NCBI GenBank assembly: GCA_008632985.1
Contig: QPGO01000077.1
Span: forward strand, 62,001 to 126,000
Direction of reading: 5' to 3'
From: Psammoneis japonica
Taxonomy: Eukaryota
DNA length: 64,000 nucleotides
Shown here: piece after piece, positions 1-64,000 of the stretch
How positions within the stretch are numbered: position 1 is the stretch's first letter
Layout of the letters: each line of letters starts with the position of its first letter
Notes under the pieces: generated by a model
Databases searched by the model: none
What the model was told of the DNA's origin: nothing
What the model saw: only the letters and a program-made list of their open reading frames with translations
Position numbers and translations under genes: made by a program

Positions 1-149
1 GTGCATCATTTGTGTGGTGTGCCCAGGTGTTTTCTTCAGACACCAAAGGGAGCACACCCAGCCTGATTTTTTGGCATTCTCAGAAACGGTCAAAACAAAC
101 CCCTCTTTACTTTGGCTTCACAAAACTGGGCATGTGTGAAACAATTTTG

Positions 150-2115
150 TAAAAGAGCACACTTGGAAATGTGCACATGTGTTGTGGCTGCCACATGACA
201 AAAAAAGTTCTGTGACAGTCCAGTGCTGCGAGGCAGCCCCCCACCTGCCAGAGCTCAAACGCATGTCTGGAAACTTCCTCTTGAAAGTGGTCATGTTTTG
301 GGGGAGTCACTCAGATGTGAGCACCGTTGCAAGTGTGATCCAAACCAACTTGTCTGAACTTCACCCCCACTTGCCAACCATTGGTTGCATGCCACAAAGT
401 TTGGCCAATGTGTCTTGCTGCTCTTGGCAGCCCTTCACATGAGAGGAGAAACTGTGGAAGACTTGTTGGCCAACCCATTCATGGGCCATTTGGCAGCATC
501 CAATGAGGCATTTGTCAAGTGCACTCCTCACAAGCAAGAGGAGCATGAAGATGAAAATGACTTGTTGGGGATTCAGCTCATGACTCTGGCTGACAATGGA
601 CAAAAGGCACACAAGATGCTCCTTCAGAAGAAGAAAATGTGAAATGCTCCCAGTGAGACCAAGGAGAAGATCTTGGTGCCAGAAGCTGTGGCACTTAAGA
701 AATTTCACAGCAGCAAAAGCAAAAAGGGAGACAACTCTCAGAACAAGGACAAAAAGGACCAGAAAAAGGACAAGGACCACATGCACATGGAGAGGGAAAT
801 GAAAAGCCAAACAAGTGGCTCTGCTGCCACACCAAGCCCAAGACAACTTGTTTGACTGAAACCTGCACCTGGATCTTCAGTGCATTTCATTGATGCAAAT
901 GGATGCTGGTGGCAAATGCTTTGGCAAGTGATGAGCACATGAACCCAACAAATGCAAGGGTCATGAGAGTTCAAACTAGAAAAGGAAAGAGGGAAGAGGC
1001 AAGCCAGCAAGCATCTAAAGCTGGCCAAGGCTGGTGTGTCCCCAGCTCAAAAACTAAGATCTGGTGAGGAGTCTGAACAATGACCATGTGAGTGCACCCA
1101 TGATTGTTGCAAATGCTCAGCTGCTGATCATGAAAACAAAGGCAGCAGCTCCTGCCCCCCTGATGAGCTGCTGGCTTCAGCTGCACAATTCGTCATGCAA
1201 GCAACTTCACAACCTCCAGTTGTCTGTTGCTCACTCTTCTGTGAAGTGTCAGATGCATTCAGAAGCAACATGGTCATCACTTGGGCTCACTCAATTGTCA
1301 CACTCATCATCGTTGTCTCATCCTTTGTCTGCCTTTTGCATGACAGATGACTCTCCACATTGAAAGCCATGGCACATGTGGTCACAATGGCTGTTTGTCA
1401 GATGTCAGATTGTCATGACATCATGGTTGCAGAAGAGTGCAAGAGCAACAATGAGAAAAGTCTTTTGATGTCAGACAGCACACCTTGTTGGAAGATGAGT
1501 TGAGTGCTTCATTGATTGACTCACTCAGCAAGATGCTGCATGCAATCAATCCCAAAGAGGGAGAAGCCAATGATCTTCACAATGCATCAAAAAAATCACA
1601 TGAAGCCAAATGGCAATTGTGGAGCCTTGCACACACGTTGTCAGTGACCATCACCAATGAAGAAGCCACACACACACACACACGCACATGCACACACATG
1701 GAACTGCAAGATTGTGTTTGATGCAGACTCAGGATCAGCTGGAGTTGACAGCCAATGCTTGGGACACATCTCTCATGTGGCTGAAGATTTCCTCACAGGC
1801 AAAGTCAGAGATGGCAACAGAGTGACAAAGGGATTGAGAAGAACATGGATGAAAGGCATCAAGGCTGGAGCACTGCTGTGGAGGTGGAACAATGATGAGA
1901 GAAAGACACGTGTGTCAGCCCACAGTGCCATGCGAAGATGCAGAGAGAATTCAAGCTGATCAAATGAGCCAAGTGTGAAACCAATTTGAAAGAAGTGACT
2001 CTCCACTGGAAACAGAAGAGACACTAACTTGCCATCCCACTCATCAAAACCACTGACATTGCCACCTTCCAAAGTGCTCCAGAACATCAGAAATTTGAAG
2101 CAATCTGTGCAGGGG
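150..2115 (+). mobile_element. Degenerate Ty1/Copia LTR retrotransposon fragment (gag and protease region)
   Basis: Broken frames read gag-like LLLLAALHMRGETVEDLLANPFMGHLAASNEAFVKC..KQEEHEDE and protease-like FDADSGSAGVDSQCLGHISHVAEDF...TKG...GALLWRWNNDE, then IPLIKTTDIATFQSAP. There are many stops and frameshifts, and Tyr is replaced by His/Cys. Boundaries are approximate. Confidence 0.75.
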
Positions 2116-2778
2116 CCAGAAGCAATGCTGTGAATGACTCTGAGCAGGTGCATGAGCACAGCCATGGTTCTGCTTGTCTGATTGGAGGTGCAGTGCTGCA
2201 GCATTTTTTTGCATGGCAGATTGAGCTCTCTCCCACAGCTTGATTGCACCTCAGCACATGACTGGTTTGCTCCACAGAGTCTCTCCATCTACCAGAGAGA
2301 GGAGTTTGACTTAAGATGCCAGTGGACAGTCAACAAAACCTTCTCACAACAGCATGGAGCTTGGGCATTGAATCTGATTTCTGGGCAGCAAGCTTCACAC
2401 TGTTCCAGTTGCTGCCATGGACACTCCGTTCCTCCAAAACCAACTGGCCAACTTTTGACCTGTTTCCAACTGCCTGAATTCAAATGCCATGTGATTGCAG
2501 TAGCTGCTGTCTTGAGAGGTGACAAGGATGGCACAAAGGTAGCAAGAAACAAGGCCACATGCATGATGGCCTCAGCATGTGCAGGCAACAAGCCCACCCT
2601 CCACCAGATGAAGATGCACTCTTGCACATAGATCTGGTCTTGTTCGCTGCATTGCAAGTGTTTAAGTCAATGGAATGTCGCCTAGCTAGAGTGCTCTACA
2701 ATGTGTTTCACGATGTTATTGCACTACATTCAATGTTATTTAAAAAAAGACTAAGCCGTTTTCACCCCTCTGCAGCAC

Positions 2779-3645
2779 TTACTTGAGCAACACTGCAGCA
2801 ATCGCCGTCATGAGTCCTACAAAGATGGTGCCCTTGGTCGAGTCTGGATTGATGGGTTCATTGATCTTGTGCAAAAAGAAGCAATCGAGGAGATCGATGG
2901 CAAAAAAGGCCGACGCGTAGGCCACCGCCTCGTTGACCGATTTTCCCTGCGTCAACGATCGGCAAGAATGGCATACAGCGCTAAGGTGCTGCTCCACCGG
3001 CACAGCATTGTGCCGCTGACAGGCTCAAGATTGGTCAGGCCCATAATCTTGGCGGCAGCATCAATGGAGAGCGCCCCCAAAAGACCAAAGGCACTGAGTC
3101 CTGCAACCATAATATTGCTAAAAAGCTTTGCATCCCCAATGCCGTAAGTGACTGCAGTCATAAAGGCCAAGGTCGTACCAGCAAAGGCTGTTCCCAAAGC
3201 CCTTCATGAAGCAAAGGCTAGAAACGCTTCCCTTGAGGAGACACCCGTAATAATGTAGGCGCAAGGCGCGGCACTCCACACAATTGCAGTAGTCGTATCC
3301 AAAGTCGTCTTTTGCGTCATTGACACAAGAGCGAGAGTGGCCAGCATGGTGGCGCCCACCTTCTACGTAAACACATACCCACGGTTCCCTTCGGCGAGAA
3401 AAACCCTAGTTGACGTTGGCGACAGTTTCAGGGGCCAGCCAAGGAAGGCCGTGGATTCCAAGGAGAGTTTTCCAGACAATCATGGCAGCGTCCTTGGCAT
3501 CTCCACCACCACGGAGTTGGATGGCCTTGGCGGCACGTGGCTGGACAACAAAGGGAGTGGTATGACGCTTGAGAACCGGCACACGGGCATGGGCCGCAGT
3601 CGTCAAGACGAGAGCAAGGAAGAGGATTCTCGAAACAAGCTTCAT
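2779..3645 (-). pseudogene. Fragmented signal-peptide/'LRGG'-type multi-pass membrane protein gene
   Basis: Signal peptide MKLVSRILFLALVLTTAAHA and a QLRGGG motif. The hydrophobic helices are split over three ORFs (3406-3645, 2952-3197, 2779-3003) with frame changes and no convincing introns. Confidence 0.45.
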
Positions 3646-4052
3646 GGTGTTGTCGGAGTACATACTTTATGTAGGAGTTTGAGGTGGGAACACAATGACT
3701 TGTGGTGTCAAGCCCGATGCGATTGGTCTTGTGTCTCTGTTGGAAATCTTTTGTGTGAGAGGTGAAGTTGATGATGTCGAATCTTTCCACCCTCTCTAGC
3801 CCCCCTTCCTACTCTCTAGGATATGGTAGAGCGAGGGCCTGCTCTACCATCTTGATGGATCTCTCGTAGGGAATAGCGAGAGTCGCGTGCGTGTCGCTAG
3901 TCTACCGCTTGTTGTAACAAATGTTAGCAACGGGCCAAGTTAAGACGGATGGTGGATATTGTATAGTCTCTCTACTGAATCAACGGCTTGCTTCAGTCTA
4001 TTTGGAGGAGGAAAAGGGCAGCAAGTGGAACTCAGTTTGACTGACTTGGGCT

Positions 4053-5652
4053 TCACTTTGTTGGCTTCATGTTTGGCTTCGCCCCAGAAAAAGCATTTCT
4101 CCTTACCCAAGGCAAAAGAAACATCTGGCCGCATCTATGCCTAAGCCATCTTGAGGCACGGATTTCAAGCCTTAAATTATAGTTCTGACAGGCTTCCCAA
4201 TACTGCGACCTTAGCACTGACGTGGATGCTTCCCAACCCCATTTCTCTGCTTCTTTCCTTGCCTCTAACCCCACGTCTTTACGAAAGTCGGGGTCGTCGC
4301 GAAGCTTTTGTATTACTCCAACGTATTCTGTAGTAGCTCCAGGGGTAACGAGAAATGACGTCAAATTGTCCTCAATCAGGTTTGGGACCCCTCCAGCTCT
4401 CGCAGCTACAACCGGTACACCGCTTGCCATGGCTTCAAGCACCACAAAACCGAGTGTTTCGCTATCGCTCGGAAGCACCAAAACATCTGCAGATGCGTAC
4501 GCGCTGCTCAAATCATCCCCAACAAGTTGACCAGTAAACACAACGCGGTGATCACCTTTGAACAAGCGTTTGGTTTCTTCCTCTTGAGGGCCTGTCCCAA
4601 CAAGACAAAGCCGTGTCCCTGACGGTGCAGCGTCCAATATTGCTTTGAGGTCGTGCACACGTTTCTCGAACGCTAGCCTTCCAACGTATAAAAGCAGAAA
4701 ATCCGTGTTGAAAGCATTGGTCATTCGATCACGCATGCGGTCACAAGAATAGCGAGGGTGAAAGCGTTCTGTGTTGATGCCCTTTTGCCAAATATAAACA
4801 CGAGGGATACGCTTGCTTACAAACTCTTCCTTTATTTGAGGGGAAGTAACAAGAGTAACATCCGCAAAGGAATGGCCAAATCGGATCAAACCCCAAATCA
4901 CATGTTCTAGTAACGGAATAGACTTGAAGAATCGATACTTCTTGGCATATGTTGGCAAGTGTGTGTGATAGCTCATCACTGCGAGAAACAAACGAAAAGT
5001 TAGGGTCGAAGCTTCAATTTCGTGGACGGGCATAGCTTTACCATAGCTTACCAAGCGGTATACCAAATAATCTTGAATAAAATATCGCGGCAAATGCCAA
5101 GAGACCACTGTATAATGGTAAACAGTCTTTCAGATGAGTAATCGTTCAAAGTCTCACAGTGAAACATCCTGCAACTCACGGAGTACTAACATGGAGCACA
5201 TGAGGTTTCATTTTGTGAATTACTCGCAGCGCTTTCAACTTCCAATCAAACGAGAGAGTAAGAGACCGATAAAAGGGAGCACTGAACCCTGCTGTATGGT
5301 GAATTGTTTGGCCGAATTTTTGCCGAGGAAGTTCTGTTGTGTTGTGATTGTCTGCGGTGATGACAACGACTTGATCTCCTGCCTTGCTTAAATATCGCAG
5401 GGTTTCCTGATAGCGGTTAGCATATCCACAAACAAAAGTGAACGGAGAAGGCTCTACCAGGATGCATACTTTCAAGCTGGGTGACTGGTCGAGGCGGGGA
5501 GGAGGTATGATGTCACCTGGAATCGGAGATGTGGCGGCACAAGGCCTCGAGCGAAGAAACAGAGAGAGCAAAGCCACACATCCAACGTAAGACCGCATCT
5601 CTTTCATAGTATGAATAGGAGGGGGGGATATGAAGGAAAATTGTTTCTCCAT
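4053..5652 (-). CDS. SQD2: GT4 glycosyltransferase, sulfoquinovosyltransferase SQD2-like; exons ~5652-5180, 5107-5052, 4978-4053
   Basis: Motifs VEPSPFTFVCGYANRY, HVSTPG, MSYHTHLP, YVGRLAFEK and PSDSETLGFVVLEAMASGVPVV. GT-AG introns 5179-5108 and 5051-4979 restore the frame. The start codon is uncertain. Confidence 0.85.
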
Positions 5653-6086
5653 AGGGTGCCATGGTGTTTTGGAGTTTAGCCCATCTTCATCTAATCATAT
5701 TGATTCTGACATCAATCTCGGATTTGGAATTTGGTGTCAAATATGATGTAATCACGCCCTTTGATATGTAATATGTCATATAAGTATTTATAAGTGCATA
5801 TGTATTGATTTTGTCAACCGTTGTTCGCATCTTTTTCTTCTTTCCCGCTGATAGTGACTTCAATTATCACCTTCAGAAGCGTAGGATTGGTAAATCAATT
5901 GTTTGAGACCGACCGCGCTCACAAAAATGCGCGCGAATGACCCGCCAGTGTGCTGTGTGATCGTTCCTGCACAAATTTTCGCTCAACGAACGTTTTTTCG
6001 AGTTTCGCCAGTGGACAGTGGATTTCCTTTCGTGTTGCTATTTTCGTGGATTGCACGATAGATCTGAAATCGACATTGAAAGCAAC

Positions 6087-6906
6087 ATGGCAGACGCTCC
6101 CCGTCGCTCCAGTCGCCGTCCGAAAGCAAAGCAGCGCTCAACTTACTCGGTGGGCGATGTTGTCGAGGTTCGTTTCCACTTTGTACATAAGACTGGTTCG
6201 TTTTTGTTGGTCAAGTCATTTTACCATGTTTCTGACGTGAAATTTTTGCTTTCTGGTTTGTTCTGCGCACTAGATTATGAGAAACAACGCCATTGAACAC
6301 GGTCACCTCATGTACAAGTTGACTGAGGGACCTACTCCAAATCCGAGATGGCTCGTTGCTTTTGACGGCCAATCTGGGAAAGGTGAAGAACTTTACGAGC
6401 AGTCCTTTGGAAAAACCGTGGCGACCGCCGAGGTAAAAGAGCAAGGCCAGCGCAAGGCATCGAGGAACAAAGGAAGTAAAAGTAGCAAGGGACCAAGCTC
6501 CAAGACCAGCAACAGCAGCAAGAGCAGCGACAGCGAGCAGAGCGGTTCCAACAAGAAAAAGAAGGCAGTTGGGTTTTCCGAGAGCTCCATGGTGGGTTCT
6601 GAAGACGATTCGTCTCGTCCTGGTAACACTGGCAGTGACAGTGCAAAAGTGTCTGCTCGCGAGCAACGCAGTCGTCGTCGGCAGGCAATGACCAGCGAAG
6701 AAGGTAGCGATGCATTGCTCCCAGACGGTAAAAAGCGACCGCGACCGGGTTCGTCTAGTAGCAAGGGCGGCTCGAATGGCAACAACGGCAAATCGAACAA
6801 GAAAGTTCGAAAGAACGAGGATATGGTAAAAATACCCATGTTGACTGGGACTCTTTATCTTTATCGCGGTCCTTACCGGCGAGCCGAGTTTATTCGCAAG
6901 GTGTAA
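6087..6906 (+). CDS. Hypothetical protein (Tudor/SH3-like N-terminus, basic Ser-rich linker, conserved C-terminal motif); exons 6087-6167, 6274-6906
   Basis: Phase-0 intron GTTCGT...TAG joins MADAPRRSSRR..YSVGDVVE to IMRNN.. in frame. It is paralogous to the adjacent gene and has the same intron position. Confidence 0.8.
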
Positions 6907-7771
6907 GTTGCTTTAGCTTAGGCTTTGTGTATGGTTGGAGACCTTCTCATTCAGAGTTGAGAGCTTTGTCTTATAAAATATCACCTCGAGTTCATGAATG
7001 TCAGCAGCCACGACCACATGTTGCTGCGTTCATATTCTTGGTGCCAGTAGTTAAACGATTAGCTTCATCGCTATTTCTATTCTTGAAAACCAAGGTTCTT
7101 GTTACTCCTGCTGCAGAGCTTCTGTTCTAACTTAGCCATCACTCTGCTCGTTGCAGATGCCTGACAGCTGCAAGCAGTAGCTTAGCTGATTCCTTGAGTT
7201 CCAAGTCCGGGTGCATACTTTATCAATGACCGGCTTGCCGGTATGAACAGGGGAAGTATGCTTTTCGTCTTCGTTGCACGCAAACGTCGTAACAAACTCA
7301 ACTTACTAAACTATCGTGAATACTCCGAGGCACTGCTAGTTCTAAGCTCCAGTCGACCGATTGATCTACCTAACTAGCAAAGGGGCTTTTGTCCACAACA
7401 CTACCGGTAATAAGGTCCTAGGGCCCTACATGTAGACAAGGGAAACACTCATGACTCAAATGCAATCGGGACTCAAAGTGAGACTTCGGACCAAAGCGAA
7501 GCGCGCAGGTGCGCGTCCTATGGTTCATCTTCGTACGGAAAACCTCGTAGTTTTCTACTTACACACTTTTCAGTACGTGGTATAGAAACAAATACGTATC
7601 TTCGATCATGTTGATTTCGATATGTTGCAATGGTTGACCTTTTTTTTGGTTTTCGGTTTTTCGCCAACGAACAGTCAAACAGAGCAGAGACACAAAACAA
7701 AGTGATCTGTTGAGATTGCCATTGCAACAGGCAGAGACGCCGTTTCATACAAAGCAGAGCAGCTTCCAACC

Positions 7772-8612
7772 ATGCCCGACATCTCTGATGCGCCGCGACG
7801 CTCTAGTCGTAGATCCAAGCCGAAGAATTTTTCTTCCTACAGTGTAGGAGATGTGGTTCAGGTATGTTGCTCTAGAAACTGTCATAAGTTCTCGTTGTCT
7901 GCTGCAGGATCGTCACCTCTGAAAACATTTCGGAAGGGAATTTCTATCACCGTTTCGTGTGTCTCACTTTGTTCTTTCGATCTTATGTTAGATTACTCGC
8001 CACAACGTTGAGGCCAGAGGTCGCCTCGCCTACAAACTTTCAGAGGGTGCCTCGACGGTGAATCCACGCTGGCTTGTCAAGTTTGATGGGCAATCCTTCA
8101 AGGACGAAGAGCTGTACGAGCGGTCGTTTGGAAAGATCCTCAAGAAGGCTGACGCAACCGAAACGGCTTCGAAAGGCTCTGGCAACCGAAAGTCTGGGAA
8201 GAACAAGGGAACCGGAAGCAAAAAGAGCAGCCCCAACAATAAGAACTCTGGAGCATCCAGTGGCGATGACAGCAGTTCCAAGAAGAAGTCCGTGTCGTTC
8301 TCTGGGGACTCTGTTGCAGGCTCCGAGGAGGACTCCTCGTCTTCACGCAATGGGGCCAACAGCGATGTCCGAGTTTCGGCACGGGAACAGCGCAGCCGCA
8401 GGCGTCAAGCCAAGATAGAAGAAGAAGTCGCCGAGACTGCGTATTCCTCAGGCGACAAGCGCGGATTCAGCAAAGATGTCTCAGGCGGCGGAAGCCCCCC
8501 AGTCAAAAGGGGGAAAATGAATGAAGAAGTGCTGAAGATTCCAATGTTGACGGGTACTCTGTATCTGTATCGCGGCGTCAACGCTAGAGCTGAGTTCATT
8601 CGTCGGGTGTGA
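7772..8612 (+). CDS. Hypothetical protein, tandem paralogue of 6087-6906; exons 7772-7861, 7992-8612
   Basis: Shares DAPRRSSRR, YSVGDVV, NPRWLV.FDGQS, ELYE.SFGK, VSAREQRSRRRQA and KIPMLTGTLYLYRG..RAEFIR.V. Intron GTATGT...TAG. Confidence 0.8.
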
Positions 8613-9981
8613 GAAGAGTCCACTACATTGGGGCATTGGGGGTCGAAGACTGATTCACGGGTTTCCTACAGCGATTGCGACTTCTAGTTTCTAGTGTTTG
8701 AATTACAGAGCTAGCTACAGATTTATTTCTAATCACAAGATAACTGAAATTAGGACACATCTTCAATCTATCCGATGCGTGCTTCGGTGTGGAGAACGGT
8801 TGTCTTCGCGCTTCGCTACCAATAAGTAAAAGCGGGTACAGTGTCGTATCCTATCCCCGCTTAGATATTGGTACAGAGTTATGCTCAATTCACGGAATGT
8901 TTGAAAGGGTATAAGTGGCTATGAAGCTGATAAGCTCATGCCACTTGCGGCATCAGGTGTTTTCCATATTCGATTTCTCGACGGTGACGCCTTGCCATTG
9001 TTTTGACGAGTTCAAAGAGGATCGAGGATAAATTGAGAATAGTCAATTCAAAAATAAGTTGAGCTGCGAAAAGGAACTGGCGAGACTTCAATATTTTCTA
9101 GTGTACTGTACCGTAGGAGTAGGTATTAAGAGAGAAGGTCAAAAACCCTCCTGATGCGAGGTCCGAATTTCTTTCAAACATTAGAGTAGTAGAGAGAGTC
9201 AGACTTCAGTGTTTTACGAGTATCTCATATATCCTGTAAGTGCGTATCCCACGCCCCATGTACGAGTACTGTACCTTACACGTTACAACGGACGCTCGCA
9301 TCGGTTCACCGCTTCACCGCGTCAGGCGTCGGCTCGGTCATCGTGAGGCAGGAATGCATCACAACAACCACAATACTTTTTGAAATTTTTCTGGATCGCG
9401 TTTATGTTAATTATCCATTGAAGCAAGACTGACGGGTCGATATGTTGTACTTATTTTCGCCTTAATTAAAAATAAATCAGTGTGCGCGAAAATTATCTTA
9501 TTGCCCTCATTATTTGCTCTGCTTTTGATCGTGAGCGAGCTGGCTGTCATCATCACGCCACTCAAAATAAAACGATCAAAAATCGTGCTTCCGAATTTTT
9601 TGAAAATCTGGGGACGTCTCCAGCCAGCTGCTGGCTGGAAAACGTCTGCTTGTCAGTGCGTTTACGGGGTTTCACCCGTGCAATTTACGTGCGTCGAGTC
9701 CGTCCAGCGTTCACCAAATCTGGCCATGACCCCAAACGCGCTGATTGACAGACTCTGTCAGTGCAAATCCTGCGCAAGATTCTTCGACCAGCAGCTGGCT
9801 GGAGTCTGGAGATGTCCCCAAAATCGGATTTTTCTGAGAATGCGCTGGCACGTCCGTGCCGAAATCAACATCGCAGACAGATGCAGACATTGGTGCATGA
9901 GCAACAACAGCCAACAGACCTTTCAACAGGACAGAAGGCTTGGTGCATTGGGAGACTTGAGCGTTCAGAGGAGACGCAACA

Positions 9982-12900
9982 ATGTCGCAAGACGACGGCA
10001 AGTGGGAGAATGAGGATTCCAGCAGCTCCGAAGGAAGTGGCCATGCAGAAAGTGGCAGCACTCCGGCTCCACGCAAGGCATTGCGCAGCAGTGCAAAACG
10101 AAAGTTTTTCGGTGGCGACAACGACACGGCAGCAGCCATCTGCAGCAGTGGTGCAAGAGGTCGCAAACGCAAGAACCGTGACAGAACTGATGGCAGTGCC
10201 ATGGACTCAGGGAGTGGCTCTGAGAGTATCTCTGGCTCGGCCACAGTTGCAACAGCATCAAGCCTTCTCAACAAAACCTTTGCCGGTGGTGTCCGACGTG
10301 TGACACAGGAGGAAGTGGAGCAAGGCTTGTCTGAGGAACGCCAAGACGAAATCATTGCAAGTCTCCAGTTGAATCATTTGCCTTTTTGGAATGAACAGTT
10401 TCAAAAGGCTGTGGACAAATACAAAATCAAGACTGTGGCAGAATTGCTGAATTGGAACTTGCCCAACGGTGTGCTCCTCGCCTTAGAACCACGCGTGCGA
10501 ACCTGCGTCATGAATCTGCTCGGTTGGAAGGAAAACCCTAAAACCACGGCGCGCTTTCTACAGTTTTGTCAGCGACAAATGCCAGCGTCCAATGACCTGT
10601 TGAACAAACAGAGGCTTTCGGAAGGAAAACAGAAGCCGATTCGGCAGGATGGTGATCATGATTCGGCGTCTGGAACGACGAGCAACGCCACTGAAACCGA
10701 TGATTCGTTTTCAGGCGCCACCTCAAAGAAACGAAAAAGAGGGTCTCAGGAAAGTGCCACCGAGACTGCTCCCATGGATTGTGATGCGGATGATTTGGAT
10801 GGAGGACGTTTGATGGACAGCATTCCGCACCTGTCAAAGAAAATGTTTGATCCACAGACGGGACATCCGATTCGTCACTTTAGCGTGTTGGATCAAGAAG
10901 GTGCGTTGTAAAGTCTTCGTTCTTTGTCAGCCTGACCGTGCAAGGAAGAGAGCAGATTCTCACGCATGCATGCCTTTTGTGCTCCTCTCGCACTTGTCAG
11001 AAAACATTTTTGATTTCAGGCTGAATGTCAACACATCAACGATTCCTGGAATTGGTCGCGGTGCCTTCTTGACCTACTTGGGCTGCCGAGTCCTCAAAAA
11101 GGAGTGCAGAGAGCGTTCCAATGAGAAAATGAAAGATCGGCATGCCTGTGTTCCCGACACTGTGCAGCCCCTCGAGGCAGTCTCCGCTGATGGATGTGGG
11201 ACATCCGTCGAGCTGACTGGCAAAAACCTTCACGGAAACAAGAATTTGCTGTGCTGGCCAGTCACCACGTTTCCCCTTGCCGCTACGATGCCATCACGTG
11301 ATAAGGACTGCACGCAAGTTAGAGTGAAACTGACTGGTGAAAAGCTTCACTATGACAGCGACGACGAAGAAGAGCACATGACTCATCTTGACTTGATCAA
11401 CCCTTTTGGATTTCTGAAACTACATGTGGAAGACGATTACGTTCCTTCCAACAGACCTTGCTCCTCCAACAAATGCGGCATGATTGACTTGGGACGACAT
11501 GGGCCCTGGTTGAAAAGTGTTCGAAAAACCAAGACACAGTTTGATGTCAAAGCTTTTGTTTTCAGCCACGAGCCGTCTGATTGGAACTTCGGCGCAGGCG
11601 AAAAGCTGCAAGGAGAAGAACAGATCATCGACGTTACAAGCGATGCAACGGGCGAGCCACGTGCGCATGCTCAAACGTTTGGTGACATGTTGATGTACGT
11701 CAACGAGGTGGGCCACAACAAAGAGCTCCAGCAAAATGTTCAAGCGCTCGAGAAGGACGGAAGAACGGTTCATTGCTGCTTGGATGTGGCAACGTCCTTG
11801 CAAAAGAACCAAACGGTCGAACTCTTTGTGGACTGTTGTGATTCATATGAAGCATCTCGGGAACGCAAGGGGCATGGGGAATTTAAACGAAGGTCTTCGC
11901 GGCGACGACCACGAAGCGACTCGCTTGAAACGAAATATTCTCGAGCGGCACGATCTTCAGCATTGTTTTGAAAGGTTGACCATTGTGCAATTGTATGAGT
12001 TGGTGGAGTTTTTAGAAAAGACACTGCAGCCGGTTGCGAGTGTTACGAACGACTTTGTTCTACACTTGCAGACTAGAATCCCGAGCCCTCGCTCTATTGT
12101 CGCGGTTGAAACGGTCAAGCAGCCGTCTGTGTTACAGTGGTGTGCCCGGCGCCGTCTGCATTGGATGAGCATGGAATTGGGAGAACGTGCGTGGAGACTT
12201 GAAAAACTGTCAAGGAAGCCAGGTGCAGGTGCTTCCAAATCTTTTCCACATCAAGGTGTTTTCGATGACATGAAGAAACGACTGAAAGAAATGGAGTGGG
12301 ATCATGTTGACGGTGTTTTGAAGAAACTGAACTGCGACGAAGACGCAGTATACGCGGGCCTAACCTTTGAGATGTCTGAAGAATGCCTCTTTGAATTATC
12401 GAAGAAAGGCTTGTTGGATGCATTTGACGAATCGAGGTGGTGCCCGATTGCGGTGAAACTCACAAAGAGTCTCTGTGAGCAAGTATACATCCCCAGTACC
12501 TCGTCGCAAGAGAGGCGGCTTACAAAGGAAAGACTCCTGGGACCCCTTTTGAGCATTGCTGGTACAGCTGCCGATTGCGTGCGGCGTGCCTGCCGTTCGA
12601 AAAGTCCAGAACTTCTCAGCCAGCTACAGTTTGAGTCCGGCGTTCAGCGTGATCGATACGTCAATGCGGCGCATGTGCGACAATGTGAGGTAGTGATGGG
12701 GCCGGCTGCATTGTCTTGTGTGAATTTTCCTCAGTTTCCCATGGGCGTGTTAGCCGCGTTGGCTCAAGCGCACGATTCCTTGGGGAGGCCGATCGACCGG
12801 GGTGTTGATGCCGAATCAACCTCACAAAACGTTCATGTGTCTGCTGATGGTGTCTTCATGGTTGCGCAGAAGAACAACACCACGGCTGCTTCTGGAGAAC

Positions 12901-14543
12901 CGAATCCAAGCCGTGTTCACTTGACTCCTCGACCCATCCCTCGAAAGCTGAAAGATGTTGTGAATGGTCTTGCCTCTCCCGACGAAGAATGGTTTGTTCT
13001 TTGGCAAGTGGTGTTCGTCGCACACAAATTTGCATCCAAGGTTTTTGAACGCGAGTTAGGGTTCGAATCGGTGTGTTCTCTAGAGAAGCTATGCCGGGCA
13101 ACGAATGTAGACATTAATGACGCCGAGCAGGTTGTTGAGACGCAGATGAAGCCTTTTGACTATCCAGAATTGCCGCAAATAATTGTGAGGCGGAGTAAAC
13201 CCCCGCAAGCAACCAGCAAGAAGGCGTCCCAGAAGCCCAACTCGAGCACTGGAGAGGCTACGAAAGTAGACACCAAAGGTGCCAAGGAGGTTGTGGAGAC
13301 GTCGATGAAGCCTTTTGGATATCCAGAATTGCCGCAAATTGTGAGGCGGGGTAAATCCACGAAAGCAACCAGCAAGAAGGCGTCACAGAAGCCCGACTCG
13401 AGCACTGGAGAGGCTACGAAAGTAGACGCCAAGGTGGTTGAGGAGATGTCGATGAAGCCTTTTGGCCATCCAGAATTGCCGCAAATTGTGGGGCGGAGTA
13501 AACCCCCGCAAGCAACCAGCAAGAAGGCGTCACAGAAGCCCAACCCGAGCACTGGAGAGGCTAAGAAAGTAGACACCAAAGATGCCAAGGGGGTTGTGGA
13601 GACGTCAATGAATCCTTTTGACTGTCCAGAATTGCCGCATATTGTGAGGCGGAGTAAACTCCCACAAGCAACCAGCAAGAAGGCGTCACAGAAGCCCGAC
13701 TCGAGCACTGGAGAGGCTACGAAAGTAGACACCAAAGATGCCAAGGGGGTTGTGGAGACGTCGATGAAGCCTTTTGACTGTCCAGAATTGCCGCAAATTG
13801 TGAGGCGGAGTAAACCCCCGCAAGCAACCAGCAAGAAGGCGTCACAGAAGCGCAACTCGAGCACTGAAGAGGCTACGAAAGTAGACACCAAAGACGCCAA
13901 GGAGGTTGTGGAGATGTCGATGAAGCCTTTTGATTGTTCAGAATCGCCACAAATTGTGAGGCGGGGTAAATCCTCGAAAGCAAGCAATAAGGAGAAGTCA
14001 CGGACGCCCAACTCGAGCCCTGGAAAGGCTACAAATAATGTAGACATCAAAGACGCAAAGGAGGTTGTGGAGACGTCGACGAAGTCTTATCACCATCCAG
14101 AATTGCCTCAAATTGTGAGGCGGCGTAAATCCTCGAAGACAAGCATTAAGAAGAAGTCGCAGACACCCAATTCAAGCCCTGGAAAGCCGATGCCGAAAGT
14201 TGTATTGTTTCATGGAATTGTTTGGAAAGCTCTGGAAAGTGTTGGTTGGACGTTGGATCGAGGCAATCGACCGACGGACTTTTGTTACTTTCCACCCGGC
14301 GTTGCTCGCGGCGAAGGATTTAGAAAACGTGAGGATTTCTTTGACAGTGTCAAGCAGGTCATGAACGTTATCGAGACGGATCCTCGATGGAAGGACAAGG
14401 AAGAGGTCGTTGCAGGCTTGAAGATGTTCAGGGCGTGCTCTAAGCTGCAGGATGAGCTCAGGTTCAAGTCGCTTCTCCCCAAAGGTCAAATGACGGTTGA
14501 GTGGTTACTTAGTCAGGTAGAGAACAAAAAGCAATCAGAGTAA
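9982..14543 (+). pseudogene. Large SET-domain-like protein with internal 52-aa repeats; intron 10901-11000; frameshift near 11880
   Basis: SET-like motifs STIPGIGRGAF, MYVNE..H and VELFVDCCDSYE. The splice 10900/11001 is in frame. The frame changes at GHG/NLNEG with no intron signal. C-terminal W..L..VGW...G..PPG..DFFDS motif. The frameshift could be a sequencing error. Confidence 0.6.
13131..14185 (+). repeat. Coding tandem repeat, ~7 units of ~156 bp (VVETSMKPFDxPELPQIVRRSKPPQATSKKASQKPxSSTGEATKVDTKDAKE)
   Basis: Units start at about 13131, 13290, 13437, 13593, 13749, 13905 and 14064. Confidence 0.95.
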
Positions 14544-14561
14544 GTCGCGTTATAATCACAT

Positions 14562-14870
14562 TTATGCGGCAGCAGCAGTTTCCAACGCTGCTTGCATCAT
14601 TTCTACAATGATTGTCTTTGCGTCCTTTCGAACATTTTGCGAGGGGAGCTGGAATTGGTCGCTCGCTCGTGGCATCCTTGTCACGTTGACATACAAGCCT
14701 AAACTATCGGCAGACGCAATGATTGCTGCCGACACATCCATGCCGGGAATGCCATGCGCCTCCATGGCAATAGTCGACTCCATGTGATCCTCATTCACGC
14801 GATTTACAACATGCGAACCAAAAGCAGAATCATCTATGGGAGATTGGAGGTTGTCGCACGTCGTCGGCAA
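14562..14870 (-). pseudogene. Fragment of a DUF2470 (HugZ / GluTR-binding-protein C-terminal-like) domain
   Basis: VVNRVNEDHMESTIAM...AAIIASADSLGLYV...RKDAKTIIVEM resembles the HMNxDH..D.LG motif. No N-terminal domain is present. Confidence 0.45.
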
Positions 14871-15046
14871 TCGGCATGATCGTCAAAAATTGTCTGGAAT
14901 CGCACCGTCGCTCTCAGATTTATTTCATCGCTTACCATGGTTCAGGGGAGAGTCTTACCTCCACAGGATATTTTATTTCTGGCTAGGAATCCTGTCTTTA
15001 CTCTCAAGAGTGTCGATTGCTATTTGTATTGTACATTTTGTAATAG

Positions 15047-16771
15047 TTAGCGCTGACCGTAGTCAGACGCGATACCTGTTTGTCCCTGTCTGGCAGCCTG
15101 AACTTGTGTACCTCCAACGTTGGCTTCTAGGCCCTTGTACTCGCGTTTGCTTAAAAATTCGGAAGCCGCACTCTTGTACTCTGTGAGCTGACCCTTTCCA
15201 GGGAGTGCCGCAAGGTCTACATCGTCGGAAGCAACATTCGTTTTCTTTGATGGCTCGTACTGTCCCGTCACCAACGAGAAGTACGGAGCGTCTTCGTCTC
15301 CTTCCAAAGTGTCAGTAGCGTCTGCAGCCCGATTATCCTTTGCCAAAAAGTCATTATAATCCAGACTGTACGCCGTTGAGCCCCACTCAACATTTCCAAG
15401 AGCCATATCGAGTTCCAAAGGAGTAATCACGGGCACGTGAAAGTCTCGTTCATCGTCTAGCAAACTGTTTTCACCACAAGCGACAAGCACAAAACAATCA
15501 ATCTCGCCAAAATTTGCAAGCTTCGCTCCATTGATTTTGCCTACAGCAAAGGTATAACAGGCTCGTTCTGCAGCTTCAATCAAATTTCGTAGCGACGACA
15601 CCACAGTCTGAAAGTGTCTTTGCGAAAGAGTGCCAACCAAAATTCCAAAGACAGATGCATCGCGGGCTTTCTGAACGAGATAAAACCGACGGTTTAACAG
15701 GCGATTCAATCTTGGTGGTAAATCAGTCTCAAGTTGTCTGGTTGCCGGAGAGTAAGTCCAGTAGTTGGCTGGTGATGGCGGTGACGATATGAATCGTAAC
15801 ATTGTGTTGACATATTGACGACTGCTGCTAGAGGAAGATTCTCCCGGAGATGCGTCACCGATAAACAATAAAGTAACGCTCGAAAGGTCCACGTCTCGTG
15901 GGATGTGCAAGCCCCCGACAGTAAAAGTCTCGCGATCTGCGGTGTATTCTGATGGATCAACTTTGTCTCCCTCAGCTTGTTCCGACTCGTTCTGTTGCTC
16001 CAAAGGTTTCCAGTTCTGATTATTTTGTGCGCAATCACTCTGACAGTTGTTTGACGCTTCTTGACAGCATGGCTTTTTGCTGTCACCATCATTACTTTTC
16101 GTGGCTGTGGCTGGAGTCGGTATCTTTCCGACGATAACGTCGAGACCTCCAACTTCGTGGAGTAATTTCTGTAGCTCTTGCATGGCATGAAAGTATCGCA
16201 CCTCGTAGAGGAGTAGAAATTTGTTGACATTCTGTTCCTCCGCTTTCTCTATTATACATTCCGCACATGTCTTTACATCCAGATCGGTAACACCAAAGCC
16301 ATATAGCACCGGAAGCGACAGGGCCGGACTAAGACACGCATGTCCGTAATGGACCAATACATCGGCTTGCAAATGGAGAGCAGAAATCTCATCGGGACAA
16401 CAAGAGCCAAACGTTGTGTCTCCTAAACAAAACACAAGTGGAGGCGGCGAGTCCTCTTTTGACGACAATGCGCTTTCCATGGCCCAGCACACCTCAGGGC
16501 CGTCCTCCAACAATTCATCCGGTAACTGCAACGCGACTCGACACAAGAAACCATCATGTTCATCACCATTATTTGTTCGGTCCTTTGTTACCTCCAACAC
16601 TTCGTTGCTTAGTCGTTCAATCTCGTAATACTTTTCAACAGGAACGGAGCCCCTAGGTGAAATGATTTGTGCCTTGGATTGTTCAGTGTCGGCAGCTTCC
16701 GTCATGATGCGTGAACCGTCATCAAACATGAGCTGTGGAGGTGCTGCGGCCTTTTGTTGCTCCTTACTCAT
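15047..16771 (-). CDS. DPH2: Diphthamide biosynthesis protein 2
   Basis: RVALQLPDELL, LGDTTFGSCCPDEISALH..ADVLVHYGHACLS, RRFYLVQKARDASVFGILVGTL, GKINGAKLANF, and C-terminal GQTGIASDY. Confidence 0.92.
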   Translation of the reverse strand: MSKEQQKAAAPPQLMFDDGSRIMTEAADTEQSKAQIISPRGSVPVEKYYEIERLSNEVLEVTKDRTNNGDEHDGFLCRVALQLPDELLEDGPEVCWAMESALSSKEDSPPPLVFCLGDTTFGSCCPDEISALHLQADVLVHYGHACLSPALSLPVLYGFGVTDLDVKTCAECIIEKAEEQNVNKFLLLYEVRYFHAMQELQKLLHEVGGLDVIVGKIPTPATATKSNDGDSKKPCCQEASNNCQSDCAQNNQNWKPLEQQNESEQAEGDKVDPSEYTADRETFTVGGLHIPRDVDLSSVTLLFIGDASPGESSSSSSRQYVNTMLRFISSPPSPANYWTYSPATRQLETDLPPRLNRLLNRRFYLVQKARDASVFGILVGTLSQRHFQTVVSSLRNLIEAAERACYTFAVGKINGAKLANFGEIDCFVLVACGENSLLDDERDFHVPVITPLELDMALGNVEWGSTAYSLDYNDFLAKDNRAADATDTLEGDEDAPYFSLVTGQYEPSKKTNVASDDVDLAALPGKGQLTEYKSAASEFLSKREYKGLEANVGGTQVQAARQGQTGIASDYGQR

Positions 16772-17236
16772 CTTGCAAACTCAGATTCTTGCAAGGCATG
16801 TGTTAAAATGAACCTTGAGAAGAGAAAGACTCTAGAGATGGGAGCAGTCTTTCACTCGCCCTAATGGTTGCTATCATTAAAAAGAAGCTTAATGCTTGGT
16901 GCTTGGTGCTGGTTGCTGTTGCGGTACCATACAAGGTGATGGGTGAGTTTTTTGCGTGATGAGTGATGCATGAGATAGATTTCCTACACGCTCCGTGGCG
17001 CGACGGACGGACGCTCATCTCGAGAAACGTCGCGTCTGTCCTCCGACGGCATGAAAAATGACGTCATCCGAAAACCGACAAACGCGACGTGATTTTGGAA
17101 TTTTGAGATTTCAGATTGATGCAGGATGAATCATCATCAATCGAATCCAGAATGCACCTTAACTTCCGTAAAAGTGAAAAAGACAAGAACATAGACGAGA
17201 AAGGAACAAAAAGAAAGTGCAGCCGTGCCGATCGCA

Positions 17237-18154
17237 ATGAGCAACATGAGAGTGTGGGGCGTGATGGCTGCGGTGATGATGACAGGGGCGAGGGTTTCCG
17301 CATTCCAGCTTCATCTCCCTACCACAAGACGCACTACTGGTGTCGAGCTGCCAACCAGGGCGTCCAATATCGCAGTCTTTGCAGCTCCCAAGCAAAATTC
17401 AAAGGAGACGATCCTCGAAGATGACAAAAACGCAGCGACTGCCATGCTTGTGCTGGGCGCATCAGCAGTGTTGTTTGCATCCGATCCAGCCTTTGCATCC
17501 GATACTACTACAATTGCTACAACTACTACCACAACAACCCTGGCCGCTGCCGGTCCCGTGGGTAGTGCTGTCTTTGCCTGGTTGCATTTTTTGGGAATTA
17601 TGGGCGTCGCCGGTGGACTCGTGACGGAACGATTGGTGATTAAAAAAGACATGTCGGTCGACGAAGAAAATATCATCAACGGTGCCGATTTGATTTACGG
17701 ACTAAGTGCATTGTCGTTGCTTATATCAGGCTACTTTCGCGCCACTTCCTTTGCAAAGGGCTGGGACTTTTACAAGAACGAACCCATTTTTTGGATCAAA
17801 ATGAGTGCTGTGGCTGTGTTGGGGGCATTGTCCTTTTTTCCCGCAATTGTCTTTTTTCGACGCGACATGTTGCGCAAAGAAGGCAATACATTACCGCCGT
17901 TGAGTGATGCTCTTGTAGATAGATGTACGACTATCATCAATGCGGAGCTACTGGCTTTACTTACCATTCCGTTCATGGCGAGTTTAATGGCGAGAGGTGT
18001 CCTCTATGTGGATAACTTTCCGTGGACGGTTGGAGCGGGATTGTATGTGATATCGTTGGGAGGAGCTGGGTTCAAATATATCACGGAAGCTTTAGAAATG
18101 ATGGAAGCAGAAGGGGCACTGGTGCCCATTGAATCTAGCAAAGAGAGTGACTAA
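17237..18154 (+). CDS. DUF2214-family membrane protein, probably plastid-targeted
   Basis: AWLHFLG..ERL, ADLIYGLSAL..SGYFRAT.FAKGWDFY..EPIFWIK and MASLMARGV. The N-terminal signal peptide ends in VSA-F (ASAFAP-like). Confidence 0.8.
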   Translation: MSNMRVWGVMAAVMMTGARVSAFQLHLPTTRRTTGVELPTRASNIAVFAAPKQNSKETILEDDKNAATAMLVLGASAVLFASDPAFASDTTTIATTTTTTTLAAAGPVGSAVFAWLHFLGIMGVAGGLVTERLVIKKDMSVDEENIINGADLIYGLSALSLLISGYFRATSFAKGWDFYKNEPIFWIKMSAVAVLGALSFFPAIVFFRRDMLRKEGNTLPPLSDALVDRCTTIINAELLALLTIPFMASLMARGVLYVDNFPWTVGAGLYVISLGGAGFKYITEALEMMEAEGALVPIESSKESD

Positions 18155-18760
18155 GATCGATGAACATGGCATCAGGCAAAGAGACAGTTACGTCACCGTA
18201 GAAATAACAACCCATCATTTAATACAAGGTTCTTGATGGGGTGGTGCTTCCGACTTCTCATCGCTATTGGGTTTCTGCTGTTGCCGTCCGTCGATTGTCT
18301 TCGTTTTGGAGGGAGTTTGCATTTGGTTGTGGGTGCGTGGTCGCGAGGCTCATACGATCGCTCAGTCATCTGTCTTGCACAAGCTTCTGCTTTTCCGACA
18401 AACTCCTGGGGGCTGGGTCGTCTCTCACACTGGCAACATGTTCACCGCACAATCAACATAAGATTACACATCATATCGCATGCTTGCATGTTTCATCGAG
18501 ATGCGTAGACGAAGGGAGCTGAAGAACGCAATGCACAAATACCTCGACCTGCCTCTTAATGCGAGTTCTCACTTTTGTTTTTTCGCGACTTTGAGTCGTG
18601 TCCGAGTCGTGTTCCACTTCTGTCCATCTATTCGCCGCCGTACATACTGTAAATATTTATACCGGCAGTGTAACACGTCTTTTTCGCGAATTTGAGTCGT
18701 GTCCGAGTCGTGATCCATTAGGGTCCAACAACTCGCCACCTTACAAAAACAACTAAACAC

Positions 18761-19942
18761 ATGAGAAACTCTCGCGCTCTCAAGTTCATCGTGAACTATC
18801 TTTTCTTTGCTTCTCTCGCAATCCCCATCATCATTGTTCTCACATTACATCCGGCCAACCTACCCTGGAACCTTCGCCGCTATGATGATTCACTTTGCGT
18901 GGGTACCTGGGAGGAACTTCGAAGCAGAGCCGCGAGCGCAAAGGATCGCGACGTTATCACGATTTGCAATGGGGCATCTCTGAAGATTCCAGATGGACTG
19001 ACAGATCCACCTCACCCATTCATTGACAATCCCTTTGAATTTCTACTTTGTGTGGGCACCTGGGAGGAACTCCGAATCAGCATTGCGAGCGCAACGGAGC
19101 ACGACGTCATCACGATCTGTCAGGGGGCACATCTGAAGGTTCCGAACGGAGAAGGACCAATCAAAGTCAAGGCGATTTCGGGTCTCACGATTCAGTGTTC
19201 CGCCTGTCTGATTACTGGAGGACGGACACAGTTTGAAATTGAAGGAGCGCCCAACATGACTTTCAAGGGTATCGCGTTCAACGACGTTGAAGATACTCAC
19301 GTAAAAGTCAAGTTCCAGTCGGATGCTAGTACTCCAAGAGAAGTGAAATTTCAGGACTGCACATTTATTGGTGACATTAGCAGGGACAGAAACCTTTGTC
19401 CAAAAAATGCCGCCATTGCCTGCGAAGGTGATCGCTTTATTGAATCGTCCGACTTTGGTGAGATTTCAAGGCTTTCGATTGAGAACTCGGATTTTGTACA
19501 CAACATGGTTCATGAGTGTGTCATTTGTAATCGCGGCTGTGCCCTTGAGGTGCAAAGCACGTTATTCAAACACAATTATGCGTTCTTTGATGGATGGAGC
19601 AGTTCTATTATACGGAATTTCAATAGCCTCTGTGACTATGATCTTGTTTGCGGCGCAAAGATGAAGGTTGCCGACTCATGCTTTATTGGCAACACTGGGA
19701 GCCTCTCTCCTGCGTTGTATTTGGATTCCATGGATACTCTCGGAACTTATCCTGATTTGCATGGTAATGCGGGGCAGCACAACTTCCCATGTGACGGATT
19801 CTACTATCACAACTGGTCCTTTTTCGACCGCTCGACAGAGGAACATGGTTTAGAAAGGTCCGTCTTGCCTGCCTGCAAGGAACTCAATACGTCAGAGTGT
19901 GTGCGGTCTGTACCACTTTTTGATTTGGGAAGTTTCGACTAA
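18761..19942 (+). CDS. Hypothetical membrane-anchored protein, probable pectin-lyase-like beta-helix, with an internal ~35-aa duplication
   Basis: N-terminal TM helix, LCVGTWEELR...DVITIC.GA.LK.P.G twice, and beta-helix-like DCTFIG / STLFKHN / DSCFIGN. Confidence 0.6.
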   Translation: MRNSRALKFIVNYLFFASLAIPIIIVLTLHPANLPWNLRRYDDSLCVGTWEELRSRAASAKDRDVITICNGASLKIPDGLTDPPHPFIDNPFEFLLCVGTWEELRISIASATEHDVITICQGAHLKVPNGEGPIKVKAISGLTIQCSACLITGGRTQFEIEGAPNMTFKGIAFNDVEDTHVKVKFQSDASTPREVKFQDCTFIGDISRDRNLCPKNAAIACEGDRFIESSDFGEISRLSIENSDFVHNMVHECVICNRGCALEVQSTLFKHNYAFFDGWSSSIIRNFNSLCDYDLVCGAKMKVADSCFIGNTGSLSPALYLDSMDTLGTYPDLHGNAGQHNFPCDGFYYHNWSFFDRSTEEHGLERSVLPACKELNTSECVRSVPLFDLGSFD

Positions 19943-21651
19943 ACATTTTGACGAAACTAGTATTGAAAATCATGACGGACATTAAAAAAAATAACCTTCA
20001 TTGCAAGCCTTTAGCTTTGTTTTGTAAGCTGTGCGGTTGATCTTCCTCTAGAGTAGAGAGCAACTATAGTAGCAATGCCGTCTACCAGCTCTTCTCTCAT
20101 TAGTTTTCATCCCCAAAAACCTTCATAATCTTCTTTGCCCTTGTTTATTCCAATTCCGTCCAGATTGAGCGACATTCTTTCCATATATAAATAGTAGAGA
20201 GTAGCATGGAGCTGTAAAAAGGTCGGTCCGTGCGCCGCAACTACAAGATTTGGTATTGTCTAGCTCCCTCCGCGATGCAGCCGACGGCGAAGTTTCAAGT
20301 GCGTTGCCAAGTGGTTGGATTGTTCGAGAGAGCCAGGCTAACCTTGGGCATCTGTCGTCATTGTTTTCTTGCAGGTAGCGTGATTGTTGTGCACATGCTC
20401 CATAGCCTGTCTACTCGATATTGAAGATCAGGGTGCCTCCGGGTTGATGGCTGCAACTGATTATACATAGACAAAGAAGTACCAACTAGTCTTTCCGACG
20501 ACAGAAAACGCACTCCATTCTTGGCGCCTTGGCTTCACTACGTCTTGACAATTTCAAGTTGTAGCATGTCAAACGTTGCAGTCGAAATGCGCTGCTTTCC
20601 TGTCCAACCACAAAATGCATTTAAAACCTGCTACATCAATGGCATCTTTTTGAGATGATTCGGATAAACTGTATTTGGAGTCAATCTCGCCACGGTCCTT
20701 TTCAGTGTTGAAGAGGTTTTTCCATGAAACTCTCAAGCTCAGTGCCATCGAGGGCATACACACAGTATGCCGCATGCTTTCAGGCAGCAGCAGCTTGGGT
20801 TGAATGGAGGTCGACGGTTTCCATCGAGTCGGGCGTAATGTCCGAATCAACCGCGGAGCGAACAGGGGAAGGAGGTGCAGGAATATAGCAAAACAACCAA
20901 GAAACTCTTTTGAAATCTCGGTGAGAGGTGAGAGATCCAAAGGTAATTTCTTGGTCACTGAAGCGGCGCCACACCCTTCCACCGCCGTAGTGAGGGAGCC
21001 TAACACTTCGCCGAAAAACGCAATTTGGCGGTTGGTGACAACTGCTCAACAGCATCTTCTGAAGAAACATTGCTCAGCCAACGGAAGGCTGTACTTGAAC
21101 CGCTCAATACTTTAAGAAGAAAAAATAGGTGGGTGAGAAGTTTGCATCAATGTCTACAACACGGCACGACTGGAGCATTCTTGATGAAACGTACCGCGTT
21201 AATGTTCAGAGATGAACGTTTTCTTATGCCTTTTCAAGCGATTCGCTCGGCGAGACAACCTCTCGTTCTCCACTCTCCAATCAATGTCAGAGCTAAAACG
21301 TACGTGCCGGTATGGGCTCATGAGCAAGGAGAAATCAAAGCAACGCCAATACAACGCATGTACATTCCACTTCACAAAGCTTAGAAATTTCATATGGTGA
21401 CATCATCATGATTGCACGCTTCGCTTGCTGTGGGCTCGTTACTTTCTTCACCAGTTGTAGAGTAAGTTTGTCTCAACAAAACAGTTTGACGAAACCGGCG
21501 TTGAAAAAATCATGACGGGCACACAGTGAAAATCTTCATTGGAAGCTTTTCGCTTTGTTTGATAATTGTGCTGGTGGTCTTCCTCTAGAGAGCTAGTTGC
21601 AACGTCGTCCACCGAGACCTTCCCTCCATTCCCTTTAAAGCTCCATAATCC

Positions 21652-22620
21652 TCATTGCCCTCTTTCATTGTGGTTCCGACCAGATTGAGCGACATTACTT
21701 CCATAACTTTTGCGTTGAGTAGCAAGATAGGCACCGGTTCCTTTCCATCCCTCGTTGGCAATCACTCCACAATACACATTCAAGCCAAACCACTGGTTGT
21801 CTGCCAGCCAAACATCAATGGGCCCTACAACTGGTAGATGTTCCAGCAACGTGGTTGCCGCCGTACTCGTAATGGCATAGGCGTGCGTTTGAAAGCCATA
21901 GGTGGGTCGAAAGAGCTTCACCTCCAACGGAGTTGTTTCTATTGCTTCGGTTGATTCTTTCGTTTCTTTTGTAGTGCCCTTCATATCGATTGGTATTCGT
22001 TCTCCACGGTCAGAGAATCCCAGATAAAATATTCCCCAATCCTCCGGTAGAGCAGTCCACAGTTTGGAGAATGCCTCCAAGAAACGATTGGAAGACTCGT
22101 CGAGTTGCCGTCTGTTTCTTCTCCACGACAAAGAGCCGCTGTCTCGTTGTTGTCTCTTGCCAGAATAAAATTCAACATCGTCTTCTAGAATCAACATGGT
22201 TGCGGGTTTTGTTGTGGATGATTCCACCAATTCTCTCCACAAGGCAACATGAGATAGCGCACAGCCAATTTCTCCGGGAGTCAATTGTTTGATTCCGGCT
22301 TTTACATGACGATCCCACAAGGCATTTTGACTCGAGTCCCATTCCAAAGCAACGTCGTTCGTCCATTCTGAGGATTCGATCATTTCTTTGCTCCCATCCA
22401 TGGCATTGAATCGTTTTACTTTTTGTTGAAACCCGACACCAACTTGTTGTTTTGCGTGACGCTGAAAGTTTCGCCACTTGTCGGGACGTTGTTTGAGATT
22501 GATGCACGACATTCCATCAAACGCGTTGCAGAATTGAGACTCCAAATCATTAATGCTACTGGACTCATGTTGAAGCCGTCGATGTGGTGGAATGTAGCGG
22601 TTGTTGCTGGACGACGCCAT
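21652..22620 (-). CDS. Glycosyltransferase family 25 protein
   Basis: CINLKQRPDKW, RFNAMDG, LTPGEIGCALSHVALW, LILEDDV, DWGIFYLG, QTHAYAIT and GPIDVWL. Confidence 0.88.
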   Translation of the reverse strand: MASSSNNRYIPPHRRLQHESSSINDLESQFCNAFDGMSCINLKQRPDKWRNFQRHAKQQVGVGFQQKVKRFNAMDGSKEMIESSEWTNDVALEWDSSQNALWDRHVKAGIKQLTPGEIGCALSHVALWRELVESSTTKPATMLILEDDVEFYSGKRQQRDSGSLSWRRNRRQLDESSNRFLEAFSKLWTALPEDWGIFYLGFSDRGERIPIDMKGTTKETKESTEAIETTPLEVKLFRPTYGFQTHAYAITSTAATTLLEHLPVVGPIDVWLADNQWFGLNVYCGVIANEGWKGTGAYLATQRKSYGSNVAQSGRNHNERGQ

Positions 22621-22863
22621 GGTTTCAGGTTGGTGGTCGTTGTGATGTGTTTGGGTAAATGAATTGAGAATGTCGAGTGTCGGAGGGAGCTTTTTAGCAT
22701 TCGCATGCGGAGCTCGTCGTTTTTGCGCACACCGTACAGACCTTTTTTTATGATTCAATCGACTCAAAAATGGTGGTGCGACAGCGAACAGCGAACTTCA
22801 ACTTTCGACATTCGCCACAGCCAATGACGAACGGCAGCAACAAACAACAACGAAAACCACATC

Positions 22864-25256
22864 ATGAAGGACAACACTAACGTCAACAATGTGGCGGCTG
22901 TCTCTAAAAGACGTGACTTGCCTAAACTCATCAAGGAAGTAGCAGCCAAGCTGGTTCTGGAAGAAGATGTGTGGGCCAAGTACGACATTCCCAAAATACC
23001 GGCAGAACGGGTCATTCGTCACATGTACGATCGTGCCTCTCAGGCTTGGCACGAGGACGAGACTATAGTCAAGATGGAAAAGGAGCCCTTTACGCATGGT
23101 GCCATGCGACACTGTTTTCGAATGAAAAAAATATCCGTTCCTCCGGGATCGAGTTCCAATCATCGATTTCATTCCTATGGATGGAGCCGAGCAAGTAATT
23201 ATGTAGCAAAGTGCTACATCATGGAGGATGGAAAAACTATCGATACTAGCGACGAAGCCAAAGAGGCGGTTCGAAACGATATTCTGTTGCAATACGAGGC
23301 GGCTCATTGGGCGTGTGTGTTTAACAATGCCGATCCACCCAAGAAAATCAACTTTATCCGAGCCTATGCTATTGAGTTTCCCGATCGACCCGGAAAGCCA
23401 CTCTTTGCCGTAGAGCGATTCATATCTGGAACAGACTCGTACGGCACAGGCTTTATCAAGCACAATACCAATTCTGGTTATGTCGATGACGAAGAACGCC
23501 GCATCACACCGCAAGTGTTTTCGGCGTATTCCTTTTACGCGTCTCAGGGGAATCGGTTGGTGGCGGATATTCAGGGCGTGGGTGACCTCTACACGGATCC
23601 GCAGGTTTTGTCCATGGACTATCGTTTTGGGGATGGGGATTTGGGACCCCGGGGCATGGCTCTCTTTTTTCACTCGTTTCGTCATTGCAGCTTTTCGGAT
23701 TCGCTGGGGATTCCAATTTTCAAACTCTCCCGCAATGAATTGCGTTTTCAACAAAAATACGACGACGACGAAATCACCGTGAGCGATGAAGAGGAGGATT
23801 CCTTTTCGGAAGCATCTATTGACAGGGCTCTCTGTCGGTTTTCACGACTGGACCTGAATCGAAAGAGACGCATGTCTTCTCTCTTGGCACCGGCTCCCTT
23901 TATCGGACAAGACGATCGAAGCGACGGCACCGAAAAACGATCCAACCTGTCTCATCGAGAAGAAATTTCCAAATCGATTCGTAGCTCCCTGTTGCTGACT
24001 AGATCCATGATGTCGTCATCCAGAAGGGTTGTGAAGCCATCCTTTCATCGATCCAAATCGGACATGGATGAAGTTTCGTACTGTTTGCACATTGCCATGA
24101 CGGACGCTGTGTTTGATCACAAGGCATTTCATCGAAAGGCTTCTGGAGAAATCAAACGACGATGGAAACATATGGACAGTGGTTTTCGACGCCGTGGAAG
24201 CGTCATGACAACGGTTGCTCCCGTAATGGTGCCCACAGATGAGACCCGAGCAAACATTGGAAGGGTGAGTTAAAAAATATTGAGAGCATCAGAAGCGCCC
24301 TGTAGCTAGTGTTGGCTTTGCGTTTTCTCATTCCGGACTGCCTGAATAACGATTGGTACTCTCCAAACACGTAGGTTCATTATCACCTTGCCTGTTTACA
24401 TGGCTTGCGGAGATTCCCAGAGATTGTTCCGGAGGAGCCATCATTGGGAGCGAATGACGACGGAGACGTTCCCTCCCACGATGTGTTTTCTGTGCTTTTT
24501 CATTTATGCCACGCGGCATCCTTGCACAATGTCCCTGCTTGCCTTGCTCTTGCTCGCGTCAAGGCCGGTCTTGATACGTGTGTGTCGGACTTGTTGAAGA
24601 ATATTGTTCCCGTGGAGTTTGAAGGTGCCAAGGATTTGCTCAGAAAGGCAATGCAGTCTCCACGGCCACCGTCGGGGCCCAAAGCTGCGGCGGGGTGTCT
24701 CTTGTTTCAAATACTCATGGATGAAGGAGCATCAAGTGATGTGGAAATGATTCATGTTTGCAATGATACTCTGAAGCTCATGGATGAATCGGAAAAGGAA
24801 GCATCGGAGAAGGTAAAGATGAAGGAGCGTTCTGGATCAGGCGGTGCGTTGAAGCCTGGTGATCGGGTGGAGGCAAATTTTGCCATGGAGGGAACTTATT
24901 ATCCCGGTGTTGTCGTTGAGATTTCCGAGGACGGCGCTAGTGTACAGGTGCAGTACGATGACGACGGCTCTACAGAGACTCTCACCAAGGAAAACGTCAG
25001 ATGTGAATCAGCCTCCTTGACCGTGACAAAGGATTCGTTGAGTGATGACGAAGCGCTTGGATATGAGAACACGGACGAAAGGTGCATTGTGGAATCCTAC
25101 ACATTGAAGGCGGAGCTTGCGGAGTTGAAAGCCAAGACTGGCGAGGTTGAAGAAGCAGCAAATCTCTACCAGGAAGCAGCTGATGGAGCGATGAATGATG
25201 GAAAGATGCAGAAGGCTACAGCGTGGAGCCTCAAGGCGTCTGAGTTGCAAGGTTGA
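22864..25256 (+). CDS. Alpha-kinase (eEF2K-like) with C-terminal Tudor-like domain; exons 22864-24264, 24375-25256
   Basis: EPFTHGAMRHCFRMKK, YVAKCY, KHNTNSG, PQVFSAYSF, VADIQGVGDLYTDPQV, DGDLGPRGMALFF and KPGDRVEANF..YYPGVV..VQYDDDG. Intron GTGAGT...TAG is in frame. Confidence 0.9.
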
Positions 25257-25314
25257 AAATTATATCCGTTGTAGCAACCATAACTAACAACATAAAATAT
25301 ATACTATATACTTA

Positions 25315-26921
25315 TCATTTGGAGAAATTAGATTTGATCCTCGAAAGTATATAGTCGCCGGCAGTTATCGGTTCTGTCTCTCGACTTTCGATAAGACAGG
25401 ACTTGTCCGCTTGCGCAAAGAAGGCAACTGAATACCTCGACTGTCCGCACTCAGACTCGAGCGGCATTCGCACTCGATGCAAGTTTGAGAATAAAGCGCC
25501 GTCGCTCCATCGGCTCAACATGTCTCCAATATTCACTGCGATCCCACCCTCTACCGGGGGCACTGGAATCCATTTTGCATTTTCACCGTCGGTAGTCCTA
25601 GGATTCGCTCTACATTCGAGTCCGGCTTGTCCCACTCTCTGAAACAACAACGTGATATTGTCCCAATCCGTGTGTGCACCGGCACGCCAATGAACTTGGC
25701 CCGGTTTCGTGAGTTTCCTCAACTCCTCCACCGTCATTGGAGGATAATGAAGCAGTCGAAGCGTACACTGTCCATCATCTTGCCAAAGAGTATGCGATCG
25801 AGCAAGGGTGCCTGGCTCCAAGTGTGGACAGGCCTTGGGTTCAAGCAGAGACATAACTCTGCACGCAAGATTGTGGGCTAGGCTCATCATTTCTTCATTG
25901 ATGGAACGAAAGCCCGATGGAGTAGAGGGCCAGCGTCCATCCATGCTGCCTTTTCGTGCGGTGATTTGAAGCGACTCTTTCTGATCTGTCGTACCAGTGG
26001 ATGGCCGCACTTGCTTCATGAATTCGTAGCCGGCGTTGAGACTCTTCTCAAAGGGTGATTGGGCCTCCTTATCGGATACCGATTGCCCAAAGAAATCAGC
26101 AGAAGCTTCAAAGACTGCATCAATCTTTTCTTGAGGTATTCCATGGTTAACCAATGAGAAGAATCCCACTTCATTCGCAGCCTTCCATAGCTGCTCTGCA
26201 ACTTCCGCTTCAGGTAGGGCCATGTCAATCACTGGCACCGATCCAGCAGATTCGTCCGCAGCGGCATCAGCTCCAATTCCAGAAGCCAACAAGGACCTTT
26301 CCAGTTCAATCTCAGAAACTTCTTTAGAGGGAGCAGCGTTTGCCCATGATCCGCTCTCTCGATGGGCTTGCAGGGCTTCCTCCGCCAAAACCGGCCCACG
26401 AACCTCCACCTGTCGTCCGGATGGGTCCAAACCCTGTGAGTACAAGTCTCGAATTGGAATATCACAACCACCCGGACCAGAGATTTCTGCCAGCTCTGTC
26501 GCCGAACATCCATATACTACACACTTGAAGCCGGCCCAATAAATCGCTCCGGCGCACATGACACAAGGCTCCGTCGAGGTATACAAGGTGGCCTTTGCTC
26601 GTTCTTCCAACGACAGCCCTTTGCATGCTTTTCGAACAAGCTCCACCTCGGCGTGACGGGTTACATCCGAACCACCTCCACGAACACCCGTGGCTCTGCA
26701 AGCGTTTCGAGCTATCAAGCCAAAACAAAATAAAAGTATCAGATTTGCATGAAGAACAAATAATGAGTCGAGTCGCGGTTGACGCAAAGCTTACCTGCCA
26801 AGACACACTTTTCATCAATAGCCAAGACAGCACCAAACGGCATGGCTCCATCCTTTGCAGCCATGGAGCTCTCCGCGATGGCTCGGCGCATCAGCTGTTC
26901 GTCGATACTCGAATTCGCCAT
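25315..26921 (-). CDS. Fusion of a Zn-dependent nucleoside/nucleobase deaminase (CDA/TadA fold) with an IPNS-type 2OG-Fe(II) dioxygenase; exons 26921-26795, 26711-25315
   Basis: Deaminase motifs PFGAVL, HAE and TLYTSTEPCVMCAGAIYWAG. Dioxygenase motifs VPVIDM, GFFSLVNHGI, LRLLHYP, HTD, VNIGDMLSRWS, HRV and RYS. The 83-nt intron GTAAG...TAG restores the frame. Confidence 0.9.
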
Positions 26922-27021
26922 GGTTGTGTCAGCGGCGAGTAAAGTTCTGGGAAAATTAGAGAAGCAAAAAATTCCAAAAATTGAAGGAAAGATATCTAAT
27001 ATTGGTTATATTCAGCTCTTG

Positions 27022-27064
27022 TAAGTTGAATTAAAGAGCGTTAAACGTTAAATTTGCGTTAAAG
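27022..27064. repeat. 43-bp direct repeat, copy 1 (copy 2 at 35062-35104)
   Basis: TAAGTTGAATTAAAGAGCGTWAAACGTTAAATTWGCGTTAAAG, with 2 mismatches between copies. Confidence 0.9.
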
Positions 27065-27609
27065 CCGCGGTCCCTCACGCCTCACGCAACAACAGCAAAA
27101 GCAACAACAGCTACAACGCCAAGAAGAGCACCCCCTACAGGAAGAGGAGAGAAGTATATTGCATATCACAGCGTAGGTATAGAAACAAAGATGACGGACA
27201 ATGGGAAAATCACGAAAGAGGAAGACAACTCGGGCGGCGCCTTGCAGAAACTTGCAGGTTCCGCCTCCGATGCCTTTGTTGACAGTGGATCTGTCCCCAT
27301 AGCGGGAATCACTCCAGATCGAAAAAGTGTTTTCATATATACGTTGGATCAGAAAAAGATGGGAATCATCTTCTTAATGTTTAATATAAAATGATATCGC
27401 CGAAAATGAGAATGATGGTATTGAATCATATAGTCAATGACAATGTAAATAAAATTATTAGTTCAATCAGTTATTGTAATGTTTTACTATCATTCTCATT
27501 TTCGGCGGGAAAGTATATATAAGCATACGATTCTATAGAATAATGATAAAAGGACCCTTATGAAAACACTTTTCTGGAAGTTAATTATGGGTCGAGGGTG
27601 ATTCCCGCT

Positions 27610-28634
27610 ATGGGGAGAGATAGTGTGAGTTCTCTGGCAGGAAGCGCCGTCGAGGAGGGTGCGAAGCGGTTGAATGACTTCTCTAAGAGTGTCTGCCGGG
27701 ATAATCTCGATCGTATGGCAAAGGAACAGAGTGTTGTCACGGCGGTTGAGGTTGAAAATGTTGCAGGCGGAGTGAGCATGTCTCCAACAATCAGAGAAAT
27801 GTTGGAGGCCTGCTTTCTGTCGCTCGGTGGGGGTGGTGGCAATGGCACCACCTGGGTTGTGTGCGCTCCGACAGACCAAGGAAAGACTGTCGCTGCTCAA
27901 TTCTTGATCCGTGGAAATCACACTCTGCGCCCCAAGCGGTCTCTCAAGATTGATGCCACAAACATGACAAATTTCACAAAGGACTTTGCGGAACACCTGC
28001 AATGCAGTGCGGCAGAGTCGTGCATGTCACAGCTCCTGTGCAAGGCACTCGGCGACACCGCGCCTAGAGGCGGTGACAGCAAAGTCACCAAGGCAAGTGC
28101 AGCGGCAATGAATGTGACAGGGAAGCATCTGTGTGCTCCTGGGAATGCCATTGCGTTTGAAAATCTGATGGAAATGCGCGATGCCGAGAAGTGCAAAGTT
28201 CTCAAGCTCGAAACGACAATGATGAGCCTGCTCCGATTCTCACCATTGATGAATTTTATTGCGACACTGAAGAGAACCAAAAATTTGCACGGACGTTGCT
28301 GCGAGACGCAGCGGCAAAAGGAACAATTGTGTTTCTCATGACATGCCACCAAGTTTGGGCGTCCAAGTTGATTAACCTGAACGGTGGAGCCAAATGCAAA
28401 CCGCTCCATCGCAACGTGGACAATCAGGAGCATGATGGTTCAAAGCGTTTTGCGGGATCTCCTGTGTGGAATGAATTTTTTTGGCCGGTGAAGGACCTTC
28501 GGGAATTGGTTCGACCCATGTGTGAGAAATTCAACATCACGCTAGAAACGGCGGTGCCTGATGATGCAAAACTCACCCCTGCCGAGGCAAAGAAGACCAT
28601 CATGAAGTTGCGCTTGGAGAAGCAACTTAGTTGA
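27610..28634 (+). pseudogene. Frameshifted P-loop NTPase (AAA-like) gene
   Basis: Walker A-like VVCAPTDQGKT and Walker B-like ILTIDEF lie in different frames, with the shift near 28200. The sequence is TA-poor. Confidence 0.6.
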
Positions 28635-29469
28635 ATGATCGTGTGGTCTCGCAATGGGACGAGCCCGGCATTCACTGCCACAATCTGGTGGAAGAGGCGT
28701 GGCACAGTTCAGTGGGATGGACGGCTGCACCAGAGTTTGTGGCTGAATTGAAGCTGCCAGAGTCACAACTCATCTGTTCAATGGCATTCTTCAATGGAGA
28801 ACAGGCATTGGCAGCCAGAAAACTTTGTGCTCAGAGCACACCTCCAGCAATTCAAAGCTCACACACAATGCGTTCTAAGTCGCTCCTCCAACCGAACACT
28901 CTTCTACCGGGGCATGTCATTTAACAAGAAAAAGTCATAAGAAGATGGTCCTAAATTGTTCATGAAGATCAATCAATCGAATCATGTTGGCTTCAGCCGT
29001 CAACAAAAAATCATGGCTTTCAAAGCATTAAAATGAAGGTGTCTCTCAGATGCGCACAAACTGACATTCAGGGAAGCTGTCACAAGGGAGTCATGCATTG
29101 GGCCTTGTCACCTCCAAGCACATGCAAGAAGCTGTGACCACTGCTGAAAAGTGTACAAAAGAAGAACTCGACATCCAGAATTTCCCCAAGGCTGGTTTGG
29201 GCCCATTGCCTGATGCGTGCACATCGGAAATTGACGACACTGCCAAACTGGATCTGTTTCGCGCAGAAAATTCTTAAGAACAGATTCCAGAAATCTTGTC
29301 AAAAAAGGATTCTTAAAAATGTGCATGACTTGATCTCATGGATTTACAGAAATGCTCATTCTTGAGAATCCCCCCCATCCATTTTCGAGAATGCTTGTTT
29401 TCCATTTTCGAAAATGCCGTGCTTGCTCTCGCCCGAGCAAGCTTGTCCACACAAACCTTGTGGCGACCA

Positions 29470-32400
29470 CCATGAGCAATGCATCGTCTGAATCTCATTG
29501 TTCATTGTTCGAACATGATGCATTCCTTCATGAAAGCAGCAGGGCCAAGATGCTGACACAAGAGCAATTTCCTCACATCGAATGCCTCCTCTCGCATTGT
29601 GAATCTGGCGATGAAGCAGCAGAACTCGACATCAAACAATGGAGATGAAAGCACCCTGAATGGAACCAGACATCAAAGAAGCATTTTTTCCACGACGGAT
29701 TCATTTGTCAGAAAGACACTGAGGTTCATCCGCTGAAGGAAAAACGCATCATCCATGAGCTGCAGTGCTTTGACATCACATCACAAGCTCATGAGACAGA
29801 CGGCTGTCACCGCACCGGCAACGCAACATTCTGCCGTTTGTCCAAAGAGTTCTGCAACATGACTGCAAACATTGTTCTCATTGCATTTCTCTCAAGTCCA
29901 AGAAAAACAAGTTTGTTCTGGTTGGCATGGGAAGGGGGGGGGAATCGCAAAGCTTCATGGAACCAGTTTCCCAACTTCTTTCTTGTCGTGCATCCTTGAA
30001 GATTCTCATTTCTGAATCCTCCAACAATTCTTGTGATGCTCTCAATTTCATCCTTCTTTTTCATAGAACCCACTGTCATTGGCACTGTCATTGGCACTGT
30101 CCCCACCACCACTTCCTCTTGTTTTGTTGTTGCCAACCATGATTTGCATGTGCACGACACCCACAGGCCCCGTGTCAAATTGGGTCACACAGCGTTGTCA
30201 TTGCAATGAGACCCCAACTCGCAGTTGTCTCCCGACAAACTCTCAGCCATGATTAAAGAGAAGCATCACAAACGCTGTTTCCTTGCTGAGGCGTTCAGCC
30301 TGGATCAGTTGGGCAGTCCTTTCACTGCCAAAACGTCAAAGATGTTGACGGAAAAGGAATGCACCCACATCCTTTGTTTGCTGGACGTCACCACCAGGAT
30401 TCAAGTGACACAAATCAGGGGCTCAACCTGAAGGAGTGGTGCTGCAAATGTCCTGAGTGGAACTGCATGAATGACAAGCACTGCACGGAGCATCCTGTGG
30501 AGGGTCCTTCATTGCTCTTTTGCAAAGGAGAGGATTCTCCCAAACAAGTCGTTCATCAGATGATGTGTTTCGACATGCTCAAACAAATTCACTCATTGGC
30601 TGGTCACAAGAAGGTGGCCTCCACCCATGCTGTTGCAAAGGACAAGCACTTCAACATGGCCCACAGCATTGTGAAAGCCTTTGTTGAGACTTGCCTGCAA
30701 TGCTCTGCCAAACAGCCACGTGTTGCAAAACACAAAGGCGCGGTTTGACCAACAATGTCCGATCACTTTTGTGACAGGGTCCAAGCAGATTATGTCGACT
30801 GCACCAAAGATCCTCAAACAGACCCATTTGGGGTTTTGCACAAATGGCTGCTGGTGGTGAAGGATCATTTTTCCCACATTTCATGGATGCATCAAACACT
30901 CACCAAAGAGGCAAAGTGCATGGCCGCTTTGTTTCATCATCATTTCAGCCTGTTTGGTCCTCCACTCATCTGTCAATCCAATTGCAGCAGAGAAGTTCAC
31001 AGGAAGGAAGTCATCAACAAACTGAAGGAAATTCAACCATCCATCCAAACTGTTCGAGGCCATGCAAGGACACCCAGGGATCAAGGATCAGTGGAAAGGA
31101 TGAGCAGTTCTTTGAAAGAGTCAATCACTGCTCTTGTGAAGGAGAGGCGTGACAATGGCAATCCCAGTGCCAATTGGGTGACATGTCATCCCAATGCAAT
31201 GGCTGCCATTGATGTGATGAAGAGCACTGGCCACAATGAGGAATCACCCCATTCCACAGCATTTGGAATGGAGCACATGGAGCCAATGATCACTGCCACC
31301 AACAAGGCCACCGCCGATTGCAGCACAGTTGAAGAGATGGTCAACGCACTCAGCAATCAACACAAAGAGAAAATGACGATGATGCAAGAGTGTGGACCAG
31401 ATCCAAACACTGATGACTCATTGTCTCCCAGCCAAATTGCTGCACGAGATGCTCACCATGCAAAACTGGCCACCCTTCCTGATGCAAATGATGAGTCAAA
31501 ACCTGCGTCTCTTGTGGACCCTGTGGAGCAAGGGCCAGGGTTGGGTTTGGCGGGCCGCCCCGCAAGCGCTGATGACTCAACGTCATCCCATGACAACAAA
31601 CAAGATGCGGTGCACATTCAACACACCATTGACAATGACTTGAAGCCCGCAGCACTTTCCAACCCAGTTGATGCCACCAACGAAGGAGAGAGTGTTCCTG
31701 GACAGAAATTGTTGTCAGAGCTGGAGGAGGAAGACCCGCAACATGCTGGTGCTCATCTTGGGTTGCTTGCTGAGACTGCCACAGAAGCATCTCCCTTCAA
31801 ATCGGAAGGGAAGTTGAAGAGTGTCACTCAGCTGCAAGCATTGAACAGAGCCAAAAGGAGGAAGAGAAAGGTCAAGTCCATCAACAACATGAAACTTGAA
31901 CACCGCTTGCGTCAGCTGATGCTTGCTGAGGCTTTGTCTCAGGTGGTTGCTGTGCAACAACGTCACTTGGTTGACAGCAAAACAGTTTGTTGCTCCTGTC
32001 CATCTTTGCACTGCCGCTGCTGTCCCCTTGGGAGTGCCCTCATCAGCACCTTTGATGACAAGTGTTGCCATCTCAACATGGACACAAGTCGTTGGTGGGC
32101 ACACGACTTCACATCCAGCTTTGCCATTTTGCCAGCTCACGACATCCACCCATCCAACAATTGGGTCATTCAGTGCAACTGTCCAAATGAGGTCATTGAC
32201 GAGGATCAGCTCATTGATCTTGATCCAGGCATTGACACTTTGATTGCCATTGCACACGCCAGTCATCATTTTGCCACACTGTTCTTTGACATGCCAAATG
32301 AACTTGTGACAGTGCACGAAGGACTCAAATGCAATCCAACCACTTGGATGACACATGCCACCAATGTGTTGTGCCATCATGGATTCATTCCAAGAGAGAG

Positions 32401-35061
32401 CCACAGCCGTTGGCTCAAAGTCACATCAGGGAAGACATTGACCTGATTGGAGGACACAACATGCTCACAAAGGATGGGTGCTCATGGTGGGCAACAGTCT
32501 TGTTGAACAAAATGATGGGCATGAATGTGGACCCATTGTGGTGGGGCACATTTAGACAGCCATCGATCCATCCTTCAACCTTTCCAAAGTTCCTCACCAA
32601 CAAATGCGTGGTGTCATTGTTCGCAAATGCCAGTCATTGACAAACAAATGTGCGTCAACCAATGCGTTGATGGTTGAAACACAGGAAGACGTTTTTACAT
32701 TGCCCAAGGAGGGCAATGTGACAGAAGGCGCAGCATCTTCTGCATTGACAGGTGACCCAGGAAAGAAATCTGTTGTGTCTCCAGAGTCAAAGGATTCAGA
32801 GGCCACGGACACCACGTGTTGCATTTGCTGCGGAGAAACACTCCCGGTGGAACGGAATTTGCTTGAATGCCAACATGCGATGCATCTGCAGTGTCTTCTT
32901 AATTGGTGCAAAACAAGCAAGATGGGCATGACGTGTCCAATTTGCAGGGAGGAAATGCCACCACACACAATTGGAGATGGAGGCGTGCTGTCTGCGAAAG
33001 TTCAAAGGAGTCGCAGTTTGTGTCAGAGACAATGATCAGACTCTGCATCTTTGTTGGAGAACATGGACCGGGAGCTGGCAGACATGATCCAGTTCAGATG
33101 CATCATGACCAAGGCACAGTTGCGATTGCTTGAATCTTCTTCCTCATCATCAAGCTCAGAAGAAGAGCTGCTGGCCAACAATCCTGGTGCACTGCAACAC
33201 ACATTGGAGGAAGTGTCATTTGCCGCATTGCCATGCACTGACCAACAAGAGACGGCTTCATCCTCGGTTGCATTTGTTGCTTCACCCGAGAATGCTGAGA
33301 CAGACAAGGCGGTGCGGGAGCAAGCTTCTTTGGTTGACCAACAGGGCACGGCTTCATCCTCAGTTGCACTCGTTGCTTCGCCGGCCCCCAAGGAGGCTGA
33401 GACAGAAGAGGTGGTGTGTGATGCTCCATTGGTGGAGTCATCCGCACACTCCATCTCATCTGCCAAATCGGCACATTTACAACGTAGACAGCAGTGCACT
33501 GAGTCCAAAAAAAAAGGAAAGCCCAGCAACTGCAGATGTGTTTTCATCCCAGGTGAGAAACGCGCATGCGGAGGTGAGACGTTTCGTCTGTCCCTTTTCC
33601 GTCGCCATGCTTTTTGTGCGAGCAAATCTGACTGGACTTTCCCCCGATTTTTCATTTCTTCTTTCCACAGACATGTTTATTTTGAAAAGCCAGCCGTTGT
33701 TCTCATTGGTTGAAGGGTGCGTGCAAGAAAAGCGCTGTCTCAAAAGCGGCATTTTTTGGAGTGAAACTGACAGCTGTCTGCTCGTTGTTGTCATTCTGGT
33801 GCATTTGAGAGACTATTCTGCTGTTTCTTTCACCGAATCTGACTACTTTGAAAGAATGTACACATCATTCATTGTATAAAGAGCTCATGCCAAAAAAGAA
33901 CGGCGTTCTAACTCTGTTGTTTGCGTGAGAAAAATCGGGGGAACTGACTTCGCACGTGATTTTTTTGCGCGATCGGCCATTTCAAAGATCGACTGATTTG
34001 TCGACCTGTGTGGGATGCTTGAGTGAATAAAACAATGGGATTGAAATGGCAGCGTCAAAGTTCAATGTGTGTCTAGTTGTCATGTGATTTGACATGCCTG
34101 GGCAGAGTTAAAGATGAAATGTTGACAAAATTTCACCGCTCAAAATGACCAGTTCCATCTCAGAATAAAATGAAATGGCTGCAACACTGAGATGTCGCTA
34201 ATGGCATTGTTCTACTTTACAACAATGAAACCATCACACTTGCATCTGAGATTCTTTGTCCTCACACACCCTCAAAACCGAACACATGACGATTCTCTTG
34301 TCGGCAGCGAAATCTGATGTTGTCGCGCGACCCAAAAGCGTCGTCCACAACGACTCAAAGTGCGGACGATACATTGTAAGAATCACAGCAACGTGTCATA
34401 GAAACATTCTTCGTTGTCAGCATCCGGTGTCAAGTGGATGGAGCAGCGCGTTGATGAGAATCCCACTTCGCAAGCTGAGGAAGAGAGAAAGAGGCATCAA
34501 AAATGTCATGAGTCAAAAGGCTGTCCACAAGGCACAACAAAAAACAAAGATCAAATTTTCAACCACATCATCGTATTGAGCGTTGTCTCACTGACCTGTC
34601 TCGGCATTCTTGCCTTCTCAGTCACAACATCCGTTGGTGCAAGAATGGACGAGTTCATGGCGACGGCATGGTGCCATTTTCGGTTTGCGCGAATTGTGGT
34701 TTGTGGTTCGAGACATGGAAAAATATATTTTTACTGTCATGGAGCTCGTTTTTCACTAAGATTTTTGGCACCAAATGTACGTCTCATGTAGAAACACGTA
34801 GAAAACCTCGTGATGTGTCCAAAAGTTTCTCACCTGGGATGAAAACACATCTGCAGTCCACAAAGAAGATGTGGAAAATGCACAACAAAAGTGCCGAAGT
34901 TAAGGTGGGTGACATGGTGGCAGTGAAGATGGATGTGCATGACAGATCACATGGAAATCCACTGGGCCTGCTTGGCGTTGTTTTTCAATGTCGGAAGCAT
35001 CCGTCTTATTCAGTGCAAGCAGTCACGGAACATGGGACAACAGAGCCAAGGGGTGGAGAAA
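29470..35061 (+). mobile_element. Degenerate Ginger-like DNA transposon: HHCC + rve integrase, Ulp1-like protease region, RING finger
   Basis: IHSLAGH...CLQC, RVQADYVD, LVVKDHFS, FGPPLICQSN, GHARTPRDQGSVER; Ulp1-like HFATLFFD..VTVHEGL; RING CCICC..CQHAMH..C..W..CPICR; C-terminal VKVGDMVAV..D..DR..NPLGLLGVV. No RT was seen and the element ends were not defined. Confidence 0.65.
33529..34857. mobile_element. Non-autonomous TIR element (MITE-like, 1.3 kb) nested in the Ginger-like element
   Basis: Perfect 33-bp inverted repeat ACTGCAGATGTGTTTTCATCCCAGGTGAGAAAC at 33529-33561 and 34825-34857. Confidence 0.8.
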
Positions 35062-35104
35062 TAAGTTGAATTAAAGAGCGTAAAACGTTAAATTAGCGTT
35101 AAAG
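35062..35104. repeat. 43-bp direct repeat, copy 2
   Basis: Matches 27022-27064 at 41/43 positions. Confidence 0.9.
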
Positions 35105-35168
35105 GTGAACGCGGTTGATCGCGCAAGCAACCCCTCATTTTTCTGAGCGAGGGAAGAGAGGGTCGGCC

Positions 35169-36995
35169 ATGACATCAACCCTCATCGGGCGACTTGCTTT
35201 TTCTGCTTTGGCTACTGCATTTGCAGTTTGTCGTTATACCCTTTCTTCTGACCCTCAAAAAGTTTCGACGCTTCGAAGCACAAAAATTGATGCTGGGATT
35301 GCTGTTGCTGACGATGTAATAACGAATTCGATCTACACAAAGGAAGCCGAGGACGATCGAATTATCGATTTGCCGGGACTTGCTTACGATCCTGGCTTTA
35401 ATCAGTTTTCGGGGTACCTGACGGTCGACCAAGAGAATGGACGAAAGATCCACTACTGGTATGTCGAGAGTCAAAACGATCCTGCAAAAGACAAGGTGGT
35501 GTTTTGGACCAACGGAGGTCCCGGATGTTCTGGTATGCTTGGCTTTGGAACAGAGCACGGGCCTTTCTTTTTTGATAAAGAAGGCGAGCTCACCCCGAAT
35601 CCGTATTCTTGGAATCAACTTGCATCAATCTTGTACGTAGAGCAACCGGCTGGGGTGGGTTTCTCCTATTCTGATACGGAATCCGACTACTCGACCGGCG
35701 ATGCTAGGGCTGCGTCAGACAACTTTGTTTTGATTCAAGAATTCTTCAAAAAGTTTCCTGAACGCCAAGGCAACGAATTCTATATTGCTAGTGAATCCTA
35801 TGGAGGTCATTACATTCCGCAATGTAAGTTGGCATTCGAAAATACCAGAGAGTGCCTTGAACCTGCTTGAACTGATTTTTTCCCCACACCTTTCGTTGTT
35901 CCTCATAAAGTGACAAAGGAAATTCTCAACCGCGATACTGAGGGTAAAATCAACTTTCGCGGCTTTCTCGTGGGTAATCCATACGTCGATCCTCCCTCCA
36001 ATACATGGACCCGGTTCGCATCCTATTACTCCCATGGTTTGTTGCCCAAGCCACTCTACGACGAATGGATTGATTCGTGCACAAACATGACCGATCACGA
36101 CGACGATGTAAGTATGACTACCAGTTCTTGACCGTATATGTGGTCAAGAATCAATGGATGGAGAGTCTTACTTATCTTTGCTTTTTCTTGGTAATTGATA
36201 GAAATGCTCAGCAAGCAGCGATGCCATTTTCAATCAAATTGTCAACTCAGACATCAACCCATATGCGTTGGACTTTCCCGTGTGCAAGACTGAGAAAGCC
36301 ATCGGGTTTGAAACTTTAGAAAGATCGGCTCAGTCTCTGATCCGTTCAATTCACTCGCCTTCCTCGCAGGGTTTGCGGCTCCTCTATACAGGCACTACAC
36401 CAAACCCTCCGTTTCTTCCTCCGCAGGATCGTTACAAACCCTGCTTGGAGAACTACTTCACAACGTACCTCAATCGTGAGGACGTGCAATCTGCTCTTCA
36501 TGTGAATACAAATATAACGTGGAATGCGTGTTCGGATCTCGTCAACTACTCCACAGTGGACTTCCTTGCGTCACAGATTGATTTGTACACGGAGCTTGTC
36601 AACATGGGTGTGTCCGGCGAACACGACTTGAACATGCTGATATTTTCGGGAGACGACGATTCCATTTGCTCCACTGCTGGAACGCAATGTAAGTTTATTG
36701 CTGTTGGTAAGTTTTCTGATGGTATTGATGACCTTTGTCTCATAGCGACTTTTCTTCCTTTCGCCTTTTAGACTGGATTTACGACCTTGGTGTGGATCCG
36801 AAGAAAGACAAACTATGGAACCCTTGGAAAGTTAACCAACAAACCGCTGGCTTTGTGACAGAGTTTGATTTGGGAGACAAAGCGAAAAGCAAATTTTTCT
36901 TTGCAACCGTTCATGGCGCAGGACACGAGGTTCCCTCTTATAGACCGCTCGAAGCCCTCGAACTCTTCAAGTACTATCTGAGTGGAGAGTGGTGA
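35169..36995 (+). CDS. Serine carboxypeptidase (S10); exons 35169-35823, 35911-36107, 36202-36688, 36772-36995
   Basis: WTNGGPGCS, EQPAGVGFSY, SESYGGHYIP, SGDDDSIC and VHGAGHEVP. Three GT-AG introns restore the frame. Confidence 0.93.
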
Positions 36996-37060
36996 ACATT
37001 TAGTCATACAAGAGAGTCTTAATTCTTGTCTAAGCAGCTACCCTTTCTAACGTGATGTTG

Positions 37061-37726
37061 TTAATCTTGTGAACACGACGCTGTGGAGAGCAGAGGTTGT
37101 CGCATGATGGAACCACGATTTTCCCTCGGTGCTGATGCCACCCGTCGTCGTCGGTCAAACAACCGATTTCCAATCGCCAGCCCAAGAAGAACTGCCAGGA
37201 ATAACTCTATCGAATACATCATTGCCGTTATCATAATGATATACCCCATGAATTGTTGCGTTGCGAAAATCAGAACCATGAGAATTCGTCGCATAGGCCC
37301 TTTTCGAATGTGTTCCATCACGCTAAAACGGAGTGCCGATAGAGCCTCTGTCAATATCGCCAACATCATAGAGAAGATGAGTGCTCCATGAAACTTTCCA
37401 ACTTCGGAGAGAGTCCAACTTCTAAAGTAGTAATTCAAACAATTCGCAGGAGGTTCCTTTTTTCGAAGCGATTGTCGGAATCCATCCATGAACATCACCA
37501 TGCTCATTCCTGGTTTACAGAACGGAACATCGTCCGAAGAAGAATTCTTTGATACTGTCGAGCCTTCGCTCGGTGTTCGTAGCGAGGCTTGATGCGGAAT
37601 TTCGTTCGTGCCCGTGTCGTCAACGAGATTTGGTACGGTTCTCGTTTGCGTTATTGTTTCGTCTGCCGCAGAACATGACACACAGAGCAGCAGCATTAAC
37701 CCTGTTTTCAGAATTCCAGTCACCAT
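37061..37726 (-). CDS. Ctr-family copper transporter
   Basis: Signal peptide, Met motif MSMVMFMDGF, YYFRSWTL, and three TM helices including GYIIMITAMMYS (MxxxM) and GLAIG. Confidence 0.85.
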   Translation of the reverse strand: MVTGILKTGLMLLLCVSCSAADETITQTRTVPNLVDDTGTNEIPHQASLRTPSEGSTVSKNSSSDDVPFCKPGMSMVMFMDGFRQSLRKKEPPANCLNYYFRSWTLSEVGKFHGALIFSMMLAILTEALSALRFSVMEHIRKGPMRRILMVLIFATQQFMGYIIMITAMMYSIELFLAVLLGLAIGNRLFDRRRRVASAPRENRGSIMRQPLLSTASCSQD

Positions 37727-38905
37727 TATGGCCTTGCTTCCTATGATCCCTGACTTGCCTCTCCTCTCGATTCGAGAGGAGAACTCTCGATTCACTCCTG
37801 CTGTCGCTGTTGGCTGTTGGTCTTACCGAATATGATAGGCCCTAACTAATGGCAAATGGCAGTGATGATGGCACCATCACCAACGGTGATGATGATTGGT
37901 TCCTCCTTTATCCCGCGTGAAGAAAATGGTCTGCTTGCCGCCCGATTGTGCCGTATATGGCACAAACGAGGCTCGCGTACGACAATTAATACCGAAATCG
38001 ACCGTAGGCAATCTTTCCGTTCAACGCTTTTTGATCGCTGAAACTCCCTCCGACAATTCACCTCCGTAGATGGGATAATGCGGTTGGCAATCGAAGTTGT
38101 TTCCAAAACCTACATCGTTGAAGCTCGAAGATACAGCTAGAGGTATTTAAGGGATGCTTGAATGCATGAAACAGCAATGGATCGCGCCGCTTTTTGTGCT
38201 GTCGAGGGATGGTTCGGAGAGCAAAGAAAAAAGCAGTGTGTTGCATCATGCCGGTGTGAGGCATGAGGCAGACGTTACACATTAAATTGACCTTCTAAAT
38301 TAGAAGCACAAACAAGTGATACAATGAGTGCATCGTTTGATTTTGCTTCTTCAATCGAGTCAGATTGGGAGCACTGTTACGAGGAAAAGGAGGATGGCGC
38401 CTTTTCAGAAGAAGATCTTCGCTTGTTTGTCGACGCCATGCAGGACAAGCACTCATCAGAGGCAACACAGAACGCATTGGCAGCACTGTCCCATCAACTG
38501 TGAGTGCGATTCCTCAGTCAATGTCTGTTTTAAGTGGTGAAATTGCTTCACCCGCAGTGGGGAAATCCAGCAGCGCGGATCCAACCACGCCGCTTGAAGC
38601 TGCCGTTCATGCGAACTTTCTCCCTCCACTCAAAGGTGAGGCAGCCGAGTTGAGGAGGTGTGGAACCCGGGCTGATTTGGACCGCCATGTGCGCGAGGAT
38701 CAAATTTTAGAGCTTTGATCTTTGCTCGCCACCAATCATTTTTTTTAAAAAAGTCGCACATTTGAATGAGGGGTTCGCAAAGAATTAGAGTGAAATGACA
38801 TTTCATGTGAGTGTTTGCAGACAACATTAAAATGGCAATTTAATGTCATTGCAAGTGCACAAATGTGCATTGTGTGAAAAGACGTGGGCCTCCCATTTTC
38901 AAATT

Positions 38906-41530
38906 TGATGATTTTTGTGTGTCGGTTCAATCATTTTTGTCTTGAGTGTGGTCGTTTCGAGTGAAATGGAATAAAACGCGTGAAGCCATGGGAAAAAATC
39001 TAAAAACAGGAACAAGAAGCCCAGACAAAAGTGCAATGGTTCCATGAGTCCATTGCATGCAGCCATTTTGCTTCATTCTAAGGCCCAAGACATGGGCAAA
39101 AAGTGCCCTGTCGGGCAGATTGAAGATGCGGTGCTTTGCAGCACCTGCCGTGCCGGCAAACACCGGCACAAAGACTGCTGGCCATCACGATGCCTTGGAT
39201 CATTGTGGCACGCAAGGCTGGGTCAGCGGGATTTTTGGATGATGATTCGGATCTGTTGGAGGCATGGAAATAAAAGCAACATCATTGGAAAGCTCTTGTT
39301 CTGCAGATGATGCCATTGCCATTTGTTGTGTCACAATCTCAAGTTCTTCTAAAGCAACACCTGCTTGAGCGAAATGCACTGGGATTTTGGCACGCAGCTG
39401 CAGGGTTGGCAGGGATGTCTGGATTGTAAATCTGATTGTTGTGGGCATGGAAATGAGACTGACATCATTGGAAAGCTCTCATTCTGTGGATGATGTCATT
39501 GTCATTCATTGTGTCATAATTTCAAGTGCTTTCAAAGCATGCCCACTTGAGCAAAACGCAATGGGATTTTGGCGCACAGCTGCGGGGTCGGCAGGACATC
39601 TGGACAATGATTTGGATCTGCAGGGGGCACGGAAACAAAAGTGACATCATTGGAAAGCTCTCATTCTGTGGATGATGTTGTTGTCATTCATTGTGTCACA
39701 ACTTCAAGTTCTTCTAAAGCAACACCCACTTGAGCAAAATGCATGGGATTTTGGCGCGCAACTGATGATTTTTGTGTGTCGGTTCAATCATTTTTGTCTT
39801 GAGTGTGGTGGTTTCGAGTGAAATGGAATAAAACGCGTGAAACCATGGAAAAAATCTAAAAATGGGAACAAGAAGCCCAGACAAAAGTGCAGTGGTTCCA
39901 TTGGTCTGTTGCACGCAGCCACCCCACTTTGTTCCAAGGCCCAAGACATGGGCAAAAAGTGCCCTGTCAGGCAGATTGAAGATGCAGTGCTTTGCAGCAC
40001 CCACCACACTGACTGACACCGGCACAAAGACTCGCTGGCCATCACGATGCCTTGGATTGTTGTGGCGTGCAAATGCGGGGTCGGCAGGACATCTGGATGA
40101 TGACTCGGATCTGTTGGGGGCATGGAAATAAAAGCAACATCACCAGAAAGCTCTCACTCTGTAGATGAAGTTATTGTCATTCATTGTGTCATAATTTCAA
40201 GCACTCACAAAGCAATGCCCACTTGAAAAAAATGCAACAGGACTTTGGAGCACAGCTGCGGGGTCAGCAGGACATCTGGATGATGATTTGGATCTGTTGG
40301 GGGTGTGGAAATAAAAGCAACATCATTAAAAAGCTCTTGTTCCGCAGATGATGTCATTGTCATTTATTGTGTCATAACTTCAAGCACTTTTAAAGCAATG
40401 CCCACTTGAGCAAAATGCAGCAGGATTTGGCGCGCAACTGTGGGGTCGTTGGACATCTGGATGATGATTCGGATCTGTTGGGGGCATGGAAATAAAACTG
40501 ACATCATTGGAAAGCTCTTGTTTTGCAGATGTTGTTGTTGTCATGTATGGTGTCATAATTTCAAGCACCCACAAAGCAACACCCACTTGAGCAAAACGCA
40601 GTGGGACTTTGGCGTGCAACTGTGGGGTCGGTGGGATGTCTGGATGATGATTCAGATCTGTTGGAGGCATGGAAATAAAAGCAACATCATTAGAAAGCTC
40701 TCGTTCTGTAGATGATGTTATTGTCATTTGTTGTGTCATAATTTCAAGCACTTGCAAAGCAACGCCCACTTGAGCAAAATGCAGCGGGATTTTGGCGTGC
40801 AACTGCGGGGTCGGCAGGACATCTGGATGATGATTCGGATCTGTTGGGGGCATGGAAATAAAAGCAACATCACCAGAAAGCTCTTGTTCCGTAGATGATG
40901 TTGTTGCCATCATTGTGTCATGACTTCAAGCACTTTTAAAGCAATGCCCACTTGAGCAAAATGCAACAGGATTTTGGTGCGCAACTGCGGGGTCATTGGA
41001 CATCTGGATGATGATTCGGATCTGTCAGGGGCATGGAAATAAAACTGACATCATCAGAAAGCTCTTGTTCTGTAGATGATGTCATTGTCATTTGTTGTGT
41101 CATAATTTCAAGTGCTCATAAAGCAACACCCACTTGAGCAAAACGCAACAGGATTTTGGCGCGCAGCTGTGGGGTCGGCAGGACATCTGGATGATGATTC
41201 AGATCTGTTGGGGGTGTGGAAATAAAAGCAACATCATTGGCAAGCTCTCGTTCTGTAGATGATGTTGTTGTCATTTATTGTGTCATAATTTCAAGTGCTT
41301 GTAAAGCAACGCCCACTTGAGCAAAACGCAGCAGGGCTTTGGCGCGCAACTGCGGGGTCGGCAGGACATCTGGATGATGATTCGGATCTGTTGGGGGCAT
41401 GGAAATGAAAGTGACATCATTAGAAAGTTCTCGTTCTGTAGATGATGTTGTCATTTATTGTCTCATAATTTCAAGCACTTCAAAAGCAATGCCCACTTGA
41501 ACAAAACGCAACAAGATTTTGGCGCGCAAC
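38906..41530. repeat. Satellite: ~11 units of ~182 bp, plus a duplicated ~330-bp leader (38906 and 39763)
   Basis: The core GGACATCTGGATGATGATTCGGATCTGTTGGGGGCATGGAAATAAAAGCAACATCA recurs at about 39230, 39415, 39595, 40090, 40270, 40450, 40635, 40820, 41000, 41180 and 41365. Confidence 0.95.
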
Positions 41531-41752
41531 TGCTGGAACGTTGTGACATCTTTGTGCCAATTTGGATTTGCTCTAGAGGGCCACAGATGTAAAAGTTGCA
41601 CCACAAGACAGCTCTGGTTCTGTGCATGATGTTCAACAAATTGCAGTTTATGGCAAGCGCATCTGAGACCAGCTGAAGTGCATCCACATCTGTGAGGACG
41701 TCGCAACTTTCTCGAATTTCACTCCTTTTCTGTCCTCCAAAGCTCAACATTG

Positions 41753-42077
41753 AGCACAACATCAACCAGTCCCAGATCCTCCCCTTCATGGTGCCACATG
41801 TCAGCTTTACAAGGCTCCCATTTTAATCGTCTTGTTCCTGAATGAAACCGGGCTTGAAGCATTGCACAAGATGCCCCACTCGTTTCGATCCTCTGGAAAA
41901 ATGTGTCTTCATTTAAAAGCACAACATTGACCAATCCCAAATCCTCCCCTTCACAATGCCACATGTCAGCTTTACAAGGCTCCCATTTTAATCATCTCAT
42001 TCCTGAATGAAACCGGGCTTAAAGCATTGCACAAGACACCCCACTCATTTCCATCCTGAGGAAAATGTGTCTTCATG
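41753..42077. repeat. Two tandem copies of a ~165-bp unit
   Basis: AGCACAACAT...GCCACATGTCAGCTTTACAAGGCTCCCATTTTAATC...AAAATGTGTCTTCAT at ~41753 and ~41918. Confidence 0.9.
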
Positions 42078-42168
42078 ATTTCTGCGACTGTTTTCCCCAG
42101 AAAAATTCCAAAAAATGGAAAACACTCTCAAGACAATTCATTTCATTCATTCGTGGATGACAAGGAGA

Positions 42169-42470
42169 CTGTGACTGGTGCAACCCAGTCACCGCAGAAA
42201 CCAAAGCATTGCAACTGATGCAAAGCATTCATTTCACTCATTTGTGTGCAATCAATGGGATTAGACTGCGGCTGGTGCAACCCAGTCTCTGCAGAATGTG
42301 GGATGATCCTGTGACTGGTGGGCAACCCAGTCACCACAGAATGCAGAAAGGATCCTGTGACTGGCACAATCCAGTCACCGCAGAAGACTCTGTGACTGGT
42401 GCAATCCAGTCACCACAAAGGATGAAAGAGATCTGCAGCTCTGTGGCTGGTGCAACCCAGCCTCCACAGA
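42169..42470. repeat. Six ~30-bp palindromic repeats with variable spacers
   Basis: CTGTGACTGGTGCAACCCAGTCACCGCAGAA-like copies at about 42169, 42266, 42309, 42355, 42390 and 42441. The stem is GTGACTGG/CCAGTCAC. Confidence 0.85.
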
Positions 42471-43099
42471 GGCACTTTTTGTGTGGCTGAGACTGCCAAC
42501 CTGTGTCATCAGATCACAGGCAAGCCTCTGTGCCCCTTTGCGCAAAGGTGTGTTCACAAAAAGTGAGAGTTTTGGGGGAGCAAAAGTGATGAGTGCCCTG
42601 TTCTTCTGTGCTTTTGGCAAAGATTCTGACTCAACTTTGGGAACATGCTGGTAAAGATTCTGACTCAACTTTGGGTGACGTGTGTGGAACAAACAGCGCG
42701 CAGAAGCTGCACACACAACTGGTGCCTGAGTGTGTGAGTGCGCATGTGCGAACAACAACGGACGGTTTTTTTTTTGAACTGCCAGCCAGACAACCTGCAG
42801 CATGAGCTGCGTGCATGCAGTGCATGTGCGCAGCAGTGCGTGTGGCTGGATGTGAGGAACTGCTGGATGGCTGATGCATTCTTCGAGATGGACTCGAGTT
42901 TCTTTTCTGTGCCCAGTCCTGGCCAAATGCACGAGTCATTTTTCCAAACGTTTTGTCATTTTGCCAAAACCAAAGAGAAAAATGCACTTCTCTTTCACGT
43001 TTTTTTAGAAAAAAAGAGTGTTCAACAGGACAGAGAGAGAGAGAGAGAGAGAACCCACCAGATTCACGAGATGACAGGCAGGTTCACTGTTGTGGGGCG

Positions 43100-46000
43100 G
43101 CCACTGTTTCCATGATGATCTTCACAGGAAACAGTTGTGGGCACAGGCGGTGCTTTGCTGTGCTGGCAGAGCACAGAGCTGATTCCAACCAACACAGCAA
43201 GCACCAGGGAGCAGGAAAACCAGGTCAGCCACCAGCGCCATTTTAAAAGCAGTTTTGCATTTGAGTGCCAAACAAAGTCAACATGCAAGCCCAGGGCTGC
43301 AGCTCAATGCACCACTTGAGCTCACAAACATGGTTTGGCATTGCCACAAAATCCAAACTGCAACACTTCAAAAACTCATGCACCCTGCTTTTTGGGCTCC
43401 AACGTTGCAGGTGGCTGAACACAAAGAGTGCCGGGTGCACGCACTGCTGCATGAAAAATGATGCTGTCTCAAGAGAAGGATGCCAGGAAGTGCAGCCATT
43501 TCTTCTGCATCAATCTTGCATTTTCTCTTGATGTGTGCAAGAACAAAACAATGAGTCGCTGCCTCAGGTGCTTCTTCTTCTTGAGTTGTCCTCCTCCTCA
43601 GGAGATGCTGCAGCATTTCTCCAGCTTTGGGCAGCACCGGCAAGTGTTCCAGCAGCAGCTGCTCCTTCTCTTGATGTGGGCTGCAGTCATCAACATGCCA
43701 TTCAACAAGGGTGGTGCTGTGGAAATCCTGCTGCTTGCTTTGCATTGACAAGAGCCTGGGGCTGCAACACTCTGCACTTGCGGTGTGCAGCTGGGAGGGT
43801 GGCAGTGGCGGCAGTGCACAAGGAAGTGCCTGCAGCAATGGTCTTTCACCTGCAGCCATCACTGGCATTGCTGCTGGTGGGGCAGTTGCAATCCCAGTGC
43901 TCAGCATTTGTTCAACTCTCCTTGCACCCACAAACACAACTGGCACACCAGGCCTGAGATGGCAAACTGTGACAAAGCTGCAGTCACAGAGAACAGAGAA
44001 CAGAGAACTCAATGGCAAAACCACCTGCTGATGTGAAGAGTGTGAGAGCAGAGCTGTTGAGGTGCAGATCATGAAATGAGAGATGGTCAGCAGTGGCATG
44101 CATTGGTGCATTGATGCATGTTCTTTGTGCATGGCAAGGCAATTGCTGCTCTTGTTTTGAGGCACAAGTTCTTGTTTTAAAGGTGCAGTGGTCCTTTTGT
44201 TCAAAATGCCTTGGGGGAATCACATCTGAACAGTTTTGCTTCTTGGCATTGAACAGGTGCACTGAGCAGCTGCAGCCACTCAGCTCTGCACATCAGCTGA
44301 GGGACATCACTTCCCCCGCTGCTTTTCATCTGTGTGCAGCCGGCAGAGGCTCTGCACAGTGGGGTGAAAGTCATCACAATCACTGGCTGGTTTTCACTGT
44401 GCATCTGCCTTCAGACTCCAGCTTGTCACAGTTTCTGTTGGCTCCTCTTTGACCCAGGATGACCACATGACACTGGCCATGGTTTTTCTTGCAATGAGGT
44501 TGCTTGCTTTCCTTTGCACATTGTTGAAGGTTTGATTGTGTGTTTTTTCTTTTGCCCAAGAAGTCACTCTGGTCTTTTGGGGGAAAAATGGAATCTTCTT
44601 GGTTGCTCCAAATGATCACATGCGCAACATCATGACCACAGAAACAAGCCACCTGTGGAAGGATGAAAGCCACTTCATGTGCAACACTCAGCAAAATTGG
44701 TGCAGGCAAAACAATCAAAATGGGAAAGAATGTCTGTGGTTTCTTCTGAGGCCAGTTTGTGGCATTGCTGTGGCAGCAACATTCAGTCCATGACCCATTT
44801 CCCGTGTGCTTTTGCCTTGCTTGAAAGCCTCATTTGCCAGTTCTTCCTGAAGAGTGTCTTCACTCACAGCACTTTTCTTTTGCTCAGCTTAGAATTGGAG
44901 GAGCTCCAGATGCTTTTGCTTGGTCCACCCAAACTCCTGGCATGTCAAAATCTCAGGATCAGTCAATTGTTTGGTTGTGCATGACTTTCCACAGAGTTCA
45001 AACCATTGAGGAACTTTGCCAAGAGCAAGTTCAAAGCAGTCACAAAGACCACAGCTCCCTGTTTGTAAACTGTGTCACAACATCATCAGCAAAAAATGCC
45101 CCCCAGCTTTTCCCATCTTCTCCATGAGGACTCCTTGGAGGCTTCACCTTCCAACAAATGTTTCTTGCTCCCAGAGTCAGGCCGGTGTTGAAATTGTTTT
45201 AAAAAAAACAGAGCCTCCTCCCCACAAATGTTGTGTGGAAAATGTGAGCATTCTTTCACTCTCCAGGAGTGGTGCAATTTCAACATTCCCCAAGGTTGAA
45301 CAGCCCCCTCTGGGCACCAGACAGGCAGAAAATCCATGATCCAAAGTGCAGCCAACAACCCCAGATTGAAGATGTTGTCATGTCCAGACAAGGGCAGTTC
45401 AAGACCTTGACCAAGGCACTTGTCCAACAAAAAGCTGTGGGGCTCATCATCTCCCATTTTGTAAATGCCAGATCCCTCAAAATGACATGTCTGCCTTTTG
45501 CTGCATGGTCTTGCCTCAAAAAAGCTCAGACAGGCAGCTGTGTGACTTTCCCTTTCCCTTGTCTCTGTGTGCAGCAAAAAGAACACATTCCTGGTGCACC
45601 CCTGACACTCTTGTCAAGAAGCATCTTCTTCTGAAAATGCAGCCACCTGGCTCCTTGATGACCAAGTCTGCATGCTGGTGAGCCCCAGGTTGAAGAAGAG
45701 ATGTGCTCTGTTGTTGCTCATGTTCTCCAAGTGCTGCTGCAAAATTGGGCTGCCCTGACCTGGTGGCCTTTCATTGAGTTGAGCAGTTGTTGCACTGATC
45801 TCTGTGATGTTGCCAAAGGTGCTCTCATTTCCTTGCACTCTGGAGTTTAGAGCATCTGCTTTCAATGTGAGAAGGCCAGAGGCACACAGCACAGGGCTGA
45901 AACACCCACACATGGTCAGACACACAGTCAGTCCAGCCACTTGGTGGGCATGTCAGCTGTTTGTTCTTCTCACTCAGGTTTGGCGCAGTCATTTCAGCCA

Positions 46001-48418
46001 TCTGCTGGAATTGTGTGATGCATGCCAAAAAAATCCAGTGCCACTGCACAAAAGTTGTTCTTCACCCTCTCACTCAGAATTTTGAAAACAAGAATGAGAA
46101 AAAAATGGGTGGGTTTCCACATGTTTCTAGCACAAAAAAGAGTCAATTTTTGCAACAGCATGCTCCAGTCACAGTGCCCAGCAACAAGTGCTCACAGTGC
46201 AGTTGGATGCAAAGGTCATGGAGTCTGGCCACATGGCGAGCACCAAGCACCTTTGACCAAAGGTCCCAACTGCAAGCCAGCTCATGAAACGCAAGGGCAT
46301 CTTGTCCAGAAGGTGGAAAGCTGTCCCTTTCTGCAAAAAGTGCAGCAATGCATGCAGGCATCTGACAACAACCCAAACTGTGTTTGTTGGGATGTGGCTC
46401 ACAAACCAAACTGCCAGGTGCAGAGCCTGCCACCAACAGTGCCAATGTGACAATGCAAATGAAAACAAGTTCACCATCAAGAACTCCTGCTTTAAGAGCA
46501 CACAAAAGCACAGTGGGTCCATGTGGCCCAAATGGATGGATCACAGGTCCTTCACTGCCCACGCACAGAGTTCTGGCAGATTTGTGTGGGATGTGCTCAT
46601 CAGCAGGCCACAACAAAACTCAAGTTCGGGCAACAGTTTCATGGGTTGACTTGTCATGATGGCTGTGTCCACAGTCTGGTGGTGCAAAAGCTCTCCCCAG
46701 CATTTGGGTGTGCAGAGGTCTGTGCAGATGCAGACAATCTTGCATCCTCATGGCCACTCCCAAAAAGCATGGTCATGGTGCACACACATGATGACACATT
46801 GCACTGAAAAACCAACTCCAGAAAGTTTGGCTGGAGGGTCAAATGCTGACACAGGCAAGATTTCCCACAATCAAAAGTCAACACAACCTTGACCCTGATG
46901 GCCACACTCTGGCTGCCTTGCCATCCTGCAATCTGTTGACAATGTGGTGCTGGGACACATCAAATTGCTTGTGGTTCCTGCCTGGTGCACTGGTTTGCAA
47001 TGATGGCATCATTGTGGGTATCTTGATGCCAAAACACAGTTGCACTGGGGTCAGGCTTGATGGTGCACAGGCCACACAACTTGCTGTTGTCTCCATCCCT
47101 CTTGTCAGTGTGACAGGCACAGTTGTTGTCAATGTCAGTCTCTGTGCAATGTTGTGTGTCAGTTGTGACATTTGGGTGCAAGGTGGTCCCAAATTTTTCA
47201 TTGTGATCTGGGTGGGCAGGGTCAGCAAAAGGGCACATGCTCTGGAGCATGAGTGGAGCCAGCATCTCACCCAAAATTCTGGTGGCATTTGAAGCTTCAG
47301 CCATGGCATTGATGAAGATGGGGTCATGCAAATGTGGGTGCTTGACTTCAACTTTGGCAACCAAGTGGCATGGAGAGTGCTGGGTCACATGATGCAGCTT
47401 GCCAATCAAGGTGTCTTTTGCCAGTGCTGAAGCACCTTGATCTTGCCATTGCAGATTGCCGCTGTTTTGTTGCAATGATGAACTGGGGTCACACCATGCC
47501 AAACACACAGTTCCTTGGCAACACTTGTCAGCAAACCAATGAGATGGTGTTGGCCATGGCCTTCCTCCCTGCTGCAGAAAGAAACAGGCTCTTGGTGCTC
47601 AGCCTGTGGCCAAACATGAATCTCAGCAAGACTTGAAGATGTGGCAAATGTCAAGTTTGCCATGGTTGACAAAAGAAGAACACTTTGCTTTGCTAAAAAG
47701 ATGCCAATTGTTGCCAAACTTTTCTGCAAAAATCCATTGAAAATGAGCTTGCTGGGTGGGGAAGTGGGAAGCAGAGAGTGCAGCCACACACACACCAGCT
47801 CTTCTCAGGCACAAATGGCCGCAGAGGTGGGGAAGCCAAAATCTGCATCACAAAGAGCCTTGTCATGGGCAATGCCATTGACAGCACCCATGCAACAGAG
47901 CCACAGCTGACATCAACAGCAGAGCAATTGTGGCACACCAGCAGTGATGGCACTGTCTTTCTGTCATCATCAGCACCGGCATCAGCAGGGTTAAAAAGCC
48001 AGCAAGAGTTGTCCAAGGCAGCCACCTGAGCAGAAGTCACTGGGAAGGAGGTGCAGGAAAAATTGGGTGCTTTCTTGCCCTGTCCACACTTTCAACAAGC
48101 AAGTTGTGAGGACAATGGCTTGGCACTGAGTGTGGGGTTTGTTCAACAGCAAAAACAGCAGTGCCCACACAAGGGATGATTGCAAGGGATTGTCGCACCC
48201 TTTTTTGACCTTGTTGAGCAATGCAGATGGAGAGGCAAAGGAAGGAATCACAGCAGCTAACTCAGCATGCCTTTTCTAAGAGTGACCAGGTTTTTTGCCA
48301 TGAGCACTGGTGCAGCTTTGTTTCCTGTTGCTCTGAAGGGACAAAAGAACGATGTTTCACCCGCCTGGTGTCACCTGAACAGGGCTGCAAAAAGAAGGTG
48401 AAAATCATGGGAGAAGAT
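43100..48418 (-). pseudogene. Heavily decayed coding sequence of unknown class (probable transposon-associated gene)
   Basis: TA- and CG-depleted, with fragmentary frames. It is interrupted at its right end by the Copia insertion. Strand is inferred from weak motif remnants. Confidence 0.3.
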
Positions 48419-48423
48419 GTGTC

Positions 48424-48607
48424 TGAAAGAATGTGAGCATTCTGCTGGCAGGTTTAGACAAAATTGTCAGGAGGAGAGTCAATCAGAGAGAGGGAGGCAA
48501 CTGCTTCATCCAATTGACGCGGTCTTTGATCTGACTTGGTTCCAGTTGGTTTGGATCCGTCTGTCTGTCAGTTTGTCCATCAGCACAGGAACTTGATTTT
48601 TCTTTCA
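48424..48607 (-). repeat. 3' LTR of the Copia element
   Basis: About 79% identical to 57601-57786 by manual alignment. TG...CA ends. Confidence 0.88.
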
Positions 48608-51600
48608 CTCCCTCGCAACTGAGCGAGCTGCCGAATCGAAAAATTTGCGACATCGCAAAATTTGCGACAAAAAATCCGCGTGCGCACGCATTTCTGGTCC
48701 ACCTGTGACATGGTGAGCTGATGTGCTGATGTGCCGATGTGCCTCACAATGTCAATTGCATCCCCGTTGTCTTCCAAGGCAATGCTCACTGCATCATGCC
48801 CCATTTGGCATCACGTTCATTGAGCAAAGCTTCACATGGTGCTTTTTAAATTGGAAAATGGGCAGATGTTGTTGTCATCAAAGTGGTCGCTGTCTTTCAT
48901 GTGCAAACTTGACTGTTGACTGTGGCGTTTTTTTTGAAAAAGTGTCTGTCAGCATTTGGAAGGGATGGGTTTTGTAAAACGCAAATTTGAATCTCTGTGT
49001 GGGTGGCATGTGAGTGACATTTTGTGATGATCCTCACAAAAGTCGAGTCTCATCATGCCGATGGCTTCAAACAAACAAGGCGGCGGCGGTGATGCCGGAA
49101 GCATCAGCAAATCAGAAAAGGTGAAGCAAGTTGTGGACACCCAACATGCTCAAGGGGCACGACAAATGCTTGAGATGCTTGATCAAGTCAAAAACATTTC
49201 TAAAGTGGTGAAAGAGTTGAAGAAGGATGCTGAAGTGGCCAAGATGCAAGGGTTTGTTGGCAAGCTTGGAGTTCTTGTGGAGGCAGCAGAGCAGATGCAA
49301 TGCAAGGGACGAAGACAATTTTCACAACTTTCACAAATGAAGCATGTTGTGGTGTCATGTGACTCACTGAAGGCGGAAGAACGACAAGAGAATCTGCCTC
49401 TGGCCCCTTTGCTGCAGCTGAAGATGTTCTCTTGGGCCAGCAAGAAAGCACCCAGCAAAGATGACGGCATCATCAAAGCGACCGTCACAGGAAAAGGAGG
49501 CAGCTCGTCAAACAGTGTGGGAAGAGCTGCACAATGATGAAATTGAAGCAGACGGTCATTCATCAAGTGAGTTGCCCTTGTGCGGACTTTGCAAGCTGCA
49601 TGAGGGAAGTTTGCAACATGAGCCACACAACGCAATGATTCAATGACCTGCTTTGTGTGCTGCAGCATGACTTTGTAAGCTGCACAAAGTGATGCATTGT
49701 GCACTGCATGACAACAATCAATCAATTGCTTTAAAAAAGTCATTGTTGTCAGCACAGTGAATTCTGACGTGCGACGTCCAGACAATTGAAGAACCCATGA
49801 AGCTGAGGAACGAACGAACGTGAGGCCCTGCTCAAAACAACACAGGAAAAAGACCACATGAGGATGCATGCCACATTTTGCTCTGACAAGCACATCCATG
49901 AAAAGAGGAGACAGGTGCGACAAAGTCCAAAAATGGGCAAAAACTTCTGTGATTTTGTTGTCATCTCTGTCTTGAATCTCACAACTTCAACAGCTGATGC
50001 TGCTTTGCCGCCAAACTTTTCCCACCAACAATGCTGACACATGATGTGCTTCATTGCACTCGGAAAAGTGCACACATGAGAAAAGAGAAGTGAGAGAGAG
50101 AAAGCCCGAAAATGGACAAATGCTCTGCCCTTCTGTGATTTTTTGCTGATGTTCAGGCTCTTTGAAAACTGTCACATTTCAATTTGTTCATTCTTGACAG
50201 ATTGAAGAGCGCAGAATCTGTCATTCAGACAATGAAAACTTTCATGCAAATGTCGTTTTTGTGCATGTGCTTTGGTGTTTGTGTGCAGCTGGAGCATGTC
50301 AAAAGGGGAGACAAGGGGTGACTCAAGGGCGCGGAGCATTCGTTGTGGCAATCTGCAATCTGCCACTTTTGGAAAAGTCTGGGAACAGCTGGCAAATGAG
50401 GTTGCTTTTGTCTCTGAACATTTGAGTGACTGCATGGGTTGCTCACTGGCTGCATCGGCACCCAGGCAATTTCTTCTTGCAAAGATGTTCATGTGGCTTG
50501 CCCCCACCTCTGAACATCAAGACAGCCTGCTGGAGCCAAGGGAGGTTGCTCCCTGGTGAGGCATTGATTGACACTTCCAAGGAAGGGGGTGTCTTTCAAT
50601 GCTGCAGGCCCAAATCTCAGCCGCAGCAGGGCTGTGCTGCCCTTGAAAGCTGGTGCGTGTGGGTTGACTGATCTTGGCATCATGGCTGCCACCACCACTG
50701 CCATTTTGACTGCTGCCATTGCAACTGCTGCCACTGAAACTGCTGTCATTTCAACCACTGCTGTTGCAACTGCTGCCATTTTCCACTGGCGCCATTGCGG
50801 CTGCTGCCATTTGGACTGCATTGCGACTGCTGCCACTGCAGCCACTGCAGCCACTGCCATTGCAACTGCCACTGTGGCAACCGCCATTGTGGAAACTGTG
50901 ATTGTTGCAACTGTCATCATTGTGACTGCTGGCGCCATTTGGACTTCTGTTGTTGTGACCACTGTTGTTGCAGGGCTGGCTGCAAGAAGCTGTGGCTGTG
51001 CCACTGTTTGGACTGCTGTTGTTGAAGCTTGAGTGTGCTTTTGCATTTTGCCTTGATTGGCAATTCTCTCTGCATCTTGCTTGTTCTTGAAACATCCTGT
51101 TTTGCCTGACTTTGCCCTTCCTCTGTCTTGGTCCCCTCACACAAATGCTCTTTTGCAGCTGCCTTGAGATTTTCCAAGGCCTGCTGAGTTTGTTTTTCCT
51201 CATCTCTCTTTTTTGCTTGTCAATCAATTCTTGCTCTAAAGCCTCTTGCCTTTCCCTTGCTTTGGCCACTTGCTGCTCTGCCATGACTGCTTTCTGATGC
51301 TTGCTTTCTTGTCTGGAGCATGCTTCCATCACAATGGCCAAGACTGGCTGGGCATTTTGCTTTCATGCCAGCTCTTCTTTGGCATCAGCACACTTGGCCC
51401 CAAATGGAATTCCTTGTCCTTTGATGTGGGCCACTCTTCTGCCAGAGCCCTTTCTGCTGCCACCACTGCTGGTTCTGCCCATGGTCATTGATGCTGTTTT
51501 GTGTGTTCCTTCCAACACTTTAACACCCTGGTTGCTTTGGCGTGTTGACTCTTGCTTCACTTGAGTCAAGTCAATCAAAATGCTCTGCCCACAACAGGTG

Positions 51601-54600
51601 AAAAATTGCCAGCAAGGAAGACCAGGACACCAATTTAGCTTGCAGTTTTTCAAGCTGGTCCTTTGGCAAGGGCTTGGTGAAGATGTCCATGATCTGCTCC
51701 TCAGCAGAAATGTGTTCAATCGTGATGGTCTCAGCAACAACATGGGACCAAAAATGGTGAAGCCGGACAGACAAACACTTGGCATGTGGGTGCATGCAGT
51801 GATTTGCAGCAATCTTGATGCAGCTCTTGTTGTCCTCAAAAGTGCAACATGCTGCTTTCAACAGCGCCAATGATGTGGGAAATCCTTCACACTTCAATTC
51901 GTCCACAAGGTTTTGAATGACAATGACCTCAAGCAAGGCTGAAGACAGAGCAATGCATTCTGCCTTGGCAGCACTGAGAGCAACAAGGTTTGCATCTTTG
52001 AGGTCCAGACAATGGGACACCAAGCAAGCATGATGACATGTCCAGTGCAAGAGTGAACAGAGGATGGATCATGGGAGGAATGATCCTGCAAAAAGCCGGC
52101 CCAATTGGCATCAACAAAACATTCAAGGCCACACGATGGATCTGGCTTGAAGGTGATTCCTTGATGTCTCATCCTGTGTGGGCACCAACAAATTTGCTTA
52201 ACAGCCTCTTCATGTTCTTGGTTTGGATCATTGCAGAACTGCATGCATTGTTGCACTGCCACAGCGCACCCCACGATGGTGCAACAGCTCCACTTGCCAA
52301 GACACAGCTTCCCTTCTTCCTTCTTCCGGGTCTTTGTCAAGGAGTTTGGTGTGACAGGCTGGTGTGTCATGTGTCTTGACATGATTTGAATCAGGATCAA
52401 GTCCTGCCATGTCAAGGACATGGTCAATGATGTGTGACTGGGAGAGAGTGATTGAACCCATCATCATGTCTCTTTCAAACCATGTCCCAAGGTGGTCTTG
52501 TGATTCTCCATCATCAGCAAGGTTGAAATCTTGCTTCAGGGAAGCAACCTCGTGAGAGATTGATGATTTGGAAGGTGAGACAAGGACACTGTCATTGATG
52601 TTAAGGATCATGATGACACATGGCTTGGTGAACACACAAGTGTCTGTTTTGGATTGCTCACATCTCCTGGACAGCAGCCCTTTGTGGAGGAATTGGAGCC
52701 AGGCATGTCCTGCATCTTTGAGCCTGCACAAGTTCTTGATGAGCTTGCACACATTCTGGAACCTGTTGATGAAATCAGGCAAATCTGGAGAGTGTGGAAG
52801 CTGGACAGCATTTTTGGAGGTTTCATGCATGTGTCAGTCTGAACTGGAGCCTGGGGATGGGCCAACACAAAGTCAATGGATTCCACATGGCTGCCACCCC
52901 TGAATTGTGGTGTTGACAATCATGAGTTGGGCCATGCTCCAAGATGCAAAAGGTGAGTGCATGGACCAGCAGTCAAGCCCTTCAATGGACTTGTGTTTGC
53001 TGACAGAGAGTCTGGCCTTGTGCTTGATTGTCTCACCCATGGGGGTGTGCGTTCACTTCATCAACCACACCATGGGTGTGGGCATGTGCCCTCATGGAAC
53101 AGCCTTGATGGGCACCACCTTCCAATGCTTCCTTGTGATGTGATCCCACAGTTCTTTGTGCATGGCCTTGACAAATGACTTGCAGTCTGGCTGCTTGAGA
53201 GTGCTTCTTCCAATGTCACAGCATTGGGATCCTGGGAGGCAGCTGTCAACTCTGTGGTGAAGTGAGTCAACATGGCAAATGGATGAGCCTCTGACCAGCA
53301 TTCAAGGTCAGGTTGGAACAGTGGCTGATCCAGAGAGTGGTCATGCAAGGGTGCAAAAAAGTGGCCACAAAGGCAGCAGCCACTTTGAATGCTTTGACAG
53401 CCATGTTTCCTTGTCAAATTGTCAGGCTTGGCATGGTGACCCAAACATGTCATGGGTGGTGCAGCGGGCAGTTGCCATGTCATTCAGCGGGGGGGTGCAT
53501 GGTCTGCAGACTCCATCGACATGGTGGCAGCTGGGTTCCACAGTGTCTTGATTTGTTTGGTTGGTGTTGGCAGTCACATCCTCAGGTCATTCATCCTCCC
53601 AGTTGTCAACAAACACAGGTGTTGGATCAGCAGTGGTGGAAAAAGGATTGACAGTGGCAGCAGTGTTGTGGGTCAAGCTGCCAGGTGAGTCTGTCATGCT
53701 CTTCTGTTTTCATTTTTTGCAGCACCCTCACTTTGCAGTTTTGCCTTTGCTTGCCACAGAGATGTGAACTTCACATCCCTGCAGCAAGTGGCAAATTTGT
53801 CATCATGTGTGCAGTGAAACTGAGGGGATGTGTTGCCATTGTGCACATTGAGGACAAGAGGTGCATTTGACACACATGACTTAGAGAATGTGTCAGGAAG
53901 ATGCCAACTCACAACCAGTCACTCCACTTGTTGTGGGAGTGTTGATCTTGCAATCCTGTGCTTCTTCCTGACCTCTGGTGTGCATGTCATGGACAGAGCA
54001 TTGTGAAGGTTGGTGCAGTGTTTCAGTGCCATGGGCCACAATGAAAGGTGCACTGCTTTTGGCCATTGGTGAGCAGCGTGCAGCAGGGCCATTCATGCTC
54101 CCACAGCAATGTCTTTGACTCAGTTCTCAGCTCAACCATTTTGATGATGAGCATTCATGCCACAGAAGCTCAAGGCTTGATTTGTGGTCCTGACTCTACC
54201 TTGAACTTCTTGATGTCAAACAAGCCATCATCCACATGAAGGTGCAAGACCCGCACTTTGTGTGCTCCTGCAATGCACTTGAATGCAAGTTTGGCCTCAC
54301 CAGTGGCAGTGGCATCCATGGTGATCATCAAGAGATGGATGTGGTTGAAGTTGGAAAAATGGTCCAAAAATGTCATGTCACCATTGCAGCAAGTGGTGGT
54401 CAGATTGCCTTGGTTGGCAGGCACTGGTCTGGGTGCAGGACTTGCCAGTTGGTCAACACCCATGACCTGTCTGGTTGCGGTTGCAGGTTTGATTTTGTTC
54501 TGGTTTTTCTTGCCCTTGGTTGCCTTTGGCTTGTGCTGGGCCTTTCTGCAGGTGCATCCTGGGCAAACCAGTGGTTTGATGTTGGCCAGTTCTTTTGGCA

Positions 54601-56254
54601 TGAGTCCTGCCCATGTCACCAGCTTGAGCTTGGCAAAACTGAGGTGACTCATGGTCTCATGGATCAAAGCCAGCCTTTGTTTCTTGCATTGTGCAGCAAT
54701 GACATCCAGATCTGATGGTGCCAAGGAATCAATCAGGGTGTCACTCTCTGTTCAAATGGCACACTGCATTGTCAGTCAGCAACTGGGTCAAAATCAGTCT
54801 CTTTGTGTGGGACCTCATTCAGGGCTTCTGGAAGTGACTTCCTCAGTTTTCCTGCAGGCTTGACATGCTCCCACAGCTCTTCTGGAGGCAACAATGGCTC
54901 CCTTGGTTCCCTTGGTGATGCCAGCAGCTCCCTTGGTTCTTGTGCTTGCTGGTTCATGGTGGCATTGCACTCATTGTTCAAAGAGTCATGTGCTGTGTTT
55001 GGTGGTGGAGAGTCTCCCATGCTGGTGAAACAATGTTCGACATCATGTTTGTGAGTGTGGTTGCAAAAGGACTTGAATCTGGGTCAAGTGCTGAAATGGA
55101 AGAGGTTGTTGGAAGTGGTGGGGTGGCAAGCTTGCATCATTTTTCACTGTTGGATCTGTGGCAATGGAGTTGGCATGTGTTGTTGTCATGGCCAGAGCAT
55201 TTGACCATGTGTCCTTGAGCCTTCATTGCTTTGATGAGCAGCTGCAGAGGGATGAGGTTGTGCGGCAAAGCAAGTGATCACTTGGCTCCTTTGGTGAGTG
55301 TGGTGGAGGTGCACCCATTGTCCAATTGCAATGGCAGTTGTTGCAGTGTGCCTGGTCCATGTGCCTTCACCGGCTTGCCAGCGACACCCTTTGCACCCGC
55401 TGATCCACAGGCAGAAAAGCCTTCTGCAAGCCTGACATCATTGAGTGTAAAGTGGTGGCCTTGGCATCAATGCAGAATTTGACACTGTCTGTGTTGATGA
55501 CAAAGCAGAGTGGTTGTTTGTTGATGTTGTCTGGAGCATCTTTTTTGCCAGGGTCATTGGAAGATGAGTCACCCAACTGGGATGAAAATGTGGAAGCAAC
55601 ATTGTCAACTGTGTTTTCAATGCACCATTGCTGTCCAACCATGTCTGAAGAGGCTTTGCCTTTTATCAAGGAATGATTTGCACCAGAGAGGGCACACTTG
55701 GTGGACACAGACACAGGCTCTAAAAGGCTGGGAAGGCCAGCAGGCACCCTGCTGCTCTCTTTGCCAGCTGGCCAATGAAAGCGTGACAGTGGCAGCATCA
55801 ATGGGGTTGCATGACATGATGGTGCACTTGGCATTGGATTGCAGTTGAGGTGGTGCCCAGTGCATTGGAATGTTGACTGATGACAAAGGCCATGTGGACT
55901 CAACACAGGAGACAGAAAATGGGCAGTGATCCACAGGGAACTGTTTCTCCCTTTGAGGCCTGCAGCCAGAGGAGTCAGAATCACAGTGGTGCTGGGAGAG
56001 GCAGTGGAGGCAGGTGTGGGATTGATGCAATGAGAGCAGCCATGGCTGAGCAACACACAAGTCCAACAGAAATGAAACCATGGCTGAACTTCAACATCAC
56101 TCTGCTGTGGTGCAACCTTCATTTGTCACCTTGCAGAGCGGCAAGAGCATTGGTGATCTGGTCCTGCATCTCAGTGTGACCACTGAGCATGGCACAAGTG
56201 TTGGCCAGGAGGGTGGTGGCATTGTTGGCGACATTTGCAATGCCACTGCCAGAA

Positions 56255-56273
56255 GGAGGGGGGGGGGGGGGGG

Positions 56274-56309
<36 letters not shown>

Positions 56310-56320
56310 GGGGGGGGAGG
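56255..56320. repeat. Poly-G tract (poly-Pro in the gag frame)
   Basis: About 65 nt of almost pure G. Confidence 0.9.
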
Positions 56321-57600
56321 AGCAGCAGCAGCAGCAGTTTCCTGCTTGCCAACATTGGTGCAGGGTTCAGATGGGTTTGTCTGCTTGTTCTTGATCCAGT
56401 TGAGGTGTGTGTGGCATTTGGAAGTGGGAAGAAGTTCTTGGAAGAAGGAGTGGCATGCTCATGCTTGGAGGCAACAAGCACAGCCACCATGTCCTCTTGG
56501 TGGGTGTTGGCAGAGGTCTTCTTGAATTTGCCATTCTTGGCAACAATCTTGAAGCACTTGAGAGCTGCCAAGTTCATGAAATCTTGGCTGTTGGCAGCTG
56601 CACTGGCCTCAATGTTTTTAGTTTGGGTGGCAACCTGCTGGAGCCACAAAAGAGGCTGCTGGATGTGTCCACAGACTGTGACAGTGTGCTGGATGTGCTT
56701 AGAATGGTGCAACAATGTGTGATGCTGTGTGGCAGCCAGAGCAAAGAGATGGGTCAATTTTGTGTTGATTGTGGGAATGTTGAAATGACACTTGCTGGGG
56801 TCCATGCACAGGATGTTGTCCAGGGCTGCAGAGCTCATTTGAACAGTGGAGGTGATGGCAAAGGCAGCCAGTTGTTCCAACAGAGATGCACCATCCTCAT
56901 GAGTGGGAGCACCATTGTGTCATCTAAAAATGGCACTGTGTGCTTCACTTGGTCAGTGATGCCAGTGTTTTGAGTGGCTCCTTTGACTTGGGCAGTTGTG
57001 GCTTAATTGCGCGCATCAAAAATGCCACAGCCGTTGACAACAGCTGTGCTCTGGGGTGCAGAGGCATTCCAACATGCTTCTCTGGCATGGAATTTAAGAG
57101 ATGTGAGGAATGCTGGAAACATCTCAGTGTCGCCATCCCAAGCCGGCATGATTGGAGCCGATGCCTGTTTGAAGGAGGTTTTGCCCATGCAAGAGCTCAA
57201 GTTAAGTGGTGGCTTGACTTGAGCAGATCAAAAATGGGTGTGTGTGTGCTGCAGCAGCTGCACCTCTGGCGGCAGTGCCAGCATTGAGGTTGTCAATTGC
57301 AGCGGCAAGAACAACGAGAGTGGCGGCAAGTTCGGTGTTGGCAGCCATTGCTGTGACATTCACAGTGGGCAGCTCTGAGGTTGAGAATGTCAACAGCAGC
57401 AATTTAAAACAGCATTGGGAGCACTGCCAGAATTTTTATGAAGAGAGCACATCCCAAATGTCGGCGGGCAATGAATGGGGAGGAGTGTCATGGCGGCAGC
57501 TGAAAAAGGGTTGCACTGGACAGCGCAAAAGAACGAGTGACAAAAAGAACAAGAGCATTGCAAAAAGAAGGTTGCTGCAATGCTTGCTTGGGTTTAAACC

Positions 57601-57786
57601 TGAAAAAACATGATTGTTCCACCAGCGGGTTTTCAGAGAAAATTGTGAGAAGGAAAGTCAATGGGAGAGAGGGGTGCAGCCGCTTTGCTCGATTGACGTG
57701 GTCTTTGATCTGACTGGGTTCAAGTTGGTTTGGATCCATCTGTCTGTGGGTTTGTCCATCAGAGCGGGAGCTTGATTCTTCTTTCA
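57601..57786 (-). repeat. 5' LTR of the Copia element
   Basis: Direct repeat of 48424-48607, followed by TSD GTGTC. Confidence 0.88.
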
Positions 57787-58501
57787 GTGTCACAAATGAA
57801 GGTGTGTGTTGATGGGGTGTGGGACTGCTTCTTCTGCCAATCATTGAAAATTTCGAAAATTTCGAGTGTTGCAGTTCAAATTTTAATGCATCATACATGC
57901 ATTGAGGGCATGTCACAAATTCATGATCATGTGCATGGCGAAGGGGAATTTACATCTAAAGGTCGACATTTATTATTTCGGCACGTTGTATAAGGACATT
58001 CTATTTTATTTACTCTAGAATGGCAAGAATAAATAAAGAAATAGACACATGTTTAGTACATTATCATTTTTATTTACAGTAGCCCTATAGCAGTACTCTC
58101 TAGAGTAGAGAGTATGTTGTAGTAGTAAGTATCGAACATTCAGTACTTACCATCCGGTAAGTAGTCCTTAAATACAGTAGTCCATAATCGCCAATTGACA
58201 TTCCGTAGTGTATTATACGTAGGTATGGCGAACCAATTTTTAATATATTTATCCAAACATTAACAGTTATCATTTTTTAGTGTATTACCGCATTTCTTAC
58301 AGCATATTGCATTTAAATATATGTGTTGACGTACATGAAATGTATCTTACGCTCACAATCATCATTTTTTGACGTCGCAGAAAAATTGAAAAGAAAATTC
58401 TTCTCCTCGTTTACAGTGCACTAAAAGGGAGATCTTGTGTTTTCTTTTTAAATACGTTCCCACGTTCTTTTCATCAAACCCATCCTTAATTCAGAAACAC
58501 C

Positions 58502-59125
58502 ATGGCAATCCATTTCGCTCTCTATGGCTTGTTGTTGCTAGTCCTATCGTCGTCGGCGGCGATGGCTAAGGAACATCATGTCGGAGGAGAAAGAATCCGT
58601 GACCTCGACGCCGCCGAAGTCGGACGTCACAATCGTCGTCGTGCAAGCATGATGAAGAGCAAGAAGGGCAAGAAAAGCAAGAACTATTGTGTCCAACGAG
58701 AAGTTCAAGCTGACGCTACCGGCGCTCAAGAGGTCCCTGCTGTTTCGACGGATACGTGCGCCCACCTCAGTTTGGAATTCGACGTCGGTTTGACGCAAGT
58801 CGAATACGAGTTAAGTATCGAGGACGGCAAAGCAGTAACGCAAGTTCATTTGCATTGTGCGGAAGCTGGCTCGAATGGTCCCGTTGTTGCCTTTCTCTTC
58901 AATGTGGCTCCCGTCCCTGGTCCGGGAGGAGTCGACATCGATGGTGATGCAGCTTTCGGGACACTTACATCTGCCGATATTATTCCCAACGTTTGTGGAT
59001 TGAATGGACTTAGCGTAAACAACATTGCATCCCTTTTTGCTGCCATTCGTGAAGATCTGATCTACGTAAATGTGCACACGGAAGCAAATCCACCAGGTGA
59101 AGTCCGTGGTCAAATATTTGTCTAA
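58502..59125 (+). CDS. Secreted CHRD-domain protein
   Basis: Signal peptide, GAQEVPAVST, HLHCAEAGSNGPVVAFL and YVNVHTEANPPGEVRGQI. Confidence 0.9.
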   Translation: MAIHFALYGLLLLVLSSSAAMAKEHHVGGERIRDLDAAEVGRHNRRRASMMKSKKGKKSKNYCVQREVQADATGAQEVPAVSTDTCAHLSLEFDVGLTQVEYELSIEDGKAVTQVHLHCAEAGSNGPVVAFLFNVAPVPGPGGVDIDGDAAFGTLTSADIIPNVCGLNGLSVNNIASLFAAIREDLIYVNVHTEANPPGEVRGQIFV

Positions 59126-59439
59126 GATTTGCAGAAGAAAACAGCGAAGCTTTTCCTGTTGTGTATGCGGTTTTTTTCGTTTGTTGAGACACAGGCATAG
59201 CGAAACTGGACGTATGATAGACGCGATTCAATTAATTTGTTCCTGGCCGTACTGTACTGCCCCTTGTATGGTTGGTCGGGAGCATGTGTAAGCTGTGCTT
59301 TAGATACATGCATTACTTCAAATCACTCCTGTGCACCAAATCACTGCTAGTCTTCTCTTCCAACAATGGGGCAAGCACTGCTTAACTGTTTGCACCATCG
59401 TAGTCAACATCCTTTTACTTTCTACATAGACGACAGTGA

Positions 59440-62400
59440 CACACCCATTGTTGAATGGAGAAAAGAAAGCATTAAACGAGCAAGCAAACTTGAATGCGAT
59501 GATGCATCATGAAACTTACATCCTGCTTGTTGTTGTTGCATCTGTTGCACACCTCAAACCTGCATTTGCTGCAAACGCCTCACTGATGCCAGGGTGCGTT
59601 TCCCCATCTGAGCTGAGAATGACCCTCCGCACATGCCTGTTTGAGTTGTGTGAACGGCGGCACGACTGATGCAAACCTCATTGCTGTGACCGGACATTGC
59701 TCCTTGTCAGTGCTTTTGAAGTGGTCATCATCAATCTCAGAAGGAGGCATTGGTGGTGTTGGCATTGGCGGCATTTTCTTGTGCTGCAGATTCTGTGGTG
59801 CTGCAGGGAGACCATTTGTGCAGGGTGTGTTTGCAGCAGTGCTTGCTTCCTTTGTGTCTTCCCTGCCTGTGGTGGCAACGACAGCACCCTCCTGAGCCTC
59901 CACCTTCTTGGTGTGGTCAAGGCACTTCTGGACACATGATTGTGGGAATGGAATTGACACACAGACAGGGGGCCATGTCAATGAAAGACAAACACGTCTT
60001 TTGCTCTTTGCACCCATTCTTTGCACTCTGAGGACATCTTCAGCACTGCTTGCATTCACCCTCTCTTCCCCAGGCTTTGTGAGAGCACAGACTCCTTGGG
60101 AAGATTTGTTGGGGAGACAAAGTTTTCTCATGGGATTCCTGCTTCTCTGATGATCATCAGAGGCAGGTTCCATGTGGGTTTTGCATTGGTCCGGTGGGTT
60201 TTTGTTCCTTAAATGCAGGATGGCCCACATTCAATGCAACAAACCTGCACTCATTTTCATGCAACCCTGGCTGACTCCCACAGTGCCCGCATGACTCCTG
60301 CAGCATGGCAAAATTTAATTGATGCTTCCTGCACATGATTTGTCTCATTCTGCAGGAAACACATGCATTCTTCCAAATTCTCCCAGTGGCCCTCATTCTC
60401 CCCACATGTTCTCCACACAAATGTGATGTGCAAATCACCAGAGCTCTTTTCAGGTGATGCTGTTCATTTTTGTGCCAATTCTTGCCACCTCTTTTTTCCC
60501 ATTTTTCAACAAGTCGGTCGTCGGGCACCAAATCTTGTGTAGAAATGCCGACACTCACAGCAAATGGATGGTGGTCTCATGTCAAGTGGGAGACCTCATT
60601 CAAACCTCGAAGAAATGAAACAATGGAAAGATCACTGCATGCAACAGAGAGCTTGATTTGCCAGTGAGCAAGGGAGGGTTCATTCTTCTTTGACTGGGAG
60701 ACAAGAAACAGGAGTGCTTGATGATGATTTGATGAGTTGGTCATCAGGAAAGACATTTTTCACATGCAGAAGCCACACCAGATCTTGCACAGAAATGCCA
60801 TTGCACGCAGCAAATGGATGGTGGTCACTTGTTGCCGAAGGGAGGCTTGCACTCACACTCATCTGCATCACAACAGAAGCAGCACTTTCACCACAAGCAG
60901 TGAAGGACTTGATTGGCTGATGGGAGCAAAGAGAGTTGTTGGAAATGGAAGAGCATGGGAATGAGAAGCTCGGAGACTTGACAAAACATTCGTTGGTGGG
61001 GTTTGCAGAAGCACATGGAATTTGCACTGAAATCCATGTAGAAAATTTCTTGGATCTGCAGAAAGTGATGAAAAGAATCAATGTGCATGCGACCCACAAG
61101 AAGTCGATGCCAATCGTTTTCCACTTGGCAACATTGCTCAACATGCTGAAATGAAGGCACACACCATTGACAGAAAGGGCCAGCATGGTCGTGGGAGACC
61201 CAGCAAAATGCCGTCTGAGAAGGGCGACATCAGTGCGAGAGCGCACGTAGAAACACACACAGGGTTTCTTGGTGGGTGGCTGCCGCAGAATTGTTTTCAA
61301 TGGCTTTTCAGACACTGCTGCCATGGTTGATCCCATTGCCCCCATTTCTGCAGGGGGTGCAGTGATGTCAGTGGATGCACCCTTCAATGATTTTGTCAAG
61401 GTGTGCCCCATGTTCTCTCCTCACCACTTTGGGTGCACAGCTGCCAGGTCCTGCTTTTTGGGCTTGCAAGCCAGAGAAAGTGTGCTGCCAGGGTTCATCC
61501 CATGACTCCCACCTTTGCAGGGGGTGCAGCTGTTAAAAGATCCCTCATTGTTTGTGTGGATGATCATCATGATGCATCATCCCACTGTTTTGGAGATGGC
61601 ATCAATGTTGGAGGCTTTTCCCCCACAGACCCCTTCACAGGAGGCTCTGCCATGGTTCGCCCCACATCCCCTCTCTTTCTTTGGGATGGATCTGCTCTGT
61701 TCACCCCATCCATCCCCTGCAATCCTGCTGTGTCTTTGCCTCCTGATGCTGCTGTGACCTCTGAAGGAGCACTGTCTCTCCACCCCATGCCGCCCCTTGC
61801 AAATCTGTCGCTGTCCAGGTGACACCTCCTCAACCACCCACTCCACTCCTTCTTTTGTTCTGCTGACTCATCAATTGGCTTGCCTGTGACAAATCCCAGC
61901 ATGAACAACCCATTTTGTGTGCTGCAGCCTGGAACTTCCCAATGGTGCCACAAAATCTCCTCTTGTGGTTCCTCCAAAGCCATCAACCATCCCCCTGGCC
62001 AGTGCCCACCCAGTGGAGGAGAGGACCCAAGCCAATGGGGATGGTGTGCAAAGACCCCAAAGAGTCACATTGGAAGAATGTTTCCTCATTTTGCGTGCTG
62101 GGTTGGGCCAGCCACAAACATTAGATGCACAACACGTGCACTCTCTTTGTGCTGCCCAATCTTGACAGGGGTCAGGCATCCATTTGCACTGACAGGAAGC
62201 ATTGTCATTGCATGATGGCACACTTGGACATTCACAGGGGTGTTGTCAACTTTTGTTGCAATGCCAACATCTTGTTTGATGTGTGTCTTTCAAGCAAGAA
62301 TCACCACAATGCTGGCCTTCATGTTGTCAATGAGGGCCACCCCATCATCCTGGATCAATTTGATTTTAAGGCTTTGTCCAAGAAAGCAGACAAAACTCCC

Positions 62401-64000
62401 ACTGATTCTTTTTCCTCTGCTGGCAGCTGTCAACAGTCTCTGGGCATGGACAAGGACTGTGGCAGCACTTCCAGTTGATGCACAGGAAGGGGAAGAATTC
62501 CTGCAGTGGTGTGTCCATTGGTGCTGTCTGCCCAGTGGATGATCCCGTTGTGCTTTCTGCATTTGTTGGAGTTTCCAACTGCATCAAGCAAGTGCAAGAC
62601 ATCCCTTGGTTTTCTCCAGGAGAAGTTTTGTTTCACCACAATGACCCATCTGACATCAACACTGAGAAAGGCAATGAAGTGGCTCCTGGCTGCTGTGTTC
62701 TGTCCCTGCATGCAGCCAACACTGACCTTCCCCATCCCTTGGACTGCCACTTTGACAACACAATGGCCTCAAGAAAACAAAAAAGTGTTGTCTCTCTTTC
62801 TGGATGCACACACAATGAACATGATCAACGGGTGTCAGTTGAAAGCATTCACTCACCTTGTGTGGATGCTGTCTGGTCTGTTTGCAACTCTTTGCACCAG
62901 AGTCTTGCAAATCTGTTGGTGGTTTGGATCATGTGAGAAGCAGTGTGGTGGTTGACAATTGCACCCCTCTTTTTGATGCAGTCAAGATGAAGTGCAAAAT
63001 TGATTCCTTTGGGCATCTGCTGTTGCTGATCAATGCCTTCAATGAATTGACACAAATGCACTCACAGAATGTTGATTCAAGTGGCTGTGCACCATTCTTG
63101 GCATGGAAAGGACAAGCAAGGTGAGGAAAAACCTGGAGCAAAAAAGAGCAGCAATCAGGTCATGGGATGTTGCAGAGGGACAAAACAGAGATGATGTTGT
63201 GTAAAATGTTCTTTGCACAACAGTGGACACCAGAGCACATTGTTGAATGTCATTGATTTTGTGGACACAGCGCATGCTTTTTGGTGCTGAGGACCAGCAC
63301 AAAAACTTCATGGTGTGGGGGAAGGGCAGACGGCTCCAAAGGTTGGAGCATGTTGCAACAGACACATGCATGACTGACAGATGATCATTTGAACTTGCCA
63401 AATCTTTGGACGCTTTCAACCAGTCAGAATTTGTGCCAGAAATTTGAACAAAGGGTGTGAACAATGTCAGAATGCATTGGAACAGGTGTGAGTGGGGCAG
63501 GCATGTCAGTGTGCCATTGTTGAGCCTGGCACTTGATTTGCAATGCACCCCATGGACAAATGTCACTTTTTCATGAAAGAGTCAAAATGCACACAGCACC
63601 ATGCCAAGCCAATTAGCAGGGAATGCACCATTCCAAAGCCCACATTGAAATGAGGCAAGAGACAACTGAGTGAGATGCAAAGTGATTGCACTCAACTCAC
63701 CACAGTTGTGGCTTGTTGTGGATGGAGCAGGGACAAGACATGTTGTCTTTGATGCAGAACAATGCAGAAAACAATGCCAAGATGCCATCTCTGGAGGGAA
63801 TGCCAGAGAGGGAGGAACAACATGATGGGCCAAAGCTGCCTCACCATGCACTTCCTTCCAATCATGGTGGGAAAGACAATGCAAAAGCATTGTTTCAAAT
63901 CAAGACATTGCCTGATCAAGTTGGCATCATCTGTGAGCAACAAGGCATTTGGCCTGTTGGTTTTGGAGAACAGTTGGAGGACACACATGCACGGCAAAAC
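59440..64000. other. TA/CG-depleted decayed repeat or transposon sequence, class not identified
   Basis: Same compositional signature as the identified elements. Short internal duplication at ~60527 and ~60777. No recognisable domain. Confidence 0.5.

Follow-up and report, generated by a model that had tools for sequence, protein, structure and literature searches.

The question raised by this locus is why the dinucleotide TpA has nearly vanished from long blocks of the window, by which we mean the whole 64-kb stretch of DNA that was analysed, and what kind of process removed it. A preliminary description made from the sequence had assigned the loss to repeats and proposed that TpA is changed there to TpG or CpA. 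The reading that we favour, with a probability of roughly 0.6, is that remnants of transposons, an array of satellite DNA and a small number of further blocks in this diatom-like nuclear genome were hypermutated in place from TpA to TpG/CpA, to near saturation, probably through deamination of adenine.

When the window was divided into 1-kb bins, the observed/expected ratio (o/e) of TpA was 0.00-0.07 in 1-2000, 29-33k, 42-57k and 60-64k, clearly below the 0.46-0.88 of gene regions. Two-state segmentation on TpA density over the 64-kb window gave six LOW blocks, namely 38379-40128 and the five depleted blocks listed in Table 1. Together these blocks span 32,982 bp and contain 119 TpA, where the density of the remaining 31,018 bp (1,163 TpA) would predict approximately 1,237; the Poisson probability is numerically indistinguishable from zero. 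The near-absence of TpA from repeat blocks that had been described was thus borne out, and four of the described blocks were matched by the segmentation; however, 33814-35060 and 40129-42020, which had been included, are just partly depleted (TA o/e ~0.3-0.5), and the block at 9687-11845 is additional. Likewise, the statement that TpA is normal in genes holds for the gene regions in the bins but not for the gene-like ORFs of this additional block.

Table 1. Features of the 64-kb window, with the basis of each assignment.
Feature	Position	Strand	Basis and remarks
TA- and CG-depleted block	1..2628		Segmentation; TA o/e 0.06, CG 0.07; runs off window start
Copia-like polyprotein fragment	1684-2117	+	tblastn of Copia homologues; inside block 1..2628
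'TA-only' block in gene-like ORFs	9687..11845	+	Segmentation; TA o/e 0.13, CG o/e 0.87
Tandem repeat, 156 bp x 7, inside 935-aa ORF	13097..14183	+	Repeat copies compared
Depleted block with degenerate integrase-bearing element	27715..33813	+	Segmentation; TA o/e 0.06, CG 0.51
Integrase_H2C2	30290-30745	+	In degenerate element of block 27715..33813
rve-like 563-aa ORF, 1 Tyr	30755-32446	+	In degenerate element of block 27715..33813
RING finger	32556-33032	+	In block 27715..33813
Partly depleted stretch, very high summed read depth	33814..35060		Run X1 contig comparison
Satellite region	38379..42020		TA o/e 0.13-0.28; 183-bp monomers at 39203-41522
Largest depleted block	42021..57883		42 TpA in 15,863 bp; TA o/e 0.04, CG 0.17; unrecognisable repeats and Copia remnant
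Degenerate Copia (Ty1) pol: integrase, reverse transcriptase, RNase H	51616..54730	-	Pfam RVT_2; tblastn of 151 homologues
Spared single-copy island with 207-aa ORF	57884..59517		TA o/e 0.77, CG 1.10; flanked by two depleted blocks
Depleted block	59518..64000		10 TpA in 4,483 bp; TA o/e 0.03, CG 0.16; runs off window end

For the most depleted DNA, 26.5 kb in all, pooled dinucleotide counts were compared with the expectation from base composition. TA was found 70 times against 1,739 expected (o/e 0.04) and CG 298 times against 1,574 (o/e 0.19), while TG (3,064 against 1,704) and CA (2,967 against 1,607) were approximately doubled. The remaining 12 dinucleotides stood at the levels of unique DNA (AA o/e 1.19 vs 1.17), TA being the sole A/T-containing dinucleotide that is depleted. 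Relative to the o/e values of unique DNA, the deficit of TA and CG together is ~2,232 and the surplus of TG and CA ~2,256, and G+C is 0.488 in the depleted blocks vs 0.472 in unique DNA. The depletion of TpA amounts to 93-97%, with block edges sharper than 250 bp, as is shown by the 1.6-kb island spared between two depleted blocks. The TpA that survive are mainly in TTAA and CTAA/TTAG, with ATA/TAT making up 4/70 vs 485/998; unlike this overall pattern, the best kept sites in the satellite are ATAA.

Matches to Pfam at E up to 0.01 were obtained for five of the 150 ORFs scanned, three of them transposon-related; the Pfam search returned no recognisable domain in the block 59518..64000. The gene-like ORFs of the block 9687..11845 (9982-10911 and 10847-11971) have a low Tyr content of 0.3-1.6% and no match in Pfam, PHROGs or PDB. 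At 33814..35060 most other copies show TA where the window copy has CA or TG, the differences being C>T at six sites and G>A at three, which speaks for mutation in place. The process had been called repeat-targeted, which is at most a candidate description: it is limited to sharp-edged blocks of transposon and satellite DNA, but the gene-like block 9687..11845 is hit too, and the target of the only comparable process described, in Bigelowiella natans (discussed below), is a single-copy silent viral insert.

The direction of change can be read from the Copia remnant and the integrase-bearing element. In an alignment to the homologue P0121, NLYGLK has become NLCRLK, TGYVI has become TGHVI and AEYIAL has become AECIAL, confirming the reverse transcriptase and RNase H examples given earlier. 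Polarity was scored at 386 positions conserved among Copia homologues, where 242 residues were kept overall but none of the 15 conserved Tyr (Fisher p 2e-7); seven of these are now Cys (TGY) and six His (CAY), and the two replacements alternate along the remnant, the two strands being hit in an interleaved order. Only 2/26 Arg were kept, 17 having become Cys, Trp, stop, His or Gln (TGN/CAN codons). The 94 single-step changes comprise 19 A>G (15 after T), 13 T>C (11 before A), 13 C>T (10 before G), 29 G>A (21 after C) and 20 transversions, just four of which lead away from A or T (one each of A>C, A>T, T>G and T>A). The inferred A>G/T>C changes therefore lie in TpA in 26/32 cases (binomial p 4e-11 vs 0.25), and the C>T/G>A changes in CpG in 31/42. 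The 563-aa ORF has, as had been noted, a single Tyr, whereas five homologues have 2.5-3.6%. Both the direction from TpA to TpG/CpA and the action on both strands stand up to this analysis: the polarised spectrum of the remnant has the excess of TA to TG/CA changes, and across the LOW blocks TG (3,210) and CA (3,088) are nearly equal.

The three-state positions described for the satellite were seen again in 11 aligned 183-bp monomers. Among homologous Y-R sites the states were {TA,TG,CA} at five, {CG,TG,CA} at three and {TG,CA} at three, TA and CG never occurring together at one site; about a quarter of the satellite transitions fall outside Y-R steps. The 156-bp tandem repeat likewise has one three-state Tyr codon site, with TA in two copies, CA in two and TG in three, so that Tyr, His or Cys is encoded. 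As copies of both the satellite and the intragenic repeat carry TA, TG or CA at the same site, we conclude that they were mutated in place. It could still be supposed that these repeats are natively TA-poor, by ancestral composition or selection against TpA, given the mild general shortage of TpA (o/e 0.59 in unique DNA). That supposition is already contradicted and keeps next to no credibility: copies of the same family differ exactly at TA/TG/CA sites, conserved Tyr were replaced even in the reverse transcriptase and RNase H motifs, and the depletion is equal across all frames, both strands and non-coding satellite DNA. Moreover, TA o/e lies between 0.43 and 0.92 in each of the 79 related environmental Copia loci, and the family is therefore not natively TA-poor.

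An artefact of sequencing, base calling or polishing at modified bases was weighed against run X1, a DNA run from which contigs were built from exact 31-letter words; the platforms of X1 and of the assembly are not on record, and X1 is possibly the assembly's own source sample, which leaves such an artefact some room. Contigs with a word depth of 59-64 match genes and TA-poor blocks alike with 0-5 differences, and those at a depth of ~60 differ from the window at 12 positions over 8.2 kb of TA-poor DNA and at none over 5.6 kb of genes. Over the block 27715..33813 the contigs have single-copy word depth and 2-3 differences each, and the contig over 42829-45000 also has single-copy depth. The differences among copies that were counted in this comparison are 352 transitions vs 88 transversions. 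Since the TA-poor sequence is reproduced at single-copy depth in this one run, polishing did not create it. If a palindromic step were miscalled on both strands alike, TG and CA should moreover be split by read strand, leaving no clean consensus. The protein-level pattern is seen in independent database entries too; we regard an artefact as very improbable.

The loss of CpG with a matching gain of TpG/CpA is the decay pattern of 5-methylcytosine (5mC) deamination and makes up one half of the signature. Diatom transposons are reported to be CpG-methylated (PMC9998398), and their decay by 5mC deamination explains the CG to TG/CA changes here; however, it cannot remove TpA. The block 9687-11845 and the first 1.3 kb of the block 27715..33813 (27751-29000) have lost TA with CpG near normal, and the database Copia proteins P0211, P0241 and P0186 are without Tyr but have kept Arg. 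Conversely, environmental Copia loci with a CG o/e of 0.07-0.3 keep a TA o/e of 0.63-0.85. CpG decay was therefore rejected as the cause of the whole pattern. The loss of TpA is separable from CpG decay and, because some TA-poor blocks have normal CpG, it is the earlier of the two. The earlier claim of a TpA loss beyond 5mC deamination is upheld in this respect, with the correction that CpG is co-depleted in most blocks.

The favoured reading invokes the conversion of TpA to TpG or CpA (A>G on either strand), which would be almost saturating and would outpace the usual decay of methylated CpG, whose products are likewise TpG and CpA; the two processes combined would leave DNA of TG/CA steps with G+C unchanged. 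Tyr codons would become Cys or His, and TAA/TAG stops would be erased with none newly made, so that dead elements keep long open frames. Such frames persist as 563 aa in the window ORF and 919 aa in P0211. Fungal RIP changes C:G to T:A, mostly at CpA, and so generates TpA and stop codons and makes DNA AT-rich (PMC2621366 and general knowledge). Like the present process, it is a localised transition hypermutation that has sharp boundaries, acts in a dinucleotide context and inactivates repeats or mobile elements where they lie. RIP was rejected because the polarity is opposite: TpA is destroyed (o/e 0.04), CpA/TpG are doubled, G+C is approximately unchanged (0.49 vs 0.47) and the long frames lack the predicted premature stops. 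RIP is triggered by sequence duplication before meiosis and needs RID/DIM-2. DNMT4, a relative of RID, is reported to be present in many diatoms (PMC9998398).

The loss of TpA might need no dedicated editor, if A:T>G:C at TpA were a by-product of error-prone or biased repair where chromatin is methylated and replicates late, either by polymerase-eta-like synthesis at WA or by a T:G glycosylase removing the correct T. The CpG decay of the blocks, which implies methylation, and the dominance of transitions among copy differences fit such repair. Polymerase eta in somatic hypermutation targets A:T with a preference for 5' T or A and a mixed A>G/T/C spectrum; here AA is not depleted, transitions make up nearly all changes at A/T and the loss approaches saturation, so the polymerase-eta candidate of the preliminary description fails. 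A hyperactive T:G glycosylase would restore CpG, whereas TpG is doubled, and a diffuse bias could hardly give the observed extent and edges. With TpA lost where CpG is near normal and kept in CpG-poor environmental loci, we consider repair distinctly unlikely. Editing of RNA or cDNA during retrotransposition, followed by integration of the edited copies, would suit the two recognisable elements, both retroelement-like (the Copia pol and the integrase-domain element), and ADARs prefer 5' U. Hypermutation of mobile elements by deaminases, fixed in genomes, is reported for APOBEC3/ADAR (PMC4866542). In contrast to the present pattern, in which both strands are hit equally and Cys and His are interleaved, the marks of these enzymes, made on cDNA or RNA, are strand-asymmetric and in other contexts. 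APOBEC/ADAR editing was rejected on this balance of products and on the three-state sites of the satellite and the intragenic repeat, which are not retrotransposed; AA is untouched although ADARs accept 5' A as well, near-saturation would require many rounds, and this route is highly improbable.

TpA is its own complement, and the sequence thus cannot separate A from its paired T as the chemical target. T>C before A is the same event as A>G after T seen from the other strand, and a TET/JBP- or thymine-hydroxylase-like dioxygenase could oxidise the T of TpA in silenced DNA to 5-hydroxymethyl- or 5-formyluracil, the latter mispairing with G. 5-Formyluracil is known to promote T>C, dinoflagellate DNA has 5-hydroxymethyluracil enriched at TpA, and a thymine-dioxygenase-like domain is encoded at 25315-27005. 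This gene, however, is of the free-base salvage type and conserved across diatoms, no TET/JBP domain was found within the window, and transversions, which 5-formyluracil also yields, are rare (20/94) and not concentrated at T. Oxidation of thymine is therefore an unlikely explanation. Under the adenine-deamination reading, an enzyme would act in DNA on adenine that follows T, turning it into inosine, which is read as G, and would be directed to silenced, foreign or repeated DNA, the trigger being either repetition or silencing/foreignness; an adenine deaminase is our leading guess for the agent. TadA, ADAT2-ADAT3 and the TadA-derived adenine base editors similarly convert A to inosine after U/T, and laboratory-evolved TadA acts on DNA. 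In all tRNAs known to be edited by TadA or ADAT2/3, the target A34 comes directly after U33, giving the family a built-in 5'-T preference; no natural member is known to have saturating activity at TpA in the duplex DNA of chromosomes. The sole deaminase gene in the window, at 25315-27005, best matches guanine and nucleobase deaminases, is fused to the thymine-dioxygenase-like domain (PDB 5c3o/5c3p, E 1e-15) and looks from its sequence like a nucleobase-salvage enzyme. Counting against a deaminase, the Y-T-A-R context of the surviving TpA is that of the tRNA anticodon loop, the opposite of the sparing expected from tRNA-like recognition.

Our literature searches found no report of TpA hypermutation for diatoms, in keeping with the preliminary description; the claim that no such system is described has to be amended, as a 2026 preprint on the chlorarachniophyte Bigelowiella natans reports the same hypermutation, integrated viruses undergoing A>G/T>C changes in TpA only (Mettrop et al., bioRxiv 10.64898/2026.01.13.699255). 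According to this preprint, the signature with both products was seen de novo in mutation-accumulation lines, at rates ~1000 times background in some, on a single-copy silent viral insert; its long-term mark is TpA depletion with a gain of CpA and TpG, and reverse transcriptase and DDE domains are over-represented among coding sequences poor in TpA. The preprint proposes a putative DNA adenine deaminase and cites DNA editing by amphioxus ADAT2 (10.64898/2026.01.13.699255). The features described there are also found in the window: changes at A:T are almost all A>G/T>C transitions, in TpA, with both TpG and CpA as products, in delimited blocks with ordinary genes spared. We conclude that the pattern is of the same kind, here saturated and on transposons and satellite DNA. 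As far as the preprint describes it, the B. natans case differs in host (a rhizarian, as opposed to a diatom-like stramenopile), in targets (giant-virus and virophage inserts, as opposed to transposon remnants, satellite and tandem repeats) and in depth (o/e 0.45 in the viral region, as opposed to 0.03-0.06, near saturation), and its events were seen de novo whereas ours are known from standing sequence alone. The CpG decay that overlays TpA loss here is not discussed in the preprint.

Because editing strips elements of Tyr and of two out of three stop codons, they escape homology-based transposon annotation; they also yield long spurious ORFs. Being G+C-neutral, the process goes unnoticed by RIP indices and GC-based screens. 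With TpA lost first and CpG later, the two losses offer a two-clock dating of repeats. Diatoms, which are major primary producers, would join the rhizarian alga from which the phenomenon is known so far (a single preprint, of 2026), and transposons, satellites and tandem repeats would join viral inserts as its targets. If enzymatic, the process would be the work of the first known natural editor that changes A:T to G:C in chromosomes strictly at TpA, of relevance for genome-defence biology and base-editing technology. We tentatively suggest, at somewhat less than even odds, a genome defence shared by diatoms and chlorarachniophytes, in which an enzyme would edit the duplex DNA of chromosomes at TpA on both strands, converting A to inosine, guided to transposons, satellites and integrated viruses, to saturation. 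Were this so, a natural context-specific DNA adenine deaminase and its guidance system (chromatin, small RNA or homology) would still be to be found, and may be widespread in the SAR supergroup.

The observed/expected ratio (o/e, from base composition) of TpA in 1-kb bins was 0.00-0.07 in 1-2000, 29-33 kb, 42-57 kb and 60-64 kb of the window and 0.46-0.88 in gene regions, and 250-bp TpA counts showed that the block edges are sharper than one bin. Two-state segmentation on TpA density defined six depleted blocks (listed in the table), which hold 119 TpA in 32,982 bp, the remaining 31,018 bp of the window holding 1,163; at the ordinary rate the blocks should hold about 1,237, and the Poisson probability of so few is small enough to underflow to zero. 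The repeat blocks that the preliminary description had listed as nearly free of TpA were borne out, as were its example motifs, but CpG is also depleted in most of them, 33814-35060 and 40129-42020 are depleted only in part, and the block within gene-like ORFs has to be added.

Coordinates of depleted blocks and of sequence features in the window
Feature	Position	Strand	Basis or remark
Depleted block	1-2628		two-state segmentation
Depleted block	9687-11845		two-state segmentation; within gene-like ORFs
Depleted block	27715-33813		two-state segmentation
Depleted block	38379-40128		two-state segmentation
Depleted block	42021-57883		two-state segmentation
Depleted block	59518-64000		two-state segmentation
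Copia fragment	1684-2117	+	tblastn with 151 Copia homologues
Deaminase-dioxygenase gene	25315-27005	-	intron 26712-26794, skipped by X2 contig
Integrase_H2C2 (weak)	30290-30745		Pfam
563-aa integrase-like ORF	30755-32446		kin to rve-integrase proteins
RING finger	32556-33032		Pfam
183-bp satellite	39.2-41.5 kb
Copia pol remnant	51616-54730	-	tblastn with 151 Copia homologues
RVT_2	52231-52833	-	Pfam

Dinucleotides were counted in the 26.5 kb of most depleted DNA, with expectations from base composition. It can be seen that TA (70 observed, 1,739 expected) and CG (298, 1,574) were deficient and that TG (3,064, 1,704) and CA (2,967, 1,607) were in excess, the remaining twelve dinucleotides being the same as in unique DNA. 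Relative to the o/e of unique DNA, arithmetic on these counts gave a TA plus CG deficit of about 2,232 and a TG plus CA surplus of about 2,256, and G+C was unchanged (0.488 in depleted versus 0.472 in unique DNA). Two local oddities were also seen: an extremely TA-rich 250 bp (58001-58250, 41 TpA) in a spared island directly adjoins TA-free DNA, and a run of about 60 G (56258-56317, 93% matches) lies within a depleted block.

Among the 162 block ORFs of at least 90 aa, 150 were scanned against Pfam (the 12 omitted being seven from the satellite at 39.2-40.9 kb and five at 62.8-64.0 kb), and no transposon-related domains were found in these 150 beyond the three in the table. A candidate LTR pair (48327-48622 and 57510-57799) aligned too poorly, with many transversions, to be used as an internal clock, and a degenerate 15-bp tandem repeat of about 11 copies at 50698-50869, with a low-complexity reading rich in Gln, Trp and Leu, adjoins the Copia remnant. 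A 43-bp direct repeat (27022-27064 and 35062-35104, 95% identical) flanks the whole of an 8-kb insert that separates the deaminase gene from a serine carboxypeptidase gene, and may be a duplicated target or a piece of promoter. A 20-bp inverted repeat (27293-27312 and 27598-27617, 19/20 complementary) encloses about 290 bp that are very AT-rich with normal TpA; contigs from X1, a DNA sequencing run, break there (their loose ends lie at 27286 and 27339), as would be expected of a small repeated element.

The direction of change was read from the Copia remnant at 386 conserved codons (at least 8 homologues aligned, at least 60% agreement), 242 of which were kept. None of the 15 Tyr codons survived (seven had become Cys, TGY, and six His, CAY, with one Asn and one Leu; Fisher p 2e-7 against other residues), and only two of 26 Arg codons did, the others reading Cys (4), Trp (2), TGA stop (3), His (4), Gln (4), Lys (4) or another residue (3), so that 17 were CGN>TGN/CAN changes. 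Trp (13/14), Ser (11/12) and His (18/21) were mostly kept. The 144 changed positions comprised 94 with a unique single-base path, 39 needing at least two steps and 11 that were ambiguous. In the single-base set, 15 of 19 A>G changes followed T and 11 of 13 T>C changes preceded A, placing 26 of these 32 in TpA; likewise 10 of 13 C>T changes preceded G and 21 of 29 G>A changes followed C (binomial p 4e-11 for each transition class), the other 20 being transversions. The integrase-like ORF agrees, with 0.2% Tyr, 3.6% Cys and 6.6% His as against 2.5-3.6%, 1.5-2.6% and 2.0-3.7% in five homologues, and with none of four conserved Tyr kept.

Comparison of copies gave the same direction. In 11 aligned satellite monomers the Y-R sites showed {TA,TG,CA} at five positions, {CG,TG,CA} at three and {TG,CA} at three, TA and CG never occurring together at one site, which is the pattern predicted if each site changed independently, by one step, from either TA or CG. 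Y-R columns held 117 transition events in 88 columns and the other columns 57 in 95, a roughly twofold difference in density; the latter events indicate a background of other transitions too. When the window was compared with contigs from X1 and from a second run, X2, 27 of the 40 differences listed were between {TA,CG} and {TG,CA} (408 further differences lie beyond those listed), and at 34.1-34.35 kb most other copies have TA where the window copy has CA or TG. Three overlapping long ORFs at 9982-14543 (+; 309, 374 and 935 aa) belong to no known family and are low in Tyr (0.3-1.6%), and the first 2 kb of this region at its 5' end is TA-poor with normal CpG; the ORFs of this block, depleted in TA only, had no match in Pfam, PHROGs or viral contigs, nor in the PDB, where ORF 10847-11971 alone was searched. 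In the last and longest ORF a 52-aa unit is repeated seven times, and one of its Tyr positions reads Tyr, His or Cys, this single codon of the 156-bp tandem repeat (13097-14183) being TA in two copies, CA in two and TG in three.

Is TpA loss merely a companion of CpG decay? Among environmental Copia loci (79 distinct ones, from the top 80 matches out of 426 confirmed), TA o/e was 0.43-0.92, and this range includes loci with CG o/e of 0.07-0.3; CpG decay as the sole cause is therefore rejected, as the preliminary description had argued for 5mC deamination, since CpG-poor relatives keep TpA. The selection of best matches favours intact elements, and the lack of TA-poor loci in this set is therefore no evidence that the process is uncommon elsewhere; by blastn the window itself had one match to these loci, of 174 bp at 73% identity. 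The converse state was also found: in 9687-11845 and 27751-29000, TA o/e was 0.13 with CG at 0.81, and across the blocks TA was 0.13 while CG was still 0.87, CG then falling to 0.07-0.17. This TA-only state is also seen in three Copia relatives among the 151 from databases. In P0211 (919 aa) the 15 conserved Tyr positions included 8 Cys, 4 His and one kept Tyr, and 20/23 Arg were kept; in P0241 (611 aa) 11 Tyr positions included 4 Cys and 3 His, with 14/16 Arg kept; and in P0186 (174 aa) all three Tyr positions read Cys. Intact control Copia proteins kept from 9/10 up to 16/17 Tyr. The three polyproteins appear to come from open frames of elements that were edited at TA only and that lie in other public assemblies. 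Because TpA or Tyr has gone in these blocks and proteins while CpG or Arg is retained, TpA loss is a process separate from CpG loss, and a faster one. For the CpG loss, ordinary methylcytosine deamination is the best explanation; diatom transposons carry CpG methylation (PMC9998398). A TA>TG/CA change deletes TAA and TAG and makes no stops, so edited elements retain long open frames.

We considered whether the depletion could be an artefact or a native composition. X1 contains 0.91 of the words sampled from 25001-35000, and contigs were assembled from its exact 31-letter words at depth 59-64. Over the ordinary genes (25001-27316 and 34828-38110, 5.6 kb) these had no differences to the window; over TA-poor DNA (27581-33558 and 42829-45000, 8.2 kb) they had 12, at a depth equal to that of genes, and the eight listed include six CpG<->TpG/CpA and one TA<->TG. 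These 12 may be allelic or recent changes. The reads themselves thus carry the TA-poor sequence, at single-copy depth, which excludes a polishing artefact; the caveats are that X1 may be the assembly's own source sample and that no platform is recorded for it. Miscalling of modified bases is unlikely too, since at a palindromic step it would be symmetric and should give no clean consensus. The contigs of X2 skip introns and are RNA-like; they gave zero cover over 27.7-33.7 kb and 38.3-45 kb, which we do not take as silence. Native TA-poor composition is refuted by the Tyr losses, the copy differences and the TA-normal related loci.

The specificity is strictly for TpA, with AA, AT, GA and CA untouched. 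The polymerase-eta-like repair at WA hotspots that the preliminary description had offered as a candidate is thereby ruled out (AA o/e 1.19 versus 1.17 in unique DNA), and the process is not fungal RIP either: the change runs in the opposite direction, with G+C unaltered and without new stops. Both strands are affected, as had been proposed: Cys and His replacements alternate along the Copia remnant, interleaving the two strands, and TG (3,210) and CA (3,088) are about equal in total. TG:CA imbalance per 500 bp had a chi2/df of about 2 in blocks and in ordinary DNA alike, so that long tracts edited on one strand are not indicated. This balance and interleaving, and the fact that the satellite and tandem repeat are affected too, argue against an edited single-stranded intermediate, whether cDNA or RNA. 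The 70 surviving TpA were mostly in TTAA (22 sites), CTAA/TTAG (22) and GTAA/TTAC (13), only four being in ATA/TAT against 485/998 in unique DNA (p 4e-14). Either the flanks modulate attack, with the greatest sensitivity at R-T-A-Y, or the surviving contexts are those in which new TpA preferentially appear; the satellite, which keeps ATAA, is not a neat fit. When -2 and +1 effects were compared, overlap between sites confounded the gains in tetranucleotides, and nine polarised events divided 5 to 2 with 2 symmetric. As TpA is self-complementary, whether adenine or thymine is attacked is not readable from sequence. We conclude, with a probability of about 0.9, that a TpA>TpG/CpA process acts in place on the depleted blocks; this core of the earlier proposal is strongly supported by the Tyr losses, the three-state copies and the TA-normal relatives. 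The fuller statement, with adenine-deaminase chemistry and a trigger in repetition versus silencing or foreignness, we favour only somewhat, because both chemistry and trigger are what we infer.

A deaminase gene lies beside a hypermutated block. It is covered by X2 contigs, and its product joins a zinc deaminase (HAE...PCxxC; guanine-deaminase/TadA-like) to a thymine-dioxygenase-like 2OG-Fe(II) dioxygenase. Diatoms share this conserved fusion at 55-73% identity, the best named relatives (Attheya, Chaetoceros, Cyclostephanos and Seminavis) being at 57-62%, in keeping with a diatom-like organism. When a full-length homologue was searched, TadA was a weaker match than thymine dioxygenase (5c3o/5c3p, E 1e-15), TropC and guanine/guanosine deaminases. 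We set this gene aside as the mutator: it probably encodes a nucleobase (5-methylcytosine/thymine?) salvage enzyme, and we take its position to be coincidental, with involvement having only a few per cent chance.

The preliminary description knew of no system of this kind in diatoms, and our full-text literature search found no account of TpA loss in diatom repeats. There has, however, been a precedent since 2026, in Bigelowiella natans. In the mutation-accumulation lines of that alga (Mettrop et al., bioRxiv 10.64898/2026.01.13.699255), two integrated viral regions took 231 of the 302 nuclear mutations, and 230 of these 231 were A>G or T>C, all at TpA; the rate was about 6e-7 per site per generation, in some lines only. 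The larger viral region is silent and present as a single copy, reverse transcriptase and DDE domains are over-represented among TpA-poor coding sequences, and an ADAT2-type DNA adenine deaminase is proposed there as a hypothetical agent; diatoms and CpG are not mentioned in the preprint. The mutational signature is identical to that of the window, but the lineage is another one, the targets in the window are transposons, satellite and tandem repeats, the depletion is deeper (o/e 0.03-0.06 versus 0.45), and CpG decay is overlaid on the TpA loss. The loss of TpA from these diatom repeats is thus a finding with precedent since 2026, but a striking and useful one.
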